Translations under genes and position numbers: made by a program | In this document: one piece after another, positions 1 through 64,000 of the stretch | Numbering within the stretch: the first letter of the stretch is position 1 | Layout: each line of letters starts with the position of its first letter | Origin: Thalassobaculaceae bacterium | GTDB taxonomy: Bacteria > Pseudomonadota > Alphaproteobacteria > Thalassobaculales > Thalassobaculaceae | Length of the DNA: 64,000 bases | Direction of reading: 5' to 3' | Assembly (NCBI GenBank): GCA_965228875.1 | Contig: OZ245843.1 | Span: forward strand, 4,417,971 to 4,481,970 | Notes under the pieces: model-generated | Database searches by the model: none | What the model was told of the DNA's origin: nothing | Seen by the model: only the letters and a program-made list of their open reading frames with translations

Positions 1-264
1 CAGCACGGTGTCCTTGCCCGACGCGCCGGTCATGTCCCGTCCCATGCCGGGCCGGCCGTTCTCGGCCTTGAAGTGCTGCTGATAGCGGAAGTCGATGAGC
101 GTGTTCAGGGCGGCGACGCACTCGACGACCACATCGCCGCCGCGCCCGCCATCGCCGCCGTTCGGCCCGCCGAACTCAATGAAGGCCTCGCGCCGGAAGC
201 TGAGACAGCCCGGACCGCCATGCCCGCTGCGCATATAGACCTTGGCCTGATCGAGGAACTTCAC
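1..264 (-). CDS. obgE: GTPase ObgE/CgtA, N-terminal part (runs off the window)
   Basis: My translation of the minus strand from GTG at 264: (M)[44 protein letters not shown], the Obg N-terminal glycine-rich domain. GGAGGA RBS upstream; follows rpmA as usual. Confidence 0.95.
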
Positions 265-316
265 GTCATGTCCTCCGCGACCGCGCGGGGAAGACAGCAT
301 CCTGCGCGCGGATACG

Positions 317-344
317 AAAAAAGGGAACGGCGAACCGTTCCCTT
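317..344 (-). terminator. Rho-independent terminator downstream of rpmA
   Basis: Perfect stem AAGGGAACGG/CCGTTCCCTT with a 4-nt loop (UUCG on the minus strand), followed by a T-run on the minus strand. Confidence 0.8.
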
Positions 345-373
345 CCAGGCCGCTCCGGACATCCGGGGCGGCG

Positions 374-658
374 TTACTCGGCCGGCGCCTCCGCGGCGTC
401 GACGGTGGCCACCGGCGCGACCCCGATGAAGGTCTTGCCACGGGTGTGGCGGAACTCGACGGTGCCCTCGACCTTGGCGAAGATCGTGTGATCCTTGCCC
501 ATGCCGACATTGGCGCCGGGGTGGAACTTGGTGCCGCGCTGGCGGACCAGGATGTTCCCCGGGATGACGGCCTCGCCGCCGAACTTCTTCACGCCCAGGC
601 GGCGACCCTCTGAGTCGCGGCCGTTACGGGAGCTACCGCCTGCCTTTTTATGGGCCAT
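374..658 (-). CDS. rpmA: 50S ribosomal protein L27
   Basis: [28 protein letters not shown] signature. Confidence 0.99.
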
Positions 659-680
659 GGGTCTACTCTCCTCTGACTAC

Positions 681-998
681 TCAGGCGCCGGCACGGATGT
701 CGGTCACGCGCAGCACGGTGACCGGCTGGCGATGACCGCGGGTGCGGCGATGGTTCTTGCGGCGGCGCTTCTTGAAGATCGTGATCTTCGGACCCTTGCG
801 CTGGTCCACGACTTCGGCGGCGACGGAAGCACCGGTGACCAGGGGCGCGCCGACGGTCACCTTGGCGTCGTCGCCGACCATCAGAACCTGGTCGAGCTCG
901 ACCGTGGCGCCGGCCTCGGCGTCGAGCTTCTCGACCTTGATTACGTCCCCGGAGGCGACCTTGTACTGCTTGCCGCCGGTTTTAACGACTGCGAACAT
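681..998 (-). CDS. rplU: 50S ribosomal protein L21
   Basis: [14 protein letters not shown]...GHRQPVT signature; upstream of rpmA. Confidence 0.99.
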
Positions 999-1233
999 CG
1001 GCTCGATCCTGGCAAAACAACTGGGCGCGCCGAACTGCCGGCACGCAACGGAGCGCGCACTATACGGATCGCGCCCGCCCTGTCAACACGCCCTGTGTGT
1101 CGCCGGACGCGGAATCTCCACGGAAAGAAATCGGGGAAAGAAATCGGACCGTCGAATGCACTGCAGCGTGCATCCAGGCTTGCATCGCGCAACGGCTTTG
1201 ACTAGGTTCGCCGCCTGCCGCGACAGAGCCAGT

Positions 1234-1323
<90 letters not shown>

Positions 1324-1344
1324 GTTTCCGCCAGAGGCGGAAAC
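1324..1344 (+). terminator. Hairpin immediately after tRNA-Ser (probable terminator or processing stem)
   Basis: GTTTCCGCC-AGA-GGCGGAAAC perfect 9-bp inverted repeat; no clear U-tract. Confidence 0.5.
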
Positions 1345-1535
1345 TCCATAAATCATGTCGATATCCTAGGTCCGGATCAGTCCCGCCGCCTGCGCGGGTT
1401 CTTCGCGCGGAGCGGCTTCGGCCCGGCACGCCGAATGGCGTCCGGACAGCGGCCGCTCGTTCTCTGCCCCCGCGCAGTCTCTGATCCTGCTCGTGGCCGT
1501 CGGCCGCCGTCCCCGGTCTCTACCCTGCGATGTCT

Positions 1536-2135
1536 CTACTGCCAGCCCGGGACCCCGGACATGTCTGGCAGATCGTGGGCGATGCCCTTGTGGCAGTCGA
1601 TGCAGGTCCTGTCGCCCGCGACCAGGAGCGATCGGTGCGCGTTTGCCGCGCGCGGACTCTGGCGCGTGAAGTCCATGGACTCCTCGCTGTGGCAGTTCCG
1701 GCACTCCAGCGAGTCGTTGGTCTTCAGGCGATGCCATTCGTGCTGCGCCAGGCGCAGGCGCTCCTCAAGGAACTCGTCGCGGGTGTCGATCGTGCCGAAG
1801 ATCGCGCCCCAGACCTCCTTGGAGGCCTGCATCTTGCGCGCGATCTTGTCGGTCCAGTTGTGCGGGACGTGGCAGTCCGGGCACGTCGCCCGGACGCCGG
1901 AGGGGTTGGAGAAGTGCACCGTGGTCTGCAGCTCGACATAGACGTTGTCGCGCATCTCGTGGCAGCCGATGCAGAAGGTCTCCGTGTTCGTGGCTTCCAA
2001 GGCGGTGTTGAAACCGCCCCAGAACAGGATTCCGGCCAGGAAGCCACCCACCGTCAGGGTACCGAGGCTGAGATGCACCGCCGGGCGACTGAGAGTCCGC
2101 CAATAGGTCAGCGCCAGAGTCCATAGCTTGCGCAT
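1536..2135 (-). CDS. napC: NapC/NirT tetraheme cytochrome c
   Basis: N-terminal TM helix; four CxxCH motifs (CIGCH, CPDCH, CRNCH, CIDCH); start set at MRKLWTL. Confidence 0.96.
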
Positions 2136-2145
2136 GACGGCCGGC

Positions 2146-2613
2146 CTACTGGCGCCCGGCGGCGCTGATGAGCGTGTCGATGTCGACGAAGTCGTTCTCG
2201 ACGATCGGACGGGCATCAAGCTGCGGCACGTGGCACTGGTTGCAGAAATAGCGCCGGGGGGAGACGGCCGCCAGGAACTGGCCCTCGCGGTCCATGAAAT
2301 GGGTGATGCTCACCATCGGCGCGCCACTCTCCGCGGTGCGGGCGCGGGCATGGCAGGACAGGCACTGGTTGGCGTTGCGGTCCACCTGGTAGCCATCGAT
2401 GTGATGCGGGATGGTGGGCGGTTGCTCGGGGTAGTTCCGCATCCGCCGGACGGCGCCGTCCTCCACGCGGGTCATGCGGGGGGAGAGGGCGTTTTCGGCC
2501 AGGGGCGCCTCCCCCCGCATGCCGGAGACCTCAGGCCGCCGGGTTTCCTGTGTGAAGGCGACCGAGGCCAGACTGACCAGCACTACGACTGTCGCCGCCG
2601 GAATTCGCAGCAT
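2146..2613 (-). CDS. napB: Periplasmic nitrate reductase diheme cytochrome c subunit
   Basis: Signal peptide, [17 protein letters not shown] and CNQCH motifs. Confidence 0.96.
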
Positions 2614-2638
2614 GGTTCCCTCCTGGCGATCCTGATGT

Positions 2639-5143
2639 TCAGACCTTCTCGATCCGGACGGCGCATTTCTTGAAGTCCGTCTGCTTCGAGATCGGGTCGG
2701 TGGCGTCGAGCGTGACTTTGTTGATGAGCTGGCTGGCGTCGAACCACGGCACGAACACCAGGCCCCTGGGGGGGCGGTTGCGTCCGCGCGTCTCGACGCG
2801 GGTCCGCATGCGGCCGCGGCGGGAGATCACGGCGATCTCGTCCCCCCGACGCAGATCCAGCGAGCGGGCGTCCTCCGGATGCATGTAGCAGACCGCGTCC
2901 GGCACCGCCTTGTAGAGCTCCGGGACGCGCTGGGTCATCGATCCGGAGTGCCAGTGTTCCAGCACCCGGCCGGTCGACAGCCAAAACGGATAGTCGTCGT
3001 CCGGGCTCTCCGCCGGCGGCTCGTAGGGCAGGGCGAAGATCCGCGCCCGGCCGTCCTTGTGGCCGTAGAACTCCACACCGGCCCCCGCGGTGACGTAGGG
3101 ATCGTACCCCTCGCGGTAGCGCCACCGGGTCTCCTTGCCGTCGACCACCGGCCAGCGCAGGCCGCGCGCCTGGTGGTAGGTGTCGAAGGGGGCGAGGTCG
3201 TGGCCGTGATGGCGGCCGAATTCGGCGTACTCCTCGAACAGGCCCTTCTGGATGTAGAAGCCGAACGCCTCCGCTTCCCGGTTCTCGTAGTCGCCGGAGG
3301 TCTCCTCCAGCGGATACCGGTCGACCTGGCCGTTGGCGAAAAGCACGTCGTACAGGGTCCTGTCGCGATACGCCGGCATCTGCGCCAGCAGGTCCTCCGG
3401 CCAGACTTCGTCCACCCGAAAGCGCTTGGAGAACTCCACGAGTTGCCAGAGATCGGAGCGGGCCTCGCCCGGCGCGTCCACGAGCTGGTGCCAGAACTGG
3501 GTGCGCCGCTCGGCGTTGCCGTAGGCGCCTTCCTTCTCCACCCACATGGCGGTGGGAAGGATCAGGTCGGCCGCCTCGCAGGTGACCGTCGGATAGGCGT
3601 CGGACACGACGATGAAGTTCTCCGGGTTCCGGTAGCCCGGAAGCGTCTCCTCCATCATGTTGGGCGCGGCCTGCATGTTGTTGTTGACCTGCACCCAGTA
3701 GGCGTTGAGTTCGCCGTCCCTGAGCTTCCGGTTCTGCAGGACCGCGTGATAGCCCGGCTTTTCCGGGATCGTGCCCGCCGGCAGCTTCCAGATCCTCTCG
3801 GCCGTCGCCCGGTGGTCAGGGTTGGTGACGACCAGATCGGCCGGCAGGCGGTGGGCGAACGTCCCGACCTCGCGCGCGGTGCCGCAGGCCGAGGGCTGGC
3901 CGGTCAGCGAGAACGGGCTGTTGCCCGGCTCGGCGATCTTTCCGGTCAGAAGATGGATGTTGTAGATCAGGTTGTTGGCCCAGACGCCTCGGGTGTGCTG
4001 GTTGAAGCCCATGGTCCAGAACGACGTCACCTTGACGTCCGGATCGGCGTAGAGCTCGGCCATCTCAAGCAGGCGCTCCTTCGGCACGCCCGACATCTCG
4101 TGCGCCTTGTCCAGCGTGTACTCGGAGACGAACTCGGCGAACTCGTCGAAGGTCATGTCCGTGGAGCCGCCGACGGCCCCGGCGTTCTTCGCCTTCCTCT
4201 CCAGCGGATGCTCCGGGCGCAGGCCGTAGCCGATATCGGTGTTGCCGCGCCGGAACACCGTATGCTTGTCGACGAAGGCGTGGTTGACCCGGCCGGTCTG
4301 GATGATGTGGTTGGCGATGAAGTTCAGCAGCACCAGGTCGGTCTGCGGCTTGAACACCATCGCGATGTCCGCGAGATCGAAGCACCGGTGCTCGAAGGTC
4401 GACAGCACGCCGACCTTCACATGCGGCGCGCTGAGACGTCTGTCGGTCACCCGCGTCCACAGGATCGGGTGCATCTCCGCCATGTTGGAGCCCCACAGGA
4501 AGAACGCGTCCGCCGCCTCGATGTCGTCGTAGCAGCCCATCGGCTCGTCCATGCCGAAGGTGCGCATGAAGCCGCCGACGGCCGAGGCCATGCAGTGGCG
4601 GGCGTTGGGGTCGATGTTGTTCGATCGGAACCCTGCCTTGAACAGCTTGGAGGCGGCGTACCCCTCCCAGACGGTCCATTGGCCGGAGCCGAACATGCCG
4701 ACGGCGGAGGGACCCTTCTCCGCGAGGGCCTTCTTGAACTTCTCCGCCATGATGTCGAAGGCCTGGTCCCAGCTCACCGGGGTGAAGGCGCCATCCTTGG
4801 CGTACGCGCCGTCCCGCATGCGCAGCAGCGGCGTCGTCAGGCGATCGCGGCCGTACATGATCTTCGACAGGAAGTAGCCCTTGACGCAGTTCAGGCCCCG
4901 GTTGACCTCGGCCTTGGCGTCGCCATGGGTGGCCACGACCCGGTTGTCCTTGGTGGCGACCATCACCGAGCAGCCGGTGCCGCAGAACCGGCAGGGTGCC
5001 TTCGACCACTTCAGGTCCGTCTGCGACCGGTCGGTGACCAGGTTCTGGGCCGCGGCGGGCGCCGCCAGACCCGCGGCCGCGGTCGCGGCCAGCAAAGCCT
5101 GCGCCTTGAGAACGTCCCGCCTGCTCGTTCTAACCTTGTTCAT
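2639..5143 (-). CDS. napA: Periplasmic nitrate reductase catalytic subunit
   Basis: Tat motif [15 protein letters not shown]...NCVKG Fe-S motif, [11 protein letters not shown]-terminal [17 protein letters not shown] before ATG 5143. Confidence 0.98.
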
Positions 5144-5444
5144 CACCGACTCCTTCAGCATTCCCGTTCACCGCGTCCGCCGCCGGAGCGGGCGGGGACG
5201 CATCGATGTCGATCCCGTGAAAGACCAGGTTGCAGCTCAGGACGCCGGCGAGGCCCGTGAACCGGTGCGCCAGGTCGGCGATCGTTCCCTGATCGGGGCT
5301 CTCGAGCACGGCGATCAGCGTCCCGGTCGGATGTGTCACGGGCACCTCCACGCCGGGCTCGGCCGCGACCATGGCGGCAAGCGATTGCAGCGCCGTCGGT
5401 CGGCACTGGATCAGCAGACTGGCGATGTGGCATTCGGTGCTCAT
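5130..5444 (-). CDS. napD: NapD chaperone
   Basis: [16 protein letters not shown]...GTLIAVLES...[12 protein letters not shown]; lies between napF and napA with ATGA coupling to napF. Confidence 0.9.
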
Positions 5445-5971
5445 GCCGCCTCCGCGCACATAGTGATGGCGCCGACGGGGCAGGAGCCGGCACAGGCGCC
5501 GCAGCCGGTGCACTTGTCCGGATCGACCTCCGGGCGGGGCGGTCCGCCGAGACGCGGTCGGAACCGCATGGCGGCCTCGCCGCAGACGTCCCGACAGGCC
5601 TCGCAATGGACGCCGGCAGCGGCGAGGCAGCACCGATCGGAGATAGCGGGGCGTACGGTCCAGGCCGGGCCGCCGCTGGGCTCGAAGACCTCCGCGGTGC
5701 AGCTCCGGGCACACGCCCCGCAGAAGGTGCACTCGCCCGAACCGCTTCCGAAGTCGATCTCGGGGAAGCCGCCTTCGCCGGCGATGAGGATGTGTTCCGG
5801 ACAGGCGTCGATGCAGTCACCGCAGCGTGTACAGGCATCGAGGACGCGCCGGGTATCGGTCCATGGCGGACGGAGCGCCTCGGACGCCCGCGCCGCCGCC
5901 GGCCGAAGGGCGCCTGTCAGAAAGGCCCGGCGGGCGCGGTCGGGCCGGTCCGATGGCTGCGCTCGGGTCAT
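5441..5971 (-). CDS. napF: Ferredoxin-type protein NapF
   Basis: RRAFLTG, LRPPW and repeated CxxCxxCxxxC ferredoxin motifs. Confidence 0.93.
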   Translation of the reverse strand: MTRAQPSDRPDRARRAFLTGALRPAAARASEALRPPWTDTRRVLDACTRCGDCIDACPEHILIAGEGGFPEIDFGSGSGECTFCGACARSCTAEVFEPSGGPAWTVRPAISDRCCLAAAGVHCEACRDVCGEAAMRFRPRLGGPPRPEVDPDKCTGCGACAGSCPVGAITMCAEAA

Positions 5972-6132
5972 CCGGCCGGCGGTCCCGGCGGCCCGAGGAG
6001 GATCTGCGATATCCAGACGACGAACCCGTAGGCCCCGACGAACCCGACGGCGAGCCCGGGGAACACCACGAAGGTGGTCACCAGGAAGGCCATGACTTCC
6101 TGGCGTCGGGTTGCCGGCGGTTCGTCGCGCAT
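5968..6132 (-). CDS. napE: NapE membrane protein (start uncertain, may extend to 6159)
   Basis: RRQEVMAFLVTTFVVFPGLAVGFVGAYGFVVWISQILLGPPGPP, typical NapE; first gene of the operon. Confidence 0.9.
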   Translation of the reverse strand: MRDEPPATRRQEVMAFLVTTFVVFPGLAVGFVGAYGFVVWISQILLGPPGPPAG

Positions 6133-6250
6133 ATTGCCTCGCGCAAGCCCGGACATCACGCTGAGCCCTCCCTAGTCGTTCGGCATTCTTTTTCGACGAT
6201 CGAGCGTCGTTTGTTGTCGTCGACGCTACGCCGGCACCGGCTCGACCGCC

Positions 6251-6264
6251 TTGACTTCGGTCAA
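6251..6264. promoter_or_regulatory. FNR/Dnr/NnrR-type binding palindrome
   Basis: TTGAC-TTCG-GTCAA, a symmetric variant of TTGAT-N4-ATCAA, between napE and the divergent Crp/Fnr gene. Confidence 0.7.
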
Positions 6265-6323
6265 GCGCAACGATCTTCTGAGCCGAGCGTCTCAATTATT
6301 TCCCGCCGTCCGTCGGTACCGTC

Positions 6324-7022
6324 ATGCTCGCCGCTGAAGATCTCAGGGCCGCCACCCTCTTCTCACGTCTCTCGGATCCCGAGGTCGACGCCCTGATCCC
6401 GATCCTCCGGGTCCAAGACCTGCCCAAGGGGACGTCGCTGTTCCGCGAGGGGGAGCCGATGGACCGGCTCTATCTCGTCATCAGCGGCTGGGTCACGCTG
6501 TTCCGCGATACCAGCGCCGGCCAGCGCGTGGTCATCCGGGTCTTCGGTCCCGGCGAAACCCTGGCTGAGGCGGCGTTGTTCCTCGACAGTATGTTTCCGG
6601 TCAGCGGTGAGGTGGCGGAGAATGCCCGCCTGGCCTCCCTGGATCGTCGAGCGTTCGAGCGGCTGCTCACGACCTCACCGCGGGTTGCCACCGGCATGAT
6701 CGCTTCGCTGGCCATGCACCTGCGTGCCCTGACGATCGAGATCGAACAACTCAAGACCCGCACCGCCACGGAGCGCGTCGCAGCCTTTCTGCTTACATGC
6801 TGCCCCGACCGGGGGCAGGCGGACTGCAGTTTCGAGTTGCCCTACGACAAGAGCCTGATCGCCCAGCGCCTGGGCATGCAACCGGAGAGCCTTTCCCGGA
6901 ATCTGGCCAGACTTCGTTCACACGGGATCTCCGTGGACCGCAATCGGGTGATTGTCGGCTCTCCGGGGGCTTTGGAACAAGCTCTGCGATCCGGCGACCT
7001 CGGGCGGTCGTTGGCGGGCTAG
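6324..7022 (+). CDS. Crp/Fnr-family transcriptional regulator (Dnr/NnrR-like, no N-terminal Fe-S Cys cluster)
   Basis: cNMP-binding fold (LFREGE...FGPGETLAE), ERVAAFLL, HTH recognition helix LGMQPESLSR. Confidence 0.92.
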   Translation: MLAAEDLRAATLFSRLSDPEVDALIPILRVQDLPKGTSLFREGEPMDRLYLVISGWVTLFRDTSAGQRVVIRVFGPGETLAEAALFLDSMFPVSGEVAENARLASLDRRAFERLLTTSPRVATGMIASLAMHLRALTIEIEQLKTRTATERVAAFLLTCCPDRGQADCSFELPYDKSLIAQRLGMQPESLSRNLARLRSHGISVDRNRVIVGSPGALEQALRSGDLGRSLAG

Positions 7023-7232
7023 GACGCGCGGCCTGTTCTCGACGGAACTGTCGCCACCTGTGGTGGAAGACTTGTGCCGGAAGCCGGCCGGGTGGGTTGA
7101 CGGAAGACCGCCGGGGGCCGCAGACTTCGTCCCGGGTTTCACCAAGGCATCAACCTGCGAAGGCGTCGGGGCCGGCACCGTTGCGTGCGATCCCTGAGCG
7201 TCGGATGAGGCAGGCGTCGAAAGGGGGCGGAC

Positions 7233-7688
7233 GTGGCGGTACGGTCTGTTTGGAGGACGATCGCTTGGTGGAGGACGGCGGCCGTTGCGGTCGCGCTGGC
7301 GACTGTTGCCGCCTTCTGGCCCTTCGACGCGCGGGCGGAGCAGAGGCTGGTCGTCGAACTGAACAAGCTCGAGAGTTTCGACGGCGGGTGCCGGACCTTC
7401 TTCCTCCTGCGCAACGCCGGGGGCGAGGCTTTCCAGTCGCTCGACATGTCGCTCGCGGTGCTGGACGGCGACGGCCGCATCGATCGCCTGCTGACCGTCG
7501 ATGCGGCGCCCGTACCGGCGGACAGGACGAGCCTGAAGCTGTTCGAGATTCCTGACGTCGCCTGCGACGGCGTCGGCGAACTGCTCCTGTACGAGATCGG
7601 CGCGTGCGCGACCGGATCCGACGACGGCGGCGACTGTTTCGACAGGGTCGAGTTGCGGTCGCGGGCGTCGATCCCGTTCGTGAAATAG
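7233..7688 (+). CDS. Exported hypothetical protein preceding exbBD (start uncertain)
   Basis: Signal-like N-terminus ending ARA-E; VELNKLE motif; four Cys; first gene of the exbB-exbD-exbD run. Confidence 0.7.
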   Translation: MAVRSVWRTIAWWRTAAVAVALATVAAFWPFDARAEQRLVVELNKLESFDGGCRTFFLLRNAGGEAFQSLDMSLAVLDGDGRIDRLLTVDAAPVPADRTSLKLFEIPDVACDGVGELLLYEIGACATGSDDGGDCFDRVELRSRASIPFVK

Positions 7689-7705
7689 CGCGCGACGGTC
7701 CTCCG

Positions 7706-8317
7706 ATGAGCATGTCTGCGATGATGGCTGCCGGAGGACCGATCGTTCTCCTTCTTCTGGTGCTCTCGGCGGTTTCGCTGGCGTTGATCGTCGCCAAGGC
7801 GGTGCAGATCGTCGGCGTCGCGCGTGGCCGGTCGACCCGGCTGGCGGCGGCTCGGGCCTGGGCCGAGAGCGGCGGCTCGGCGGCTGAGTTCGATGCCGGA
7901 GCCTTCGCCGGTCCGGTCGGACGCGTGTTCGAGGCCGCGGTTTCCGATCCGGCGGCGCCCGCGTCCACCCGCCACGCCCGTGCCGAGCGGGTCGCGCGCG
8001 GTGAACTGGCCGGGCTGCGCTCGACCCTCCGCCTGCTGGAGGTGATCGCTGTGGTCAGCCCGCTGCTTGGCCTCCTCGGCACGGTCACCGGGCTGATCGA
8101 GGCGTTTCAGGCGTTGGAGCAGGTCGGCGGCGGAGCCAACGCCTCGGTCCTCTCCGGCGGTATCTGGCAGGCGCTGCTGACGACGGCGATGGGGCTGATC
8201 GTCGCCATCCCCGCGGCGGCGGCGGGCAATCTTCTGGACGCAAGGGTCGAGGCCGCCGCCGTCGAGATGGAAAACCTGGCGAGCGTGGTGTTCGGCGAAA
8301 CGCTGGAAGCGCCTTAG
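7706..8317 (+). CDS. exbB: MotA/TolQ/ExbB proton channel protein
   Basis: SPLLGLLGTVTGLIEAF and GGIWQALLTTAMGLIVAIPA signatures. Confidence 0.93.
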   Translation: MSMSAMMAAGGPIVLLLLVLSAVSLALIVAKAVQIVGVARGRSTRLAAARAWAESGGSAAEFDAGAFAGPVGRVFEAAVSDPAAPASTRHARAERVARGELAGLRSTLRLLEVIAVVSPLLGLLGTVTGLIEAFQALEQVGGGANASVLSGGIWQALLTTAMGLIVAIPAAAAGNLLDARVEAAAVEMENLASVVFGETLEAP

Positions 8318-8331
8318 GGGCGGGCGGACAG

Positions 8332-8766
8332 ATGCGGCTGACGCGACGGCAGAGACCGAAAGCCCTGATCTCGCTGACGCCCCTGGTCGACGTCGTGCTG
8401 ATCCTGCTGGTCTTCTTCATGGTGACCTCAAGCTACCTTGATCTCGACGCCTTTCCGCTGGTCGACCGGACCGACCGGCCAACCGCCGACGGCGCGGTGA
8501 CGGGAGATGCCGGCGAAACCGAGGCAGGCGCACGGTCCTCCATGATGATCCTGCGCCTGGGGGCGGACGAGATGGCGCGGGGGCCGGGATTCGCGGTACC
8601 GCTGGCGCGGATGGAAGAGGTTCGCCCGATCCTGGCGGAGTATCCCCGGATCGCGATCCTGCCCTCGGGTGGCGCCTCGCTTCAGGGGCTCGTGACCGCC
8701 CTGGACGCGCTGACGGCCATGGGGATGGCCGATGTCCAGATCGTCCGGATCGGGGGCCAGCCGTGA
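8332..8766 (+). CDS. exbD: ExbD/TolR family protein
   Basis: ISLTPLVDVVLILLVFFMV transmembrane motif with the conserved Asp. Confidence 0.92.
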   Translation: MRLTRRQRPKALISLTPLVDVVLILLVFFMVTSSYLDLDAFPLVDRTDRPTADGAVTGDAGETEAGARSSMMILRLGADEMARGPGFAVPLARMEEVRPILAEYPRIAILPSGGASLQGLVTALDALTAMGMADVQIVRIGGQP

Positions 8767-9167
8767 ACCTGCGTCAGGACCGCGCCCGAACCCCGTATGA
8801 CAGCATCGCACCGCTGATAAATCTGTCGTTCCTGCTGCTGGTCTACTTTCTCCTGATCGGCACATTCGATGCGAGTGCGCCGTTCGACGTCTACCCGCCG
8901 GTGGCGCGGACCGGCCAGGATCTGCCGGCCGGCGGGTCGGTCCTGAGTCTCTCGGCCGACGGCGATGTGGCGTTCGACGGCGAGACCGTCGAACGGGAGA
9001 CTCTTGAAGCGGTGGCGCGCGCGGCGATCTCGGCGTCGCCGGAAAAGCGCTTCCTGCGGGTCAACGCCGATGGCCGGCTGCGCGTCCAAGAGATCCTGCC
9101 GCTGATCGACCTGATGGAGACGGCCGGAGCGACGACGGTGGTCCTGGTCGTCACTCCGCCCGGCTGA
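8763..9167 (+). CDS. exbD: Second ExbD/TolR family protein (Asn in place of the TM Asp)
   Basis: IAPLINLSFLLLVYFLL and RVNADGRL; 4-bp overlap with the first exbD. Confidence 0.88.
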   Translation: MNLRQDRARTPYDSIAPLINLSFLLLVYFLLIGTFDASAPFDVYPPVARTGQDLPAGGSVLSLSADGDVAFDGETVERETLEAVARAAISASPEKRFLRVNADGRLRVQEILPLIDLMETAGATTVVLVVTPPG

Positions 9168-9185
9168 CCGGATGGGGGGCGGGTC

Positions 9186-11015
9186 GTGAGCGCGGTCGGC
9201 CTGGAGCGGCGTCCCGTGGCCTGGCCCGCGACCGTGGCGGCGGTGTTCGTCTCGCTCGCGGTCCATGGTCTGGCGGTCTACTGGCTCGACCGGCGGGATA
9301 GGGACGGTGAACCGCTGCGCCCCGGGCCGCTGACCAGCAGCATCGACCTGTCCGGCGTCGACGTCCCCCAGTCCCGGGCGGAATCGACGCAACCGGAAAC
9401 CACGCCGTCGCCCGAGGCAGAGGCAACGTCCGCCGCCTATGGCGCCGTCGGGATCCGCAGCAGCCGCGCCGAACCGGCCGTGCCGGAGCGGAAGGCGATC
9501 GCCGGCGCGCACGCCCCGTCTGAGCGGTTGTCCGGAGCACCGGGCGACGGCCGCACCGTGGAGGCCGGCGCGCCGCAGAGCCCTCGGCTGGCGACGCGCC
9601 CACCGGCGGCGGATCGGACCGCCGGTACGCCGCCTGAAGGAGAGAGACTGGCGGGCCGTGAAGCGCCGCTCCCCGCCAGTGCGGTCCCCGCCGCGACGCC
9701 TGCTGGCGAACCGGTGACCACGGCGGTTCCGGGAGACCTGTCGGAGCGGCGATCGGCGGCGTCGCCGGCGGCCGCTGTCACGGTGCCTGACATGCCAAGG
9801 CCCAAGCGGCTGGCCGAGGCGACGGCAGGTGCCGTCCGGGTCACCGGGGCGCAGCCGCCTTCCGCTGTCGCCGTCCAGAGCGCCGCTGCGGCGGATCGCG
9901 GCGAGGTGGTTCGTGCAGTCCGCGGCGAGGAGGTCGCGGCGACGTCGGCGGGCGTTGCGGACCGGGCCGTCGAGGTACCCCCGGCACCGCCGCCGACGGA
10001 CCGTCGCGGTGATATCCGACCGGATGTGACCGAGGCAGCGAGCCGTGCGCCCGAAGTTGCTGAACAGGCGATGGCGACCGTCGCGGGTGAGGCGCCGAGG
10101 GTCGGGAACGCCCCCGCCCGTCTCGACCCGACGGTGGCGTCCGCCGGTCGCGCGACCGCCCTCGACCAAGTCCGGGCGGCGGCGGCACCGGTGCGGATGA
10201 GTTTCGCCGACTTGGCCGAAGCGCTCGCTGTGCTCGGCGACGAGGAATTCGCCCTGCTCACCGACGACGCTCGGGAGATCAGCCTCAGGCGGGCCGACGC
10301 GTTCAAGGGCGAGGTGGGCGACGTCATCGGACAGACGTTGGCATCCTTCCCTTGCAGTCGGTTGCAGGCCCGGTTCGACCCGGATAGCAACGTGATCGAC
10401 GTGCGTGGCCATGTCGCCACGCAGGGTCTCGCCGAGCAGGTGTCGCCGCTGATGGCGCGGGTGACCGGGGGGTCGCTTGCGGTGACCTCCAGCGTCCAGA
10501 TCCTGCCGTCCCCCCAATGCCGGGTGATGACGGCTTACGGCGCCATGGGCATCCCCCAGTCGAGCGACCAGCTCGACGATCCACTGACCGTCGGTCAGGA
10601 AGCTCAGGCCGCAATTCTCGATTTCCGGGTCGGTGCGGTGATGGCCCTGGAGATAGAGACGCCCGACTTCCCGTCGTATATCCGCGTCGACCTGTACAGC
10701 AGCGACGGAAAGGTGCTGCATGTCGTGCCATGGCGCGGGTTCGGGCTGGAGCCCTTCGCCCCGGCGATGGCGCTGCGGGTCGGCGACGGCACCGGCGGCG
10801 GTCCGGTGCTGGAGGCGGCACCGCCGGTCGGCGTCGACGTCGCCGTCATGCTGGCGACCAGCGCGCCCCTGCCCGACGGCGAGCGACCGGTGTCCGAACC
10901 GGCGGACACCTACCAGAAATGGTTGGCGCGGAGCCTCGATGCGGCCGGCCGAAACGACCCGGAGTTCAGGGCCGAGTGGGTCTATGCACTGGTCGAGACG
11001 GTGGCTGCGAACTAA
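9186..11015 (+). CDS. TonB/TolA-like membrane-anchored protein with long Ala/Pro linker and C-terminal Cys-paired/DUF4384-like module
   Basis: N-terminal TM helix with S-x3-H (SLAVH); several hundred low-complexity Ala/Pro residues; C-terminus FRVGAVMALEIETPDFPSYIRVDLYSSDGKVLHVVP resembles DUF4384 rather than TonB_C. Confidence 0.75.
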   Translation: MSAVGLERRPVAWPATVAAVFVSLAVHGLAVYWLDRRDRDGEPLRPGPLTSSIDLSGVDVPQSRAESTQPETTPSPEAEATSAAYGAVGIRSSRAEPAVPERKAIAGAHAPSERLSGAPGDGRTVEAGAPQSPRLATRPPAADRTAGTPPEGERLAGREAPLPASAVPAATPAGEPVTTAVPGDLSERRSAASPAAAVTVPDMPRPKRLAEATAGAVRVTGAQPPSAVAVQSAAAADRGEVVRAVRGEEVAATSAGVADRAVEVPPAPPPTDRRGDIRPDVTEAASRAPEVAEQAMATVAGEAPRVGNAPARLDPTVASAGRATALDQVRAAAAPVRMSFADLAEALAVLGDEEFALLTDDAREISLRRADAFKGEVGDVIGQTLASFPCSRLQARFDPDSNVIDVRGHVATQGLAEQVSPLMARVTGGSLAVTSSVQILPSPQCRVMTAYGAMGIPQSSDQLDDPLTVGQEAQAAILDFRVGAVMALEIETPDFPSYIRVDLYSSDGKVLHVVPWRGFGLEPFAPAMALRVGDGTGGGPVLEAAPPVGVDVAVMLATSAPLPDGERPVSEPADTYQKWLARSLDAAGRNDPEFRAEWVYALVETVAAN

Positions 11016-11199
11016 GAGCGAAGCCCGGCCGAGTCGAATTGACTCCCGGCCCCGGAAACACCACCATCCGACCTATACGGGAGGAGGCGCTCCCGGTGAT
11101 TCCGAATGACATCGCAGCAACGGGCGGCCGCTCGAAGCCGGTCGCGCATGTTTCGGGGCCGGGCGTCTCATGCCGGCCGATCGACGTGAGGAGGTGGGG

Positions 11200-11856
11200 A
11201 TGATCTGCAATCGCCGAGGATTTCGGGCAGGTGTTGTCGCGGCCGGAATCCTGTTCATGATCGGCGGCACCTTGCAGGCGGCCGACAAGAGCGTTCGGCA
11301 GTTCGGAGAGAGCGCGACCAAGTCTCAGATGCTCGACTATCTGCTGAACTCGCCGGCCCCAACAGCGGCCCCGGCGGCGGTCGATAGCGACCTGCTCAAA
11401 GGCCTGCCGGCCAGGGTCGATCCGAACAGCGTGGCGACGCGCGGCGGCATTCTCAAGCCGGAGCGCGCGACGCCGAGCGTGACGGCCCAGTCACCCTGTC
11501 CTGTGACGGACAAGGCGTTCGGTACAACCGTCAACTTCGCCGTCGGCTCCTACTATCTGGAGCCGTCGACCTTCTCGGTTCTGGGCGAGGTGGCCGACCT
11601 GATGACCGATGAGAAGCTGAAGGACTGCGCCTTCGTGGTCGAGGGACACACCGATTCCACGGGCAATCCGGATAAGAACAAGGTCCTGTCAAAGCAGCGG
11701 GCGGAGACGGTCGTGAAGTATCTCGAGAGCCATGGCGTGGCGGACTCGCGGATGGAACTCGAGGGCAAGGGGAGCACCGAGCCGGCGGACCCGGTCAATC
11801 CGGCGGCCGATATCAACCGGCGGGTCCAGTTCCGTTTCGTCGACCGTCAGGGCTGA
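11200..11856 (+). CDS. OmpA-like peptidoglycan-binding domain protein with signal peptide
   Basis: VNFAVGS...VEGHTDSTG...NKVLSKQRAETV...NRRVQF; GAGGAGG RBS. Confidence 0.92.
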   Translation: MICNRRGFRAGVVAAGILFMIGGTLQAADKSVRQFGESATKSQMLDYLLNSPAPTAAPAAVDSDLLKGLPARVDPNSVATRGGILKPERATPSVTAQSPCPVTDKAFGTTVNFAVGSYYLEPSTFSVLGEVADLMTDEKLKDCAFVVEGHTDSTGNPDKNKVLSKQRAETVVKYLESHGVADSRMELEGKGSTEPADPVNPAADINRRVQFRFVDRQG

Positions 11857-11900
11857 CGGTCTGGTCGGGCGATGGCACCACCGAGGCCGACGCGCAACGC

Positions 11901-12491
11901 TCAGCCCGTCGGCCTGCGGTGTCGGGTGGTCAGCGCGCCGTCCGTGAGCGTGTAAACCGCGACCTGCTCCCCGGCATCCTCCTCGGCGACGAAGCCGGCC
12001 AGGGGGCCGAAGAACGGTGTCAGGGAATCCGGTGTACCGGTCTTCAGGAAAAGGTGCAGCGCCCTCGGATCGTAGTAGCGGAAGGCGAGGCTGCGCCCGT
12101 CCTCGGTCATCACGATGTTGAATTTCCGCAGGTGACGCCGCAGCGCCGTCAGCTCGAGCGGCGACAGGATGTAGATCCCCCAGGCCTGCCCCCAGCCGTC
12201 GCGCAGGAGCCAGTCGGCCAGCAGCGACCCCTCCTCGATTTCCATCAGGTAGGGCGCGACTTCCGCAAGATCCTCGGCCAGTTCGCCCTGGTAGAGCGAA
12301 CGGACCCCCGCGCCCGTTCCCTTCAGTTTGCGGTGGATCGCGGTGTCGCGGGCCGCATCCAATGCCGCGAACAGGCGCACGCCGCCGTTCCCCGATCGGG
12401 CGTCGCGCAGGATGTCGGCGAGCAACTGGCGTCGCGCCTCGATGATGTTGCGGGAAGGGACGCCGGCATCCGGCGTGCCGATCATGCTCAT
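11901..12491 (-). CDS. DUF4123 T6SS effector chaperone (Tap-1/TEC-like)
   Basis: LFAALDAAR...SLYQG...VAPYL...WGIY...LRRHLRKF...FRYYDPRAL; ATGA-coupled to vgrG. Confidence 0.9.
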   Translation of the reverse strand: MSMIGTPDAGVPSRNIIEARRQLLADILRDARSGNGGVRLFAALDAARDTAIHRKLKGTGAGVRSLYQGELAEDLAEVAPYLMEIEEGSLLADWLLRDGWGQAWGIYILSPLELTALRRHLRKFNIVMTEDGRSLAFRYYDPRALHLFLKTGTPDSLTPFFGPLAGFVAEEDAGEQVAVYTLTDGALTTRHRRPTG

Positions 12492-14542
12492 GCGCCGGCC
12501 TCCCCGCAGATCTCGCAGAACGGAGTGCCCTTGACGGCGGCCTCGCGCAGGGCCGCGATCTGGCTGACGCGCTTGCGGGTGCCGGTACCCTTCGGCACGG
12601 TCTTCGGGCTGGTCAGGTCGGTCGTCGCACCCGGCTGGCCGTCATCGGCTGCCGCGGGCGCGTCCGGCGCCTGCGGGTTTGCGCTCAGGCTGCCCGATGA
12701 GCCGCCGCTGTTGATGAGAACCATCGGGCCCTGGATGGTCACGCCGCTGGGCCCCAGCGTGATGAAGCCCGCGCCGGCCTTGATGGTCAGCATCATCCCG
12801 GCCTCGATCATCACCTCCATGCCGGCCTTCACCGCGTAGTTCGTACCGGCCTTGGCGTGGAATTCCTGGGCGATGTCGAGGGAGTCGATACCGCCGATCC
12901 GGGTTGACCGGTCGCCACCGACATCTTCGTGCTGGTCGCCGCCGACCTTCTCGAACCGATCGTTGACGACGGTCTCGTGATGCTGGTCGCCCACATGGCT
13001 CCGCAGCGTCTCCTTGATCCGGAGGTCCATGTCCTTCTGGCCGTGCACGAAGATCTGCTCGCTACCGGCCTTGTCCTCGAACCGCAATTCGTTGAACCCG
13101 CCGCCGCCGGGAGAGGAGTTCGTCTTGATCGTCGAGCGGGTCTTGTGACCGGGCGGATCGTAGACCGGTTCGTTGACGGCGTTGTGGACGACCCCGGTGA
13201 TTAGCGGCCGGTCGGGATCTCCCTCCAGGAACGAGACGGCGACCTCCATGCCGATCCGCGGGATGAAGGTCTGGCCGAAGCGGATACCCGCCCATCCCTG
13301 GGCGACCCTGATCCAGCAGGAGCTCTTCTCGTCGTAGGCGCCGCGCCGATCCCAGTGAAACTGCACCTTCACCCGGCCGTGCCTGTCGACGTGGATCTCC
13401 TCGCCGCCCGGACCGGTGACGATGGCGGTCTGCAGGCCGTCGATCGTCGGTTTCGACGTGACCCGCGGAGCGCGGAACTGGGTGTCGGCGGGAATGCACT
13501 CGAAGGTCCCGCGGTATCGGGCGCCTCGCGGTTCGCCGAACTCCCAGTTGTTCTCCGCTTCGTGGGCGACGCGGGTGACAAGGTGGGAGACGTTGTAGCC
13601 TTCCACCTCGTGCTCGACGAGGTCGAAGGTGAAGCCTGGACAGATGGTGAACTCGTTGGTGGTTCCGGTCCGCATCCGACTGCGCGCCTCGAGGGCCTCC
13701 ATCCGGACCGAGGCGAAGGTGTCGCCGTCGCTCATCTCGCGGTAACGGCCGGGATAGTCGAAGACCTCCAGATCCTGGGCCGCCGGCAGGCCGGCGTTCG
13801 ATCCGATCCCGGCGATCAGCGAGGCCCGCGGCTTGAGCGGGTCGAAGTCGTTGAGCGTGACCCGGCCCGAGGTCACGCTTGCCACCTCCCGCCATTCCGA
13901 CACGCCGGACTCGTCGTCCCCCATCTCCTGGCGGGCCGCCCGAAGGGTGGCGCCACCGGCGATCGGCTGGTGCGCCATGGCCGTGTCGGCGAGCACCAGC
14001 GTGTGCCGGTCGTCCTCATGCTCGAAGTAGTAGTAGATCCCCTCTTCCTCGAAGAGCCTGGACAGGAAGGCGAACGAGGTCTCGCGGTACTGGACGCAAT
14101 AGGTCCGGTTGGCGAAGGCGCCGGACGTCTCGACGCGGAAATCGGTGAAGTTCATCTCGCCGAAGATCTCCTCGGCGATGGCGATCACGGATTTCTCCTG
14201 GAAGATCCTCGAGTCGGCCCGCAGCGACAGGAACCAGAACCAGGGACGCAGCGTGAGGGAGTAATGGTGGACCTGGTCGCTCTGCCGATAGCCGTCATAC
14301 TCGAAGGCGGCGACATACCCGTGAAAGTGCCGGTCGCGGCCCTCGACCGTCGTCAGCGTCACCACCGCCGGCAGCCCGAGAATCTCCGACGGGTCCGCGA
14401 TCGGATCGAGGGCGAAGGCCCGCACCCGGAACGCGAACAGTTCCGAGAGCGCTTCCTCGCCGGCCACCGATACGGCGAAGAGCCGGTCCGGTCCGAGCGG
14501 GGTGGCCATCCGCAGCAAATGGCTCGACTGGGCTCGATCCAT
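12488..14542 (-). CDS. vgrG: T6SS spike protein VgrG
   Basis: YCVQYRETSFAFLSRLFEEEGIYYYF, GRVKVQFHWDR, SCWIRVAQGWAG, PRIGMEVAVSFLEGDPDRP, FNELRFEDKAGSEQ; short C-terminal extension ending PFCEIC; start set at MDRAQSS. Confidence 0.97.
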   Translation of the reverse strand: MDRAQSSHLLRMATPLGPDRLFAVSVAGEEALSELFAFRVRAFALDPIADPSEILGLPAVVTLTTVEGRDRHFHGYVAAFEYDGYRQSDQVHHYSLTLRPWFWFLSLRADSRIFQEKSVIAIAEEIFGEMNFTDFRVETSGAFANRTYCVQYRETSFAFLSRLFEEEGIYYYFEHEDDRHTLVLADTAMAHQPIAGGATLRAARQEMGDDESGVSEWREVASVTSGRVTLNDFDPLKPRASLIAGIGSNAGLPAAQDLEVFDYPGRYREMSDGDTFASVRMEALEARSRMRTGTTNEFTICPGFTFDLVEHEVEGYNVSHLVTRVAHEAENNWEFGEPRGARYRGTFECIPADTQFRAPRVTSKPTIDGLQTAIVTGPGGEEIHVDRHGRVKVQFHWDRRGAYDEKSSCWIRVAQGWAGIRFGQTFIPRIGMEVAVSFLEGDPDRPLITGVVHNAVNEPVYDPPGHKTRSTIKTNSSPGGGGFNELRFEDKAGSEQIFVHGQKDMDLRIKETLRSHVGDQHHETVVNDRFEKVGGDQHEDVGGDRSTRIGGIDSLDIAQEFHAKAGTNYAVKAGMEVMIEAGMMLTIKAGAGFITLGPSGVTIQGPMVLINSGGSSGSLSANPQAPDAPAAADDGQPGATTDLTSPKTVPKGTGTRKRVSQIAALREAAVKGTPFCEICGEAGA

Positions 14543-14705
14543 GTGAGGTCCGCTTCTCCCTGAGCCGGGTCTCGGTCGCATCATATCCAGGGCCGGGGGC
14601 CTCGGCCATAGATCGAATGTCTCGGGGTGGTGTAGCGCAAGTTGCGCGTTTCCTCTACAAGTTCCCCGGATCGTTGGGGTGGCAGTTCTTATTCTGGAGA
14701 GCACG

Positions 14706-17216
14706 ATGACCCGGAACGGTAGATCCTCAACCGCCACCGGCCGGACCGGCCCGTTGGGGCGTGGCCTGCTCGTCGGGGCCGCCTTCCTTGTCGCCCTGGG
14801 GGTCGGTGTCCGAGTGTCTCCAGAAGGCGCCGCGACCGTCGCGGTCAGCACGGCCGAGGCCCAGGGGGCGAGGACGATGCTGCGCAACAGCAGCCGGGTG
14901 GTCCGCGACGCCATCCGCAACCAGATCCGCCAGGCGCTCACCGTGCGCCTGCGGGTCCAGGCGCCGCCGCGGGCGGAGGTCCAGCGGGTCGAATGGTCGT
15001 CGGACGGCACGATGGCCGCGGCCTTGCTCGCCGACGGATCGGGCGACGTCTGGTTTCTCGATCAGGGCGCCACCCTGCGGCTGCCGGTTCTCGGGGCTCC
15101 GCCTTTCCGCGACGTCGTGCTCTCGCCGGGCGGCGGCGGGTTGGTGGCCGTGATCGACCGCGACGACCGGGTCGCGATCGCCACGCTCGGCGCCCCGGCG
15201 CGGCGCGGTCCGACCGATTTTCCGGGCGGTCGTCCGGTGGCGCTGACGCCGCGCGGCGACCGCGCGGGCGTGCTGGTGTCCACCGTCGGCGGTACGGTGG
15301 TCGAGATCGGCGTCGACGGCTCCGCCAGGCGGCTCTGGTCCGCCGATGGCGGTACCATCGACGGGATCGACGCCGATTCCGATGGAGACCGCGTCGTCGT
15401 GCATGCCGATGGCCGGGTCGTCGAGCTGGCGATCGGACCGTCAGGACCGGCGACGGTCGAGGAAACCTGGCGGCTGACCGGCGTGCGGGATGTTGTCTAT
15501 GCGGCCAGTGGCCCGGTGGCGCTCCTGGACGATGGGACGGTCCATCGGCTGTCATCGGACGGCACCCGGTCCGCCGCCGAAAGTCCTGTGTCGGGAGACC
15601 GGCTTCTGGCGTCCGACGACGGCGCCTTCGCCGTGCTGACCGATGACGGCGACGGGGCGGTCTGGCCCGGAACGGGGAATGCCCGACCGGCCCGCTTCGC
15701 CATCGGTGCCGAGAATGTTGCCGAGGCGACGCTGACTCCGGGCGCCGCGCTGGTGATGGTGCGGCGGGAGAATGGCTGGGTCGACGGACATGACGTTGCC
15801 ACGGCGGCCGGCGGCCGGGTGCTGCGCATGGTCGCCACCCGCTCCGGCTGGGCCGCCGTGGATAGCCGCGGGCGCTATGACGGATCCTTGGACGCCCTCA
15901 CGGAGGTCGGTTGGGGCGACGACGGCACCTTCATCGAGTTGGAGCGGTTCGCGGAACTGTATTTCGAGCCAGGCCTGGTTCGCCGCTACCTGGCGCGTCG
16001 GCGCGATTTTCTGACCGCGCCGCCGGAACCGATTGTCGACGACACCGAGATCGCGGCGCCGCCGGAGGTGTCGGTGTCCGTGGACCGGGCGCCGGCCACG
16101 GCCGGACAGGCCCTCGTCGCCTCCGGATCCGTCACGTCCCCCGAACCGGTGGTCGAGGTGCGGGTGTTCCACAACGGCCGCGCCCTGCCGCCCGAGGCGG
16201 TCGTCACCGGTACCAGTGACGACGGCGGTGTTCAGACGGTCACCGTGACGACCGACACGCAGGCGAGCGAGGGGGAGAACACCCTCCAGGTCGTTGCCCA
16301 GACCGAGTCCGGCCTGGTCACGGCATCCGATGTGCAGACGGTCACGGTGGCGCCGCCGCCGGCCCCGCCTCCGGCACCCCGCCTGGTGGTCAAGAGTTTC
16401 GGGATCAACGACTACGCCAGCCCTGAGCTGAAACTGAATTTCGCCGCCGCCGACGCGGAGGCCATCGCCGACCGGTTCTCCCGGTCCGAGGTGTTCGAAC
16501 CCTCCTACCGGACCAAGGACGTCTATCTGGATTCCAATGCCGGACGGTCCACGATCCTCGGTCAGATGCAGAGCCTGCAGTCGCTTGGCGCCGACGATAT
16601 GGCCGTCATCTTTCTGTCCGGTCACGGGGTGGCGACCCCTGACCTGGGCGACTGGTACTTCCTGCCCTACGAGGCCCGCAGCCTGAGCGATCTGGACCAC
16701 ATCGCCGGGGTCGGGATCAGCGACGGCTTTCTCGTCTCGGCGATCACCGATCTCAAGGTCGACCGGGTGCTGCTGATGATAGATAGCTGCCAGTCCGGCG
16801 TGGTCGCCGACGAGTTCTCGCGCTACCGACAGCGCCGCTCCCTCAAGCGGATCGCCGACCGCACCGGAATACAGATCCTCACGGCGACCCGGCCCGACCA
16901 GCTAGCACTGGAGGTGCGCGAACTCGGCCATGGCCTCTTCGCCTATGTCGTGCTTGCCGCGCTCGATCGCGACTCGCGCGGACGCTACCGCGCCGATCTG
17001 GGGCCGATCGACGGACGTGTCTCGGTCGCCGAACTGAGGTCCTACGTCGAGACGAACGTACCGGTGGTGGCCCAGACACTGATGGAGGCGATGGGTCGCA
17101 GCGGACAGGGAACGCAGGTCGCCTCGGCTGCATCCACCCGGACCCGCGGCGGCGCCGGGACGAGCGTGGTGATGCCGGTCTCGGCGGCCTATGGCCGGAA
17201 CTTCACTGTCTACTGA
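14706..17216 (+). CDS. Exported beta-propeller (WD40-like) plus caspase-like peptidase C14 protein
   Basis: Signal peptide ending AEA-Q; repeat-rich middle; Ig-like segment (VRVFHNG...GENTLQVVA); C14 domain GINDY...LNFAAADA...FLSGHG...IDSCQSG...GHGLFAY with catalytic His and Cys intact. Confidence 0.88.
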   Translation: MTRNGRSSTATGRTGPLGRGLLVGAAFLVALGVGVRVSPEGAATVAVSTAEAQGARTMLRNSSRVVRDAIRNQIRQALTVRLRVQAPPRAEVQRVEWSSDGTMAAALLADGSGDVWFLDQGATLRLPVLGAPPFRDVVLSPGGGGLVAVIDRDDRVAIATLGAPARRGPTDFPGGRPVALTPRGDRAGVLVSTVGGTVVEIGVDGSARRLWSADGGTIDGIDADSDGDRVVVHADGRVVELAIGPSGPATVEETWRLTGVRDVVYAASGPVALLDDGTVHRLSSDGTRSAAESPVSGDRLLASDDGAFAVLTDDGDGAVWPGTGNARPARFAIGAENVAEATLTPGAALVMVRRENGWVDGHDVATAAGGRVLRMVATRSGWAAVDSRGRYDGSLDALTEVGWGDDGTFIELERFAELYFEPGLVRRYLARRRDFLTAPPEPIVDDTEIAAPPEVSVSVDRAPATAGQALVASGSVTSPEPVVEVRVFHNGRALPPEAVVTGTSDDGGVQTVTVTTDTQASEGENTLQVVAQTESGLVTASDVQTVTVAPPPAPPPAPRLVVKSFGINDYASPELKLNFAAADAEAIADRFSRSEVFEPSYRTKDVYLDSNAGRSTILGQMQSLQSLGADDMAVIFLSGHGVATPDLGDWYFLPYEARSLSDLDHIAGVGISDGFLVSAITDLKVDRVLLMIDSCQSGVVADEFSRYRQRRSLKRIADRTGIQILTATRPDQLALEVRELGHGLFAYVVLAALDRDSRGRYRADLGPIDGRVSVAELRSYVETNVPVVAQTLMEAMGRSGQGTQVASAASTRTRGGAGTSVVMPVSAAYGRNFTVY

Positions 17217-18138
17217 AGCCTGCCCCGCCGAGGCCCGCCGGCTTGCGCCGTCGGCACCGGGCCCGAGCACGCGAGGCCACCGGCCGGCAGGTTGGTGGGG
17301 CCTGCTGGGGGTGGCGATCGCCATCACAATGGCAGTGTCGGCCTGTACGGGGGGCGGCGATCGGGCCGTGAGCCGCGGAGGCCTGCATGCGCGCGCGACC
17401 GAAGCCGGGTTTCGGGATCTCGGCGCCGCGCGGGTCGGGTTGCCGCTGGTGGCCTATCTACGGGATAGAGCCGGTGGTTCGGCGCCCCCGCATCGCCTGA
17501 CGGTGTATATCGAAGGCGACGGCGCCGCCTGGCGCACCCGGACGCGGGTGTCCGACAATCCGACCCCGCGCGATCCCGTCGCTCTGGCGCTTGCGATCCG
17601 ACAGCCTTCCGGTTCGTCGGCCTATGTCGGCCGACCCTGCCAGTACGTGAACCTCGCCGGGGTCTTCTGCCCGGCCTCATTCTGGACCGACGGCCGTTAC
17701 GGCCGGGAGGCCGTTGCCCTCGTCGGGCGCGCGGTCGATCTTGCGATGGCGGCCGCCGGCGCCGACGAGGCCGTTCTGGTCGGGTTTTCCGGCGGCGGAA
17801 CGCTTGCCACCCTGCTTGCCGCCACGCGCGACGACGTCGTTCACCTCATCACCGTCGCGGCGCCGCTGGACATTTACGGGTGGACGGGGTTCCACGGCGT
17901 GTCGCCGCTCGCCGCCTCGCTCGATCCGCTCGACTACATGGCCGCGCTGTCGGCCGTCGCCCAGGATCACTTCGAGGGAGGCTCGGACGCGGTCGTCCCG
18001 CCCCGGGTCAATGACCGCTTCTTCGAGCGGTCGCGTACGGCGACGGTGATGCGGCACCGCATGGCTGAGTTCGATCACACGTGCTGCTGGGCCGAAGCCT
18101 GGCCGTCCCTATACGGTCGCGTCGTCCGGAGGCGATAG
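17191..18138 (+). CDS. Alpha/beta hydrolase, probable lipoprotein (start uncertain)
   Basis: Lipobox-like AVSAC; VYIEGDG, GRPCQY, nucleophile motif GFSGG, D and H(TCCW) candidates. Confidence 0.82.
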   Translation: MAGTSLSTEACPAEARRLAPSAPGPSTRGHRPAGWWGLLGVAIAITMAVSACTGGGDRAVSRGGLHARATEAGFRDLGAARVGLPLVAYLRDRAGGSAPPHRLTVYIEGDGAAWRTRTRVSDNPTPRDPVALALAIRQPSGSSAYVGRPCQYVNLAGVFCPASFWTDGRYGREAVALVGRAVDLAMAAAGADEAVLVGFSGGGTLATLLAATRDDVVHLITVAAPLDIYGWTGFHGVSPLAASLDPLDYMAALSAVAQDHFEGGSDAVVPPRVNDRFFERSRTATVMRHRMAEFDHTCCWAEAWPSLYGRVVRRR

Positions 18139-18221
18139 CGATGGCACGGCGCCGCCATTCCATTTGAACGGCCTGAGCAAAGCCGTGTAAGGTTGAGTTG
18201 CCACCATCTGTTGCGTACTGC

Positions 18222-18251
18222 CGGTCGTCCTCGGGGCGGTCGTCCTCGGGG
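18222..18251 (+). repeat. Perfect 15-bp tandem duplication upstream of tssBC
   Basis: CGGTCGTCCTCGGGG at 18222-18236 and 18237-18251. Confidence 0.85.
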
Positions 18252-18259
18252 GGACACAC

Positions 18260-20191
18260 GTGCGGTCCAGAGCCAGGCCTTATGACGTTCCGGACCTCAA
18301 GGTTCATCTGACCTATCAGTCCGAGGTCGATGGTCGAGAGGTCGAACTGCCGTTCGTCGTCGGCGTGGTCGGCGCGTTCCGCGGGGAACGGGACGATGCC
18401 CGTGAACCGGTGTATGAGCGCGAGTTCGAGGACGTCTCCGAGCGCGGTGTGGATGTTCTGCTGGCGCGGTGGAAGCCGCAGGTCAGTGTCGCGGTGCCCG
18501 ACCGGGCGGGCGGTGGCGCGCAGGCGGTAGCGCTGCGCTTCGCCGGCTTGAAGGACTTTCAACCCGAGGCTTTGATCCGCCAGGTGCCGGCGCTCGCCGA
18601 TGACCATCGGACCCGCGACATTCTCGTCGATCTGAGGGATCGCCTGATGACCGCGGCCGGGCCGCGCCGTATGGCCTATGGCGCCGGAACGCTGGCGGAC
18701 GATACCGTCTCGGAGGACGACGCCGCGCTTGTGGAGATCCTGGCGACGGCGGTGGATGCAGCCCGCGCCGCGTCGCCGCGCACCCCGGAATACCGGGAGA
18801 CCATCGACCGGGCGGTGGACGGAATCCTGGCCGGGATCGGCGACCTGTCGGTACGAACGGTCATGGAGGCGATCGACCTCGACGTCGCGGAGATCGACGC
18901 GGCGTTGTCGCGGCGGTGCGATGCGATCCTGCACGATCCCGGGTTCCAGCGGTTGGAGGCGCTCTGGAGAGGTGTGGACCTGCTGGTCCGCCGCGGCGAT
19001 TCCGACCCGCTCGTCATCGTGAAGGTGCTCGACCTCACCCGCGAGGAACTGGAACAGGATCTGTCGACCCACATCGCGCCGGACGACTTCCAGCGCGCCG
19101 CCGTTCTCGATTCCACGCTCTTCCGGATCATCTATTCAGAGGAGTTCGGCCAGTTCGGCGGCCACCCGTTCGGCCTGATCCTGCTGGACGAGTACATCAC
19201 GCCCGCCGCGACGGATGTCCGCTTGGCCGAGCGTCTGGCCACGATCGGCGAGGCGGCCCATTGCCCGGTCATCGCCGCTGCCGCGCCGGAGATGTTCGGA
19301 ATCCCGGCGTACTCCGACCGCGATTGGGGGCACGGCGATCTGCGGTCGCTCTTCGGCGAGGCCCGCTACGCCGAATGGCGGGCCCTGCGTCAGAACCCCG
19401 TGTCGCGATATCTGGGTCTGGTCCTCCCGCGGTTTCTGCTGCGCGACCCCTATCGGTCGGCCGGACGCCAGACCATGCCCTTCGACTTCGAGGAAAAGGT
19501 GGCCGACGGGGACGGTCTGCTCTGGGGCAATGGCGCCTTCGCCTTCGCCCTGACGGTGGTTTCGGCTTTTGCGCGCTACCGGTGGTGCACGGCGATCACC
19601 GGTCTGGAGGGTGGCGGGGCGGTGAGCGGGCTCGTCGCGCCGGACTACGGCACCGACGAGGGCGCCCACGTCTTCCGTCGCGCCACCGAGAGGGTGATCT
19701 CGACCCGTCACGAGCGCGATCTCGCGGTGGCCGGGTTCATACCGCTGGTGCAGCGGCCGGGTCAGGCCGAGCCGGTGTTCTGTTCGGCCTTCTCGGTCAA
19801 CCTGCCGTCGGGGCGCCTGGGCATGGATCCGATGTCGGAGCGGCTTTCGGCGCGCCTGCCCTACATGTTCGCCGCATCGCGTATCGCTCACTACGTCAAG
19901 GCCAACATGCGGGAGCGGATCGGCGGTCAGGCGAGCATGAGCCGGCTTCAGTCCAACGTCAGCCGCTGGATCTCCCAGTATGTGGCCTATCAGGACGACG
20001 TGGACGACGAGGTCAAGGCGGAGCGTCCGCTACGCGATGCCCGCGTCACCGTCCTTCCCTCGGAAGACGAGCCGGGACGGTTTACTTTCCGTATGGAGGT
20101 CCAGCCGCATTTTCAACTCGAGGAAATGGGGATAAATTTGGTCGTCGGCCGGCTGGCGGAGAGCGTCGAGGACAACCAGGGCGGGCATTAG
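18260..20191 (+). CDS. tssBC: Fused T6SS contractile sheath protein TssB-TssC (VipA-VipB)
   Basis: N-terminus KVHLTYQ...ELPFVVGVVGAF...LRFAGLKDFQPEALIRQVP is TssB-like. It continues in frame into EIDAALSRRCDAILHDPGFQRLEALWRG...EEFGQFGGHPFG...LPRFLLRDPY...LWGNGAF...LPYMFAASRIAHYVK...RPLRDARV...PHFQLE, which is TssC-like. Confidence 0.9.
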   Translation: MRSRARPYDVPDLKVHLTYQSEVDGREVELPFVVGVVGAFRGERDDAREPVYEREFEDVSERGVDVLLARWKPQVSVAVPDRAGGGAQAVALRFAGLKDFQPEALIRQVPALADDHRTRDILVDLRDRLMTAAGPRRMAYGAGTLADDTVSEDDAALVEILATAVDAARAASPRTPEYRETIDRAVDGILAGIGDLSVRTVMEAIDLDVAEIDAALSRRCDAILHDPGFQRLEALWRGVDLLVRRGDSDPLVIVKVLDLTREELEQDLSTHIAPDDFQRAAVLDSTLFRIIYSEEFGQFGGHPFGLILLDEYITPAATDVRLAERLATIGEAAHCPVIAAAAPEMFGIPAYSDRDWGHGDLRSLFGEARYAEWRALRQNPVSRYLGLVLPRFLLRDPYRSAGRQTMPFDFEEKVADGDGLLWGNGAFAFALTVVSAFARYRWCTAITGLEGGGAVSGLVAPDYGTDEGAHVFRRATERVISTRHERDLAVAGFIPLVQRPGQAEPVFCSAFSVNLPSGRLGMDPMSERLSARLPYMFAASRIAHYVKANMRERIGGQASMSRLQSNVSRWISQYVAYQDDVDDEVKAERPLRDARVTVLPSEDEPGRFTFRMEVQPHFQLEEMGINLVVGRLAESVEDNQGGH

Positions 20192-20319
20192 GGACGGGCG
20201 ATACCGGACAGGCCGGGATCGGTCGGGCCCGGCCCGCCCGGATCCGATACCGAAGACGGGGCGGCGCAGCGCACGTGTCGCGTCGAACCGACCATCTTGC
20301 TGGGACGAGACCATAGGCC

Positions 20320-20826
20320 ATGGCGTATTCCGCTTTCGTGCAGTTCGAGGGGATCGAGGCGACCACGTACGACCCACGGTATCCGGGTGCGGCCCGGCTC
20401 ATCGCCTTCGACCAGATCATGCAGCAGCCGACCGCGGGCTCGGCGGTCGCCGGCGGGGAGGCGACGGCCGGGCGGGTCGATCATGGCGACTTCAACCTCG
20501 TGAAGGCGATCGACGCGGCCAGCCCGATCCTGTCGCTGTACTGCAGTTCGGGTGCGATCGTCTCGAAGGTGACGATCTCGGTCGCCGAGGAGTCGGAGGA
20601 TCTGCTGCCGTTCTACGAATTCGTTCTCGACCGTGTGCTGGTACGCTCGATCCAGCCGGCGCTGAAACTTGAGTTCGGGCACGCCAACGAAGCGATTGCC
20701 CCGTACGAGACGATCAGCCTACGGTACCAGAAAGTCACATGGCGCTATACGTTCCTCGACAATGACGAGAGTGGCCGGGGAAGCATCCAGCACTACTGGG
20801 ACCTCTACAAGAACCGAGGATCCTAG
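20320..20826 (+). CDS. hcp: T6SS tube protein Hcp (TssD)
   Basis: GRVDHGDFNLVKAIDAASPIL...PYETISLRYQKVTWRY...YWDLYKN. Confidence 0.92.
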   Translation: MAYSAFVQFEGIEATTYDPRYPGAARLIAFDQIMQQPTAGSAVAGGEATAGRVDHGDFNLVKAIDAASPILSLYCSSGAIVSKVTISVAEESEDLLPFYEFVLDRVLVRSIQPALKLEFGHANEAIAPYETISLRYQKVTWRYTFLDNDESGRGSIQHYWDLYKNRGS

Positions 20827-20949
20827 AGCACGAGCGGTTCGATCTTGTCCGTGAACCGTCCTCTAACGCATTGAAGACAGGGTAGAGTCACACGATCGGA
20901 CGTCTTCATGTGATCGTGGTCTGCGCTGGCGGGTTTCGAGGGATATGCG

Positions 20950-21438
20950 ATGGACTACTATCTTAATCTGCCGTCCCTGGTCGACTCGCTGATCGACGAC
21001 GCGCCGGATCAGCCGTGGGACGGTTTCGAGCCTCCGTCCCTCGCCCGTCTGGAGCAGTGCCTGCGGCGTGACCTCGAGGAACTGCTGAACAGCCAGGCCC
21101 TCTTTCCGCGGTTCCAGGGGCGCCATGCGGATCTTGCCAGGACGACCGTCGCCTTCGGGCTGAGCGACCTCTATCGGGTCAACCCGTCGAGCCGGCAGCA
21201 CCGTGAACGGCTGCGCCGCGAGATCGAGGAGAAGATCGCGACCTTCGAGCCACGGCTCCATGACGTTCGCGCCCTTGAGGTGCAGATGGCGCCGGGCAAC
21301 GAACTGCGGCTCGAGTTCCGCGTCGAGGGGACGTTGCGGTTCATGCGGGAGGAGGTGCCGATCTCCCTCTCGGCTCGACTGAACGCGGCGGATAACCGGG
21401 TGGTTATTCATCGTTTCGCCGCAGGGGATGGACGGTGA
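20950..21438 (+). CDS. tssE: T6SS baseplate subunit TssE (gp25-like)
   Basis: PSLVDSLIDD...RRDLEELLNS...FGLSDL...IATFEPRL. Confidence 0.92.
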   Translation: MDYYLNLPSLVDSLIDDAPDQPWDGFEPPSLARLEQCLRRDLEELLNSQALFPRFQGRHADLARTTVAFGLSDLYRVNPSSRQHRERLRREIEEKIATFEPRLHDVRALEVQMAPGNELRLEFRVEGTLRFMREEVPISLSARLNAADNRVVIHRFAAGDGR

Positions 21439-23318
21439 GCGGAAAACTCTTCGACTATTATCAGACGGAACTGGACAAGCTGCGCGACTACGGCGAGCGG
21501 TTCGCCGAGGAGTATCCCAAGGTTGCCGGCCGGCTGCAGCTTTCTCGGACGGCCGCCGCCGATCCGCATGTCGAGCGCCTGATCGAGTCCGTGGCGCTGA
21601 TATCGGCCCGCCTGCAGCTCAAGATCGACGATGACTTCTCCCGGGTCTCCGAGGCGCTGCTGGAGCACATCCATCCGCACCTCGCGCGCCCGGTTCCGTC
21701 CTGCACGATCGTCCGCTTCGAACCCGATGCGGCGTCGATGTCCGGCGAGATGGAGGTTCCCAAAGGGGCGATGCTGTCGTCGGTCGCCCTGCGGTCCTCC
21801 GTGGAGATGGCCGGGCTCTCCTGTCAGTTCCTCACCGTGTATCCGACTCAACTGCTGCCGGTCGCGATCGACGCGGTGTCGTTCGCACCGGTGCGCGGCG
21901 CCTCGCTGGTATCGGGAGACGAGGTGGTCGACGGCGTCCTGTCGATCTCGTTGAGCCGGCCCGGCGCGGCGGCGCTCGGCGACCTGGACGTTTCGCGTCT
22001 GCGGCTGTTCGTCGACGGCGAGGCCGACACGGCCAACATGCTCTACGAGATGCTGATGTCGGCATCCGTCGGCGTCTTCGTCAGGACCGAGGGCCCGGAT
22101 GGGCCGCAGACGCGGCGGCTCAGGGATGCGGGTTTCGAGCCGGTCGGCTTCGCCGCCGAGGATGCGCTGCTGCAGTACGACGCGCGCTCCCATGCGGGCT
22201 ACCGGATGCTCCAGGAGTTCCTCGTGTTTCCGGAGAAATTCCGGTTCGTGGACCTGGTCGTGCCGGGCGGGCTGTTTCTCGACGAGCGAGCGACGGCCGA
22301 GATCCTTATCACCACCGCTCCGTTCCCGAGACAGGAGTGGGCGTCCCGGCTCTATGGCCGGATCGGTACGCGCAATCTGCAACTCGGTTGCACGCCGGCG
22401 GTCAACCTCTTTCCGGTGTCCGCCCAGCCGATCCGGATCGAACCCGGCAGGGAGAGGTACCCGGTGCTTCCGGACACGCGGCGGGCGCGCGGCATGGAGA
22501 TCCAGGCGATCCGGGAGGTCATGGTCGTGCGCCGCGGCGGTACCGTGCGCCGGCAGCGGCTCGTGCCGCTGTTCGGGGTTCCCGATCCGCATGCGGTCGC
22601 GGACCATGGTGGGGCGCCGGCGGACGCGCTGCCGCGCTGGACCTACGAGCGGGAGCCGGCGGTCGCGGGCGAGGGAGACCAGCACTTTCTGTGGCTGATC
22701 GATCCGGACCTGGCGGTGCTGTCCCATGGCGATGCCGTTGCGTCCGTCGAGGCGTACTGTTCGAACGGTGACCTGCCGGCGATGCTGCCGTTCGGGAATC
22801 CGGCCGGCGATTTCAGCTACGGAGAGAACGTTCCGGTCCTGGCGATCACTTGCGTGACCAGGCCGACCCAGACGGTTCGACGGGCGCGCAACGACGGTGA
22901 GTTCTGGCGCCTGGTGTCGAACCTGACGCTGAACTACACATCGCTGGTCGATGCCGGTGGGCTGGGCCTGCGGCAGATCCTCCAGGCCCACAACCTGTTC
23001 GATCCCGGCGTGATGCCGGGAGAAAACGCCGAGGCGTCGCGGATGATCGACGGCATTACCGGCGTATCGGTGGAGCGGGCGGTCGAGCGCATGGGCTCCG
23101 CGGCGCGCCGCGCCTTCGTTCAGGGCGCGCGGATCCGGCTGACGCTGGACGAGGCGGCGTTCCCCGGGAGCGCGTACCTGTTCGCCGCGGTGATGGAGCG
23201 GTTCCTGTCGGTGCTCGCCGGCGGCAACAGCTTCACCCAATTGGTGGCGAAATCCACCCAACGCGAGAAGGAGATCGGCGCATGGCCATGCCGCGCGGGC
23301 GACTTCCCGATCGTATAG
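21435..23318 (+). CDS. tssF: T6SS baseplate subunit TssF
   Basis: YYQTELDKLR...FAEEYPKVAGRL...DPHVERLIES...GYRMLQEFLVFPEKFRF...LGCTPAVNLF...WRLVSNLTLNY...NSFTQL. Confidence 0.96.
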   Translation: MSGKLFDYYQTELDKLRDYGERFAEEYPKVAGRLQLSRTAAADPHVERLIESVALISARLQLKIDDDFSRVSEALLEHIHPHLARPVPSCTIVRFEPDAASMSGEMEVPKGAMLSSVALRSSVEMAGLSCQFLTVYPTQLLPVAIDAVSFAPVRGASLVSGDEVVDGVLSISLSRPGAAALGDLDVSRLRLFVDGEADTANMLYEMLMSASVGVFVRTEGPDGPQTRRLRDAGFEPVGFAAEDALLQYDARSHAGYRMLQEFLVFPEKFRFVDLVVPGGLFLDERATAEILITTAPFPRQEWASRLYGRIGTRNLQLGCTPAVNLFPVSAQPIRIEPGRERYPVLPDTRRARGMEIQAIREVMVVRRGGTVRRQRLVPLFGVPDPHAVADHGGAPADALPRWTYEREPAVAGEGDQHFLWLIDPDLAVLSHGDAVASVEAYCSNGDLPAMLPFGNPAGDFSYGENVPVLAITCVTRPTQTVRRARNDGEFWRLVSNLTLNYTSLVDAGGLGLRQILQAHNLFDPGVMPGENAEASRMIDGITGVSVERAVERMGSAARRAFVQGARIRLTLDEAAFPGSAYLFAAVMERFLSVLAGGNSFTQLVAKSTQREKEIGAWPCRAGDFPIV

Positions 23319-24430
23319 CCGAGCGCCTGCGGGAGGCGCCGGAGACGTTCGGCATCCTGCAACTGGCGCGGCTGGTGTCTCTCGTGCGGGCCGGCGGCCC
23401 TGAACGGAGGTTTCCGGGTGGGGTTCGATACCGCTCGAACCCGGCGCTCGATTACCCCGTCGCGGCGGTGGAGGCGGTCGAAGAGGAGCCCGACGGTGGC
23501 TGGACCGCCGACGTCAACCTGATCGGCACGCTCGGGCCGAACGGAACGCTCCCGTGGCACTACAACGAGCAGATCGTTCGCCACGAGCAGACCGTTGTGG
23601 ACGGCCGGCGTCCCTCGATCCGCGCCTTCTACGACATATTCGACCACCATTTCGCCGAACTGCTCTGCGCGGTGCTCGCGCGCCGCCACCTCGCTCTGGC
23701 GGTCGAGCGCGGCGAGGAGCGCGGTCTGGAGCGGGTGCTGAACAGCGTTGCCGGGATCGGTCTGCCGGCGGTGCGCGATGTGTTTCGCGATACGCAGACC
23801 TTCCGGGTTCGACAGCTTCAGCGCTTCGCCGGCCTGCTCGGCCGTACGCCAAGCTCGCCCCAGGCGGTGTCGCAGATGCTCACGGCGATTCTCGGCGTGC
23901 GGGTGGAGGTCCGGCCGTTCGAAGGGCACTGGACCTATCTTCCGCCGGCGTCGCGGGCGCGGCTCGGGCGCAGGAGCGGTAGCCGGACACGCGGTGGGTC
24001 GGGCGCGCGCGCGCCCCGACTGGGCGACTGGCCGACACTCGGCGGGCGGGTCTGGGGCCTTCAGGGGGCCATGGGCGTCCGGGTCGGACCGCTGAGCGGC
24101 GCGGAGTTCGCCCGGTTCCTTCCGAACGGCCGGGGCCGGTCCCTGATCTCCGCCGCGCTGGTCCAGGAACTCATTCTGTTCCTTCGCCTGACGCTGGGGG
24201 CGAACTACGACTACAAGATCAATCTGACGGTCGCGCGCGAGGCGATCCGGGGCACTCGGCTGAGGCAAAGGCCCGCGCGGGGAGCGCAGGCCGACGGTGT
24301 GCCCGGCGAACTTCCGCCCCTTCTCGGTCTCACGACCTGGGTCAGCGGCAGGCAATCGCGGGATCGGGACGACCCGGTGCTGTGGGTCGGTGGATGGCAG
24401 AAACTGGAGGTAGGGGCGTCTCATGGATAG
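23282..24430 (+). CDS. tssG: T6SS baseplate subunit TssG
   Basis: GILQLARL...LGPNGTLPWHY...AFYDIFDHHF...VRPFEGHW...VGPLS; overlaps the tssF 3' end as usual. Confidence 0.9.
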   Translation: MAMPRGRLPDRIAERLREAPETFGILQLARLVSLVRAGGPERRFPGGVRYRSNPALDYPVAAVEAVEEEPDGGWTADVNLIGTLGPNGTLPWHYNEQIVRHEQTVVDGRRPSIRAFYDIFDHHFAELLCAVLARRHLALAVERGEERGLERVLNSVAGIGLPAVRDVFRDTQTFRVRQLQRFAGLLGRTPSSPQAVSQMLTAILGVRVEVRPFEGHWTYLPPASRARLGRRSGSRTRGGSGARAPRLGDWPTLGGRVWGLQGAMGVRVGPLSGAEFARFLPNGRGRSLISAALVQELILFLRLTLGANYDYKINLTVAREAIRGTRLRQRPARGAQADGVPGELPPLLGLTTWVSGRQSRDRDDPVLWVGGWQKLEVGASHG

Positions 24431-25895
24431 TCTTCGGCGCGTGTTTTGGAGTGACGGCCTGTTCCTGACGCCGCAGGTGTTTCAACAGCAGGACGCCTTC
24501 CACATCGGCATGTGGCGGGTGCTATGGCGTGCGCTCGGCCCGAACTTCTGGGGGATCCGCCACATCGAACTCCACGAAGAGGGGCTTCGGGCCGGCGATT
24601 TTAGTGTCGCCAAGCTCGACCTCGTCACCCGTCAGGGCGACGTGGTGCGCTACGGCATCGCAGGTCGCGAGGACAACTGTGTCGTCCGGGCCCGTCACTT
24701 CGGCAGCGCCCTGACGCCGGGGCAGACGGAGGTGAACGTCTACCTGGCGATCGCCGTGCGCGACGGTCACCGCAGCAACATCATGGACCGCTCGCAGGAG
24801 GCCGAGGCGGACGGTGCCGTGGCACGGTTCGTTGCCGGCGAACGCGAGGCCAGCGACGATTTCCACCCGTCTTCGTCCGAGCCGTCGATGCTCGATCTCG
24901 CCGATTTCGTCGTGCAGTTCCTGATCGATACGGATCCCGGTTTCTCCACCGCGAGCAGCCGCTACGACTGCTTCCACCTGGCGCGACTGCGGCCGGTCGG
25001 CGGCGGAGCGGAACCGGTTCAGAGCTTCGTCCCGCCGGTGATGATGCTCGGCGCCTCACCGGCGCTGAGCCGCCTGGTTCGCAACATGTGCGCGGAGGTG
25101 ACGCGACGGACCCTGGAATACGAGGAGATCAAGAACGAGCGCAGCGACGTGAAGGGGCAGGAGTCCTCGGCCCGCGACGCTCTGGTGAAGTCCATGCTGC
25201 TGGTCCTCAATCGGGCCAACGCGGAGTTCCGGATCCTGCAGTCCAGCCTGGACCGCGACCACAACAGCATGAGCGCGCATCCGGAGGACGTGTACAACCG
25301 CGTGCGGGTTCTGATCTCGGAGCTGTCGACCTTTTCGACGGCCGTGGGCTCCGATGGAACGATCACCGTCGGCGACAAGCCGGTTCCGCTGCCGGACTAC
25401 GATCACGAGGACCCCTATCCCGTCTTCGAGAAGCTCTCCAGGGCGCTGGAGCGTGCTCTCAACGCACTGGTCATCAACCTCGAAGGCCAGGTGGAGCTGA
25501 AGTTCGACGGCCAGCACTACGCCGCCGACCTTCCGGAGACGTTCTTCGGCGGACCGAAGGCGATCTACTATCTCGCCGTGGATGCCGAGAACCGCTCCCG
25601 CGACCGGGTCTTCAGTGACGTGCGGGACCGGATCTACAAATTGTCCAGCGGACAGATGGCGGAGCGGATCATCGAAGTGAACGCTCCGGGCATCGACATG
25701 GAGCCGCTGCAGGACATGCCGGTGGAGTTGTCGTTGCTGACCCGACGCTATGCGTGTTTCCGGATCGACAAGGGACATCCGGACTGGCGCAACGTGGAGA
25801 ACGACAAATCGATCAAGTTCCTGGCCAAGGAAATCGACCCGTCCGAGGCCAAGATTCTGATCATCCAGTCCGAGCCGGACCGGCGGCTCGATTAG
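24423..25895 (+). CDS. tssK: T6SS baseplate subunit TssK
   Basis: VFWSDGLFLTPQVFQQQD...FWGI...FVPP...HPEDVY...YDHED...PGI...PVEL...FRIDKGHPDW. Confidence 0.92.
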   Translation: MDSLRRVFWSDGLFLTPQVFQQQDAFHIGMWRVLWRALGPNFWGIRHIELHEEGLRAGDFSVAKLDLVTRQGDVVRYGIAGREDNCVVRARHFGSALTPGQTEVNVYLAIAVRDGHRSNIMDRSQEAEADGAVARFVAGEREASDDFHPSSSEPSMLDLADFVVQFLIDTDPGFSTASSRYDCFHLARLRPVGGGAEPVQSFVPPVMMLGASPALSRLVRNMCAEVTRRTLEYEEIKNERSDVKGQESSARDALVKSMLLVLNRANAEFRILQSSLDRDHNSMSAHPEDVYNRVRVLISELSTFSTAVGSDGTITVGDKPVPLPDYDHEDPYPVFEKLSRALERALNALVINLEGQVELKFDGQHYAADLPETFFGGPKAIYYLAVDAENRSRDRVFSDVRDRIYKLSSGQMAERIIEVNAPGIDMEPLQDMPVELSLLTRRYACFRIDKGHPDWRNVENDKSIKFLAKEIDPSEAKILIIQSEPDRRLD

Positions 25896-26031
25896 GATCA
25901 AGGCGGTGTGCGCTAAGTAGCATTGACGATAGTTCGCTGGCGGAGTTCCCTAAGTGCGGGAAAATCTATCCGGCGGAGTTTGAGGCAGGGACTATTCGTG
26001 GCGCGTCGAACCGGGCGTGGGATGGGGGAGC

Positions 26032-27054
26032 ATGGCCGACAGTCAGACGGGCGCCGAGGCGCCGAAGGAAACGGACGGCGAGGCGGTACCCGCCGAGGGG
26101 CAGGAAGCCGCCGCGGCGTCACCACCTGCAGCGGCGTTCTCGGAGAATATCGCGGCGATCGACAGGACCACGGCGGCGGCGGTTGCGACGCTGCGTCGGG
26201 CGGAGCCGAAGCACAAGGGATCGGACCCTCTCTACAACATTCCCTGGTATCTGTTCCTCGGCCCCTCGTCGGAGTCCGTGGAACAGCTGCTGCGCGCGGT
26301 GCCGAACGGCGACATCCTTGCGCCGGGGCAGGCGGAGCCGGCGGGCGAGACGCTTCGCTGGTGGAACCTGCGACGGGCGATCGGTATCTCCTGGCCTTCA
26401 ACGCTGCTCTGCTCCCATGACGACCGGGAACGCTGGCAGGTCGTGGAGCATGCGATGGAATCGCTGCTCAAGGCGCGCAAGCATCTGCCGGTGAACGGGA
26501 TCGTGGTCGTGGTTCCGGTCGCCGACCTCGTCGACGGGTCGGGGCGGCTCGACAGACTGGCGCGGGTGATCCGCGATATCGTCAACGAGATGCGGACCAC
26601 GCTTAAGTTCAGCTTTCCGACGACGGTGGTCGTCACCGGCCTGGATCGGCTCACGGGACATGACGCGTTCTTCGGTGGCCTCGACCGGACCACGGAGCAG
26701 GCGCTCGGGATCCGGCTGGACGATGCCATGCGGCAGGCGGATGTCAGGGCGACGATGGCGACCACCTTCGCGCAGTGGCGCGACCGGCTGCACGAGATCC
26801 GCATGTCGCTGCTGCGGCAGCCGGCCGAGAAGGTCGACATGCGGGGGGTGTTCCGGTTCATCCCCGAGTTCGAGCGGCTGGAGGCGCCGCTGGCGGCACT
26901 GGTCGAGACCCTGTTCTCCGAGAGTCCGGGAGACAACCGGCGACCGCAGTGGCGGGCGCTGTATCTGACGGCGCCGGGCAGCAGGGAACCGCATCTCAAG
27001 GACCTGTTCGATCACTTTCTTCCTGTCGACGCCTCGCTCGCGACGCGGGCGTGA
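26032..27054 (+). CDS. tssM: Truncated TssM/IcmF: cytoplasmic NTPase-like domain only
   Basis: DPLYNIPWYLFLGP, PVNGIVVVV, FPTTVVVTGLDRLTG...FF, WRALYLT, LKDLFDHFL..DASLA match the IcmF N-terminal domain. No TM segment; stops before the periplasmic region. Confidence 0.78.
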   Translation: MADSQTGAEAPKETDGEAVPAEGQEAAAASPPAAAFSENIAAIDRTTAAAVATLRRAEPKHKGSDPLYNIPWYLFLGPSSESVEQLLRAVPNGDILAPGQAEPAGETLRWWNLRRAIGISWPSTLLCSHDDRERWQVVEHAMESLLKARKHLPVNGIVVVVPVADLVDGSGRLDRLARVIRDIVNEMRTTLKFSFPTTVVVTGLDRLTGHDAFFGGLDRTTEQALGIRLDDAMRQADVRATMATTFAQWRDRLHEIRMSLLRQPAEKVDMRGVFRFIPEFERLEAPLAALVETLFSESPGDNRRPQWRALYLTAPGSREPHLKDLFDHFLPVDASLATRA

Positions 27055-27120
27055 GCGAGGTGTGGTGATGATCGGCGCGGCGGAGCGACGACGTTTCAAA
27101 CCCTGGTCGGGGGCGACCGA

Positions 27121-28530
27121 ATGACCGAACGACGTAGCCTTCTGGACGTGTTCACCCCGGTGATGCTGGACGTCCTCGATGTCGAGGATGGCCTCGCCCG
27201 GGGCGATGGCAGCGTGCCCTCGGCGGAGCAGAAGACGGAGGAATGGCTGGCGACGATCGACGAGGCGGTCGCCACGGCCGAACGCCTCGGCCACAGCAGC
27301 CAGAACGCAGAGATCGCCAAGCGTGCCGTGATCGCCTGGATCGACGACATCATGGGGCTCCGGCGGGACTGGTACGGCCGGGTCACCAACCTTCAGTCCC
27401 GCGTGTACAACGGCGCCTCGGTGCTCGGCCGAAAGTTCTACGAGGACCTGGAGGCCCTCAGCAAGGACAGTCAGAGAGACGTCTTCGACGTGTTCTTCGT
27501 CTGCCTCGCCCTCGGCTTCAAGGGAGAGAAGCTCCTGTACGCCGGATCCGACGTGGACCGCGAGGCGGCCCGCCTCAAGCAGGATGTCAGTTTCCACCTG
27601 TCGACGGACCGCATCGATCTCGACAGGCTGCCCGGCCAGAAGATCTTCGCCCAGCCCTATCAGCAGGACGACCCGCCGCCGCCGCCGCCGGGCCCGCCTC
27701 TGCCGCGATCCTATGGCAAGATCCTTGCTGCGCTGGCGGCGGTTCTGTTGCTGGCGGCGATCGGCGCCGGGTACTGGCTGACCCGGAGCGAGACCGACTG
27801 GCGGGCGCATATCCAGGCGGCGGCCGAGGAGGCGGTTGGGCGCTACGAATGCGCCAGCGTCTCGGTCCGGACGGCGCCGGACCTGTCGCTGTCCTACAAG
27901 GGTTTCGTCGGGTCGGAGGACGATCGCGGCGCGCTCGAGGCGGACCTGCTGGGCATCGAGCGGGTGGAGCGGGTCACCGGCACGCTTGAGGTCATGCCTT
28001 GGCCGCTTTGCGCCGTGCTTGTGATCCTGGAGGATACGGTGCTCAACGACGGTTCCCGGTCGGAGACTCCGACGGTTGCGGTCAACCATCGTGACGGGAG
28101 GTATCGTCACCGCGACCTCCTGGTCACTGACGTGACGGTGCCGGCGGCGGAGCCCGGTCACCTTCTGGTCAGCTATGTCGGGCAGGCGGACACCGTCACC
28201 CATCTGTTCCCGAACGAAGACGTCGTTTCCAGCCGGGCCGATCCGAAGATGCGATTGCGCCTCGGATACGCGGAAGGCGCGGCCTCCGATGCCGGCGGGT
28301 ACGATGTGCAGACCAACCTCATGTATCCGCTGTCGGCGGACCCCGAAGGGCCCAGTCTGGTGTTCGCTGTCTGGAGCGCGGAACCGATCCTCGACGGCTT
28401 CGCGCCGGTGTCGCAGCAGCGGACCGACGAGTTCCTTGCGGCGCTCCGCGCGGCTGTGGATGCGTCCAATGCGTCGGACGACGCCGCCAGGCTCTATGCC
28501 CGCACGGTGACGATCACCGTGGCCCGGTAG
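27121..28530 (+). CDS. tssL: TssL/DotU fused to a periplasmic Cys-paired/DUF4384-like module
   Basis: AKRAVIAWIDDIM...LQSRVY...GRKFYEDL...VFFVCLALGFKG (DotU); poly-Pro; TM helix; then YEC...GFVGS...PWPLC...YRHRDLL...VSYVGQADTVTHLFP. Confidence 0.85.
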   Translation: MTERRSLLDVFTPVMLDVLDVEDGLARGDGSVPSAEQKTEEWLATIDEAVATAERLGHSSQNAEIAKRAVIAWIDDIMGLRRDWYGRVTNLQSRVYNGASVLGRKFYEDLEALSKDSQRDVFDVFFVCLALGFKGEKLLYAGSDVDREAARLKQDVSFHLSTDRIDLDRLPGQKIFAQPYQQDDPPPPPPGPPLPRSYGKILAALAAVLLLAAIGAGYWLTRSETDWRAHIQAAAEEAVGRYECASVSVRTAPDLSLSYKGFVGSEDDRGALEADLLGIERVERVTGTLEVMPWPLCAVLVILEDTVLNDGSRSETPTVAVNHRDGRYRHRDLLVTDVTVPAAEPGHLLVSYVGQADTVTHLFPNEDVVSSRADPKMRLRLGYAEGAASDAGGYDVQTNLMYPLSADPEGPSLVFAVWSAEPILDGFAPVSQQRTDEFLAALRAAVDASNASDDAARLYARTVTITVAR

Positions 28531-28573
28531 ACGGCGCGGGTACGGGGCTAGGCAGGGGGAGGAGAAGCACGGG

Positions 28574-29773
28574 ATGGATGCTGGCGTGTTTTCGGCCGAC
28601 GCGGTGCTTCATGCCGCGCTGTATGGCACGTTCATCGTCATGATCGTTGCGATCGCCGCCAACGACTGCGCCGGCGCGGTCGCGCTGGTCTGCGTCGACG
28701 GCACGGTCGACATGCGCGCAGCGCAGGTCCTGATCGCGGTGTTCCTGGTTGTGGGCGCCGTGTTCGTCGCGCCACCCGTCCTCGATCGCCTGATTCTGCC
28801 GCTGATCGCCCTGGAGGACTTCCGCGCCGCACCCTTTGCCGGACCGACGGTCCTGTTCAGCGCCGTCGTGCCGCTGGCGCTGGCGACGGTGTTCGGCGTC
28901 CCGGTCTCCGCATCGGCTCTGGTGGTCCTGGCCGTCCTCGGGGTCATCGTCGAGCGCGGAGGAGGCGTCGATGCCGCCGCGGCTGGCCGGCTGGCGTTCG
29001 CACTGCTGCTGCTGCCCGCCATAGCCTGCGGGGTCGGTCGAGGGTTGGCGTGGGCGTTTCGGGACCGAGCCGTTTCGGGCTCCCGGCCGCGCGATGCGCT
29101 GACCTGGGCTCTCCCGGGACTGGCGGCGTTGCTCGCCGCAGCGACCGTCGTCGTCGTCGCGCTGCTGACGGATCTGCACGGGCCCGTCGCGCAGGTCTCG
29201 GCGATCGTCGCGGGCATCGCTGTCATCGCGGCCTTCGCGGTCGGCGGCGTGTATCTGCTGCGCATTCGCCGGTCGCCGTTCTGGGTGTCCAACGACCGTC
29301 AAGGGTTCGAGGCGGCGCATGGATCGCTGTCGCTGGCGTGCGGCGCCCTCGGCGGCCTGTTGCTCAGCGGTGTCAATGTCGGCATGGCGATTGCGCTTTT
29401 GTCGGTCCTGCTGAACGGGGGAGGCGCCGGCGTGAGCTTCGCCAGCCCGCCGCTCTGGCTCGGCCTCGGGCTGGCGTTCCTGACCGTTCTGCTGGCCGGC
29501 CATCATCTGGCGGGACGACTGGAGCGTGCCGGACTGACGCCGGAGCCGTCGCAGGCCGCGATCGGGACCATAGGCGCGTTCGTCGGCGCCGCGCTGGCGG
29601 CCGTCGTGCACGCCCCACTGCCCCCCAGCCTGACACTGGCATCCGGACAGTGCGGAGCGGCGGGTGACCTCCGCACAACGGCGCGGTGGCTCGGCATCGG
29701 ACTCCTGGTCGGCCTGCTGTCCTTCGCCCTTTCCTTTGCCGTGGATCTGGCGCTCCGCCTTCTGGCGGAGTGA
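28574..29773 (+). CDS. Polytopic membrane protein, divergent PiT (inorganic phosphate transporter)-like
   Basis: Many TM helices; AANDCAGA resembles GANDVANA; ATVFGVPVSAS resembles AT..G.PVSTT. Confidence 0.6.
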   Translation: MDAGVFSADAVLHAALYGTFIVMIVAIAANDCAGAVALVCVDGTVDMRAAQVLIAVFLVVGAVFVAPPVLDRLILPLIALEDFRAAPFAGPTVLFSAVVPLALATVFGVPVSASALVVLAVLGVIVERGGGVDAAAAGRLAFALLLLPAIACGVGRGLAWAFRDRAVSGSRPRDALTWALPGLAALLAAATVVVVALLTDLHGPVAQVSAIVAGIAVIAAFAVGGVYLLRIRRSPFWVSNDRQGFEAAHGSLSLACGALGGLLLSGVNVGMAIALLSVLLNGGGAGVSFASPPLWLGLGLAFLTVLLAGHHLAGRLERAGLTPEPSQAAIGTIGAFVGAALAAVVHAPLPPSLTLASGQCGAAGDLRTTARWLGIGLLVGLLSFALSFAVDLALRLLAE

Positions 29774-29794
29774 CGCCGAAGGGAGCTCGTTGCC

Positions 29795-30499
29795 ATGCTG
29801 TCCGCCGCGCTCAGTCAAGTCCATCCGACCGTCGGTTTCGCCGTCCTGTTGTGTCTGGCCGCCGTGGCCGTGTGCGTGACCGCCATGCCGGTGCTCCGTG
29901 GGGCGGCGGCGGGCGTCGATCCCATGACGCTACGACGCGCGGCGCGCGCCGCGCGGGCGCCGCACCGGCCGCTGCTGTCTCTGTTCAACACGGGCCGGCG
30001 CCGGATCGTCGCCCTGGCCGGCATCGGGACGCTTGTTGCCGTGTTCGGGTTCGGCAGCCTCGGTCTGGTGGCGTTCGACAGCAGGATACGGGGTCAGAAT
30101 TCGGCGATCGCCGAGCGTCACCGCCTGGAGGGCGAGATCGAGGCGGCGCGGGCGCAGACGAAGGAGGCGGAACGTCGTGCCAGCGAGGCGCTGGCGGCAA
30201 GGGACGAGGCGCATCGCGAGGAGATGCTGGACCAGGAGGCGCGCTACCAGAAGCGGATCGAGGAGCTCAAGGCGGAACACCAGGCGGAGGTGAACAGCCT
30301 GACCCTGAAGTTCCAGGAGGACCTGGCGCGCCAGGGGGAGACCGACGAGTTGAAGAACTCGGTCAGCAGCATGCAGATGCAGCTTCTGGAGCAGACCAAC
30401 AGGACGCTGACCATCGAACTCGACCGGGCGAAGGAGATCATCCTGGATCAGGCGGCCCGGATCCGGGCGCTCGAGGAGAAGCTGGCGGAAGGCAACTGA
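29795..30499 (+). CDS. Hypothetical membrane protein with long C-terminal coiled coil
   Basis: Two hydrophobic segments, then an E/R/Q/L-rich heptad region; host-like codon usage. Confidence 0.75.
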   Translation: MLSAALSQVHPTVGFAVLLCLAAVAVCVTAMPVLRGAAAGVDPMTLRRAARAARAPHRPLLSLFNTGRRRIVALAGIGTLVAVFGFGSLGLVAFDSRIRGQNSAIAERHRLEGEIEAARAQTKEAERRASEALAARDEAHREEMLDQEARYQKRIEELKAEHQAEVNSLTLKFQEDLARQGETDELKNSVSSMQMQLLEQTNRTLTIELDRAKEIILDQAARIRALEEKLAEGN

Positions 30500-30539
30500 C
30501 GGACCCGTTCATGGCAGGAACACGGCGGATGGAACGCCC

Positions 30540-30890
30540 ATGATCATCGCCAACAGTCAGGTGACGGCCATGCGGTCGGTCGGGTGGACGGCGTGGCGGC
30601 AGCGGCATGCCGACGCCCTCGAGTCCCTGCTGCCCGAAATCGCGGCCAGTGAGGGCGACGGTTGGATCGACCTGGTCGATACGGTTCTGCGCCACGCCGA
30701 CATGGCCGGATTGACCGGGTTCGAGGAGGTGCGCGCCTTCGGCTATGCGTCCCTCACCCTCGGCATCGGGTTCGAGGGCCGGGAGGATCTGCCGGGCCTT
30801 GACCGCGCGATGGAGAAGACTGGATCGGCGCGGGCTGCGGCGCTGTGGCAGGTCTGCGCCGACGCCAGCCACGATCCGGAGGCAGTATGA
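30540..30890 (+). CDS. Small hypothetical protein, possible T6SS co-chaperone
   Basis: 116-aa ORF, ATGA-coupled to the next gene. Confidence 0.6.
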   Translation: MIIANSQVTAMRSVGWTAWRQRHADALESLLPEIAASEGDGWIDLVDTVLRHADMAGLTGFEEVRAFGYASLTLGIGFEGREDLPGLDRAMEKTGSARAAALWQVCADASHDPEAV

Positions 30891-32248
30891 GGGTCGCGAC
30901 ACGGCCGATGAACCCGCAGGCGGTGGCCGCCGCGAACGCCGCGACGGATGCCCGGTTCCCGAGCCGGCCGCGGCCGGGCGACCCGGAGTACGGGGCTTTC
31001 CGCAAGACCTGGATGGACTCCTATGTCGAGGCGGGCGGCGGCGTCGAGACGACAACGCCCGAGGAGGCGGTCCGCGCCGCCGAGGCGGACGCGGCTGAAG
31101 ACACCGCCGCGGATGGCGCCAGCCGTGATGTGATCGAGCAATGCGCCGAGACGTCCGGTCCGCCTCCGCCCCCGCCGCCGGCGGATACATCGGGGTGCTC
31201 GTGTCAGATCGCGTCCCTGGGTGTGGTGTGCGAGCATGGCCGGTCCGCCCGGGATGGCCTGCTCATGGTTGTAGCCGACAATGCGTTCGGCGACGAGGTG
31301 ACGGTCACGCCCGCGACGTCGGGTGCCTGCGAGGGGAAGATCACCGTCCGGGCGTCGGGCAAGCGGGAGTTTCCGGTGAAGGACACCGCAGCGCACAGCT
31401 TCAAGACCTCGGGGCGGGGAACCCTGTACCGGGGCCTGTTCGACCTGCACAGAATCCCTCCGGTCAGCACGACGGTCTCGGCCGAGGCGTGCGGGCGTCA
31501 GGCCGAGGCGGTGAAGGTCGAGGCTTATCCATCGAGCAAGCTGACCGGAAAGCTCGATCTTCAGAAGCTGGTCGAAGACTACAAGGGCATCGCCGCCTAT
31601 CTGCCGATCCGGGCCTCGGGAGAGAAGAAACCGATCAAGCCGCTCGACGCACCGAAGAAGAAGAATTGGGAGTTGGATACCGGAACCTCGATCAGCATCG
31701 AGGTTCAGTGGAAGGAGGATTCTGACAGCCATCGGGCGTACTGCGGCCATACCCTTGCCGGTGCGATGGATCCCGTGTTCGGCGTGGCGGCGTCGTATCC
31801 GATCTTCGGGATCCCGGTTCCGCCGCGCGTGGACCGCTACATCAAGGCCGGGCTGTACCTGAATATCGGCCTGGGCACCTCGATCAGCGCCGGCTGCGAG
31901 TGGGCCTATTGGCCCGACACGCGCGAGACCGAGTGGCACGCGGTGCGGATCGAATTGAAGGGGAGCGGCTCGCTCGAGATCGCCGCCGAACTGATCGCCC
32001 TCAGCGAGGATGTCGCTCAGGCGAAGATCGCGGGCAAGGCGACGATCAGCGTTCAGGGAACCGGTCAGAAGGGGTCCGGTAATGCGCCGGAACTGAAGGG
32101 CCAGGCGACCCTCGAGCCTCTGACCGCCACCGTGATCGGCAAGATGGCCTGGGGGTTGGTCGAGACCGAGCGATCCTGGACGGTGACGGAGGCCATGAAC
32201 TTCCCGGAGAAGGAGTTCGTCTGGAAGCTCGACAAGGAGCTGAACTAG
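30887..32248 (+). CDS. Hypothetical protein, candidate T6SS effector
   Basis: No signal peptide; N-terminal helical segment (RKTWMDSYVEAGG), poly-Pro linker, Cys-rich then beta-rich body; at the end of the T6SS operon. Confidence 0.65.
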   Translation: MRVATRPMNPQAVAAANAATDARFPSRPRPGDPEYGAFRKTWMDSYVEAGGGVETTTPEEAVRAAEADAAEDTAADGASRDVIEQCAETSGPPPPPPPADTSGCSCQIASLGVVCEHGRSARDGLLMVVADNAFGDEVTVTPATSGACEGKITVRASGKREFPVKDTAAHSFKTSGRGTLYRGLFDLHRIPPVSTTVSAEACGRQAEAVKVEAYPSSKLTGKLDLQKLVEDYKGIAAYLPIRASGEKKPIKPLDAPKKKNWELDTGTSISIEVQWKEDSDSHRAYCGHTLAGAMDPVFGVAASYPIFGIPVPPRVDRYIKAGLYLNIGLGTSISAGCEWAYWPDTRETEWHAVRIELKGSGSLEIAAELIALSEDVAQAKIAGKATISVQGTGQKGSGNAPELKGQATLEPLTATVIGKMAWGLVETERSWTVTEAMNFPEKEFVWKLDKELN

Positions 32249-32249
32249 G

Positions 32250-32960
32250 ATGGCCATCGACACGGCGCTTCGTTTCGCTCCGGCGACACCGGGGCTGCGG
32301 GTGTTCCTGAACGGGTTCCTGCTGGTGAACGACCGCGATGGCGAGGCGTCGACGACACGCGTCGGAGCCTTTCTCGCTCCGGGTACCAACGTCGTCGTGC
32401 TGGATGCCGGGGATGATCTGCAGGCGGCGGGCCGGGTCGTCGTCACCCCTGGAGACGATGCGTTCGCGACGCCACTGGTCGATATCTCGCTGCCCGACCC
32501 CGATGCGCCGGGCACGGTGGCACAGGATCGTTTCGACCCGCCGGCCGGGACGCCGGCCTGGCGCTGGACCCGGGCGGAAGCGGTGGAGGGCGATGTGGTC
32601 GACGACCTGCACCGGTTCCTGTCGACGGTCGCCGAGGCCTTTGCCGCGCCCGATGTTGGGCGGCTGCTCGCCCTGTTGGCGACGAAACACGAGGAACTCG
32701 GCCAGAGCTTCGGCGTCGGGCGTGCGCGGATGGACACGGGCCTCTCCCAGGGGCTGGCGACGCGTCGCGAGCAGGGTGGCTTGGCGGTCGACCTGGCGTC
32801 GCCGGAGGATCTCGATCTTGTCTGGTCGCCCGACCGGACCCACGTCCGACCGCTCAGGGGGGACGGGAGCGACGCGCTCCATCTCCTGGTCGGCGGTGCA
32901 CCCCAGCCGTTCGAGCTGCATGTCGGCAGGCTCGATGGATCCTGGGCGGTTCTTCGGTAG
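32250..32960 (+). CDS. Hypothetical protein, candidate immunity protein
   Basis: Starts 1 nt after the candidate effector stop; AAGGAG RBS. Confidence 0.6.
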   Translation: MAIDTALRFAPATPGLRVFLNGFLLVNDRDGEASTTRVGAFLAPGTNVVVLDAGDDLQAAGRVVVTPGDDAFATPLVDISLPDPDAPGTVAQDRFDPPAGTPAWRWTRAEAVEGDVVDDLHRFLSTVAEAFAAPDVGRLLALLATKHEELGQSFGVGRARMDTGLSQGLATRREQGGLAVDLASPEDLDLVWSPDRTHVRPLRGDGSDALHLLVGGAPQPFELHVGRLDGSWAVLR

Positions 32961-32985
32961 CCCCGTGGCGCGCGCGAGACCCCGA

Positions 32986-33462
32986 ATGATGCAGCAGGCC
33001 GGCTTCGCCCTCATCCTGTTCGGCGTCGCCCTGAGCGCCGCCGGCGCCCTGGTGTTCTGGCAGTCGCTGTCCCAGACCCGGTTCCACCCGATCGCGGCGA
33101 CCGTCCTCGAGAGCGGTATCGGCCTGACCGGATCCCGCTACTCCGGATCGTCGAAGGCCTCGCGCTACTGGGAACTGCAGGTCCGCTACAGCTACGAGGT
33201 GGCGGGCCGGCGTTACGAGAGCACCTTCGTCTCCAGCAAACCGATCCGTGCCGTCGCCGACGACGGGGCGAAACCCACCGCGGAACTGGAGGCGATCGCC
33301 GCGTCGTTTCCGGTCGGCGCGACGGTTCGGGCCTGGGTCGCTCCCGACGATCCGGAGCGCGTCGTCCTGTTCCCGGCCGAGGATGCGGAATGGATGCTGC
33401 TGGCGATCGGGATCGCGGTCCTCGCGGTCGGGATCGGCGTACGCGTCCACTCCTCATCGTGA
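32986..33462 (+). CDS. DUF3592-like two-TM membrane protein
   Basis: TM, then ATVLES...VRYSYEVAGRRYES...FPVGATVRAWVAPDDPERVVL, then TM. Confidence 0.8.
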   Translation: MMQQAGFALILFGVALSAAGALVFWQSLSQTRFHPIAATVLESGIGLTGSRYSGSSKASRYWELQVRYSYEVAGRRYESTFVSSKPIRAVADDGAKPTAELEAIAASFPVGATVRAWVAPDDPERVVLFPAEDAEWMLLAIGIAVLAVGIGVRVHSSS

Positions 33463-33629
33463 GCGGCGATGCCGGCGCGGCATCAGTTGCGTTGCATATC
33501 GGCAACATCTCCTGAAAATAGTATCGGCCTTCCGGATGATTCCCGTCATGTGGAGGGCGCGCGAGGTTGCTCGCCCGTGGCGCGTGGAGGTACCTTGGTT
33601 AAAATCCTTTAACTCTGCGTGGGGGCGTT

Positions 33630-35258
33630 ATGAGAAAGCCACTGAAGGGCATGGTTGGCGCGCTGACGGCTGCGCTGATGGCCAGCGTCTCGACGCAGGC
33701 GATGTCGGGGGATGTGCTGATCGTCAATGGATCGTCGGCAACGAGTGAAACGTTCACGACGTCGCAGATCACCAATAACTTGACGACGAAGCTGGAGGCG
33801 CGCGGCAACACCGTTACGGTGACGGACGGCATTGAAGGCGCGTTGAGCGGATACTCTCAAGTCTGGGATCTCAGGTTCTCCAACGCGTCACTCGCCGCCG
33901 CCGATCAGACATCGCTGGTCGAGTACATCCAGGGAGGCGGCAACCTCTTTGTCATGGGCGAGAATGATAATTTCCCGCTCCGCAACACCTCCGTGCTGTC
34001 GCTGATCGAACAAGCCGGTGGTGGGACGATCACGTTGGACTCGACTGTCGACAGTTCCACTCAGACACTCATCAACAGCATGGGTACGGTTACCTACTCG
34101 GCGCCGAACTTCGCGACCTCTTCGGGGACAGGTTCGTTTCTGAGTTTCGACGGCGCAGGCAACGGCTCGGCTATTTCCTGGGAAACGGGAACGTTGACCA
34201 ATGCGTCCCAAGGTGCGCTCGCGACCGTATTCGACGTCAACTTCATGGACGATACCGCGCTCGACGGTGAAGAGGCGCTGTTCAACCTGATCCTCGATCT
34301 GATCGAGTCAGGGGTTATCGTGGTCGAGGACACCGTGACCACCGACGAGGTGCAGGAGAGCATCGTTTCCGAGACCACGCGGGTGACGGTGCGCGCGATC
34401 GCCCGGCAGGTGGCGGCGGCGATTCAGAACCGGGTCCGCACCGTCGCCTCTGGAGGCGTCCTGCAGGCCATGCGGGACGGCAAGTCGACCGGCCTGAACG
34501 CCGGCGACGGCATCAGCATGCCGATCGCGATCTGGGTCGACGCGACCTACTCCTCGCTGGACAACGACTCCCCGACCGAGGCCTTCGACGGCGACACGCT
34601 GACCAGCCTCGTGGGCGTCGACGTGGTTCCGTTCGAGAACTTCGTGGTCGGCGTCGCCGTCGGCGTCGAGACCACGGACCTCGATCTCTCCACCTCGAAC
34701 GGCGACAAGGAAACCGACGGCGTGACCGGCTTCGTCTACGCCGGCTACCAGTTCAACGAGTATGTCGGCGTCGACGCGCTGGCGGGCTACGGGGCCTTCT
34801 CGACCGACCTGTCGGAGCAGCGCAGCGGCGGCGGCGTCGTCACCGGCGACTACGACTCCAACCGCTACCTGTTCTCGGCCAACCTGAACGGGACCTACCA
34901 ATACGATCAGGTCCTGTTCACCGGTACGGTCGGCTACCTCTTCACCCAGGAGAACGTCGACTCCTACACCGCCAGCGACGGGGTCGAGGTCGATCCGGGC
35001 AACACCAATCTCGGCCAGGGCGTTCTCGGCCTGGAGGTCGGGTACGTCTTCGACACGGTCTATCCCTACATCCGGGGCCAGATCGAGAACGACTTCGTCA
35101 CCGAGAGCGGGGCGGACTCGACCGGCGGAAACATTGGCGCTGGTGTGTTCTATTCGCCCATGACGAACCTGACCCTGGGCGCGAACACCTCCTACGATGT
35201 CGGCCGCGAGGACGAGACGAACTTCTCCATCGGCGTCAGCGCGCGCTATCAGTTCTGA
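33630..35258 (+). CDS. Autotransporter-type outer membrane beta-barrel protein with a small passenger domain
   Basis: Signal peptide; passenger; linker helix; GLNAGD motif before W-initiated barrel strands; C-terminal ARYQF (Bam signal Phe). Confidence 0.88.
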   Translation: MRKPLKGMVGALTAALMASVSTQAMSGDVLIVNGSSATSETFTTSQITNNLTTKLEARGNTVTVTDGIEGALSGYSQVWDLRFSNASLAAADQTSLVEYIQGGGNLFVMGENDNFPLRNTSVLSLIEQAGGGTITLDSTVDSSTQTLINSMGTVTYSAPNFATSSGTGSFLSFDGAGNGSAISWETGTLTNASQGALATVFDVNFMDDTALDGEEALFNLILDLIESGVIVVEDTVTTDEVQESIVSETTRVTVRAIARQVAAAIQNRVRTVASGGVLQAMRDGKSTGLNAGDGISMPIAIWVDATYSSLDNDSPTEAFDGDTLTSLVGVDVVPFENFVVGVAVGVETTDLDLSTSNGDKETDGVTGFVYAGYQFNEYVGVDALAGYGAFSTDLSEQRSGGGVVTGDYDSNRYLFSANLNGTYQYDQVLFTGTVGYLFTQENVDSYTASDGVEVDPGNTNLGQGVLGLEVGYVFDTVYPYIRGQIENDFVTESGADSTGGNIGAGVFYSPMTNLTLGANTSYDVGREDETNFSIGVSARYQF

Positions 35259-35305
35259 GCTGAGGTGTCGGCGTGTGCCGACGGCAGGCTTCATTCGCAC
35301 GGGAT

Positions 35306-35335
35306 CGTGGGGCCTTCGGGCCCCACGTCGCGTTT
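35306..35335 (+). terminator. Terminator hairpin after the autotransporter gene
   Basis: CGTGGGGCC-TTCG-GGCCCCACG followed by TCGCGTTT. Confidence 0.75.
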
Positions 35336-35578
35336 CGGAACAGGGAGACCGCCGAAAAAGAAGGCCCGGTGTCGGCGATCACGTCCGCGTGATCGGTCGG
35401 GGCGCCGCCGCCAGAACAGGACGTCGAGCCGCCGCGCCGGCCTTCCGGGTGCTGATCCGGGCTTTCCCGGCGTTGGACCGCGATGTATGAGGGCGGAGAC
35501 CGATCCCGGCCCGACCCGATGGGGGCGGCCGGCGATGTTCCCCTCGGGGCGCGACAATCCGACGGTTCGCCTGATCAG

Positions 35579-36148
35579 ATGACCGCCAGACGTCTATCGC
35601 TCGAAGACTTCACCCACGTCGCGGACCCGCGGTTGCGTCGCCTCCTCGGCTACTGGCTGTCGTCGCGGGATGACGGCCCGATGCCCGCGGTCGACCGCAT
35701 CGACCCGATGGACTTTCCCTTCGCCCTGTCGAACATCTGGTTGTGCGACGTGGTCGACGGCGACCCGCTCGGCCGCTGGCGCTACCGGGTCGTCGGCGAC
35801 GAGGTACGCCTCGCCTATGGCTACAACATCGTCGGCCAGACTCTGGAGAGCATTGTCGATCCGTCGGCCGCGGCCCGCGTTACGCGGTACTTCTCGATCG
35901 CCACCGACTGGCCGGCGGTGGTCCATGTCGGCGGCCGTCTCTATGCCGAAGCAGAGTATCCGGCCAAGGGCGAGCGCATCATCCTTCCCTTCGCCGATCC
36001 GGCTACGGGCCGTGTCGGCCGGTTGCTGGGCGCGACGTTCCACTCCTGGATGGAGAAGGGGTTTCCGGTCGGACACGTTCCGCTCACCCAGACCCGGACC
36101 TATACGCCTGTCGACGGACGCGCCGCGACGGTGGAGGAAGCCGGATAG
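35579..36148 (+). CDS. PAS-domain (PAS_5-like) protein (start may be upstream, to 35483)
   Basis: LLGYWLS...PAVDRIDPMD...LSNIWLCDV...YRVVG...ERIILPF. Confidence 0.8.
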   Translation: MTARRLSLEDFTHVADPRLRRLLGYWLSSRDDGPMPAVDRIDPMDFPFALSNIWLCDVVDGDPLGRWRYRVVGDEVRLAYGYNIVGQTLESIVDPSAAARVTRYFSIATDWPAVVHVGGRLYAEAEYPAKGERIILPFADPATGRVGRLLGATFHSWMEKGFPVGHVPLTQTRTYTPVDGRAATVEEAG

Positions 36149-36189
36149 GGACGCTGCCCCTCCCGGTTGGCGGGCTTCCGTCGACGGGC

Positions 36190-36873
36190 TCAGGACGCGA
36201 TCCGGGGATACGAGCGGAAGCCGGCATCCACCAGGGAGCCAATGTAGTCGCGGGCCGCCTCTGGATTGATCGCGGCGATGGATGGCCGCACCGCGAGGGA
36301 CACCAAGCCGTGGACCGAGGCCCAGAGCAGCAGGAAAAACTCGCGATCCCGTGGCTCTTCCGGATCGCCGCCCCCTGCAAGGATCAGCATGCGCAGCAAC
36401 TGTTCCTGGGTGTTCAGCGAACTCGTCGCCGGGGCGTCCACGTCGCGCTCGAAGAGCATCCACCAGCGCCGCGGCTCGGACAGGGCGAAATCCAGGTAGG
36501 CTCGGCCGATGGCGATCACCCGAGCTCGAGGCTCCGCCGCGGCCGTCTCGGCGGCGGACCGCAGGGCTACGGCCAAGCGCTCGGCGCAGCGGGCGTTGAC
36601 CGCGCGGACGACGCCCTCGAGATCGCCGAATGCGTTGTAGAGGGTGCCGACCGATACCCCGAGGCGGCGGGCGAGGCCGCGGGCATTGAGCGCGTTGCTT
36701 CCCTGCTCGAGGACCAGATGCTCGGCCAGCACGGTCGCGCGCTCGCGCACGTCTGCAAGATTGAGCTCGCGCCGAGAGGATGATGTCGGTCGGGTGGTGG
36801 ACGTGGTGTTGGGCATGCCCGAGATGTCGGGCATGCCTTGGATCGTGTCAACGGTCGTCGCATCCGGCCGCAT
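36190..36873 (-). CDS. TetR/AcrR-family regulator with WHG-type C-terminal domain
   Basis: LNARGLARRLGVSVGTLYNAF HTH; LWASVHGLVSL. Confidence 0.9.
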   Translation of the reverse strand: MRPDATTVDTIQGMPDISGMPNTTSTTRPTSSSRRELNLADVRERATVLAEHLVLEQGSNALNARGLARRLGVSVGTLYNAFGDLEGVVRAVNARCAERLAVALRSAAETAAAEPRARVIAIGRAYLDFALSEPRRWWMLFERDVDAPATSSLNTQEQLLRMLILAGGGDPEEPRDREFFLLLWASVHGLVSLAVRPSIAAINPEAARDYIGSLVDAGFRSYPRIAS

Positions 36874-36874
36874 G

Positions 36875-37675
36875 TCAGGTCGGTCGCTCCGGGTCCACGG
36901 CGATCCGGTAGATATCGTCCGAAAGATCGTAGCGCTGCATGAAGCGACCGATGGACCCGAATGTCGCGGTGCGGATCTCCGTGCCGTGATCGGTGGTCAC
37001 CAGGGCACCGGACAGGGCGGGCGCCAGATAGCGCTTCAGGCCGCTGATTTCTACTGGTTGAGGCTCGAAATAGGCGGCGATGTTCGCCTTGATGCGACGA
37101 GGATCGTCGGTTCGGTACAGGCTGGCCATGAGGACGTCGAGCGTGTGCTCGGTACAATTCTGGTAGGCCCGAGAAGCGGGGTTCGCCAGCACTGCATAGC
37201 GCGGATTGTGCAGGGCGCCGTAGACGGGCCCACCGATGACTCCCAGCAGCTTCTCCTGCAGAGCGGGCTTTGGAATGATGATACCGGCATCGAGGCTATG
37301 GGCGCCGGCGAAGAAGTCGGTCGGACTGTCTTCGATCAGCCGGCTGCGCGTCCGGTCATCGTCGAATTGGTAGAGGTTATAGACCCGGTAGCCGGTCGTG
37401 CTGGTGCCGTCGGCATTCAGGATCCGGGAGTAGACCCAATACGCGACGTGGGTATAGGCGATGCCCTCGGGCAGGGTCGTCGGATCCCGGCCGACGCGGC
37501 CGACGATGGCGACATGGGCGCCTCGGGTGGCAAGATCCTGCTCCACACCCGTGGCGAAGGCGGTCACTTCCGCGATCGGGTGTTTCGGGTCGGTGGCCTC
37601 GCTGCTTCCGGCGCTCGCCAGACTGGGCATCGCGATCGCCAACAGCATCGCTATCCCCGGCAGAAACCGTTTCAT
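36875..37675 (-). CDS. DUF2145-like exported protein
   Basis: Signal peptide; IVGRVGRD...YTHVA...YQNCTEH. Confidence 0.75.
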   Translation of the reverse strand: MKRFLPGIAMLLAIAMPSLASAGSSEATDPKHPIAEVTAFATGVEQDLATRGAHVAIVGRVGRDPTTLPEGIAYTHVAYWVYSRILNADGTSTTGYRVYNLYQFDDDRTRSRLIEDSPTDFFAGAHSLDAGIIIPKPALQEKLLGVIGGPVYGALHNPRYAVLANPASRAYQNCTEHTLDVLMASLYRTDDPRRIKANIAAYFEPQPVEISGLKRYLAPALSGALVTTDHGTEIRTATFGSIGRFMQRYDLSDDIYRIAVDPERPT

Positions 37676-37726
37676 GCGCGTTCTCCTCAACGGGTCATGG
37701 TCCTGGTGGCGGTGCTGGCCCGTACT

Positions 37727-38089
37727 TCAATCGAGGCGGGGCGCGGCGTCGGGGCGCACGGGTTCGACCGCCTTTGTCTTGGTGGTCGGCCCGTTGGAGA
37801 GGTCGATGCTCGACCTGATCAGGCCGCTGCCCGCCTGGGTGCTGGCATTGCCGACGGCATCGAACCCGGCACCTGCAGCCGACAGGGCCACCCCGGACAC
37901 CGCTACGGGCACCGACATGACGACGCCGGCACCCGTCGCGATGGCGGCGGAGCCGTGGCTGACGGCCCGGGCGCTGTGGTCCGAGGCGGCGCCGGAGTGG
38001 CGGCCACTCTCGCCGGCCGCGGCGGGACCCGATGTCAGGGAGAAGAAGATGGCGGCAGTGGCGAGAAGGCTGGTGGCAAAGCGTTTCAT
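37727..38089 (-). CDS. Exported Ala/Ser/Gly-rich hypothetical protein
   Basis: MKRFATSLL signal peptide; AAGGAG RBS; first gene of a three-gene operon. Confidence 0.75.
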   Translation of the reverse strand: MKRFATSLLATAAIFFSLTSGPAAAGESGRHSGAASDHSARAVSHGSAAIATGAGVVMSVPVAVSGVALSAAGAGFDAVGNASTQAGSGLIRSSIDLSNGPTTKTKAVEPVRPDAAPRLD

Positions 38090-38104
38090 GGTTGGGCTCC
38101 TTTT

Positions 38105-38173
38105 ATGAACAATGTTCACAAAAGATGTGCTTCCGAGCGCTCAGCCGCAAGCAAAAAATGAACACCGTTCACA
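38105..38173. promoter_or_regulatory. Two TGAAC-N3-GTTCA palindromes (probable TetR operators)
   Basis: ATGAACAATGTTCACA at 38105 and ATGAACACCGTTCACA at 38158 in an AT-rich intergenic region. Confidence 0.7.
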
Positions 38174-38399
38174 TTATTCGACGGGATAATTCTAATGCAT
38201 TGATTAATATGAATTATGCTTTCTTGCGGAAGGCTGGAACCACGCGGCTTGTGTCTGGGCGGCCGCGGCGCCGGCTGCCCGGAGCCGCGCAACACCGCTC
38301 GAAGTAGGCCTTCGGCGCGTTCGCCTCTACCGCCCGAATTTGCTAAAATATTCGTTCGCGGGTACAACCCGCGCACTTCCATCATACGAGGCCTGCGCC

Positions 38400-40538
<2,139 letters not shown>

Positions 40539-40598
40539 AACGCTCCGGTGACGTGTCTTGGCGCGCCGGCCGCCGGGCGCCGCTGTCAGTCGTAGCCG

Positions 40599-40769
40599 TC
40601 AGTCGATCACGTCGCCGCAGGTCTCGAGCGCGCCGCCGACAACCCCACCGATGATCGGCACCGTGGAGATCACGGCGCCGCTGACCTTGCAGGGAGCCGC
40701 CGCCGCGGCGCAGCCGGAGAGCAGAGCGGCGACGAAGAGGGCGGCGAGAGGTCTTGCGATCGACGGCAT
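40599..40769 (-). CDS. Small lipoprotein
   Basis: MPSIARPLAALFVAALLSGC lipobox; glycine-zipper-like VPIIGGVVGG. Confidence 0.7.
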   Translation of the reverse strand: MPSIARPLAALFVAALLSGCAAAAAPCKVSGAVISTVPIIGGVVGGALETCGDVID

Positions 40770-40864
40770 AAGGGCTCTCCAGGGTATCGGGTCGTGTCGC
40801 GGCAGTGTGTGCCGAACCGCGGTCGGACGGAAGTCCATCGTCGATCCGAGGTCGGGTGGGCGGT

Positions 40865-41524
40865 TCAACCGTTGTCCCGCTTCACGATGCGTCCGTCGTC
40901 CAGGACAACGGTGTCCATCGGGACATCCCACGGCATCGGGAAGATCGTCGCGATGGCGCTGAACGCGAAGCCGACGCCGATGATCCGAGGGCGCGGCTCG
41001 ATGCGGACCAGCGTCCGGTCGTAGTAGCCGCCGCCGTTGCCGAGCCGGTAACAGGCCGCGTCGACCCCGAGCAACGGAACGACGACCGTATCGGGACATC
41101 CGACCGGAGTGCCGTCGGGGACCGGTATATTCCAGACGCCCCGGGTCATGCGCGTGTCCGGCTGCCAGTGCCGGAAGGTCAGCGGCTGTCCCTTCTCCTC
41201 GACCACCGGAAGGAGAATGCGGGCACCGGCGGTGTGGGCGTCCCGCATCCAGGGGCGCAGGTCCGGCTCGCCGCGGATCGGCCAGTAGACGGCGACGGTT
41301 CGGCCGCCGGGATCGCCGGCCGCCCGGCGCAGACCGTCGGCGATGGCATCGGTGCGGGACCGGCGCTCGTCGACCGGAACCGCCTTGCGCAACACGTAGA
41401 GCCTCTGACGTTCGGCCCGACGGAACCGGGCGACGTCCCGGGCGGTCTCGCAGTCGACCGGATGGCCGTCGACCAGACGGTGGGCGAGGCAGGGATCCTC
41501 TCCGCCGGCGGTCGCCTCGGCCAT
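40865..41524 (-). CDS. 5-formyltetrahydrofolate cyclo-ligase family protein
   Basis: YWPIRGEPD...LPVV...VVPLLGVDAACYRLGNGGGYYDRTL...PWDVPMD. Confidence 0.92.
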   Translation of the reverse strand: MAEATAGGEDPCLAHRLVDGHPVDCETARDVARFRRAERQRLYVLRKAVPVDERRSRTDAIADGLRRAAGDPGGRTVAVYWPIRGEPDLRPWMRDAHTAGARILLPVVEEKGQPLTFRHWQPDTRMTRGVWNIPVPDGTPVGCPDTVVVPLLGVDAACYRLGNGGGYYDRTLVRIEPRPRIIGVGFAFSAIATIFPMPWDVPMDTVVLDDGRIVKRDNG

Positions 41525-41585
41525 CGTCAGCCTCCTGTTCTCCTCTGCCCGCCGCCCCGGTGGCGGCGGGGCCTTCTCCCGGCGG

Positions 41586-43166
41586 CTACAGGAACACGGT
41601 CGTGATCTCCGGCACCAGCAGGATCAGCGCCAGGATCATGAGCTGAATGCAGATGAACGGCAGGAATCCCCGGAAGATGTCGGTCAGCGAGATGTGCGGT
41701 GGCGCCACCGATTTCAGATAGAAGGCAGCCGGTCCGAAGGGAGGCGACAGGAAACTGACCTGCATGTTCACGCAGAACAGAATACCGAACCACACCTTCA
41801 CCAGGGTCTGGCTGTCCAGTCCGCCGGTCAGGCCGAGCTCTTCCATCGGCATCTTCAGGACGATCGGCAGGAAGACGGGCATGACCAGCAGCACGATGCC
41901 GGTCCAGTCCATGAACGCACCGAGGAACAGGAAGATCACCATCATGACCAGCAGCACGCCCATGGTCGGCAGGTCGTAGCCGACGATCAGGTTGGCGACG
42001 TAGGTCGGCCCGCCGGCAATGGTGTAGGCCCCGGCCAGCGCGGTCGCGCCGAACGTCACCCAGATGATGGTGCCGGTCGACTTGAAGGTGCGCATCGAGG
42101 CTTCCTGCAGAAGCTGGAAGGAGAACTCGCCACGCAGAATGATGAGGACCAGGACGGCGATGGATCCCATGCCGGCCGCCTCGGTGATGCCGGTGATGCC
42201 GCCGTAGATCGAGCCGAGCACGACGACGACGATCATCAGCGGCGCGACCAGGCCCTTGCCCTTCTGCCAGGCGTCGACCGCCGCTTCGCGGCCGACCCAC
42301 AACAGCAGGTAGCCGAGGCAGACGGCGGCGATCGCCGCGGCGACCGACAGCGACTGCGCGTCGACCAGCGAGGTCTCCTCCTCGATCGAGCCGAGCCCGT
42401 AGAGCACGCCGCCGCGCACCACCACCAGGGCGGCGGCGCCGCCGACCATCATGGCGATGAGGCTGAGCCCCATCATCGATTTCTCGCGCGTGGTCGGGTC
42501 GTCCGGCGCGGGCTCCGGCAGCGGAGCCTGCTCCGGATACATCCGGGTACGGACCAGGATGTAGACGATGTAACAGCCGGCCAGAATGAAGCCGGGCAGG
42601 AAGGCGGCCTGGAACAGGGCGTGGATCGAGGTCTCGGTGATGAGGCCGTAGAAGATCAGCACGATCGAAGGCGGAATCATGGTGCCGAGCGACCCGGACG
42701 CGCAGATCGTGCCGACCGCCAGGTTCTGGTCGTAGCCCAGACGCAGCATCTGCGGCAGGGCGATCAGACCGAGCAGCACCACCTCGCCGCCGATGATGCC
42801 GGACATCGCCGCCATGACGATCGCCATCAGCGCGGTCACCACGGCGATGCCGCCGCGGGTCCGCGAGAGCCAGATGTTGAGCGTCGAGTACATGTCCCGG
42901 GCGATGCCCGAGCGTTCCAGCAGCGTCGCCATGAAGATGAACAGCGGCACCGAGACCAGCACGTAGTTGGTCGTGATGCCGTAGAGCCGCTGGGCCAGGA
43001 TGTTCAGCGGGCCGGTGCCGAACGTGGAGAACAGCAGGTCCGGGCCGAACTTGAGCACCATGACGACGACGGCGAGAAAGCCGGACGCGAAGCCGAGGGG
43101 CATGCCGATGGCGAGCAGCGCCAGCATGCCGAACAGCAGGATCAGCGAGATCGTCCCGATATCCAT
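41586..43166 (-). CDS. dctM: TRAP transporter large permease
   Basis: SVPLFIFM...GSLGTMIPPSIVLI...SFLSPPFG; carries an internal hydrophobic insertion. Confidence 0.93.
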   Translation of the reverse strand: MDIGTISLILLFGMLALLAIGMPLGFASGFLAVVVMVLKFGPDLLFSTFGTGPLNILAQRLYGITTNYVLVSVPLFIFMATLLERSGIARDMYSTLNIWLSRTRGGIAVVTALMAIVMAAMSGIIGGEVVLLGLIALPQMLRLGYDQNLAVGTICASGSLGTMIPPSIVLIFYGLITETSIHALFQAAFLPGFILAGCYIVYILVRTRMYPEQAPLPEPAPDDPTTREKSMMGLSLIAMMVGGAAALVVVRGGVLYGLGSIEEETSLVDAQSLSVAAAIAAVCLGYLLLWVGREAAVDAWQKGKGLVAPLMIVVVVLGSIYGGITGITEAAGMGSIAVLVLIILRGEFSFQLLQEASMRTFKSTGTIIWVTFGATALAGAYTIAGGPTYVANLIVGYDLPTMGVLLVMMVIFLFLGAFMDWTGIVLLVMPVFLPIVLKMPMEELGLTGGLDSQTLVKVWFGILFCVNMQVSFLSPPFGPAAFYLKSVAPPHISLTDIFRGFLPFICIQLMILALILLVPEITTVFL

Positions 43167-43178
43167 GGATTGATGTCC

Positions 43179-43745
43179 TCAGTCCGCTCGATGGGTCGGG
43201 TCGGGCCGGTCGAGATCCGGCAGGTCGACCTCGTCGGCCGGGTCGTGGGACACCGGTTCCCTGTTCCAGTCGAAGATCAGGTTCGAGACCGACTGCAGGG
43301 CCAGCAGCACGAGCGTGATCAGAATCAGCGGTTTGATGGTCGCCGGGATTGGCGGGTCGAAGGCCGTGCCGAAGGTCTCCCAGCGCAGGAACTTGGCCTT
43401 GGCCTCGCCGAAACCGCCCCAAACGACGGCGAAGGCGAAGATGCAGACGCAGATCACCGACAGGGAGTCGAACACCCGGCGCAGCCAGCGCGGCGCCATG
43501 TCGTAGAGGATGAAGATGCGGATGTGGCTGCGCTGCTGCAGGGCGTAGAGCCCGGCCGTCAGATAGATTCCGCCGCCCACCCAGAGCGACATCTCGTTCA
43601 CCCACAGCGTCGGCGCCAGAAAGACGTACCGAACCACCACTTCGTAGAAGATGATCGCGACGATGAAGGCCGGTGCCCACATTGCGATCCGGCTGAACGT
43701 CCAGGTGAACCAGTCCAGCGGACCGGTCCGTTCATGCTCGACCAT
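43179..43745 (-). CDS. dctQ: TRAP transporter small permease
   Basis: YEVVVRYVFLAPTLWVNE...HIRI; four TM helices. Confidence 0.9.
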   Translation of the reverse strand: MVEHERTGPLDWFTWTFSRIAMWAPAFIVAIIFYEVVVRYVFLAPTLWVNEMSLWVGGGIYLTAGLYALQQRSHIRIFILYDMAPRWLRRVFDSLSVICVCIFAFAVVWGGFGEAKAKFLRWETFGTAFDPPIPATIKPLILITLVLLALQSVSNLIFDWNREPVSHDPADEVDLPDLDRPDPTHRAD

Positions 43746-43797
43746 GGTCGACTCCTTGGATACTCCCGATGCCCGTCGGCGCGGGTGGCCGGACGGA

Positions 43798-43832
43798 CCG
43801 GCGGGCGGACCCGGAACCGGGCCGCCCGCCGG
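43798..43832 (-). other. GC-rich hairpin between dctP and dctQ (mRNA stabiliser or attenuator)
   Basis: CCGGCGGGCGGACCCGG-AA-CCGGGCCGCCCGCCGG near-perfect inverted repeat. Confidence 0.55.
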
Positions 43833-43855
43833 GGCGTGTCGTCAGGCTGGGAGCC

Positions 43856-44881
43856 TTACTCCTGAACCAGACCCAGCTGGCGCAGATAGGTCAGGTGGCT
43901 CTCGACCAGGGCCTTGGCCTCCGGCGTCGTCGCGAAGTCGACCCACGCGGCCTGGGCGGCGTTGCGGAACTTCTGCAGGTCCTCGTCCGACCAGGCGTAC
44001 AGGGTGACGCCCTTCGACTTCAGGTCGGCAGCCGCCTCGGCGTTCTTCTTCTCGAAGGTCAGGGCGGTGCGCAGGGCGAGCGCCTCCATGGCCACCGACA
44101 TGATCCGGCGATGACGCTCCGGCATGCCGTCCCAGCGGGCCTTGTTGCAGGCGAGGTGGTCGGACGGCATGGAGTGGAAGCCGGGGTAGTTGGCGTGCTT
44201 CACGAGGTCATACAGGCCGAGCGACTGGTTGTTCGCCAGACCCGAGGCGTCGGCACCGTCGATGATGCCGGATTCCAGCGCGGTGAAGATCTCGGTGAAG
44301 TCCATCACGATCGGCTTGGCGCCGAGGTTCTCGAAGATCTTCGTCTCCATGCCCGGCGGCGAGCGGAACTTCCAGTCCTTGAAATCTTCCGCGTTGCGGA
44401 TCGGCTTGGACGAGGCCAGGGACTCCTGCCCGTAGACCCACCAGCCGACCAGCTGCATGTCGAACTTGTTGTACAGCGCCTGGGCCGCGTCGAGGCCGCC
44501 GCCGTAGTACAGCCACGAGAGCTGCTGATACGGGGTCGAGTAGCCGCCCATGATGTCGCCGACGAACTGGAACGCCGGGTTCTTGCCGGTCTGATAGGCG
44601 CCGCCGGTCATGTCGCAGTCGAGAATGCCGGTCGCCGCGGCGTCGAAGGTCTCCACCGACTTCACGACGGAGGACGAGTAGAACATCTCGATCTGGATTT
44701 CGCCGTTCGACATGGTCTGCACGTCATCGACGTACTGGGCGGCGAGCTTGCCCGACACCGTTTCCGGCGCGTAGTGGGTCTGAATGCGCAGAGACGTGGT
44801 CTCCGCCATGGCAGCGGTGCTGAGGCCCGCCGCCAACAGCGCGGCCGATACGGCCGGCGCCAGCTTAGCAATCATCTTCAT
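43856..44881 (-). CDS. dctP: TRAP transporter substrate-binding protein
   Basis: Signal peptide; MSNGEIQIE...FDAAATGILD...KFRSPPG...EIFTALESGIIDGAD; GGAGGA RBS. Confidence 0.92.
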   Translation of the reverse strand: MKMIAKLAPAVSAALLAAGLSTAAMAETTSLRIQTHYAPETVSGKLAAQYVDDVQTMSNGEIQIEMFYSSSVVKSVETFDAAATGILDCDMTGGAYQTGKNPAFQFVGDIMGGYSTPYQQLSWLYYGGGLDAAQALYNKFDMQLVGWWVYGQESLASSKPIRNAEDFKDWKFRSPPGMETKIFENLGAKPIVMDFTEIFTALESGIIDGADASGLANNQSLGLYDLVKHANYPGFHSMPSDHLACNKARWDGMPERHRRIMSVAMEALALRTALTFEKKNAEAAADLKSKGVTLYAWSDEDLQKFRNAAQAAWVDFATTPEAKALVESHLTYLRQLGLVQE

Positions 44882-45233
44882 CAGTTCCTCCCAAGTCACG
44901 GCCGGATGTTCCGGCTTACGAGTTCGTTCTACGGTTGTGGTGCGTGCGGACCGCAGCGCGCCGCTGACGACTGTGACCGCAGACAATCAACCGACCAACC
45001 GAAGTAAGCCCGACTTTGTGGGCACCGCCTGGGAACGTCAAGCGATAGGCCGCTTATATGACTAATTTTCCATCCCACACGACGTGGCGCCCCGCGCGGT
45101 CCACCGTGCAGGGGCCGACCGATAAAGGTTTCGTCTGCTGGGCGCGCGTCGATTGGCGGTCGGACAGAGGGTGCGACGCTGGAAGGTCATATGTTCTGGT
45201 TTGTTGATAATAGAACATCGCGGATCGACATGA

Positions 45234-46673
45234 CTAAAGCCGACGGCCGGTCTCCGTCCCGGCATTCGCCAGGTCCATCAGGTCGCGGGCAATGGCGGCG
45301 AAGACGCTCGGCCAGTCGCCAGGTGCTGGCTGTCGGTACAGGCGCGCCGTCGGATACCACGGGCTGTCGGCACGGCCGGTCATCCATCGCCAGTCGGCGT
45401 TGCGTGCCAGGGCGATCCAGACGGGGCGGCCCAGCGCACCCGCCAGATGCGCGGTCGACGTACAGGTCGTGATGATCAAGTCGAGCCGTTCCATGGCGAT
45501 CGCGGTATCGACGAAGCTCCCTATCCGCCGGTTCAGCCGGATAACCGTCGGCGGTGCGGTGTCCGCCGCCGCCTCGGCCGCCCCTTTCTGCAGGCAATGG
45601 AACCGCACGCCCGGAATGGCGAGGACGTCATCCCAGTCGGCGATCCGGGTCGAGCGGTCCCGGTCGCCGGGGTAGTCCGGGTTGCCGGCGAAGACGAAGC
45701 CGACATTGAGGGTGCCGGGCGCGATCTCCGGGGTCTCGAATGCCGCCCCCGGCGGAACGGACAGATAGGGCGTGTCCGTCGACAGATCGGCCTCGCTGGC
45801 GACACCGAGAGCGTGGGGCAGGGACAGCAGGGGCATATGGAGGTCGATGGGCGGTCGCCGGGCGCCGAGGGCGATGACCCGGTCGATGCCGGGCAGTCTT
45901 TCGAGCAACGGAATCAGCTCGGGTCGACTTTCCAGGATCAGCCTGCCGTCTCGACCTTTGCGCCGGGCGGCGCGCGGCAGGAACCGGGCGAACTGCAGGG
46001 CGTCGCCGAAGCCCTGCTCGGCGGAGACGAACAGGGTCCGGCCGTCGAACGGGCCGCCGTCCCACTGCGGAACGGCGAAGCTGCGTCGTTTCGGGCTGTA
46101 CCGGTCGCCGTGCCAGCGCGCCTCGAAGGCGGCGAAGCCGTCGCGCAGGCGCCCCGCCTTCAGGAGCGCCATGGACAGGTTCCAGCGCAGTGTGGCGTCG
46201 TTCGGCGCGATCGCCATGGCGCGGCGGTACAGGTGGGCGGCCACGTCCAGCCGGTCGCCGAGTCGCAGGAGGTTGGCGAGGTTGCGCAGCGCCGTCGGGT
46301 CGTTCGGGGCGAGGCAGAGGGCGCGGCGGAAGGCTCCCAGCGCCCGCGCGCCGTCGCCGAGTTCCCGCCATGCCGCGCCGAGGTTCGAGTACAGGGCCGA
46401 TCGCGGTCCGAAATGGATGAGGCCTCGCCGAAAGGCAGCGGCGGCGGCTTCGAACCGGCCGGCTCGGAACAGCAGATTGGCGTAAAGGAGCTCGCTGTCC
46501 CTGTCGCCCGGATCGAGCGTCAGCGCGCGCCTGTAGACGAGCGCGGCATGGCCCGCATTCCCCGACCGTTCCAGCGTCAGGGCCAGAGCCTTTCGCGATC
46601 GACGCCCGTCGGGACCGGTCCGCCAGAGAGCGTCCGGCGCGCCCTGGCGGACGGCCGGGAGTCGATCCGTCAT
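45234..46673 (-). CDS. TPR-repeat / glycosyltransferase family 9-like protein
   Basis: TPR repeats; PQWDG...EQGFGDALQFARF...DLIITTCTSTAHLAGALGRPVW...DWRW...SPWYPTARLYRQ. Confidence 0.88.
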   Translation of the reverse strand: MTDRLPAVRQGAPDALWRTGPDGRRSRKALALTLERSGNAGHAALVYRRALTLDPGDRDSELLYANLLFRAGRFEAAAAAFRRGLIHFGPRSALYSNLGAAWRELGDGARALGAFRRALCLAPNDPTALRNLANLLRLGDRLDVAAHLYRRAMAIAPNDATLRWNLSMALLKAGRLRDGFAAFEARWHGDRYSPKRRSFAVPQWDGGPFDGRTLFVSAEQGFGDALQFARFLPRAARRKGRDGRLILESRPELIPLLERLPGIDRVIALGARRPPIDLHMPLLSLPHALGVASEADLSTDTPYLSVPPGAAFETPEIAPGTLNVGFVFAGNPDYPGDRDRSTRIADWDDVLAIPGVRFHCLQKGAAEAAADTAPPTVIRLNRRIGSFVDTAIAMERLDLIITTCTSTAHLAGALGRPVWIALARNADWRWMTGRADSPWYPTARLYRQPAPGDWPSVFAAIARDLMDLANAGTETGRRL

Positions 46674-46713
46674 GGCTGCGTCGGCACAGGGCGTTCCGCC
46701 GTGGCGGTCGGAG

Positions 46714-49005
46714 TCAGCCGCATTTCGAGTAGCCGCAGGCGGTGCAGAGGTCGCACCCTTCCTGCTTGATGAGCGCGACCGAGCCGCAGCTCGGGCACTG
46801 GCCGGGAGCGCCGCCCAGGTTCACGACCGCCTTGACCGTGCCCGTTGTCGCGGCGGCCTTCCCCGGGCCGTCGGGTGCCTTGAGGAACCCGATCGCGACC
46901 ATGTGCTCCTCGATCACGTCGCCGATCGCGGCGAGCAGGGACGGGACGTAGCGCCCCTTCACCCACTGGCCGCCGCGCGGATCGAAGACGGCCTTGAGCT
47001 CGTCGACCACGAAGCTGACATCGCCGCCGCGGCGGAACACCGCGCTGATCATCCGGGTCAGCGCGACCGTCCAGGCGAAATGCTCCATGTTCTTGGAGTT
47101 GATGAACACCTCGAACGGACGCAGGCGCCCGTCCTGCTCGATGTCGTTCACGGTGATGTAGATCGCGTGGTCGCTGTCGGCCCACTTGATCTTGTAGGTG
47201 GCGCCCGGCAGCGTCGCCGGCCGGTCCAGCGGTTGCATCAGGTGGACCACCTCGTGGTGGGGCTCGCCATCGCCGGTCGTGGCGGGCACCGCCTTCTCCG
47301 GCTCCTCGCGCTTGGTCGCGAGTACCGACCCGGTCACCTGGTTCGGCCGGTAGGTAGTGCAGCCTTTGCAGCCGAGCCGGTAGGCCTCGCGATAGACGTC
47401 CTTGAACGTCTCGAAGGCGATGTCCTCCGGCACGTTGATCGTCTTGGAGATCGAGCTGTCGACGTATTTCTGCACGGCCGCCTGCATGACCACGTGATCG
47501 CGCGGACTCAGGCTCTGGGCATCGACGAACGCGTCGGTCAGTTCCGCCGTCTCGCCCTTCAGCCGCCGGAAGAGACGGTAGGCGAAATCGCTCACCTCCT
47601 CGGTCTTCCTGGTGCCGTCCGGCATGAGAACCGTGCGGTCGTAGGTGAAGCTGAAGACCGGCTCGAGCCCGCTGGAGACGTTGTCGGCCAGGAGCGAGAT
47701 GGTGCCCGTGGGCGCGATCGAGGTGACCAGGGCGTTGCGGATGCCGTGTTCGGCAATGCCCGCCTTCAGGTCGTCGTCCAACTCGGCGACGCTCTCGCCG
47801 GCGAGATAGGCCTCGCGGTCGAACAGCGGGAAGGCGCCCTTCTCTGCGGCGAGGTCGACCGACGCCCGGTAGGCGTGGCGGCGGATGGCGTCCATCCATT
47901 TCTCGACCGTGGCGACCGCCTCCGGCGATCCGTAGCGCAGACCGCACATGATGAGCGCGTCCGCAAGGCCGGTCACGCCAAGGCCGATCCGGCGCTTGGC
48001 CTGCGCCTCGCGGCGCTGCTCCTCCAGCGGGAAGCGCGAGACGTCGACGACGTTGTCCATCATCCGCACCGCGACCGGCACAGCCTCGGCCAGCGCTTCC
48101 TCGTCGAGGCAGGCGTCGGGTTCGAACGGATGGCGCACGAACGTGGCGAGGTTCATGGAGCCCAGCAGGCAGGCGCCGTAGGGAGGCAGCGGCTGCTCGC
48201 CGCACGGGTTGGTGGCCGCGATGGTCTCGCAGTAGGCCAGATTGTTCCGGCGGTTGATCCGGTCGATGAAGATCACGCCCGGTTCCGCCACGTCGTAGGT
48301 GGCGGTCATGATCCGGTCCCACAGGTCGCGGGCGCGCAGCGTGCGGTAGACGGTGCCGTCGAACACCAGGTCCCAGTCGCCGTCGGCCTCCACCGCCGCC
48401 ATGAACGCGTCGGTCACCAGGACCGACAGGTTGAACATGCGCAGGCGGGCCGGGTCGCGTTTGACCTCGATGAAGCTCTCGATGTCCGGGTGGTCGCAGC
48501 GCAGGGTCGCCATCATCGCCCCGCGGCGCGAGCCGGCGCTCATGATGGTGCGGCACATGGCGTCCCAGACGTCCATGAAGGACAGCGGCCCGGAGGCGTC
48601 GGCCCCGACCCCCTCGACCGGCGCGCCCTTGGGGCGGATGGTCGAGAAATCATATCCGATGCCGCCGCCCTGCTGCATGGTGAGGGCGGCTTCCTTCAGC
48701 GCGTCGAAGATCCCGCCCATGCTGTCGGGGATCGTCCCCATGACGAAGCAGTTGAACAGTGTCACCGCCCGCCCGGTGCCGGCCCCGGCGACGATCCGTC
48801 CGGCCGGCAGGAACCGGAACCCCTCCAGCACCTCGCGGAACCGCGCCGTCCAGCGCGCCCGATCGCGGGGCTTTTCCGCCTCGGCCAGCGCGACGGCCAC
48901 CCGGTTCCAGGTGTCGCCCATTGTCGTGTCGACAACGGTGTCGCCCGCCTTCAGGCGGTATTTCATGTCCCAGATCTGCGTGCTGATCGGCGCGAGATCG
49001 TTCAT
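46714..49005 (-). CDS. nrdJ: Adenosylcobalamin-dependent (class II) ribonucleotide reductase
   Basis: TLFNCFV, TNPCGEQPL, IAPTGTIS, VDSSISKT; C-terminal TSCPD-like domain and CxxC...CxxC ribbon; no nrdB nearby. Confidence 0.93.
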   Translation of the reverse strand: MNDLAPISTQIWDMKYRLKAGDTVVDTTMGDTWNRVAVALAEAEKPRDRARWTARFREVLEGFRFLPAGRIVAGAGTGRAVTLFNCFVMGTIPDSMGGIFDALKEAALTMQQGGGIGYDFSTIRPKGAPVEGVGADASGPLSFMDVWDAMCRTIMSAGSRRGAMMATLRCDHPDIESFIEVKRDPARLRMFNLSVLVTDAFMAAVEADGDWDLVFDGTVYRTLRARDLWDRIMTATYDVAEPGVIFIDRINRRNNLAYCETIAATNPCGEQPLPPYGACLLGSMNLATFVRHPFEPDACLDEEALAEAVPVAVRMMDNVVDVSRFPLEEQRREAQAKRRIGLGVTGLADALIMCGLRYGSPEAVATVEKWMDAIRRHAYRASVDLAAEKGAFPLFDREAYLAGESVAELDDDLKAGIAEHGIRNALVTSIAPTGTISLLADNVSSGLEPVFSFTYDRTVLMPDGTRKTEEVSDFAYRLFRRLKGETAELTDAFVDAQSLSPRDHVVMQAAVQKYVDSSISKTINVPEDIAFETFKDVYREAYRLGCKGCTTYRPNQVTGSVLATKREEPEKAVPATTGDGEPHHEVVHLMQPLDRPATLPGATYKIKWADSDHAIYITVNDIEQDGRLRPFEVFINSKNMEHFAWTVALTRMISAVFRRGGDVSFVVDELKAVFDPRGGQWVKGRYVPSLLAAIGDVIEEHMVAIGFLKAPDGPGKAAATTGTVKAVVNLGGAPGQCPSCGSVALIKQEGCDLCTACGYSKCG

Positions 49006-49007
49006 CG

Positions 49008-49025
49008 AATCCTACATGTAGTAGA
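49008..49025. promoter_or_regulatory. Probable NrdR box
   Basis: Palindromic core CTACATGTAG (49012-49021) fits the CwAyATrTwG core, just upstream of the nrdJ start; no clear second box. Confidence 0.55.
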
Positions 49026-49228
49026 TGGTGGGGCTAAATAATAATGTATATCGGCATGCCGTACCGCACAAGAACGGCGGCGAACGGTCATTTATGGAAA
49101 ATTTAATGATTATGCTGATGTTAACGATTTCCTCCTAGGGTTGTTGTCGGATGTCGCGGACCGGAACGGTCCGCCGACAGGTCCAGCCCAACCGACGGAG
49201 AACGACCCTGGAACTGTCGCCGGAAAAT

Positions 49229-51019
49229 ATGGTCGACACCGTGGCGACACAAAAGCCCCGACGGGCGCGGGTGTCGCGTCGGGCCATGGCGTTTGTCGCA
49301 CTCCTGACAATGGCCGGCGTCATCGCTTCGATCTCCTGGGGGGCCCGCCTTGCCGCCACCGCGCGCGACGGCTGGTTCGAGCGTGGGCGTCAGGCGAGCG
49401 TCGAGCTGTCCTCGGCGGTCGACACTGCACTGCTTCAGATCGACGCCCAGATCCGCGCGCTCGCGGTCCTGTTCCACAGTTCCGCGCAGGTCGATGCCGA
49501 CGAACTGGCGGAGGCCGAGAGTAGGCTGTCGGGGGACGGGCTCAACGTCGCCCTGTCGGGCCTCGCCTTCGCCGTGCGGCGCGATGGGCGGGACGTCTCA
49601 GAACTCGCCGTCGGGACTCTTGTCCGATCGGCGACTGCGGCGGATGCGGACGCGATCGCGCCGGGTGCCGCCCTTCATTTTCCGATTGCGCTGGCCGGTC
49701 GACGGGACTCCCCGTTCCGTCGCGGCATGGACCTGATGGGGCACGAGGCATTGCAGGCCATGGCGATGTCCGCCGTCAGCATGCCCGGCGCGGCGGTGAT
49801 GAGCCCGGCCTTCGCGATGGACGGCGTCTGGTATGCCGGTTTCGCGGTCGCGGTCCCGAACGGTCCGGAAGACGGTCTGCTCTTCGGCGTGCTGCGCCTG
49901 GACGACCTGTTCGCCCGCACTGTCCGCTGGAAGCCGGACGGCATCGAGCTTCGTCTGATGCAGCGACCCAGCGCCTGGGCCGCCCGGTCGTCGCCTGTTC
50001 TTGTCCATGGCGTGGCGACTCCGCCGACGGACGCCGTCGCGACCTTCGATCACCGTTTCACCCATGGCGAGGCCCGCTGGCACCTGCAATGGAGCCTTCT
50101 GCCGACCTATCTCGGCGGTCCGGATCTGGTGCCGGCCAGGCTGGTGGGGGGTGGCGGCGCTGTTCTCAGCCTCATGGTGGGGCTGGCTCTCTGCCTGCTG
50201 ATCCATCAGAACGCCCTGATCCGCCGCCGGGTCGACGACCGGACTGCTGAACTCAGCAAAGCCCTGGAGATGGCGGAGCAGGGCAGCAGGGCCAAAACCA
50301 ATTTCCTGTCGGTGATCGGGCACGAGTTGCGCACGCCCCTGAACGCCGTCATCGGGTTCTCCGATCTGCTGGAGGCCATGCAGACTTCCCCGGAGGCGCG
50401 AAGCTATCTCGGATTCGTACAGGCCGGCGGGCGCCATCTCCTGCGTCTCGTCAGCGATCTTCTGGAGATCGCCCAGGCCGAGTCCGGCGAACTGGCGCTG
50501 AACGAGAGCACCGTGGCGCTGTCGGACCTGATCGGCGAGGCGGTGCGGGCGGCCGCACCGCTGGCGGTACACTCCGGGGTCGCGCTCGAAATCCGGCTCG
50601 ATGACGACCTGCCGCCTGTGCGGGGCGATCCCGACCGGCTCCGGCTGATCCTGGACAACCTGCTGCTGAACGCGGTGCGCGCCGCGAGCGCGAACGGCCG
50701 TGTCACGGTCGGGGCGGTCGGATGCGGCGACGGAACCGGCCTGCAGGTCTCGGTATCGGACAGCGGACCGGGTATGACGGAGTCCCAGGTGACCGCGTCG
50801 CTGCGACTCTTCGAGCAGGTCGAGGATCCGATGAACCGGCGCAACGAGGGCCTCGGAATCGGATTGCCGCTCTGCCGCCATCTGATCCGGCTGCACGGGG
50901 GCGCCCTGTCGATCGACACCGGGCCGGGGCGTGGGACGATCGTGATGGTCACCCTGCCGAGGCACCGGGTTCTCCCCAGGCCGGCGGCGCTTGAGCCTCT
51001 CAGGATGCAAGTGCCATGA
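49229..51019 (+). CDS. Membrane sensor histidine kinase (CHASE-like sensor region)
   Basis: Two TM helices; HELRTPLNAVIGFS H-box; NLLLNA, DSGPG, GLGIGL, GRGT boxes; start uncertain. Confidence 0.9.
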   Translation: MVDTVATQKPRRARVSRRAMAFVALLTMAGVIASISWGARLAATARDGWFERGRQASVELSSAVDTALLQIDAQIRALAVLFHSSAQVDADELAEAESRLSGDGLNVALSGLAFAVRRDGRDVSELAVGTLVRSATAADADAIAPGAALHFPIALAGRRDSPFRRGMDLMGHEALQAMAMSAVSMPGAAVMSPAFAMDGVWYAGFAVAVPNGPEDGLLFGVLRLDDLFARTVRWKPDGIELRLMQRPSAWAARSSPVLVHGVATPPTDAVATFDHRFTHGEARWHLQWSLLPTYLGGPDLVPARLVGGGGAVLSLMVGLALCLLIHQNALIRRRVDDRTAELSKALEMAEQGSRAKTNFLSVIGHELRTPLNAVIGFSDLLEAMQTSPEARSYLGFVQAGGRHLLRLVSDLLEIAQAESGELALNESTVALSDLIGEAVRAAAPLAVHSGVALEIRLDDDLPPVRGDPDRLRLILDNLLLNAVRAASANGRVTVGAVGCGDGTGLQVSVSDSGPGMTESQVTASLRLFEQVEDPMNRRNEGLGIGLPLCRHLIRLHGGALSIDTGPGRGTIVMVTLPRHRVLPRPAALEPLRMQVP

Positions 51020-51662
51020 ACCAGCCGGCGACGGTGACCCTCGCGCTGGCGAACAGGTACTTGGAGTATTCGTTCGCCAGCAGCGCCAGGGTTCCGGGGT
51101 AGCGATACCAGCCGTCGAGGCGGACATCCGGCGGTATCACCGGGTGAGGGAACACCTCGACGCCGGGCATCGCGTGCGCGAACTCCAGCCGCGCGCGCGG
51201 CATGTGGTAGTTCGACGTCACCAGAAGCAGGGAACGGCGGTTCCCCACGGTCATCCAGATCTGCGTTTCGCGGGCATTGCCGATTGTGTCGCTGGCGCCG
51301 TAGCCGAGCACCAGGCAGCATTCCACCAGGGCGTCGCTGAGCCGATCGGCACCGTCGGCGAGAAGGGTGCGGATGCCGTTGGCGTCGACCCGCTCGTCGA
51401 CGCCGCTGACGAACAGCACCGGTGCCGCCCGCGCCTCCAGGAGGGCGACCCCCTCATCGAGCCGCCGGCTGCCGCCGGTCAGGACGACGACCGCATCCGC
51501 CTTTCCGGACACGGCCGCCGGGGTGCGGGGAAGCGTGTCGACGAACCGCACCAACCCGAAGCCCCACGTGCCCGCCCCCGCGGCGGCGACGAGAACAAGC
51601 AGCCAGAACAGGCCGCCGATCCTGCGCTCCGGCGAGCGCCGGAACCGGTAGCGGCGAGCCAT
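51000..51662 (-). CDS. YdcF/DUF218 family protein
   Basis: AVVVLTGG...LFVSG...DTIGNARE...LVTSNYHMPRA. Confidence 0.9.
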   Translation of the reverse strand: MARRYRFRRSPERRIGGLFWLLVLVAAAGAGTWGFGLVRFVDTLPRTPAAVSGKADAVVVLTGGSRRLDEGVALLEARAAPVLFVSGVDERVDANGIRTLLADGADRLSDALVECCLVLGYGASDTIGNARETQIWMTVGNRRSLLLVTSNYHMPRARLEFAHAMPGVEVFPHPVIPPDVRLDGWYRYPGTLALLANEYSKYLFASARVTVAGWFMALAS

Positions 51663-51663
51663 C

Positions 51664-52560
51664 TCAGGCCACCCCGGCGAGAGCCGTCTGAACGGAGAGG
51701 CGGGCGGTGGCCATGGCCACCGCCGCGGTGACCGGCGGGAGCAGCACCAGGGCCAGCCACTCGGCCCACCCCAGCCCGACCAGCGACGCGAGGCCCGAGA
51801 CGCCGATATCGACCGATCCGGAGGTCCACTGCGCCACCCCGACCTCGAGGCCGATGATGCTCACCGCCGCGAGGGTCGCGCCCGCAACGCCCCCGATCAG
51901 GGCCAGTCGGCCGGCATGCCACTGGAACTGGCGGGCGATGTAGCGGTCCGGCGCGCCGATCAGGTTGAGAATCTCGATCTCCTCGCGGTGCACGGACAAC
52001 CCGGTGCGCACGGCGAAGATCACCGCCAGGACCACGGCGAACAGCACCACGGCGAGCACGCAGCCTGCGACGATCACCACCGAGTTGCCGAGCGCGCGGG
52101 CCTCGGCGAGCCAGCGCCCGTGGTCGTCCAGCGTGGCGCCGGGAGCGGCGTTGTCGATCCGGGTGCCGAGGCTGGCGAGGTCGACGGTCTGGCCGGTCTC
52201 CAGCCGCAGATCGACGAGAAGCGGCAGCGGCAGGGCGCCGATCAGGTCATCGCCGAGCCATGGCGCCAGCAGCGCGGCGGACCGCGCCGGTGGGACCGGA
52301 TCGATCGAGGCGATCCCCGGCGTCACGCCGAGCAGGCGGATCACCGCGTCCAGGCGTTCCTGCTGGCTGATGCCGTCCACCGGCGGGATCTGAACGGTCG
52401 CGGCTCCGGACAGCCGGGCGTCCCAGTCGGTGACGAAACCGCGCGCCGCCATGGCGCCGACGGTCGCCAGGGCCGCCAGGTAGACCATGACCGCCAGAAG
52501 GCCGGGCAGAAAGCGGGTCGAGGAGTCCCGCCCGAGGGCGAGGTCGGAATGGCCGATCAT
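51664..52560 (-). CDS. ftsX: Cell division permease FtsX
   Basis: TM, periplasmic loop, three TM; EIEILNLIGAPDRYIARQF; follows ftsE. Confidence 0.9.
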   Translation of the reverse strand: MIGHSDLALGRDSSTRFLPGLLAVMVYLAALATVGAMAARGFVTDWDARLSGAATVQIPPVDGISQQERLDAVIRLLGVTPGIASIDPVPPARSAALLAPWLGDDLIGALPLPLLVDLRLETGQTVDLASLGTRIDNAAPGATLDDHGRWLAEARALGNSVVIVAGCVLAVVLFAVVLAVIFAVRTGLSVHREEIEILNLIGAPDRYIARQFQWHAGRLALIGGVAGATLAAVSIIGLEVGVAQWTSGSVDIGVSGLASLVGLGWAEWLALVLLPPVTAAVAMATARLSVQTALAGVA

Positions 52561-53315
52561 CGGGGGGCGGTCCCGCGGGTCTGCCCGACCTCAGCACCGC
52601 CGTTCCCCGTGTCGCCACGGGGGCGGGGCGGCGGGCGGCGCGTCACGTTGGACGGCGCGCGCCACGTGATCCGGGCATCCTCGAGGTGCAGGCGCGGGTG
52701 ATCGAAACGGTCGACCAGGCCCTCGTTGTGGGTGGCGATGACCACCGTTGTTCCCATCTTGTGCAGTTCTTCGAACAGGTAGAGCAGGCGGACGGCGATC
52801 CGGTCGTCGACATTGCCGGTCGGTTCGTCGGCGAGCAGCAGGGACGGCCGGCCGATGACCGCGCGGGCGATGGCGATGCGCTGCTGCTGACCGCCGGACA
52901 GTGTCGCCGGAAGCGCGTCGAGATGGCCGGACAGACCGACCCAGGCGAGGAGCTCGGGCACATGCTCGCGGATCAGCGCCTCGCGGGTACCGGCGATGCG
53001 CAGTGGCAGGGCGACATTGTCGATGGCCGACAGGTGCGGCAGCAGCCGGAAGTCCTGGAACACGACGCCGATCCGCCGGCGGAACTCGGGGCGCTCCCTG
53101 CGGGAGACCTTGGCAATGTCGCGGCCGAACATGCTGACCTGGCCGGAGACGGGGCGCGCCGCCAGATACATCAGCCGCAACAGCGTAGATTTGCCGGCCC
53201 CGCTGGCGCCGGTCAGGAAATGGAAGGAACCGGGCTCCAGGTGGAACGACACGTCGCGCAGGATGACGGGGCCACCGTCATAGCGCATGAAGACGTTCTC
53301 GAAGCGAACCACCAC
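52557..53315 (-). CDS. ftsE: Cell division ATP-binding protein FtsE
   Basis: GASGAGKST, IGVVFQDFRLL, LSGGQQQR, LLADEPTGNVD. Confidence 0.95.
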   Translation of the reverse strand: MVVRFENVFMRYDGGPVILRDVSFHLEPGSFHFLTGASGAGKSTLLRLMYLAARPVSGQVSMFGRDIAKVSRRERPEFRRRIGVVFQDFRLLPHLSAIDNVALPLRIAGTREALIREHVPELLAWVGLSGHLDALPATLSGGQQQRIAIARAVIGRPSLLLADEPTGNVDDRIAVRLLYLFEELHKMGTTVVIATHNEGLVDRFDHPRLHLEDARITWRAPSNVTRRPPPRPRGDTGNGGAEVGQTRGTAPR

Positions 53316-53442
53316 GTCCCTCGATCAACCGACAGTCTCGAAGCTGCGCGAGTGTGGCCCAAGGGCGTGACGAAAGAAAGGCGTCGCCAAGACGTTATCG
53401 GCCGGCGCCGCATGGGCGAAGCCGGCCGCCAACGGTTCCGGA

Positions 53443-55326
53443 TCAGGCCCGCGCGGAGAGCCGCGCGCCGCCGGTCGGCGCACGACCGCCCCGCGTATCC
53501 TCGTCGAACAGCGAGGCGAGCTGCTCCATCATCGTGCCGCCGAGCTGCTCGGCGTCGACGATGGTGACGGCGCGGCGGTAGTAGCGGGTCACGTCGTGGC
53601 CGATGCCGATCGCCACCAGCTCCACCGGAGAGCGCGACTCGATGTACTTGATGACGTCGCGCAGGTGCTTCTCCAGGTAGTTGCCCGGATTGACGGAGAG
53701 CGTGCTGTCGTCGACCGGCGCGCCGTCGGAGATCACCATCAGGATGCGACGCTCCTCCGGTCGGCCGACGATGCGGTTGTGCGCCCACATCAGGGCCTCG
53801 CCGTCGATGTTCTCCTTGAGGATGCCCTCGCGCAGCATCAGGCCGAGCGACTTGCGCGCCCGACGCCAGGGCGCGTCGGCGGACTTATAGATGATGTGGC
53901 GCAGGTCGTTCAGCCGGCCCGGGTTCTGCGGCTTGCCCGAGGAGATCCAGCGCTCGCGCGCCGATCCGCCCTTCCAGGCGCGGGTGGTGAACCCGAGGAT
54001 CTCGACCTTCACGCCGCAGCGTTCGAGCGTGCGGGCCAGGATGTCGGCGGCGATCGCGGCGATGGTGATCGGCCGGCCGCGCATGGAACCCGAATTGTCG
54101 ATCAGCAGGGTCACCACGGTGTCGCGGAAATCCGTGTCCTTCTCGATCTTGTAGGACAGCGGGTACATCGGCGCCGTGACCACGCGGGACAGCCGGCCGG
54201 CGTCGAGCACGCCCTCGTCGAGATCGAACTCCCAGGACCGGTTCTGCTGGGCCATCAGCCGGCGCTGAAGGCGGTTGGCGAGCTTGCCGATGACGCCCTG
54301 CAGGTGGCTGAGCTGCTGGTCCAGAAGGGCCCGAAGCCGGTTCAGTTCGTCCGGATCGCACAGCGTGTCCGCCAGGACGATCTCGTCGTACTCGCTGGTA
54401 TAGGCGCGATAGCCCTGCTCCTGCCAGTTGCGGCCGTCCATGTTCGGGTGCATGGGCGAGCCGGGGTTGGCCGGTTCCTCGTCGCCGGACCCGGGCTCCA
54501 GGTCCATCTCCTCGGCGTCCTCGCCCTCGGCGCTCTCGTCGCCGGCCTGCATATCGGAGGGGATGGTCTCGGATTCGGTGCCGTCCTCGGTGGTGCCGCG
54601 GGTGCCGCCGTCGCTGGTCTCGTCGACGTCGCCGCCCTCGTCCTCACCCTCGGCCTCGCTGGGGTCGTCGTCGGCCATGCCCTCGTCGCCGACATCCAGG
54701 TCGAGATCGGTGATGAGCTGCCGGGCGGCCTTGGCGAAGGCGCTCTGGTCGTTGATGTGCTTGACGAGCTCGGAGAGGTCGCCGCCGGCCTTCGACTGCA
54801 CCCAGGGGCGCCACAAGTCCAGGACCCGCTGGGCACACTCGGGCGGCGCCTCGCCGGTCATCGACTCGCGCGCCATCAGCCGCATGACGTCGACCAGGGA
54901 GATGTCGTCCTTCTCCGCCCGCTCCAGCCCCTTGCGCTGGAAACTGTCGTCCAGCACGGCCGAGAGATTGGCGGCGACGCCGTCCATGACGTTCGCGCCG
55001 ATGGCCTCGACCCGCGCCTGCTCGATCGCCTCGAAGATCTCGCGGGCGGCCTGGCCCTGCGGCGCCAGCCGGGCGTGGGTCTCGTCGTCGTGGTACTTGA
55101 GGCGCAACGCCATGGAGTCCGCCTCGCCACGCAACCGGGCGAGGGCGGCGGGATCCATGTCCTTGGGCGGCGACGGCAGTCGCGCGCGACTGCCCGCCGC
55201 GCTCGCATGCTCGGCACCGTAGGTGACCTCAAGCTCGGCTTCGCCGGAGATCGCCCGCAGGCAGGCTGCGGTCGACCGCTTGAAATCTTCGAACGCCGGA
55301 TCGTCGGGCGCGCGGTTGCTCCTCAT
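53443..55326 (-). CDS. cobT: Cobaltochelatase subunit CobT
   Basis: [10 protein letters not shown], acidic linker, vWA motif [31 protein letters not shown]. Confidence 0.96.
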
Positions 55327-55358
55327 CGGGGTCCTCGTCGGCCGCGGTTACTCGGCGA

Positions 55359-56366
55359 TCACTCGGCGGCCTTGATGCCGAGCTCGGTGATCTCGTCGCC
55401 GAAGCAGCGCTGGTAGTATTCGGCGACGATGGTCCGCTCGACCTCGTCGCACTTGTTCAGGAAGGTCAGCCGGAAGGCGAGGTTGACGTCGCCGCCGAAG
55501 ATCTCGGTGTTCTCAGCCCAGGTGATCACCGTCCGCGGCGACATGACCGTGGAGATGTCGCCGGCGATGAAGCCGGCGCGGGTGAGATCGGCACAGGCGA
55601 CCATCTTCGAGATCGTCTGCTTGCCGTCGTCGCTCGCGGCGTAAGATGGGCTCTTCGACAGGACGATTCCGACCTCGGCGTCGTGCGGCAGGTAATTCAG
55701 GGTCGTGACGATGTTCCAGCGGTCCATCTGACCCTGGTTGATCTGCTGGGTGCCGTGATACAGGCCGGTCGTGTCGCCGAGGCCGACGGTGTTGGCTGTG
55801 GAGAACAGGCGGAAGAACGGGTTCGGCGTGATCACCTTGTTGGTATCCAGCAGGGTGAGGCGGCCGTCGACTTCCAGCACCCGCTGAATGACGAACATCA
55901 CATCGGCGCGGCCGGCGTCGTACTCGTCGAACACCAGCGCGACCGGGTTCTGCAGCGCCCACGGCAGAATGCCCTCGCGGAACTCCGTCACCTGCTTGCC
56001 GTCGCGCAGCACGATCGCGTCCTTGCCGATCAGGTCGATGCGGCTGACGTGGCTGTCCAGGTTGACGCGAATGCACGGCCAGTTCAGCCGGGCGGCCACC
56101 TGCTCGATATGGGTCGACTTTCCGGTGCCGTGATAGCCCTGGATCATCACGCGGCGGTTCTTGGCGAAACCGGCGAGGATCGCCAGCGTGGTGTCGTGAT
56201 CGAACAGATACGCCTCGTCGACCGCCGGAACATACTCGCTCGGCTCACTGAAGGCCGGGAGTTCGAGGTCGATGTCGAGGTTGAACATCTCTTTGGCCGA
56301 GACCTTGATATCCGGGGTCTCGAGGTGATGGGCGGGCTTGCGCTCGATCACGGTGTCGTTCGCCAT
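55359..56366 (-). CDS. cobS: Cobaltochelatase subunit CobS
   Basis: [37 protein letters not shown]. Confidence 0.97.
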
Positions 56367-56436
56367 GGACGAGATCCTGTCTCTCGGGAGTGGGGAGCCG
56401 GTGCTCCGCAGAAGGGGTAGCGTAGCTCTAAGAAGC

Positions 56437-57012
56437 CTAACTTAGGAACCGACGCAATGTCGTATAGGCCTCGTTGATACTTTTCAACCGTTCCTCGGCG
56501 GCCTTGTCGCCGCCATTGGCGTCGGGGTGGTGTTTCTTGACCAGTTCCTTGTAGCGCGCCTTGAGGCGCTCGAGCGTGAAGGGCGGTTCGAGGCCGAGGA
56601 TGGCGGCCGCCTTTCCCTCGGCTGTGTCGGCGGGCGTGCGCCGCCGGCCTTCGCCCGCCTCCTCGTCGTCGTTCATGAAGCCGAACGGGTCGTTGACGCG
56701 ACGGCGCGCACCCTGCCCCGGCTTCATGGTGCCGAACGGCCAGGAGGGGCGGTTCCAGGTGGTCGAGCGCCGGATGTCGTCCTCGACCTCGTTGTCGCTC
56801 ATGCCGTCGTAGTAGTTCCACGACCTGTTATAATCGCGCACGTGGTCGAGGCAGAACCAGTAATAGTCGTTCAGCCGGTCGCGGGCCTTGGGTGCCCGGT
56901 GGGTTCCTTCCGCCTGGCAACCCGGATGGTCGCAGACGCGGAAATCCGGTTTCCGCGGTGCAAAATCCTCCAGGAAGGAGTCTGGATTGGCCTTCGCCAT
57001 CGGTGTGCCCAT
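56437..57012 (-). CDS. J-domain (DnaJ-like) protein
   Basis: CDHPGC...[11 protein letters not shown]...HHPDANGGD; conserved neighbour of cobS and bolA; start may be 57000. Confidence 0.9.
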
Positions 57013-57076
57013 CTGTTCAAGGCGTGTAACAAGACCGGATCATCGACCCTAGCGCGCCCGAAAGGAAAGTCCATAC

Positions 57077-57349
57077 ATGACCATTGCCGAGACGTTGCGG
57101 ATCAAGCTGGAGGCCGCATTCAATCCGACCGGGCTGGAGATCGTCGACGAGTCGCACCTTCACGCCGGGCATGCCGGCGCCCGACCGGAGGGTGAGACCC
57201 ATTTCCGTGTGACGATCGTGTCGCCGGCCTTCGACGGCGTCGGCCGGGTCCAGCGGCACCGGCTGGTTCACGAGGTTCTGGCGGAGGAACTGCGGGAGCG
57301 GGTCCACGCGCTGGCACTGGTGTTGCGGACGCCGGGAGAGGTGTCGTGA
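57077..57349 (+). CDS. bolA: BolA family protein
   Basis: DESHLHAGH...ETHFRV...RHRLV...VHAL. Confidence 0.93.
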   Translation: MTIAETLRIKLEAAFNPTGLEIVDESHLHAGHAGARPEGETHFRVTIVSPAFDGVGRVQRHRLVHEVLAEELRERVHALALVLRTPGEVS

Positions 57350-57476
57350 ACAACCTTAAATAGCTAACAAATCAGTTTAACGGTTATTGGTTGCGTCTAC
57401 CTTGGAACCGTGCCATTTCTTAGCGAGGAGTGGAAACCGCGATGGATTTGCGCGCGGCACGAGCGTAGGTTCTGAT

Positions 57477-57857
57477 TTGAACGCTGAAAACGATAAAAAA
57501 TCGATCCTCGAAAGCCGGAATGTGACGGTTGGCAACAAGCGTACCAGCATGCGGCTTGAGCCTCAGATGTGGGAGTCGCTGGAGAAGATTGCCAGGACCG
57601 AAGGGGTGACGATAAACAATCTGTGCACGCAGATCGATCTGCGTCGCGGACGCGTCGGGCTCACCTCGGCGACCCGGGTCTTCATCATCTGCTACTATCG
57701 GCACCTGGTGCATCAGCACGAGAGCGAACGCGGTCTGCTGGGGCCGGGGATCGCGCCGCGCGCCATCGGTCTCAAGGGCGCATCGCTGGCGCGCTGGGTG
57801 CTCGACACCGTGGTGCCGAGCGCGGCCCTGGACGGAGAGGCGTATCCGGGAACCTGA
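57477..57857 (+). CDS. Ribbon-helix-helix (RHH_4-like) DNA-binding protein (start uncertain)
   Basis: SRNVTVGNKRTSMRLEPQMWESLEKIA...LTSATRVF. Confidence 0.8.
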   Translation: MNAENDKKSILESRNVTVGNKRTSMRLEPQMWESLEKIARTEGVTINNLCTQIDLRRGRVGLTSATRVFIICYYRHLVHQHESERGLLGPGIAPRAIGLKGASLARWVLDTVVPSAALDGEAYPGT

Positions 57858-57932
57858 ACCGACCGCGCTCTAAGTCATCAATAATACAGCAAGGTCGCAC
57901 GATCAGATGTGTCCATCTGATCGCGACGAGCG

Positions 57933-58406
57933 CTAATCCGCGTGCGCGGCGATCGCCGCCGCCAGGGTGTCCCGGGCCTCGCACCGGCTCGGACACAGGG
58001 TCCGCAGGCGGTCGAGGAGTTCCCGCGCCAGATCGGGCTCGCCGGTCTGCAGGTACAGTTCGCCGAGATACTCCATCGCCTGCAGATGCTCCGGATCCAG
58101 GCGCAGGGCATTGAAATAGTACTGCCGCGCGTCGGCGAGGTTGCCGAGCTTGCGCGTCACGAAGCCGAGATAGTTCCACGCGTCCGGGTTTTTCGGGTTG
58201 CGTTTCAGCGACGCCTGCAGAAGCGGCTCGGCCCGCGCGAACTCCTCCGCCCAGATCAGCGAGACCGCGCGCTCGTACTCCGCGTCCTCGACCGTGGCCG
58301 GCGTGTCGTCGGGCGCCGGCGCCATTCCCGAAGCGGGGACCGGCCCGACGGCGATCAGCGTCAGCACAAGAAGGGCGGCAGGCAGCGGTGCGGATGAGCG
58401 AGGCAT
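57933..58406 (-). CDS. Exported TPR-repeat protein
   Basis: Signal peptide; DAWNYLGFVTRKLG...YYFNALRLDPEH...EYLGELYL. Confidence 0.85.
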   Translation of the reverse strand: MPRSSAPLPAALLVLTLIAVGPVPASGMAPAPDDTPATVEDAEYERAVSLIWAEEFARAEPLLQASLKRNPKNPDAWNYLGFVTRKLGNLADARQYYFNALRLDPEHLQAMEYLGELYLQTGEPDLARELLDRLRTLCPSRCEARDTLAAAIAAHAD

Positions 58407-58431
58407 CGTCAGTCCTCCTGAAGGTCGCGTG

Positions 58432-58992
58432 TCACCGGGGCAGGGCGCCTTCGATCAGGGCGATGGCCTGCGCGTCGGTCGGCGACACACGGGTCGGGAT
58501 CGCGGCGACGAGCCTGCCGTCGGGACCGACCAGGTACTTGTGGAAGTTCCAGCGCGGCGCTTTGTCGGGGCCGCCGGTCTCGGCCGCCCAGCGGTAGAAC
58601 GGATGCGCGTCCTTCCCGGACACGGTCTGCTTCTCGGTCATCGGGAAGTCGACCGCGAAATTGGTCTCGCAGAACGTCTTGATCTCGGCTTCGCTGCCCG
58701 GTTCCTGGCCGCCGAAATCGTTCGACGGCACCCCGAGCACCACCAGACCCCGCTCGCGGTAAGTCTCCCACACCTGCTGCAGCCCCGTGTACTGCGGCGT
58801 GTACCCGCAGCGCGACGCGGTGTTCACGACCAGCACCGCCTTGCCCGCGAAATCCGCCATGGGCAGCGGGGTGCCGTCGATCGAGGTGAAGCTGTAGGCG
58901 TGAGCCGGGCCGGAGGCGGTTGCGTTCGCGGTCATCGTGCTTCCCATCATCAGGCCGAGCGCGGCGAGCGCTCCCAGGATGCGGTCAAGCAT
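58432..58992 (-). CDS. Glutathione peroxidase family protein (exported)
   Basis: VNTASRCGYTPQY, GVPSNDFGGQEPG, PRWNFHKYLV. Confidence 0.93.
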   Translation of the reverse strand: MLDRILGALAALGLMMGSTMTANATASGPAHAYSFTSIDGTPLPMADFAGKAVLVVNTASRCGYTPQYTGLQQVWETYRERGLVVLGVPSNDFGGQEPGSEAEIKTFCETNFAVDFPMTEKQTVSGKDAHPFYRWAAETGGPDKAPRWNFHKYLVGPDGRLVAAIPTRVSPTDAQAIALIEGALPR

Positions 58993-59662
58993 AGCGCTGC
59001 TCCTTCCACGGGTCGCCCAGCATGTGATAGCCGCGCGATTCCCAGAATCCCTTGATGTCGCGGTCGACGAAGCGGATGGATCGGATCCACTTCGCGCTCT
59101 TCCAGAAATAGAGCGTCGGGACGACGAGGCGAGCGGGGCCGCCATGCTCGCGGGTCAGCGGCGCGCCGTTCCAGTGGGTGGCGATCAGGCTGTCATCCTC
59201 GTGCAGATAGTCGACCGGCAGGTTGGTGGTATAGCCGTCAAAGGACTTGATGAGCACGAACCGCGCCTCCTCGCGCGGCCTGACCTCGGCGATGAGATCC
59301 CGGGTGGCGACGCCGGCGAAGGTGTCGGCGAGCCGGGACCAGGACGTGACGCAGTGGATGTCGACGGTACGCGCGGTCCGCGGGATCAGCGACAGATCGC
59401 GGTAGTCGAATCGGGTCGGGACGTCGACCAGCCCCTCGACCGAGAGGGTCCAGTCCTTCGCCGCGATGTTGGGGTGAGTACCGAGATCCAGCACTGGCCA
59501 GTCCCGCGCGATATGCTGGCCGCGCGGCAGCCGCCCGCCCGCCGGATCTGGCGTACCGCCCGGCACCGTCGTACCGAAGGTCTTGCGTTCGCGGGCCCAG
59601 CGCTGCTTCTCGGCGACCAGCTTGGCGCGTTTGGCGGCGATGCGGGCGGTGTCGTCGTACAT
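58985..59662 (-). CDS. Sulfite oxidase-like molybdopterin oxidoreductase
   Basis: RLPRGQH...DIHCVTSWS...EHGGPARL...YFWKSAKW...GFWESRGYH. Confidence 0.9.
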   Translation of the reverse strand: MYDDTARIAAKRAKLVAEKQRWARERKTFGTTVPGGTPDPAGGRLPRGQHIARDWPVLDLGTHPNIAAKDWTLSVEGLVDVPTRFDYRDLSLIPRTARTVDIHCVTSWSRLADTFAGVATRDLIAEVRPREEARFVLIKSFDGYTTNLPVDYLHEDDSLIATHWNGAPLTREHGGPARLVVPTLYFWKSAKWIRSIRFVDRDIKGFWESRGYHMLGDPWKEQRYA

Positions 59663-59738
59663 GGGCGACAATATGGGCGGGGGCCGGCAGCGGCGCCAAG
59701 CCCGCTAACCGAGACGTGATCTCAGGCTGATCGTCCCG

Positions 59739-61298
59739 TCACTCTTGCTTCGCCCCCCGCGCCTTCGGCCGGTTGTTCGCGCGCTCCCACGCATCGGCCG
59801 TCTCCAGTGCGGCCTTGAAGGCTTCGCCGTTCTTCAGCAGATCCGTCTTGAGGGCGGGATCCAGCGGCTTGGGGTCGTCATAGTCGTCGACCGGCATCTT
59901 GCCGTCGCGTACCTCGTCCAGCACCGCGTCGATCGCGGAAGCGGCGTGGTAGGGGGTCTGAAGCAGCGTGAGCTTGTTCATCTTCCGATGCCCTTCGGGC
60001 ATGTGGCAGACGGTGCAATCGGCATCGCGGAAGTTCAGCGCCATCTTGCGGTAGATGTCGTCGATGGCGGCGACCTTGGGATTGTCGTGGCTGTACATCT
60101 CGGAGAACAGGGTGACTTCCGGCTGCGCCCTTCCGCTGTCGTCGCGCCACATCCAGGACCCCAGGAACGTCGGTTGCTCGATCCTGGTGTATGGACCGCG
60201 ATTGTCGTCCGTGCCGATATTCGAGCGGTAGGCGAACACGACCCTGCCCTCGTCGGTCATGCGGAACCGCAACTCGTTGGCGTTCTGGTAGGCGTCCCAT
60301 TTTTCCGGCGCATGCCAGAACGGGTAGGGATAGCGGCCCGGCGGCATCTGGTTGCGGAAATAGGCCTGCAGACCGATGGTCGTCAGCCCGTCGGGCGATT
60401 CCTGCACCCGATACTCGCCGGTGAACATGTAGAGCGACATGTACATGTCCTGGTACAGGTCGCCGCGGAACACCGACGACTTCTTGTCCTTCAGCCAGAA
60501 CTTCTCGGGCTGCTGGCCGCCGAACAGGAGGTAGTCGTTACGCATCCGGGCCTCGGGTCCGGTGCCGATGGCGTCGCGGCAGGCCTGATGGGCCGCCACG
60601 TCCCCGGGCGAGGCCATCGGACAGGCCTCGGCGAGGGAGGCGGCCACCGCCGCGGCGAACTTCTCGAAATCGAAGCCCTCGTCGGCGTGGGAGTCGGATG
60701 CGGGCACAGCGATCAGAATGGCGACCAGGGCGGCCGTCGATGTCTGCCGCCATCGCCGCGGCAGCATGGAGCGCAGGACGCCGTCCTTGCGGATCGCCGT
60801 GTGGTAGACGATCGCGGCGGCGGCATGGGCCACGACGACGGCGAGCAGGACATAGACGACCACCTGTTTCCAGGCATAGATCTCCATGGCCAACTCGCGA
60901 TCGTAGTACAGCACGCTTGGAAGTTCGGCGCCCGTGATGCCGAACGGGTGGAAGTCGACCGCCTTGGCGTCCAGGTACAGCCAGCCCATGACCGGTGCGA
61001 CCAGCAGCAGTGCGTAGAGCGCGCCATGCGCCGCCTTGGCGGCGATCCGCAGGAGCAGGGGCTCGGGCGGCTCGTGTGCCGGGACCTTGGCCAGCGTCAG
61101 GCGCCAGAGCAGCCGGGCGATCACCAGAATGAAGACGAGGACGCCAAGCGACTTGTGCAGGTCGATCGACCCTTTGACCACGCCGGGAACCAGGGCAAGG
61201 CAGAACATGAGAAGAACGAGCGCCGCCATCACCCAGTGAAAGAGAATGGTGACCGGATCGTAGGCATCGGTCTTCGACCGTTCTGCACCACTGGTCAT
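59739..61298 (-). CDS. Cytochrome b561 (CybB-like) fused to a periplasmic domain with a CxxCH heme motif
   Basis: FHWVMA...LHKSLG...AHGALY...AHAAAAIVYH..RKDGVLRSML, then a signal-like segment and a soluble domain containing CTVCH. Confidence 0.8.
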   Translation of the reverse strand: MTSGAERSKTDAYDPVTILFHWVMAALVLLMFCLALVPGVVKGSIDLHKSLGVLVFILVIARLLWRLTLAKVPAHEPPEPLLLRIAAKAAHGALYALLLVAPVMGWLYLDAKAVDFHPFGITGAELPSVLYYDRELAMEIYAWKQVVVYVLLAVVVAHAAAAIVYHTAIRKDGVLRSMLPRRWRQTSTAALVAILIAVPASDSHADEGFDFEKFAAAVAASLAEACPMASPGDVAAHQACRDAIGTGPEARMRNDYLLFGGQQPEKFWLKDKKSSVFRGDLYQDMYMSLYMFTGEYRVQESPDGLTTIGLQAYFRNQMPPGRYPYPFWHAPEKWDAYQNANELRFRMTDEGRVVFAYRSNIGTDDNRGPYTRIEQPTFLGSWMWRDDSGRAQPEVTLFSEMYSHDNPKVAAIDDIYRKMALNFRDADCTVCHMPEGHRKMNKLTLLQTPYHAASAIDAVLDEVRDGKMPVDDYDDPKPLDPALKTDLLKNGEAFKAALETADAWERANNRPKARGAKQE

Positions 61299-61471
61299 GT
61301 CTTCCTCCCGCACAACAGGCCTTGACCGAAAGGATGACACAATATTCGTTCGTTTTGCTCTCTATTCTTGGTGGTGCCGAAATGCTGTTTATTGATAAGT
61401 GGTTGCGGTCCGGTCTTCACGGCGATCCCGGCGACGGACGTGTGATGCGCCGCCCATTCAGCGCCGCCCGT

Positions 61472-62275
61472 TCAGTGCCGGGTGAACAGGATGTTGCCGG
61501 TGTATTGCGTACCGGTGGTCTTCTCCCGCACGGCCCGTTCCATGGCCGCGTCCTTGCGGAAGCCGGCGGCGACGAGGGTGTCGATCACCGGGCCCTGGAA
61601 ATTGTTCTCCAGCATGAGCTCGATCATGATGCTCCGCAGCCGAGGATCGGCCAGCAGGCGTTTCGCCCCGGCGACAACGGCGTGCTCGATGCCGTCCACA
61701 TCGACCTTCAGGTGGGTCGGACAGGGCAGCCCCTGCTCGTAGATCAGGTGGTCGAGGGGATAGGTTGACACGCCCTGCAGGCTCGTCGGCCCCGCGGCAT
61801 GACAGGGTTTGCTGTCCACCACCTGGACCTGGTGACCGCTCTGTCCGGCCGGCCCCCAGCGGACCTCCATCGGCCCCAGACCGATCTTGTCGCTGATCCC
61901 GATGCAGAAGGCCTGGACCTTGTCCGTAAGGCGGTTCTCCCGCAGGTTGACCATGAGGGTTGCGTAATTGCTCGCCTCCGGTTCGAAGGCGATCACGCGG
62001 GCCGAGCGCGCCGCCGCCGCCCAGACCGAGTAGAGACCCATATTGGCGCCGACGTCGAACAGCACGTCGTCCGCGCGCAGCGTGTTGAGCCAGCTGATCG
62101 TTTCCGGCTCCTTCGTGAAGTACTCCAGCACGCGCCAGGCACAGAGCCGGGTGGAGTTGTCCATGGTGAGATCGAACGCCCCGAACTTCAGGGAGATCGT
62201 TGGGCGGTCGGCCTCGTAGCGTGCCGCACGATCCATCATCCTCTGGCGCTGTTCGTCAGAGACGTTGAGTTGCAT
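61472..62275 (-). CDS. FkbM-family methyltransferase
   Basis: KEPETISW...FDVGANMGLYS...AFEP...LKVDVDGIE. Confidence 0.9.
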   Translation of the reverse strand: MQLNVSDEQRQRMMDRAARYEADRPTISLKFGAFDLTMDNSTRLCAWRVLEYFTKEPETISWLNTLRADDVLFDVGANMGLYSVWAAAARSARVIAFEPEASNYATLMVNLRENRLTDKVQAFCIGISDKIGLGPMEVRWGPAGQSGHQVQVVDSKPCHAAGPTSLQGVSTYPLDHLIYEQGLPCPTHLKVDVDGIEHAVVAGAKRLLADPRLRSIMIELMLENNFQGPVIDTLVAAGFRKDAAMERAVREKTTGTQYTGNILFTRH

Positions 62276-62389
62276 CGCTCCCTCCCGCTGATGCGACGAC
62301 GGACCCACCGCGCCAGGCGGAGGGTCCGTCGGAATGCCGTTCTTCGCCGTCGCGGTCCGGACCGATCGGCCGGTGCCGCCGCGGCGGGC

Positions 62390-63112
62390 TCAGTACATGT
62401 GCTGGCCGCCGTTGATGCTCAGCGTCGAGCCGGTGATGAAACCGCCCTCGTCGGCGGTCAGGAACACCACGCCGCGGGCGATCTCCGAGGCGTGACCGAG
62501 GCGGTTGACCGGGATGCGCGCCTTGATCTTCTCGAGTACGTCCGCCGGAACGGCGGCGACCATGTCGGTGTCGATGTAACCCGGCGCGATGGCGTTGACG
62601 GTGATGCCGGCCCGCGCGCCCTCCTGGGCCAGGGCCTTGGTGAAGCCGTGGATGCCGGACTTGGCGGCGGCGTAGTTCACCTGGCCGTACTGGCCGGCCT
62701 GGCCGTTGATGGAGCCGATGTTGACGATCCGGCCGAACTTGCGTTCGCGCATGCCCTCGATGACGTTGCGGCACATGTTGAAGCAGGAGCCGAGGTTGGT
62801 GTCGATCACCGCCTGCCAGGCGTCGTGGCTCATCTTGTGGATGGTGCCGTCACGGGTGATGCCGGCGTTGTTCACCAGGATGTCGACCGCGCCGACCTCC
62901 GCCTCGACCTGGGCGACGCCCGCCTTGCAGGCATCGAAGTCGGAGACGTCCCACTTGAACGCCGGGATACCGGTCCGCTCGGTGAACGCCTTCGCCCGCT
63001 CGTCGTTGCCGCCGTAATTCGCGGCGACCGTGCACCCGGCCTCCTTGAGGGCGACGCAGATCGCCTCGCCGATTCCGCGGGTACCGCCGGTCACCAATGC
63101 TACGCGTGCCAT
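62390..63112 (-). CDS. phaB: Acetoacetyl-CoA reductase
   Basis: TGGTRGIG, NNAGITRD, GQVNYAAAK, NGGQHMY; downstream of the thiolase. Confidence 0.96.
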   Translation of the reverse strand: MARVALVTGGTRGIGEAICVALKEAGCTVAANYGGNDERAKAFTERTGIPAFKWDVSDFDACKAGVAQVEAEVGAVDILVNNAGITRDGTIHKMSHDAWQAVIDTNLGSCFNMCRNVIEGMRERKFGRIVNIGSINGQAGQYGQVNYAAAKSGIHGFTKALAQEGARAGITVNAIAPGYIDTDMVAAVPADVLEKIKARIPVNRLGHASEIARGVVFLTADEGGFITGSTLSINGGQHMY

Positions 63113-63261
63113 GTCTTTCCTCCCTGCCTGTTCACGTCCTCGCGGACTCGCCTTCGGACCACGTTGGACCGTGACCGCCGCTCCGCCGGCATCGACCGGA
63201 GGGCGGCGGCCCGCTAGGCCCAGATGATTGCACGTCTTTCGGTTTCAGTCGCCGTTTACGC

Positions 63262-64000
<739 letters not shown>

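Follow-up and report, generated by a model that had tools for sequence, protein, structure and literature searches.

How does a type VI secretion system (T6SS) that has a short, soluble TssM and no tssJ gene cross the cell envelope, and what part is played by the Exb motor genes encoded in the same locus? The locus lies in a window of 64,000 nucleotides (the whole stretch of Thalassobaculaceae DNA analysed, to which nucleotide positions refer unless given in Mb of the genome), and a preliminary description proposed that the tail docks on a different apparatus coupled to proton-motive force. From sequence comparisons we lean towards another reading, in which the region would be an intact, horizontally acquired, rare T6SS-i-like variant accompanied by a conserved T6SS-associated envelope cassette with accessory coupling.

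Results

Gene content of the locus

Each gene call of the preliminary description was reproduced with Pfam or NCBIfam (Table 1), and profile scans also bore out the TssB-TssC fusion, the cytoplasmic-only TssM, the unusual TssL module and the lack of tssJ. One correction concerns the first coordinate of the described region: the ORF at 7233 is the conserved exported opener of the exb cassette rather than a tss gene.

Table 1 Features of the locus, with positions in the window.
Feature	Positions	Strand	Basis
orf151, exported ~115-aa beta-sandwich protein	7233..7688	+	opens exb cassette; 4 invariant Cys
ExbB/TolQ-family proton channel	7706..8317 (ORF opens 7604)	+	PF01618 96.5 bits
ExbD/TolR paralog 1	8332..8766	+	PF02472 41.4 bits
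ExbD/TolR paralog 2	8763..9167	+	PF02472 61.2 bits
TonB/TolA-like protein	9186..11015	+	N-terminal membrane helix 16-34, Ala/Pro-rich linker, C-terminal ~230-aa module
OmpA-family peptidoglycan-binding protein	11170..11856	+	PF00691 71.7 bits
DUF4123 effector adaptor/chaperone	11901..12491	-	PF13503 103.4 bits
VgrG spike	12488..14542 (ORF to 15010)	-	Phage_GPD 298 bits, Gp5_trimer_C, Phage_base_V
Exported caspase-like (C14) protein	14679/14706..17216	+	PF00656 41.3 bits, residues 574-777
Alpha/beta-hydrolase lipoprotein	17191..18138	+	GFSGG motif, lipobox VSAC; Abhydrolase_1 weak, below cutoff
Fused TssB-TssC, 643 aa	18260..20191	+	VipA, VipB, VipB_2 in single ORF
Hcp tube protein	20320..20826	+	PF05638 81.9 bits
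TssE (gp25-like)	20950..21438	+	PF04965 51.4 bits
TssF	21435..23318	+	PF05947 549.3 bits
TssG	23282..24430	+	PF06996 190.1 bits
TssK	24423..25895	+	PF05936 203.4 bits
Short soluble TssM, 345 aa	26017..27054	+	PF14331 113.9 bits, IcmF-related_N only
TssL (DotU) with periplasmic C-terminal module	27121..28530	+	PF09850 65.6 bits, residues 7-217
PiT/PHO4-like polytopic membrane protein	28574..29773	+	PF01384 40.6 bits (cutoff 33.7)
Two-helix membrane protein, coiled-coil-like region	29795..30499	+	hydrophobic segments 13-31, 71-89
116-aa ORF	30540..30890	+	0 family matches (Pfam, NCBIfam)
~453-aa ORF	30887..32248 (ORF opens 30845)	+	0 family matches (Pfam, NCBIfam)
236-aa ORF	32250..32960	+	no significant family match (Pfam, NCBIfam)
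DUF3592 membrane protein	32986..33462	+	PF12158 46.6 bits
Outer-membrane protein, autotransporter-type beta-barrel	33630..35258	+	PF03797 84.5 bits, residues 301-523

Apart from the joining of TssB and TssC in a single polypeptide, the tail and baseplate are standard. Pfam placed VipA at residues 10-132, VipB at 208-513 and VipB_2 at 526-627 of the fused protein, which matched TIGR03355 of NCBIfam at 405.5 bits; the nearest solved sheath structures scored E 3.6e-87 to 2.2e-76, and IglB 3.9e-45. VgrG probably starts at ATG 14542, which has a Shine-Dalgarno-like site.

Among the cassette proteins, orf151 matched no Pfam or NCBIfam family, but its AF2 model (pLDDT 90) was nearest to the IrmA fold (5ek5, Z 12.2, 107 residues aligned). 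ExbB, whose start is likely at 7706-7724, is one of six MotA/ExbB paralogs in the genome; its top NCBIfam model was TolQ, with a score below the TolQ cutoff. The label "TonB-like" suits only the architecture of the next protein, with its membrane helix and linker; that protein matched no Pfam family, TonB_C included. The caspase-like protein, well above the C14 cutoff of 21.4 bits, has SGHG and DSCQSG motifs, a hydrophobic N-terminus and a long N-terminal region without assignment. The hydrolase lipoprotein is possibly a lipase-type effector or an envelope enzyme.

Downstream of tssL, the PiT-like protein has many hydrophobic segments and covers PF01384 profile positions 1-252 of 350, and the two-helix protein gave helical-domain matches that were all weak (Pfam/NCBIfam). 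The ATG at 30887 of the ~453-aa ORF overlaps the preceding stop (its top Atlas score, 0.83, is uninformative). As the long DUF3592 ORF opening at 32338 overlaps the preceding gene, that gene likely starts near 32986. The barrel protein matched TIGR01414 and has a signal-peptide-like N-terminus.

A rare locus under purifying selection

Among 5.8 billion proteins searched, only three clusters are close to the fused sheath. Its relatives P0002 (58% identity) and P0128 come from contigs of 28,083 and 15,073 bp, and the cluster of the top non-self ExbB relative (P0140, 59% identity) has members on contigs of these same sizes. In the single sister lineage known, exbB and the fused sheath thus appear to be linked, as read from equal contig sizes rather than from a comparison of the DNA itself. 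A fused sheath, a soluble short TssM and a missing TssJ are each known separately from other systems, and it is their combination that is rare.

Several features could be taken as those of a decaying or non-functional remnant. TssJ, TssA (ImpA_N) and ClpV had no matches among the window ORFs scanned with Pfam and NCBIfam profiles, a Pfam scan found no PAAR at the locus, no effector gene follows vgrG-DUF4123 on the same strand, and the TssM is shorter than the canonical protein, with no Walker A motif found. However, every ORF of the locus is open and the full-length fused sheath is kept in the sister lineage, at 58% identity. Relaxed selection, which the preliminary description had named as a sign of decay, was not what we found: the 27 substitutions relative to a diverged strain comprise 20 synonymous and 7 nonsynonymous changes (pN/pS ~0.13), a pattern of purifying selection on the tss genes. 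Together with the evidence that the short TssM belongs to a conserved family (below), these findings make a remnant scarcely credible.

A reduced inner-membrane anchor

The inner-membrane anchor encoded by the locus appears reduced. The short TssM covers only positions 68-363 of TIGR03348, a model 1168 positions long, with a score below cutoff, and the whole 345-aa protein has neither a hydrophobic segment or membrane helix nor periplasmic domains. A branch of the TssM tree (SH-aLRT 91) has 22 of 25 helix-less short forms on the same side, and the protein is a member of a conserved family of helix-less forms present in other organisms. TssL has a membrane helix at 201-219 followed by ~250 additional residues.

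A full tssJ and tssM, sought elsewhere in the genome following the preliminary description, are indeed present: a complete canonical T6SS at 1.93-1.95 Mb encodes TssJ, TssL, a 1,217-aa TssM, TssA, ClpV, TagF and PpkA, and a third locus at 4.52-4.55 Mb encodes TssA, TssL and a 1,348-aa TssM-like protein. The canonical system could therefore supply the missing parts, and the tail might dock on the membrane complex, TssA and ClpV of either locus with the local TssM and TssL as auxiliaries. We consider this improbable. The short TssM shares only 26% identity with the canonical TssM N-domain and groups with the separate soluble forms of other organisms, and all five of its substitutions relative to the diverged strain are synonymous (5/5), a sign that the protein is maintained for a role distinct from that of the canonical TssM. 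Moreover, the locus is absent from the order's 62 other genomes, among which G045 has TssC matches of the type seen at the canonical locus of the source genome.

A module shared by TssL and the TonB-like protein

The preliminary description held that TssL and the TonB-like protein end in the same module. This was barely visible by BLASTP (E 0.053) or Pfam, where DUF4384 reached E 0.12 on TssL, below cutoff, and did not match the TonB-like protein of the window, although homologs of the latter score 26.8-51.8 bits against a DUF4384 cutoff of 27 bits. A word search likewise found no relative of the TssL module. Profile comparison settled the matter: hhalign aligned the ~230-aa module over 204 columns (95.2%, E 2.5e-8; TssL residues 238-453), and when all six frames of the genome were searched with the module HMM (hmmsearch), only the TonB-like protein (E 5.1e-91) and TssL (E 3.1e-10) matched. 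In other genomes this HMM matched a PpkA-type kinase (E 5.8e-8), encoded with the T6SS of a Pseudosulfitobacter plasmid, and two kinases adjoining the cassette at locus L166 (E 2.2e-29 and 7.8e-28).

In the AF2 model (pLDDT 86), the module, which has two conserved Cys, begins with a subdomain like ring-building motifs and BON domains and continues as an Ig-like sandwich (DUF4384). Residues 6-74 matched CdsD (VIA) with Z 8.4 and rmsd 2.7 over 66 residues, a borderline match for a tool whose typical best is 7-8, and residues 86-240 were Ig-like (VIA, Z ~6).

The cassette in other genomes

From 585 confirmed ExbB relatives we kept 80 loci. The orf151 homolog lies immediately upstream of exbB in 21 of these, and 13 carry the TonB-like module, all 13 in T6SS-bearing genomes. 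In nine of the 13, tssBC, tssF and tssG lie within 10 kb, and the other four have TssC in the genome (4/4). L113 has the tss arrangement of the nine, but its sequence ends before the TonB-like gene; the 66 other loci lacking the module have no tss genes (0/66). Most of these loci come from Roseobacteraceae and Paracoccaceae, and with such kinship the counts overstate independence. The three annotated loci (L145, L107 and L123) have identical cassette gene order, and a C14 protein adjoins the cassette in each, although tblastn found these without similarity to the caspase-like protein of the window; OmpA proteins also recur in related cassettes. Co-occurrence of the exb, TonB-like, OmpA and caspase genes with T6SS, as first suggested, thus extends to other genera, marine bacteria among the hosts, and the cassette is a conserved T6SS neighbour rather than a chance one. 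We found no description of it in the literature.

Co-occurrence with this particular tss set was seen in the sister lineage, where contig sizes pair exbB with the fused sheath, but not in the other relatives. The exb-linked relatives have unfused sheaths, TssL-OmpA and the module on PpkA kinases; their TssM open frames are of 1,187-1,441 aa in four of five and 720 aa in one, and Pfam detected TssJ in none of the five genomes. Their TssBC proteins are 30-33% identical to those of the window, and a TssF tree, a check proposed at the outset, put 10 exb-linked systems in one clade (100/100) with the window outside. The cassette accompanies two distinct T6SS cores. Given the unfused sheaths and full-length TssM of these relatives, a specific tie between it and the remodelled anchor is not supported.

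Discussion

The preliminary proposal of a dedicated docking apparatus can be stated as an Exb-powered trans-envelope complex, made of the TssL module and the TonB-like, OmpA, PiT-like, coiled-coil and barrel proteins, that replaces TssJ and periplasmic TssM. Such a complex would explain a TssM without any periplasmic domain and the missing TssJ, which is also undetected in the exb-linked relatives, and it would suit both the ring-building-motif-like subdomain and the close packing of genes on one strand from 17191 to 33462. Wholesale replacement of the T6SS membrane complex is possible, as Bacteroidota show (PMC10781749), although Agrobacterium has a functional TssJ-less T6SS that lacks such genes (PMC3702570). 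The unusual intact T6SS and the conserved cassette of the proposal stand. However, full-length TssM and TssL-OmpA occur beside the cassette elsewhere, and it would therefore be a general T6SS accessory, not a TssM-less substitute. The barrel, PiT-like and coiled-coil genes had no relatives in any fetched locus, and an autotransporter-type barrel is too narrow to pass the Hcp tube. We regard replacement as doubtful.

It is distinctly improbable that the cassette works independently in envelope maintenance or against attack, travelling with T6SS islands but playing no role in secretion, and engaged for example in Tol-Pal-like repair or in sensing incoming T6SS hits. Its Tol-Pal-like make-up, the M15 peptidase and the caspase with Sel1 and PG_binding domains that flank the Pseudosulfitobacter plasmid cassette (peptidoglycan-related neighbours), and the occurrence of orf151-exbB-exbD-exbD without the module in at least one TssC-less genome (G072) speak for it. 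Against it, the module is fused to the core protein TssL here and to a T6SS-activating kinase type elsewhere, and occurs in no further protein of the source genome.

In the accessory reading that we favour, the cassette would be a Tol/Ton-type proton-driven stator of ExbB and two ExbD proteins, working with a TolA/TonB-like rod that bears the module at its end, the small exported beta-sandwich protein, the OmpA-type peptidoglycan binder and the periplasmic caspase-like protease. The common module would join the motor rod and the T6SS anchor in the periplasm, directly or via a shared partner; the anchor partner would be TssL here and the activating kinase PpkA in related systems. Proton-motive force or envelope state might then govern the place or the timing of T6SS assembly, firing or wall crossing, the cassette acting as an accessory and not as a simple replacement of TssJ and TssM. 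Gene content, module homology, conserved linkage and purifying selection come from the sequence comparisons, whereas we infer that the parts touch, that energy is coupled and what the downstream membrane genes do.

The presence of motor genes beside T6SS in other marine bacteria hints at an energy-coupled weapon accessory. Among known systems, the modelled first subdomain of the module seems to resemble the T3SS ring-building motifs of CdsD, YscD, EscJ and PrgK, and BON domains, and the cassette is like Tol-Pal in its TolQ-like ExbB, TolA-like rod and OmpA/Pal-like protein.

Tail genes and the fused sheath

As the window has a G+C content of ~68%, genes were chosen by third-position G+C and then matched against Pfam and NCBIfam. 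These profile matches bore out all gene calls of the preliminary description. Open frames for Hcp, TssE, TssF, TssG, TssK, VgrG and a DUF4123 protein are present, and the remainder of the window outside the locus consists of housekeeping genes. In Pfam, Hcp matched PF05638 (81.9 bits), VgrG matched Phage_GPD (298.4 bits) plus gp5 domains, and TssE (PF04965), TssF (PF05947, 549 bits), TssG (PF06996) and TssK (PF05936) all exceeded the cutoffs. The two sheath proteins are encoded as a single fusion, which scored 405.5 bits against the NCBIfam model TIGR03355 (cutoff 271.5) and is closest to the solved T6SS-i sheaths (E 3.6e-87 to 2.2e-76), Francisella IglB being further removed (3.9e-45). Scanning of the window ORFs gave no match to TssA (ImpA_N) or ClpV. 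No effector gene follows vgrG-DUF4123 on their strand (window 11857-11900; 11901-15010 (-)), and the DUF4123 adaptor may take its cargo from a gene at another site, for which an alpha/beta-hydrolase lipoprotein is a candidate. The Crp/Fnr-family gene upstream adjoins NapC/NirT and molybdopterin oxidoreductase genes, neighbors that may point to regulation of the locus by oxygen or redox state.

Location of features in the window and in other T6SS-associated loci
Feature	Location	Strand	Remarks
Crp/Fnr-family regulator gene	window 6324-7022	+	directly 5' of the exb cassette
TonB-like protein	window 9186-11015		ends in the periplasmic module
Lipoprotein alpha/beta-hydrolase	window 17191-18138		GFSGG motif
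Fused TssB-TssC	window 18260-20191		one 643-aa ORF with VipA/TssB, VipB and VipB_2
TssL	window 27121-28530		ends in the periplasmic module
Third T6SS locus of the genome	G000:C1:4524850-4547000 (L009, L010)		~43 kb past the window end
Sheath-like fused paralog in the canonical cluster	L012:18209-19990 = G000:C1:1940208-1941989	+	593 aa; weak VipA, partial VipB
Ser/Thr kinase (alphaproteobacterial MAG)	L166:2079-4307	-	ends in DUF4384 module
Ser/Thr kinase (alphaproteobacterial MAG)	L166:7503-9305	-	ends in DUF4384 module
Within the T6SS region of Pseudosulfitobacter plasmid p4	L212:4365-6787		M15 peptidase and second caspase with Sel1 repeats, peptidoglycan-binding domain

A soluble TssM and no TssJ

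The TssM homolog is only 345 aa long and has a sole Pfam domain, the cytoplasmic IcmF-related_N (PF14331). It aligned with positions 68-363 of the 1168 in TIGR03348 at 121.9 bits (cutoff 388) and contains neither a hydrophobic segment nor a Walker A motif. It is not a full-length TssM, which would have three membrane helices plus the periplasmic IcmF-related and IcmF_C domains. TssL matched DotU (PF09850, 65.6 bits, residues 7-217), has a single membrane helix (residues 201-219) and then continues for ~250 more residues. TssJ (PF12790) gave no match among the window ORFs scanned, and within the genome was found only in a canonical locus at 1.94 Mb.

An exhaustive search gave 2,751 relatives of the short TssM, and 39 of the best 75 were of 420 aa or less. 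In a tree, one branch (SH-aLRT 91) had 22 of 25 helix-less short TssM proteins to one side, that of the window among them; the window protein paired with one from Niveispirillum irakense. Soluble short forms of TssM include Niveispirillum irakense WP_029013081.1, P0267 and P0277. Plasmids searched by tblastn gave matches only to full-length TssM (identity 29% or less), and the 400 other genomes sampled at class level yielded no further short TssM with this query, a result that, coming from a sample, is no proof of absence.

The canonical cluster (1.93-1.95 Mb) is complete, encoding TssA, B, C, E, F, G, ClpV, Hcp, J, K, L, a 1,217-aa TssM, TagF and PpkA. It also has an extra sheath-like fused paralog that adjoins tssA in divergent orientation, and a similar 687-aa frame is present in G045, a genome of the same genus. 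A third cluster (4.52-4.55 Mb) has an 820-aa fused sheath and also encodes TssA, TssL and a SPOR-domain protein. Its TssM-like protein is 1,348 aa long with no domain recognized beyond the N-domain, and neither ClpV nor TssJ was seen in its scanned ORFs. The sheath fusion of this cluster is 34% identical to that of the window and has diverged independently.

The window locus was identical in two sequencing runs, and no RNA run was listed as carrying it. A third run contained short pieces of it with 27 substitutions, 20 synonymous and 7 non-synonymous, giving a pN/pS of about 0.13 from a small sample at low contig depth. As any sequencing errors would add to the non-synonymous count, the estimate is conservative. 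All substitutions in the short TssM (5/5), TssL (2/2) and TssK (4/4) were synonymous. The island borders were searched for a tRNA, an integrase and direct repeats without a find, and a terminator scan gave fewer sites than in shuffled sequence.

The exb cassette and the downstream genes

The upstream part of the locus is composed of exbB, two exbD genes, the gene of a 609-aa TonB-like protein and an OmpA gene. ExbB belongs to the ExbB/TolQ/MotA family (PF01618, 96.5 bits) and both ExbD proteins to the ExbD/TolR family (PF02472, 41.4 and 61.2 bits). The 609-aa protein is TonB/TolA-like by architecture, having an N-terminal helix followed by an Ala/Pro-rich linker. TonB_C was not detected: no Pfam family matched the whole protein at E <=0.01, and none relevant matched the C-terminal 230 aa at E <=10. 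The caspase-like gene is divergent from vgrG, and its product (Peptidase_C14, PF00656, 41.3 bits, cutoff 21.4) has the motifs SGHG at residue 647 and DSCQSG at residue 702, which we take to be the His-Cys catalytic dyad of the C14 family. Located 3' of tssL are genes for a PHO4-like membrane protein, a two-helix protein, three ORFs of no family, a DUF3592 protein and an autotransporter-type barrel. The PHO4-like protein (PF01384, 40.6 bits, cutoff 33.7) covers only profile positions 1-252 of 350 and had no matching NCBIfam model. The barrel protein matched PF03797 C-terminally (84.5 bits, residues 301-523) and TIGR01414 (49.6 bits). The best Atlas score of the 467-aa ORF was an uninformative 0.83.

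A periplasmic module shared by TssL and the TonB-like protein

The preliminary description had TssL and the TonB-like protein ending in the same module. BLASTP of one against the other was marginal (E 0.053) and profile methods were used in its place. For the TonB-like C-terminus, 13 relatives, at 30-41% identity and with two invariant cysteines, were aligned with the C-terminal 240 residues of the window protein. The resulting profile matched TssL residues 238-453 (95.2%, E 2.5e-8) with both cysteines aligned, in agreement with the earlier claim. Across the six-frame ORFs of the entire 4.96-Mb genome, the module HMM matched only these two proteins. The DUF4384 model (PF14326) gave a non-significant score on the window TssL C-terminus (13 bits, E 0.12) and no Pfam match on the window TonB-like protein. 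Homologs of the latter scored 26.8-51.8 bits, four of the five scanned exceeding the cutoff of 27. With TssL residues 225-469 as query, a word-index search returned TssL alone.

An AF2 model of the module (pLDDT 86, pTM 0.82) had no Foldseek match in the PDB at E <= 0.001. In a wide structural search, residues 6-74 resembled the ring-building motifs of T3SS proteins (CdsD, Z 8.4, a value barely above the stated background of the tool; YscD, 6.7; EscJ, 6.3; PrgK, 6.1) and also aligned to BON domains, and residues 86-240 resembled Ig-like sandwiches (Z about 6). Complex prediction for the TonB-like and TssL modules yielded no verdict (score 0.00).

The module HMM also matched PpkA-type kinases of the relatives, with E 5.8e-8 for a Pseudosulfitobacter plasmid kinase and about 1e-28 for the two L166 kinases. 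The L166 kinases flank an orf151-exbBDD-TonB-like cassette, and two TssC genes lie 5-8 kb upstream of the locus edge.

Linkage of the cassette to T6SS genes

The best non-self relative of ExbB, cluster P0140, is 59% identical and its members lie on contigs of 28,083 and 15,073 bp. The fused-sheath relatives P0002 and P0128 come from contigs of these same sizes, which indicates that exbB and the fused sheath are probably linked in a sister lineage. A metagenome scan did not recover the sister-lineage contigs, giving only relatives of 30-42% without the cassette.

A genome scan with an ExbB alignment gave 585 confirmed relatives, of which 80 loci were kept and examined by tblastn with all window proteins and by the module HMM. 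The TonB-like module was found in 13 of the 80, and in nine of these 13 tssBC, tssF and tssG were no more than 10 kb away; L113 is a tenth locus of the same layout, interrupted by the contig end. The genomes of the other four module-bearing loci all encode TssC, and in one of them TssC and exbB share a contig, ~15 kb apart. The remaining 66 ExbB loci contained no tss genes. In three annotated loci plus the Pseudosulfitobacter plasmid the T6SS genes are ordered tssA-B-C-hcp-tagJ-E-F-G-clpV-vgrG-...-fha-tssK-tssL(OmpA)-tssM(1,194 aa)-pppA-ppkA. In divergent orientation to tssA are orf145-exbB-exbD-exbD and the gene of a DUF4384 protein, followed by genes for a caspase and a YceI-OmpA protein. 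Given the cassette beside a T6SS in other genomes, the association proposed in the preliminary description stands for the exb, TonB-like and OmpA genes and, at the family level, for the caspase gene. The barrel, PiT-like and coiled-coil genes, which had no relatives in any fetched locus, are possible members of the system. Periplasmic caspase-like proteins recur around the exb-linked T6SS clusters, as a second caspase is encoded in the T6SS region of plasmid p4.

In the exb-linked systems tssB and tssC are separate, TssM is full-length in four of five genomes (a 720-aa open frame in the other), and Pfam detected TssJ in none of the five. As these relatives differ from the window core in sheath, TssM and TssF clade, the cassette accompanies two different T6SS cores. 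The linkage, together with recurrence of the output domain on T6SS-specific membrane proteins, argues at the sequence level for a functional tie to the T6SS. That the cassette replaces TssM is disfavored since the relatives mostly retain full-length TssM, and an accessory or control role is the better reading.

Rarity and phylogeny of the sheath fusion

The search of 5.8 billion clustered proteins gave one cluster at 99% identity to the fused sheath and two at 58% and 57%, all others being at 41% or less. Neither an alignment of the close relatives run against 185,579 species genomes nor a search of 62 other genomes of the order (best identity 39%) found another. More broadly, 17 of 90 loci tested contained true sheath fusions, 54 were split and 19 undetermined. 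The annotated fused-sheath loci retain TssL and a long TssM, and L027 and L084 retain TssJ as well. Sheath fusion, a short TssM and absence of TssJ are separable traits.

L027 and 12 like loci (L023, L028-L032, L035, L039, L045, L046, L048, L051) have fused TssB-TssC open frames of 704-737 aa and are metagenome contigs, several labeled human gut. L027, the one annotated, also encodes TssJ, TssK, TssL, TssA and a 1,051-aa TssM.

In a TssF tree the exb-linked systems formed one clade (100/100) with the window outside. The window grouped, on long branches (92/88), with the third locus of its genome and a gut-metagenome group, both of which have fused sheaths. A single clade of the window and exb-linked systems united by the fused sheath was rejected, as tssB and tssC of the relatives are separate and their TssF clade is distinct.

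Discussion

The window thus contains a genuine but rare variant of the T6SS, and the exb cassette is a conserved T6SS accessory that is apparently undescribed. In the openly accessible literature searched, neither the cassette nor natural TssB-TssC fusions nor a soluble short TssM is described. That literature also held no paper joining DUF4384 with "type VI secretion" and nothing pertinent on T6SS with ExbB/ExbD or TolQ/TolA. A plasmid-T6SS survey, which classes Rhodobacteraceae and Roseobacteraceae T6SS as i3, does not mention ExbB, ExbD, TolQ or caspase (PMC9113992). A 2023 review, in excerpt, recognizes subtypes i-iv and gives only peptidoglycan-binding accessories (PMC10433429).

A tentative reading, which we consider possible but improbable, is that the T6SS is coupled to a Tol/Ton-type proton-motive-force motor. 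The TolA/TonB-like rod would dock on the T6SS anchor through the homotypic ring-building-motif plus Ig module, its partner being TssL in the window lineage and the PpkA kinase in roseobacters. Proton flow might then open the wall or outer membrane, or trigger assembly and firing. Such coupling could have permitted loss of TssJ and of the whole membrane/periplasmic part of TssM in the window lineage, leaving an energized, differently built complex. The hypothesis that this is a new, motor-built membrane complex seems to us about equally improbable.

Two questions are open for T6SS: how the tube passes through peptidoglycan and outer membrane, and how TssJ-less systems attach to the outer membrane. 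A conserved proton-driven Tol/Ton-like cassette beside the T6SS would be a concrete, testable candidate for control by energy or envelope state, a case that rests on its output domain being the module that TssL or the activating kinase also carries. Culturable organisms for testing its role are available through the roseobacter plasmids. The window lineage is the extreme form (fused sheath, soluble TssM, no TssJ) and could reveal the minimal requirements for a T6SS membrane anchor.

Comparison with known systems

Like canonical T6SS-i having TssJLM (e.g. EAEC Sci-1, as treated in part of PMC10433429), the window has recognizable TssB/C, Hcp, VgrG, TssE/F/G/K and TssL. It differs in that the sheath is fused, TssM is a soluble cytoplasmic domain, TssJ, TssA and ClpV are absent, and the TssL module is not of the OmpA type. 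Agrobacterium tumefaciens is a second alphaproteobacterium whose T6SS, like the window locus, has no TssJ; it works without a recognizable homolog, and the section of that report at hand mentions no Exb cassette (PMC3702570). The PpkA/PppA/Fha/TagJ accessory set is common to the Agrobacterium and exb-linked roseobacter systems. The Agrobacterium system retains full-length TssM, TssA and ClpV.

Bacteroidota T6SS-iii is a precedent for a non-canonical envelope part: as outlined in a passage of PMC10781749, it lacks TssL and TssM altogether and spans the envelope with unrelated locus-encoded proteins, the TssNQOPR complex. The window locus, by contrast, retains TssL and the N-domain of TssM. Type IX secretion, with its GldLM motor, offers a precedent for the same motor superfamily driving a secretion system, as summarized in an extract of PMC8986121.

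The cassette resembles Tol-Pal and ExbBD-TonB in its ExbB/TolQ- and ExbD/TolR-family proteins, its single-pass rod with a long linker and periplasmic C-terminus, and its OmpA/Pal-like partner. Unlike those systems, its rod ends not in TonB_C but in a ring-building-motif-like subdomain plus the DUF4384 module, it contains exbD in duplicate and encodes a further exported protein with a beta-sandwich fold, and it is linked to T6SS genes rather than to TonB-dependent receptors or tolB.

"Evolved" TssL, TagL, TagN, TagP, TagW and TagV are, in the excerpted text of PMC10433429, peptidoglycan-binding additions to the membrane complex. The window TssL likewise has a periplasmic extension and its cluster has OmpA-family proteins, but the extension is not a peptidoglycan-binding OmpA domain and also ends the motor-linked rod protein and PpkA kinases. 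PpkA-PppA-Fha is the threonine-phosphorylation pathway of T6SS activation. The window locus lacks all three and has the module on TssL instead. In the exb-linked relatives the PpkA-type kinases share the module with the TonB-like protein, which suggests an input of the module into T6SS activation.

Follow-up and report, generated by a model that had tools for sequence, protein, structure and literature searches.

What does a gene in the position of tonB do when the protein it encodes ends in something other than a TonB domain? The question is raised by a 64,000-nucleotide stretch of the genome of a Thalassobaculaceae bacterium (contig OZ245843.1, positions 4,417,971 to 4,481,970; hereafter the window), in which such a gene follows genes for an ExbB- and ExbD-type motor and lies upstream of a type VI secretion system (T6SS). 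Nutrient import, maintenance of the outer membrane, gliding, and type IX secretion all draw on motors of the Ton/Tol type, and, to our knowledge, extracytoplasmic triggers of T6SS assembly are known in few model species only. The present analysis favors, with a probability of roughly 0.55, a reading in which the protein, here called the arm, transmits force or a signal from a dedicated Ton/Tol-type proton motor and acts as a T6SS accessory.

A five-gene unit that ends in a TonB/TolA-like arm

The unit encodes, in order, a secreted four-cysteine Ig-like protein, ExbB, two ExbD proteins, and, as its last gene, the arm. The first product is a small protein of 151 aa (7233-7688, plus strand) with a signal-peptide-like N terminus and four invariant cysteines. 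The ExbB/TolQ-family proton-channel subunit (7604-8317, plus strand; PF01618, E = 1.3e-27) probably starts at the ATG at 7706, and its best NCBIfam match is TolQ, at 71.4 bits, far under the cut-off of 221. Of the two ExbD/TolR paralogues, the first (8332-8766, plus strand; PF02472, E = 1.8e-10) carries the membrane-helix Asp in the segment LVDVVLILL, whereas the second (8763-9167, plus strand; PF02472, E = 1.4e-16) has Asn at the usual position of that residue (LINLSFLLL). The ExbD2 segments of 67 related loci all have Asp, and the motor encoded in the window may therefore function poorly or in another manner. The genes for ExbB, both ExbDs, and the arm (9186-11015, plus strand) lie on one strand, overlapping or separated by at most 18 bases, so that the arm does stand where a sequence-only reading had placed it, in the tonB position after exbB-exbD-exbD. 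The five-gene arrangement is conserved: among 68 related loci with sequence upstream of the arm, it recurs, exbB-exbD-exbD included, in 67; the true exception (L023) is a C-terminal module alone, with neither helix, linker, nor motor genes, which abuts an unrelated AMP-binding-type gene. No other TonB/TolA-like gene that might use the motor was found in the unit, nor was TolB, and a promoter and terminator scan of 6900-12100 gave nothing above shuffled sequence. A look-up of RNA sequencing runs covering 7233-11856 listed none.

The arm is a TonB/TolA-like transducer of 609 aa when read from its GTG start; a near-identical public protein (P0002) has 599 aa and starts 10 codons downstream. Its sole N-terminal hydrophobic segment is a membrane helix (9231-9287, plus strand; residues ~16-34) that holds S23-x3-H27-x6-L34, the SLAVH of residues 23-27 lying at 9252-9266. 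It is followed by a linker of ~290 residues (9321-10202, plus strand; residues 46-339) made up of 23.1% Ala and 13.3% Pro. Both the S-x3-H helix and the very long Ala/Pro linker had been claimed from the sequence, and both are borne out. Linker length is variable in the family, whose members range from ~430 to 760 aa, and the N-terminal helix is present in 137 of 154 proteins. Among these 137 the motif reads S-x3-H in 119, S-x3-N in 12, [A/T]-x3-H in 5, and otherwise in 1, Asn being the only common replacement of the His. Loss of the motif among homologues, named in the sequence-only reading as the outcome that would speak against it, is thus not what is seen: 131 of 137 helices retain S-x3-H/N, which is more than chance. 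At H+7 a Leu is present in 77 of 134 members, the window's arm among them. With this Leu the arm agrees with the SHLS motif at three of its four positions; the Ser and His of that motif touch ExbB/TolQ in cryo-EM structures (PMC12215075). In the ExbB family linked to the arm, the Ser residues of helix 1 are kept and no Trp is found where the E. coli ExbB/TolQ helix meets the Ser-His pair; identity of the docking geometry with that of E. coli therefore cannot be assumed. When the arm family is aligned with the genome's own TonB by hhalign, the membrane helix alone aligns, and not significantly (E = 0.13).

A C-terminal module shared with TssL and with T6SS kinases

The arm ends in a module (10203-11012, plus strand; residues 340-609) for which a structure was predicted with a pLDDT of 92.4. 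In the model, helices (to ~10343) lead into a BON/ring-building-like alpha-beta domain (~10359-10544), which is followed by an Ig-like sandwich of the DUF4384 type (~10587-10901) and by a closing helix plus strand (~10902-11003), all on the plus strand; residues 390 and 445 are a conserved pair of cysteines. That the last ~230 residues do not look like TonB_C, as had been said of them, is confirmed both by this different two-domain fold and by profile searches. The whole protein matched no Pfam family at E<=10, TonB_C (PF03544) and DUF4384 (PF14326) included, and its last 271 aa gave chance-level matches to TetR_C_31 (E = 0.014) and DUF7846 (E = 0.14) only, with no score for TonB_C or TolA_C. 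NCBIfam likewise yielded no family, TonB_C was matched by 0 of 82 aligned relatives at E<=1e-3, and Pfam scans of the arm and its relatives showed no TolA-type domain. No TonB or TolA chain is among the 50 structural matches listed for the module, an absence that is not proof. Foldseek searches of the PDB with the model returned weak Ig-like matches only (best E = 9e-4; TM 0.2-0.3), and the arm-family profile gave nothing significant against PDB sequences, YscD reaching E = 0.08. The alpha-beta domain of the tip may be comparable to the periplasmic ring-building or BON-like domains, of alpha-beta-beta-alpha-beta fold, in the type III secretion basal-body proteins YscD/CdsD/PrgH and PrgK/EscJ and in the BON proteins DolP and OsmY.

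The assignment "DUF4384-like" stands by homology and fails by direct match. DUF4384 is a domain of unknown function that is common on bacterial kinases and caspases. At E<=1e-3, PF14326 is matched by 80 of the 82 aligned relatives, although not by the arm itself. In phmmer searches the arm found P0004-P0006 with E values of 7.6e-52 to 2.9e-33, and these proteins score 32-41 bits on PF14326 (cut-off 27 bits); in the Atlas, the clusters nearest to the arm are DUF4384 proteins, with a score of 0.93. The C terminus of the window's arm sits on a long branch (1.62), and this copy is too diverged to match the Pfam model.

One link between the arm and the T6SS lies in a second occurrence of the module. 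The window's TssL (27121-28530, plus strand; 469 aa; DotU, E = 6.5e-18) has a periplasmic part (27820-28497, plus strand; residues ~234-459) paralogous to the module at the arm's C terminus. BLASTP aligns the arm tip with TssL over 240 columns with both cysteines matched (E = 5e-4), hhalign of the arm module against the periplasmic part gives a probability of 94.8 over 206 columns (E = 5e-8), and the module HMM finds TssL at E = 4.9e-12. The same HMM finds, at E = 1.6e-15, a TssL homologue (P0160) that is 53% identical to the window's TssL and in which DotU is joined to a DUF4384 domain scoring 27.4 bits, against the cut-off of 27. In other genomes, PpkA-like Ser/Thr kinases of the T6SS have this module as their periplasmic part, nine kinase ORFs being matched with E values from 1e-29 to 8.5e-5. 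In two genomes that have the motor unit elsewhere, proteins joining a kinase to DUF4384 are encoded 25-27 kb from sheath genes, and in Rubrimonas the arm directly adjoins a PpkA-like kinase bearing the module, together with Fha. A TssL with the module was found solely in the window and in one metagenomic protein: none of the 60 relatives searched has it, a word-index search with the TssL C terminus returned only itself, and metagenome scans for a sister locus at 53-56% identity (queries P0003 and P0160) found nothing. Caspase proteins, which had earlier been named as partner candidates, do not carry the module (hhalign probability of 0.1 for the window and Leisingera caspases).

Gene neighborhood and distribution of the arm family

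Downstream of the arm, after 154 bases, lies the gene for a 228-aa OmpA-family peptidoglycan-binding protein (11170-11856, plus strand; PF00691, E = 6.9e-20), which matches the YiaD, PA1041, and Pal-type lipoprotein models of NCBIfam, all under their cut-offs. By Pfam, the genes that follow encode a DUF4123 adaptor (11901-12491, minus strand), VgrG (12488-15010, minus strand), a caspase-domain protein (14679-17216, plus strand), a fused TssB-TssC (18260-20191), Hcp (20320-20826), TssE (20950-21438), TssF (21435-23318), TssG (23282-24430), TssK (24423-25895), and, after TssK and ahead of TssL, a soluble protein of 345 aa that has IcmF_N only (26017-27054). TssM is thus reduced to this soluble protein, and the window's T6SS has neither the TssM periplasmic domain nor TssJ. 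Among the window ORFs scanned there was no kinase or Fha, and nothing resembling TagQRST was seen. At 33630-35258, 22 kb downstream of the unit, is the gene for a barrel protein that has an autotransporter beta-domain. Two further ORFs, at 6797-7555 and 11919-12839, were considered as genes and look spurious, being Arg/Pro-rich and without a family; the latter overlaps the DUF4123 gene on the opposite strand. GC content stays between 0.63 and 0.72 along the window, an evenness that gives no compositional signal of an island.

Ordinary Ton and Tol work does not seem to call for the unit, since a canonical TonB_C protein, adjoining another ExbB, and a TolB are encoded elsewhere in the genome, with TolB_N found solely at C1:242-562. 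The window has no TonB-dependent receptor, as the sequence-only reading had noted; all 10 receptor barrel matches in the genome (9 over the cut-off) lie outside it, the nearest at C1:4737565, the window ending at 4481970.

The arm family is widespread and patchy. It comprises 826 cluster representatives in the protein library at E<=1e-3 and 259 loci in one-per-species genomes, mostly of marine Rhodobacterales, and it is present in about one-ninth of the 201 genomes sampled from one family. Within the window's own order it was found in 1 of 63 genomes, namely the window's own, and 60 relatives gave three weak matches only, confined to the DUF4384 region. At 51 of 80 loci the motor-plus-arm unit has core (sheath) genes of a T6SS within 10 kb, and the gene order takes at least four forms besides that of the window. 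In the sample of 201 genomes, a sheath gene is present in 21 of the 22 genomes with the arm, compared with 30 of the 179 without it, counts that overstate the evidence because the genomes are related and not independent; in 13 of the 22, arm and sheath genes are at most 8 kb apart on the same contig. Five genomes have the unit with no T6SS gene within 10 kb, and all five have sheath genes elsewhere. Conversely, 30 of the 51 sheath-positive genomes do not have the arm, which is therefore not a general T6SS part. Among the loci, L011, L014, and L028 have the unit without T6SS genes within 10 kb; in L014 it is steadily accompanied by genes for a caspase-domain and an OmpA protein, and a TpsB/TpsA pair follows it. 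Genes of the OmpA type lie within 10 kb of the unit at 42 of 80 loci when the window's protein is the query and at 50 of 80 with a Leisingera OmpA-YceI query, and the Leisingera copies of the unit are carried on plasmids of ~110 kb. No barrel gene is a steady neighbor across the loci examined with Pfam. In placement and co-occurrence the arm behaves, not universally, as a T6SS accessory of the Tag type, and the proposal that it serves the adjacent T6SS-like machine gains support from gene proximity, from co-occurrence with sheath genes, and from the homology of its tip to the window's TssL.

A proposed proton-driven input to type VI secretion and its alternatives

In the reading that we favor, ExbB and the two ExbD paralogues would form an inner-membrane motor, to which the arm's single membrane helix would bind by its S-x3-H(-x6-L) face, in the manner of TonB and TolA, while the ~290-residue linker would take the C-terminal module into the periplasm. 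There the module would not bind TonB boxes; it is an ancient paralogue of the module that inner-membrane proteins of the T6SS carry in the periplasm (TssL here, PpkA-like kinases elsewhere). Its most likely action would be to pair with the sister module on TssL or a kinase, or to compete with it for a shared periplasmic partner, for which the co-encoded four-cysteine Ig-like protein and the OmpA-type protein are candidates. In that way the proton motive force, together with the state of the envelope, would determine how far the T6SS membrane platform is assembled or activated. A tip that copies the periplasmic module of TssL points to a previously undescribed energy-coupled input to the T6SS. 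A bolder version, which we regard as distinctly improbable, makes the motor and the arm a structural and energizing component of a T6SS membrane complex of a new type, in which the ring-building-like modules of TssL and the arm co-assemble in the periplasm and the proton motive force opens, anchors, or resets a trans-envelope passage. If true, this would be the first case of a Ton/Tol-type 5:2 motor helping to drive a T6SS.

The unit might instead be a self-contained envelope system of the Tol-Pal kind, whose TolA-like arm spends the proton motive force on moving or releasing the neighboring OmpA-type peptidoglycan-binding protein or on tethering the outer membrane, proximity to T6SS genes then reflecting shared islands and plasmids. 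The best matches of ExbB and ExbD1 to the TolQ and TolR models (far under cut-off), the OmpA-family gene that follows the arm and its counterparts at 42-50 of 80 loci, the caspase and OmpA neighbors of L014 in the absence of nearby T6SS genes, and the plasmid-borne Leisingera copies are all in keeping with this view. However, it leaves unexplained both the paralogy of the tip to the periplasmic modules of TssL and T6SS-cluster kinases and the distribution of the T6SS between genomes with and without the arm; moreover, the unit includes neither TolB nor a TolA_C-like part, and the genome already has a TolB. We consider it unlikely.

Two further accounts seem much less probable. That the arm is uncoupled from the motor, a membrane-anchored periplasmic DUF4384 sensor or scaffold merely co-transcribed with exbB-exbD-exbD, would fit the lack of an equivalently placed ExbB Trp and the confinement of the TonB alignment to the membrane helix, but we think it very improbable given the near-constant order of the genes, the retention of S-x3-H/N with Asn as the sole common substitute, and the lack of another TonB/TolA-like gene for the motor to act on. 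There is likewise only a slender chance that the arm energizes re-uptake or export through an outer-membrane channel that is not TonB-dependent, such as the barrel at 33630-35258 or those of the TpsB type. The Ton-like architecture of the unit, the autotransporter-type barrel downstream of it, and the TpsB/TpsA pair of L014 would suit such a channel, yet the barrels belong to different families in different loci, none is a steady neighbor across the loci examined with Pfam, and the tip is devoid of a TonB_C-like strand-pairing domain.

On the favored reading, a T6SS accessory driven by its own motor, this widespread family offers a concrete candidate for a T6SS input: an arm, driven by protons, that ends in a copy of the periplasmic module found on the T6SS kinase or on TssL. 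It also gives DUF4384 a first structural and contextual frame. Rarely, as in the window, the module is borne by the TssL of a stripped-down T6SS, a variant that could reveal the role of the module without a kinase step. We found no published description of the arm or of a link between a Ton/Tol-type motor and the T6SS, although the gene-content supplements of PMC9515649 may name the genes; nor did we find literature joining DUF4384 with type VI secretion, and the DUF4384 papers, judged by title, concern neither Ton nor the T6SS.

Several known systems provide points of comparison. In addition to Ton and Tol, motors of the Ton/Tol/Mot type are found in the Agl-Glt gliding machinery, with its TonB-like GltG/GltJ, in the GldLM complex of type IX secretion, and in Zorya. 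These resemble the present unit in joining a proton-driven inner-membrane motor to a periplasm-spanning arm for a machine other than uptake; their arm proteins and output domains are different, and in the literature searched they have no T6SS link. The Ton system (ExbB-ExbD-TonB) is similar in that the arm gene follows exbB-exbD, in the single N-terminal helix with S-x3-H(-x6-L), in the long proline-containing periplasmic spacer, and, probably, in coupling to a 5:2 proton motor. In contrast to TonB, the arm has a tip of BON-like and DUF4384 domains in place of TonB_C and no TonB-dependent receptor nearby, and its unit includes two ExbD paralogues and an extra secreted four-cysteine protein and is linked to T6SS genes rather than to genes for nutrient uptake. 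With Tol-Pal (TolQ-TolR-TolA-TolB-Pal) the unit shares the S-x3-H helix, a long Ala-rich spacer, motor subunits closest to TolQ and TolR, and an adjoining gene for a peptidoglycan-binding protein of the OmpA/Pal type. It differs in that the arm does not have the TolA C-terminal domain, in that TolB is encoded separately in the genome, and, unlike a housekeeping system, in its patchy, island-like occurrence (1 of 63 genomes of the order). The threonine phosphorylation pathway of the T6SS, PpkA-Fha, reportedly receives its upstream input from TagQRST in Pseudomonas aeruginosa. The arm differs from PpkA in having no kinase domain, and in the window, where no kinase or Fha was found among the ORFs scanned, the module is on TssL instead. 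However, the arm usually resides in T6SS clusters, and the PpkA-like kinases of such clusters in Alphaproteobacteria have a periplasmic part homologous to the arm's tip, which suggests a role upstream of T6SS activation.

The arm, its tip and the module on TssL

The 609-residue ORF at 9186–11015 (+), here called the arm, is the last gene of a tightly packed + strand run that opens with a small secreted four-cysteine protein (7233–7688) and continues with ExbB (7604–8317, probable start 7706) and two ExbDs (8332–8766 and 8763–9167); we refer to these five genes as the unit. The sole N-terminal hydrophobic segment of the arm, residues 16–34, includes S23-L-A-V-H27 (nt 9252–9266), and the linker (residues 46–339) is 23% Ala and 13% Pro. 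The ORFs and composition thus bear out the sequence-only reading, which had placed the protein in the tonB position after exbB–exbD–exbD with an S-x3-H helix and an Ala/Pro linker. Beyond the linker, the arm matched no Pfam or NCBIfam family (Pfam even at E ≤ 10).

An exhaustive phmmer search with arm residues 340–609, the tip, recovered 826 cluster representatives at E ≤ 1e-3, of which 197 also passed E ≤ 1e-30. Among the 150 matches listed, nearly all extend to a few residues from the C terminus; full-length proteins span ∼430–760 aa, and a few shorter ones look N-terminally truncated. Pfam assigns DUF4384 to 80 of 82 aligned members, the window's arm being one of the two exceptions, BON_like to 12 and TonB_C to none, in agreement with the earlier view that the C terminus is unlike TonB_C. 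The only name for the family in public records is “DUF4384 domain-containing protein,” and our literature search found no published description of it. An AlphaFold2 model of the tip, computed from an 82-sequence alignment, is confident (pLDDT 92.4, pTM 0.85) and has four parts: three helices, an αββαβ domain, a β-sandwich, and a closing helix and strand. Across the family Cys390 is nearly invariant and Cys445 invariant, and both align with two cysteines of the window's TssL; a disulfide between them in the periplasm may reasonably be supposed.

On these sequence comparisons, the tip is a copy of the periplasmic module of a T6SS membrane protein, which in the window is TssL (27121–28530). TssL residues 234–459 align with the arm module over 240 columns by BLASTP (E 5e-4); hhalign also aligns the two (probability 94.8, E 5e-8), and TssL matches the module HMM at E 4.9e-12. 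A metagenome TssL, 53% identical to the window's, reads as DotU plus DUF4384, just over the Pfam cut-off. In other genomes the second module bearer is a Ser/Thr kinase, found in Rubrimonas, at four related loci (L005, L017, L068 and L080) and in Pelagibius, Denitrobaculum and Leisingera genomes; in Pelagibius and Denitrobaculum this kinase lies 25–27 kb from sheath genes, with the motor unit elsewhere. A tree of 39 modules groups the arms together (support 100/99) and likewise the two TssL modules (100/99), which fall beside the kinase modules (90/77, weaker) and outside the arms; long branches leave the deep order unsure. Caspase proteins were considered as bearers and rejected, since the module is absent from them.

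The type VI secretion genes of the window

The window's T6SS departs from the usual pattern: one 643-aa protein (18260–20191) combines TssB and TssC, the module is carried on TssL, and the sole TssM-like gene (26017–27054) encodes a reduced, soluble protein of 345 aa that has IcmF_N only and neither evident membrane helices nor periplasmic domains. TssJ, TssA, ClpV, kinase and Fha were not seen among the window ORFs scanned. The same genome holds a canonical T6SS (C1:1936648–1948781), whose TssM frame runs to 1228 aa, and another sheath locus ∼52 kb past the window (C1:4534207–4535121), where VipB matches in an 823-aa frame.

Nearer the unit lie an 845-aa caspase protein (14679–17216; N-terminal hydrophobic segment, Peptidase_C14 at residues 574–777) and, on the − strand, VgrG (12488–15010), with a DUF4123 adaptor-type gene (11901–12491) downstream. 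Pfam matches the VgrG ORF only from residue 185 on, so the 5′ end as drawn probably reaches too far; a + strand ORF at 11919–12839, overlapping the DUF4123 gene, looks spurious. The region 3′ of TssL (28574–35258) holds several + strand ORFs, most without clear families: a 399-aa one that matches PHO4 weakly, two of 234 and 467 aa with no clear family, a DUF3592 protein (32338–33462) and an autotransporter β-domain protein (33630–35258).

Conservation and linkage of the unit

Searching one genome per species yielded 259 loci. The best 80, to which the locus counts here refer, come chiefly from Rhodobacterales, with Pelagibius, Denitrobaculum, Roseospira and one Inquilinaceae MAG. ExbB–ExbD–ExbD lies immediately upstream of the arm in 67/80, each time with the small secreted gene just ahead of ExbB (67/67); 12 of the other 13 hold <1.2 kb of upstream DNA. 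The thirteenth, a Rhodophyticola locus (L023), has just the C-terminal module at a contig end (9990–10796), directly 3′ of an unrelated AMP-binding-type gene; helix, linker and motor genes are all absent, and this copy could be a relic or an independent module. The island was found in a single one of the 63 genomes from the window's order and in none of 10 other genomes of its genus; it leaves no GC signal in the window. At a Leisingera locus (L019, 15746–19385), a T6SS cluster with the motor unit adjoins ParA/ParB-type genes, and public records place such clusters on plasmids of ∼110 kb.

At 51 of the 80 loci the arm has T6SS core genes no more than 10 kb away, in four gene orders besides the window's own. 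The Roseobacter-type order is TssE, TagJ, Hcp, TssC, TssB, TssA, two ORFs, the unit, then caspase and OmpA-YceI; that of Rubrimonas is VgrG, DUF4123, the unit, a kinase with DUF4384, Fha, TssK and TssL; locus L038 has the arm, a methyltransferase, TssA, TssB and onward; and locus L080 has caspase, kinase, the unit, then TssA onward. A caspase-domain gene neighbors the unit in 57/80 loci (tblastn, Leisingera caspase query), and does so at one locus (L014) with no T6SS gene nearby. In a Leisingera-family sample of 201 genomes, 22 carry the arm; a sheath gene is present in 21 of these versus 30 of the 179 others, a pattern rather than a statistical test because related genomes are not independent, and 13 of the 22 have arm and sheath gene within 8 kb. 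The five genomes whose unit lacks a T6SS gene within 10 kb all carry sheath genes at another site.

A study of roseobacter T6SS clusters (PMC9515649) describes them as lacking tssJ and draws non-T6SS genes as gray “other”; none of exb, tol, TonB and caspase comes up in its passages on these clusters. In many arm-bearing roseobacter genomes VipB matches a second time, more weakly, in a very long frame of 570–1780 aa, probably the long sheath protein “TssCL” of that study; at 643 aa, the fused sheath of the window falls well short of these frames.

Function of the arm and likeness to TonB and TolA

From anatomy and linkage, the arm is best described as a Ton/Tol-type transducer (probability about 0.85), and we judge a functional tie to the T6SS somewhat probable. 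The sequence-only reading had the motor-driven arm plausibly serving the T6SS-like machine; linkage, co-occurrence and tip homology make the tie likely, but the partner of the tip is a proposal. The mechanism we favor is that the tip would either pair directly with the module of TssL or of the kinase, or compete for a shared partner; direct contact with TssL itself is rather doubtful.

The tie to the T6SS must be weighed against a Tol-Pal-like envelope system and against transport through another barrel. An OmpA-family gene (11170–11856, +) begins 154 bases past the arm; the genome's ten TonB-dependent receptor matches all lie outside the window, from which the sequence-only reading had found them absent. 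A third rival is an arm without motor coupling. In the second ExbD (8763–9167), the membrane-helix Asp position is Asn (LINLSFLLL); the first ExbD retains Asp, and the printed ExbD2 segments of related loci keep it in 67/67. The window's motor might be powered through one protonatable Asp alone, or might be impaired.

The N-terminal helix of the transducer is present in 137 of 154 family members examined and reads S-x3-H in 119, S-x3-N in 12, A/T-x3-H in 5 and otherwise in 1. Asn can substitute for His20 of Escherichia coli TonB. Leu stands at His+7 in 77/134 members, including the window's arm. Helix 1 of the family's ExbB keeps Ser residues and lacks Trp at the place equivalent to that of the E. 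coli contact, so docking details may differ. In TonB and TolA, the Ser and His of the SHLS motif touch helix 1 of ExbB/TolQ in cryo-EM structures (PMC12215075); the window's arm matches three of the four positions of that motif: Ser, His and the Leu at His+7.

Follow-up and report, generated by a model that had tools for sequence, protein, structure and literature searches.

The tssBC ORF of a Thalassobaculaceae bacterium raises the question of whether a T6SS sheath can be built from one natural chain and, if so, what becomes of its recycling by ClpV. In reviews and in the solved structures matched here, the T6SS sheath is a TssB/TssC heterodimer, with a surface domain that is there for ClpV recycling. 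Within the window (the whole stretch of DNA analysed, 64,000 nucleotides), tssBC is a single frame of 643 aa with a GTG start and no internal stop in the ORF list. The gene and its parts are as follows:

18260..20191, + strand: tssBC, fused TssB-TssC sheath protomer (ORF; Pfam VipA, VipB and VipB_2; NCBIfam; contigs without insertions or deletions)
18287..18655, + strand: TssB/VipA part, aa 10–132, without the final ~35 residues of canonical TssB (PF05591; BLASTP; phmmer)
18665..18871, + strand: junction region, aa 136–204, where the C-terminal helices of TssB and the N-terminal (ClpV-handle) region of TssC would otherwise be; lowest conservation in the protein
18881..19798, + strand: TssC/VipB core, aa 208–513 (PF05943, E 1e-87; matches the VipB, TssC and IglB chains in solved sheath structures)
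19835..20140, + strand: TssC C-terminal gpW/gp25-like domain, aa 526–627, the inner-layer part needed for sheath building (PF18945, E 1.6e-33)

The original prediction of TssB followed by a complete TssC in one 643-aa ORF was borne out, both the VipA and the VipB Pfam domains being confirmed in the same frame, together with VipB_2. T6SS_VipA (PF05591) matched aa 10–132 (E 1e-23; 84.3 bits, cut-off 24; profile positions 4–130 of 155), VipB (PF05943) scored 294 bits and VipB_2 (PF18945) 116 bits; these three were the only families found, with no phage tail-sheath Pfam family at E <= 0.01. Among the NCBIfam equivalogs, that of TssC (TIGR03355) covered aa 178–628 with 405.5 bits, above its cut-off of 271.5, and that of TssB (TIGR03358) matched aa 10–130 with 74.7 bits, under its cut-off of 97.25, over profile positions 7–131 of 160, the C-terminal part being missing. 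Near full-length phmmer matches were obtained to chains of solved sheaths (3j9g, 5mxn, 5ojq, 5myu, 5n8n, 5urw and 9n4v), with E values of 4e-87 to 2e-76 for the TssC part and 7e-9 to 7e-5 for the TssB part. The VipB_2 domain is the most conserved region among members of the clade described below (42–81% identity). These domain matches support the view that the gene encodes a complete protomer, which keeps both the N-terminal part of TssB and the C-terminal domain of TssC. A genome-wide search with PF05591 found four TssB-like places, of which the fused gene alone falls inside the window; hence there is no separate tssB there, as predicted, and no split tssB/tssC pair was found in the window beside tssBC. 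Elsewhere the source genome carries another full fusion, a truncated accessory fusion and one canonical tssB/tssC pair of separate genes, which is accompanied by the sole ClpV.

Support across the junction comes from assembled contigs of four runs, not from raw reads. Two other studies supplied contigs, of 31,473 b and 3,366 b, that span 18100–20400 unbroken, with no gaps and with 25 and 32 substitutions, respectively, and shorter contigs from the remaining two runs bridge 18626–18998; no insertion or deletion is listed for any of the four runs. Full-length 643-aa members of the 99%-identity cluster are present in three further assemblies, and the stretch recurs at about 98.6–98.9% identity in contigs from several studies. 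Among the variants listed (40 of 60 overall), 38 lie in the ORF, 26 of them synonymous and 12 nonsynonymous, with no stops. Since contigs from other studies span the ORF without insertions or deletions, an assembly error is excluded and the fusion is natural.

The five nearest relatives outside the gene's own 99%-identity cluster are all fused, with orthologues at 57–58% identity, and 130 of the best 150 representatives of 50%-identity clusters are TssB-then-TssC fusions, which excludes a lone stop-loss; far from being a rarity, the gene is one of a large class that recurs. In a 250-row tree, tssBC falls in an all-fused clade of six members (support 97), and by the AU result (p 5e-85) fusions arose, or reverted, several times. 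Fused orthologues carry the JGI name 'ImpC'. In one fused lineage, at least 8 of the 22 loci lie on contigs that are named as human gut metagenome, and small alphaproteobacterial genomes with the title Holosporaceae hold fusions as well. Two other ways of finding them yielded little: a homologue search limited to aa 1–140 returned only 2 proteins and was too insensitive for enumerating fusions, and a pattern search of genome contigs, with a pattern from a close alignment, gave 36 matches and no relatives. The 1723-aa frame in G080, a suspected counter-example, is no full fused sheath: it consists of a TssB-like domain and a truncated fusion of the accessory type, and its neighbours are ClpV and a split pair. 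The long frames in G267 and G119 are split genes. Phrase searches of the literature for natural TssB-TssC fusions found none; what they returned was either unrelated or concerned fusions that had been engineered or made by tagging, and one apparent hit (PMC9601139) proved unrelated on checking.

The covalent join would sit in the surface 'domain 3'. According to the available text of PMC4632598, this T6SS-specific domain is formed by three N-terminal helices from VipB plus two C-terminal ones from VipA and serves ClpV recycling; in split sheaths it bears the ClpV handle. The available text of PMC5048182 has ClpV binding TssC's N-terminal helix, with specificity for its own TssC. BLASTP against the genome's own split pair aligned aa 11–135 with TssB 9–129 (of 165) and aa 205–619 with TssC 68–478, and from these flanking alignments aa 136–204 correspond to TssB 130–165 plus TssC 1–67. 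The description as a short linker thus needs correcting: aa 136–204 stand in for both of these regions and are ~34 residues shorter than they are. Identity of the junction to other clade members is 15–28%, as against 36–81% in the other regions, and one member lacks 54 of the 69 junction residues.

Of 70 split loci, 67 have ClpV no more than 10 kb away, whereas none of 15 fused loci does. Likewise, ClpV scored over the TIGR03345 cut-off in none of 6 fused-only genomes (those whose sole TssB is fused) and in 81 of the 87 split-only genomes, drawn from a 401-genome sample of the phylum; the remaining 6 of the 87 are also without ClpV. Three of the fused-only genomes have not even a ClpB-like gene. 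In phylogenetically independent contrasts of fusion with nearby ClpV the sign test gave a median p of 0.5, a test that cannot reach significance with only the 3–4 contrasts available. The comparisons of loci and of genomes support altered or no ClpV recycling of the fused sheath. The original prediction of a derived single-subunit sheath with altered or no ClpV recycling therefore stands as regards the single subunit and, by the comparisons of fused loci and fused-only genomes, is supported as regards ClpV, whereas 'derived' is unsupported because the trees are unrooted and give the change no direction.

The alternative that survives best is that the one ClpV of the genome, which belongs to the canonical cluster, continues to recycle the fused sheath; it would grip the now-internal helix and thread a loop. 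That one ClpV exists, although it lies 2.5 Mb from tssBC beside the split pair, and all three genomes with both fused and split sheaths keep ClpV. A helix-like stretch at residues about 151–181 is moreover collinear with the canonical handle, and hhalign of the junction with canonical TssC N-termini, the conserved core being excluded, gave this same register. However, that alignment was not significant (E 0.11, where the reversed control gave 0.2); the 98% probability first returned by hhalign was due solely to 30 conserved core residues included in the query, and was set aside. Conservation in the handle region is also the lowest in the protein, and the region is lost in one clade member; no cross-reaction was seen, in one bacterium, between either ClpV and the other system's TssC, according to the available text of PMC5048182, and none of the 6 fused-only genomes has ClpV. 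On balance, recycling of the fused sheath by this ClpV seems unlikely.

We therefore prefer, as reasonably probable from the sequence comparisons, a single-chain fused sheath that assembles and contracts, most likely without dedicated ClpV recycling. The TssB part would give the N-terminal arm, and the TssC part the core and the C-terminal inner-layer domain; as arm, core and inner-layer domain are all present, protomers should still be able to lock together about the Hcp tube, on a baseplate of TssE/F/G/K and VgrG, and to contract. Firing would most likely proceed without dedicated ClpV recycling because the domain-3 region is shortened and poorly conserved and there is no free TssC N-terminus. 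General proteolysis, another unfoldase or dilution would then clear the contracted sheaths. V. cholerae without ClpV still kills, according to the available text of PMC4632598. Fusion would then be tolerated, and recur in evolution, precisely where ClpV is unused.

The genes that accompany tssBC are as follows:

11901..12491, - strand: DUF4123 adaptor/chaperone-like gene (PF13503, E 1e-29)
12488..15010, - strand: vgrG spike (Phage_GPD, Phage_base_V, Gp5_trimer_C)
14679..17216, + strand: caspase-domain (Peptidase_C14) protein (PF00656, E 1.9e-10); the ORF overlaps vgrG, so its true start is probably downstream of 14679
17191..18138, + strand: weak alpha/beta-hydrolase-like protein immediately upstream of tssBC (Abhydrolase_1, 21.4 bits, sub-cut-off)
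20320..20826, + strand: hcp tube (PF05638, E 6e-23)
20950..21438, + strand: tssE, gp25-like (PF04965)
21435..23318, + strand: tssF (PF05947, E 1.6e-164)
23282..24430, + strand: tssG (PF06996)
24423..25895, + strand: tssK (PF05936; TIGR03353, 223.5 bits)
26017..27054, + strand: TssM N-terminal stub, 345 aa, IcmF-related_N only (PF14331; TIGR03348 profile positions 68–363 of 1168, sub-cut-off)
27121..28530, + strand: tssL/DotU with a long C-terminal extension (PF09850 at aa 7–217 of 469)

Tube, spike and baseplate genes (VgrG, Hcp, TssE/F/G/K/L) thus lie within 12488–28530, with tssBC as the sole sheath gene. No ClpV, TssA or TssJ was found in the window, and TssM is present only as the 345-aa stub; since TssA and TssJ are absent and TssM is a stub, the cluster may be incomplete or reliant on others. 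A promoter and terminator scan of 17000–21500 gave no sites, sigma-54-like patterns numbered 47 in the window (50.5 expected) with none immediately upstream of tssBC, and no RNA runs containing the stretch were found.

These gaps, and the lack of a fusion orthologue in all 10 same-genus genomes searched, would fit a decaying or dependent T6SS in which the fused gene is intact and the machine either is non-functional or borrows TssA, TssM and TssJ from other clusters. Such decay or dependence is nevertheless quite unlikely. The tail and baseplate frames are all intact with strong family scores, the natural variants are mostly synonymous in a stretch so closely conserved across several studies, and the orthologues at 57–58% identity retain the full-length fusion; recurring clusters of IcmF_N-only proteins of similar size in the Atlas offer a lead that the stub may not be a sign of decay. 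It is very improbable that the tssBC product is an accessory, non-polymerising mimic of a sheath, like the truncated TssB-TssC fusions: the same genome does hold such a paralogue (L025:208-1989; 593 aa, without VipB_2, beside the split pair and ClpV), but the tssBC product has a complete VipB_2 and a full TssC core, and no split tssB/tssC adjoins it. Finally, nothing was found in favour of an artefact of sequencing or assembly, or of an isolated recent stop-loss, although an interrupted short contig in L036, a fused but unrelated lineage, shows that breaks of this kind do arise in low-coverage assemblies. The unbroken contigs of other studies, the 643-aa members in three further assemblies and the uniformly fused nearest relatives leave this reading a negligible chance.

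If the single-chain sheath is as proposed, a large natural class of such sheaths associated with ClpV loss would give a reason for the sheath's being split in the first place, fusions would be ready natural constructs for studying contraction without recycling, and pipelines for T6SS detection and annotation may give fused systems the wrong label where they look for tssB and tssC as separate genes. More tentatively, and as possible rather than probable, fusion of the sheath subunits may be a recurrent marker of ClpV-independent T6SS: the TssB/TssC split would be selected only because ClpV needs a free TssC N-terminus, and where ClpV is absent repeated fusion and decay of the surface recycling domain would follow. 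Were this so, single-chain T6SS would form a widespread class that has gone unstudied, either fired once or recycled otherwise, and the source genome would offer a three-way comparison of a split sheath with ClpV and two independent fusions without it. Since fusions are also present in the human gut metagenome contigs and the Holosporaceae genomes, their biology may matter beyond this marine/aquatic organism.

Contractile phages, R-pyocins, eCIS and the T6SS-iv of Amoebophilus have sheaths with one protein per protomer, and a recycling domain is not in use. Unlike these sheaths, the tssBC product joins a TssB and a TssC of T6SS type and retains a remnant of the surface region that is specific to T6SS. 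It shares with the truncated accessory paralogue of its own genome the presence of TssB-like and TssC-like parts in one chain; however, that paralogue has no VipB_2 and adjoins the split pair and ClpV, whereas the tssBC product is complete and is the sole sheath protein of its cluster. With canonical T6SS-i TssB/TssC (VipA/VipB, HsiB1/HsiC1) it has in common the families, the domain order and the setting among hcp, tssE/F/G/K and vgrG; in contrast to these, it forms a single polypeptide, in which TssB is without its final ~35 residues and TssC without its free N-terminus, and its cluster is without ClpV, TssA and TssJ. The Francisella IglA/IglB sheath belongs to a ClpV-less system (T6SS-ii) that uses ClpB. 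It works without a dedicated ClpV, according to the available text of PMC10433429. IglB (chain 3j9o) matches the TssC part with an E value of 4e-45, but IglA and IglB are separate chains, and the tssBC product is much closer to the sheaths of T6SS-i than to that of the Francisella T6SS-ii.

The ORF at 18260–20191 (+ strand), here called TssBC, has a GTG start and encodes 643 aa with no internal stop in the ORF listing. Three Pfam families were found on this protein:

aa 10–132, T6SS_VipA (E 1e-23)
aa 208–513, VipB (E 1e-87)
aa 526–627, VipB_2 (E 1.6e-33)

The original prediction of one uninterrupted ORF carrying TssB and then a complete TssC, with no separate tssB in the window, was confirmed: VipA and VipB occur together on the one protein, and of the four places matching the TssB family in a whole-genome search, the only one inside the window is TssBC. 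The protein passed the NCBIfam TssC equivalog (405.5 bits, cut-off 271.5); its match to the TssB equivalog, at 74.7 bits, falls short of the cut-off of 97.25, as it lacks the C-terminal portion of TssB. By BLASTP against the split (separately encoded) pair of the same genome, aa 11–135 aligned with TssB 9–129 (of 165) and aa 205–619 with TssC 68–478 (of 495); the 69 aa between the aligned parts therefore substitute for about 103 canonical residues of the TssB tail and TssC N-terminal region. The predicted "short linker" is, on these alignments, what is left of that region after shortening and not an added spacer. TssBC is a real, intact and conserved single-chain TssB-TssC sheath gene.

TssBC is the sole sheath gene of its T6SS cluster, which has the order DUF4123, VgrG, caspase-domain protein, weak hydrolase-like protein, TssBC, Hcp, TssE, TssF, TssG, TssK, a 345-aa TssM-N-terminal protein and a long DotU/TssL. 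Among the parts and neighbours of the cluster are:

7604–11856 (+), ExbB/MotA-like, two ExbD-like, a 609-aa no-family and an OmpA-like protein, directly upstream of the DUF4123-vgrG pair
14679–18138 (+), 845-aa caspase-domain (Peptidase_C14) protein and weak alpha/beta-hydrolase-like protein, between vgrG and tssBC
26017–27054 (+), 345-aa stand-alone TssM-like protein, matching positions 68–363 of the 1168 in the TssM profile only
27121–32960 (+), DotU/TssL with a C-terminal extension of about 250 aa, PHO4-like membrane protein and four ORFs

No ClpV, TssA or TssJ was found within the 64-kb window. The membrane complex of this cluster is unusual. Since the 345-aa protein matches only positions 68–363 of TssM, it lacks the periplasmic part; the ESM Atlas lists IcmF_N-only protein clusters of 296–428 aa, so that this "mini-TssM" may be a recurring form. 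Among the five ORFs after TssL, one has a weak phosphate-transporter-like match and four (234, 116, 467 and 236 aa) have no clear Pfam or NCBIfam family; the products of the 27121–32960 ORFs might belong to a non-canonical membrane complex or act as accessory parts. The caspase-domain and hydrolase-like proteins may be effectors or regulators.

The genome (G000) has three further sheath loci:

Cluster 1, canonical, with split TssB (165 aa) and TssC (495 aa), ClpV, TssA, TssJ/K/L/M, TagF and a kinase
L025:208–1989 = G000:C1:1940208–1941989 (+), degenerate 593-aa fused protein, VipA-like at aa 24–111 and VipB-like at aa 295–493, without VipB_2
L006:1123–3582 = G000:C1:4533826–4536288 (-), second complete TssB-TssC fusion of about 793–820 aa

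The 593-aa protein is of a truncated accessory type: it lacks VipB_2 and adjoins the split pair and ClpV of cluster 1, divergent from its tssA, whereas TssBC has a complete C-terminal domain and is alone in its cluster. The second fusion lies about 100 kb from the window, and an Ala/Glu/Lys-rich insert of about 156 aa separates its TssB and TssC parts. Its cluster encodes TssA, TssL, Hcp, TssE/F, VgrG, a DUF2169-pentapeptide protein, a PAAR-like protein and a 1348-aa TssM-like protein with an IcmF_N match only, and lacks ClpV. The two TssA genes of the genome are both outside the window.

Of the loci flanked by 8 kb or more on each side, 0 of 15 fused versus 67 of 70 split ones had a ClpV-like gene in their flanks (phmmer, 400 bits or more), these loci being kin that amount to 3–4 independent contrasts, for which a sign test cannot reach significance. 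A fused gene is the only TssB match in six genomes (G039, G041, G042, G044, G045 and G109; completeness 95, 98 and 98% for three, with no figure for the other three), and a genome-wide search found ClpV over the cut-off in none of the six. G039, G042 and G044 are small (0.9–1.9 Mb), their sole sheath gene is fused, and they gave no ClpB- or ClpA-like match either (best matches about 20 bits); the locus titles read Holosporaceae for G042 and uncultured Alphaproteobacteria for G044. In G045 and G109 the fusion lies within a cluster holding Hcp, TssF, TssG and VgrG, with TssE also in G109. All 3 genomes having both fused and split sheaths contain ClpV, which in G000 and G317 adjoins the split genes. 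An even phylum sample of 401 genomes, scored in part on two candidates per genome, had TssB in 91 and ClpV in 83, all within the 91; ClpV was found in 81 of 87 split-only versus 0 of 2 fused-only genomes.

According to passages of PMC4632598, domain 3 of the sheath is a T6SS-specific surface domain to which VipB gives three helices from its N-terminus and VipA two from its C-terminus; its role is recycling by the unfoldase ClpV, and V. cholerae without ClpV still kills. Passages of PMC5048182 place the ClpV binding site at the TssC N-terminal helix and describe each ClpV as specific to its own TssC. As domain 3 consists of TssB C-terminal and TssC N-terminal helices, the TssBC join falls within the one domain that tolerates joining and that ClpV needs. 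The junction region is the least conserved part of TssBC, with 15–28% identity to members of its clade (see below) versus 36–50% in TssB, 36–63% in the TssC core and 42–81% in the C-terminal domain; in one member of the clade, 54 of the 69 junction residues are missing. A stretch of TssBC lies in register with the canonical ClpV handle, with a similarity that is non-significant once the conserved core is removed. AAA+ unfoldases generally favour free termini. We propose that the TssBC sheath would assemble and contract as other sheaths do and would not be recycled by a dedicated ClpV, the fusion probably being tolerated since such a system would have no further need of a TssC with a free N-terminus. 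Alternatively, the TssBC sheath could still be a substrate of the cluster-1 ClpV, the one ClpV over the NCBIfam cut-off in the genome, which also has ClpB- and ClpA-like genes.

VipA and VipB families occurred together in 6 of the 120 best word-indexed matches, among them relatives at 58% (625 aa; a cluster of four members, 625–641 aa) and 57% identity (644 aa). A profile built from eight fusions gave 11,730 matches among 1.84 billion representatives (E ≤ 0.001); of the best 150, 132 matched both TssB and TssC on a single chain, 130 of them in the order TssB then TssC. The spacing in these 130 had a median of 75 aa (range -2 to 583; at most 25 aa in 22), and 38 had an N-terminal extension of over 100 aa (e.g. 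P0125, P0171 and P0173), with total lengths reaching 2151 aa. In the ESM Atlas, clusters of 56–281 members bear both families in the majority. The search for other fusions thus succeeded, and a lone stop-loss is rejected on the 58% and 57% relatives and the 130 fused representatives. The TssBC class is large and recurrent and goes with absence of ClpV.

An assembly artefact is likewise rejected, on gap-free contigs across TssBC and on three other assemblies that contribute complete 643-aa proteins to its 99%-identity protein cluster. Of 24 sequencing runs listed, 20, which come from 12 studies, contain the stretch whole or in part. We compared the junction in assembled contigs, not raw reads, of 4 runs, leaving out the best-matching run as possibly the source. 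In two runs a single contig (31,473 and 3,366 b) spans 18100–20400 without gaps, differing by 25 and 32 substitutions; in the remaining two, shorter contigs bridge 18626–18998. No insertions or deletions were listed in any of the four. Of 40 differences listed (with 20 more beyond these), 38 fall inside the ORF: 26 synonymous, 12 nonsynonymous and 0 stops.

In a FastTree phylogeny of 250 TssC cores, fused/split labels changed 16 times versus 80.8 for shuffled labels, at least 11 changes being forced by well-supported branches. TssBC falls in an all-fused clade of six (support 97), sister to a large clade containing the split TssC of its own genome; in a 74-row IQ-TREE phylogeny, strong support was confined to TssBC and its two closest relatives. 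Forcing all 45 fused rows together, a group chosen after the first tree but defined by a tree-independent trait, cost 360.7 log-likelihood units (p-AU 5e-85). Fusion or fission has therefore occurred several times; as the trees are unrooted and the query favoured fusions in the sampling, no direction is read from them. The varied junctions are consistent with repeated fusion. Searches of the species-level genome collection and of 10 genomes from the same genus gave no orthologue of the TssBC type itself.

The second fusion of the genome belongs to a different clade, with split neighbours at about 50% identity (e.g. Pseudomonas, Azotobacter and Paraburkholderia). Full fusions of its type made up 9 of the best 80 loci in the species-level collection (titles: SAR324, Woeseiaceae, Thiotrichales, Psychrosphaera, two Holosporaceae, two Alphaproteobacteria and one Pseudomonadota) and 26 of 80 metagenome loci. 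Twenty-two of the latter are one lineage, with human gut in at least 8 contig names, encoding a 722-aa TssB-TssC fusion (L039:9956–12121, +, and 21 sister loci) in an otherwise complete T6SS-i cluster (TssJ, K, L, M-like, A, F, G, VgrG and PAAR), with no ClpV found within 10 kb. On L036, a short contig of this lineage, the fused frame is interrupted. In another genome (G080), a canonical cluster with split sheath genes and ClpV is followed downstream by a 1723-aa open frame (L195:12941–18109, +), which has a full TssB-like domain first (aa 17–142) and an accessory-type truncated TssB-TssC part last (aa 1153–1610).

In the literature searched, with subscription-only papers outside its scope, we found tagged or engineered constructs only and no report of natural TssB-TssC fusions; the passages searched of a 2023 review (PMC10433429) treat the two subunits as separate and are silent on natural fusions. 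The class is apparently undescribed so far. The TssBC sheath is a variant of a known machine.
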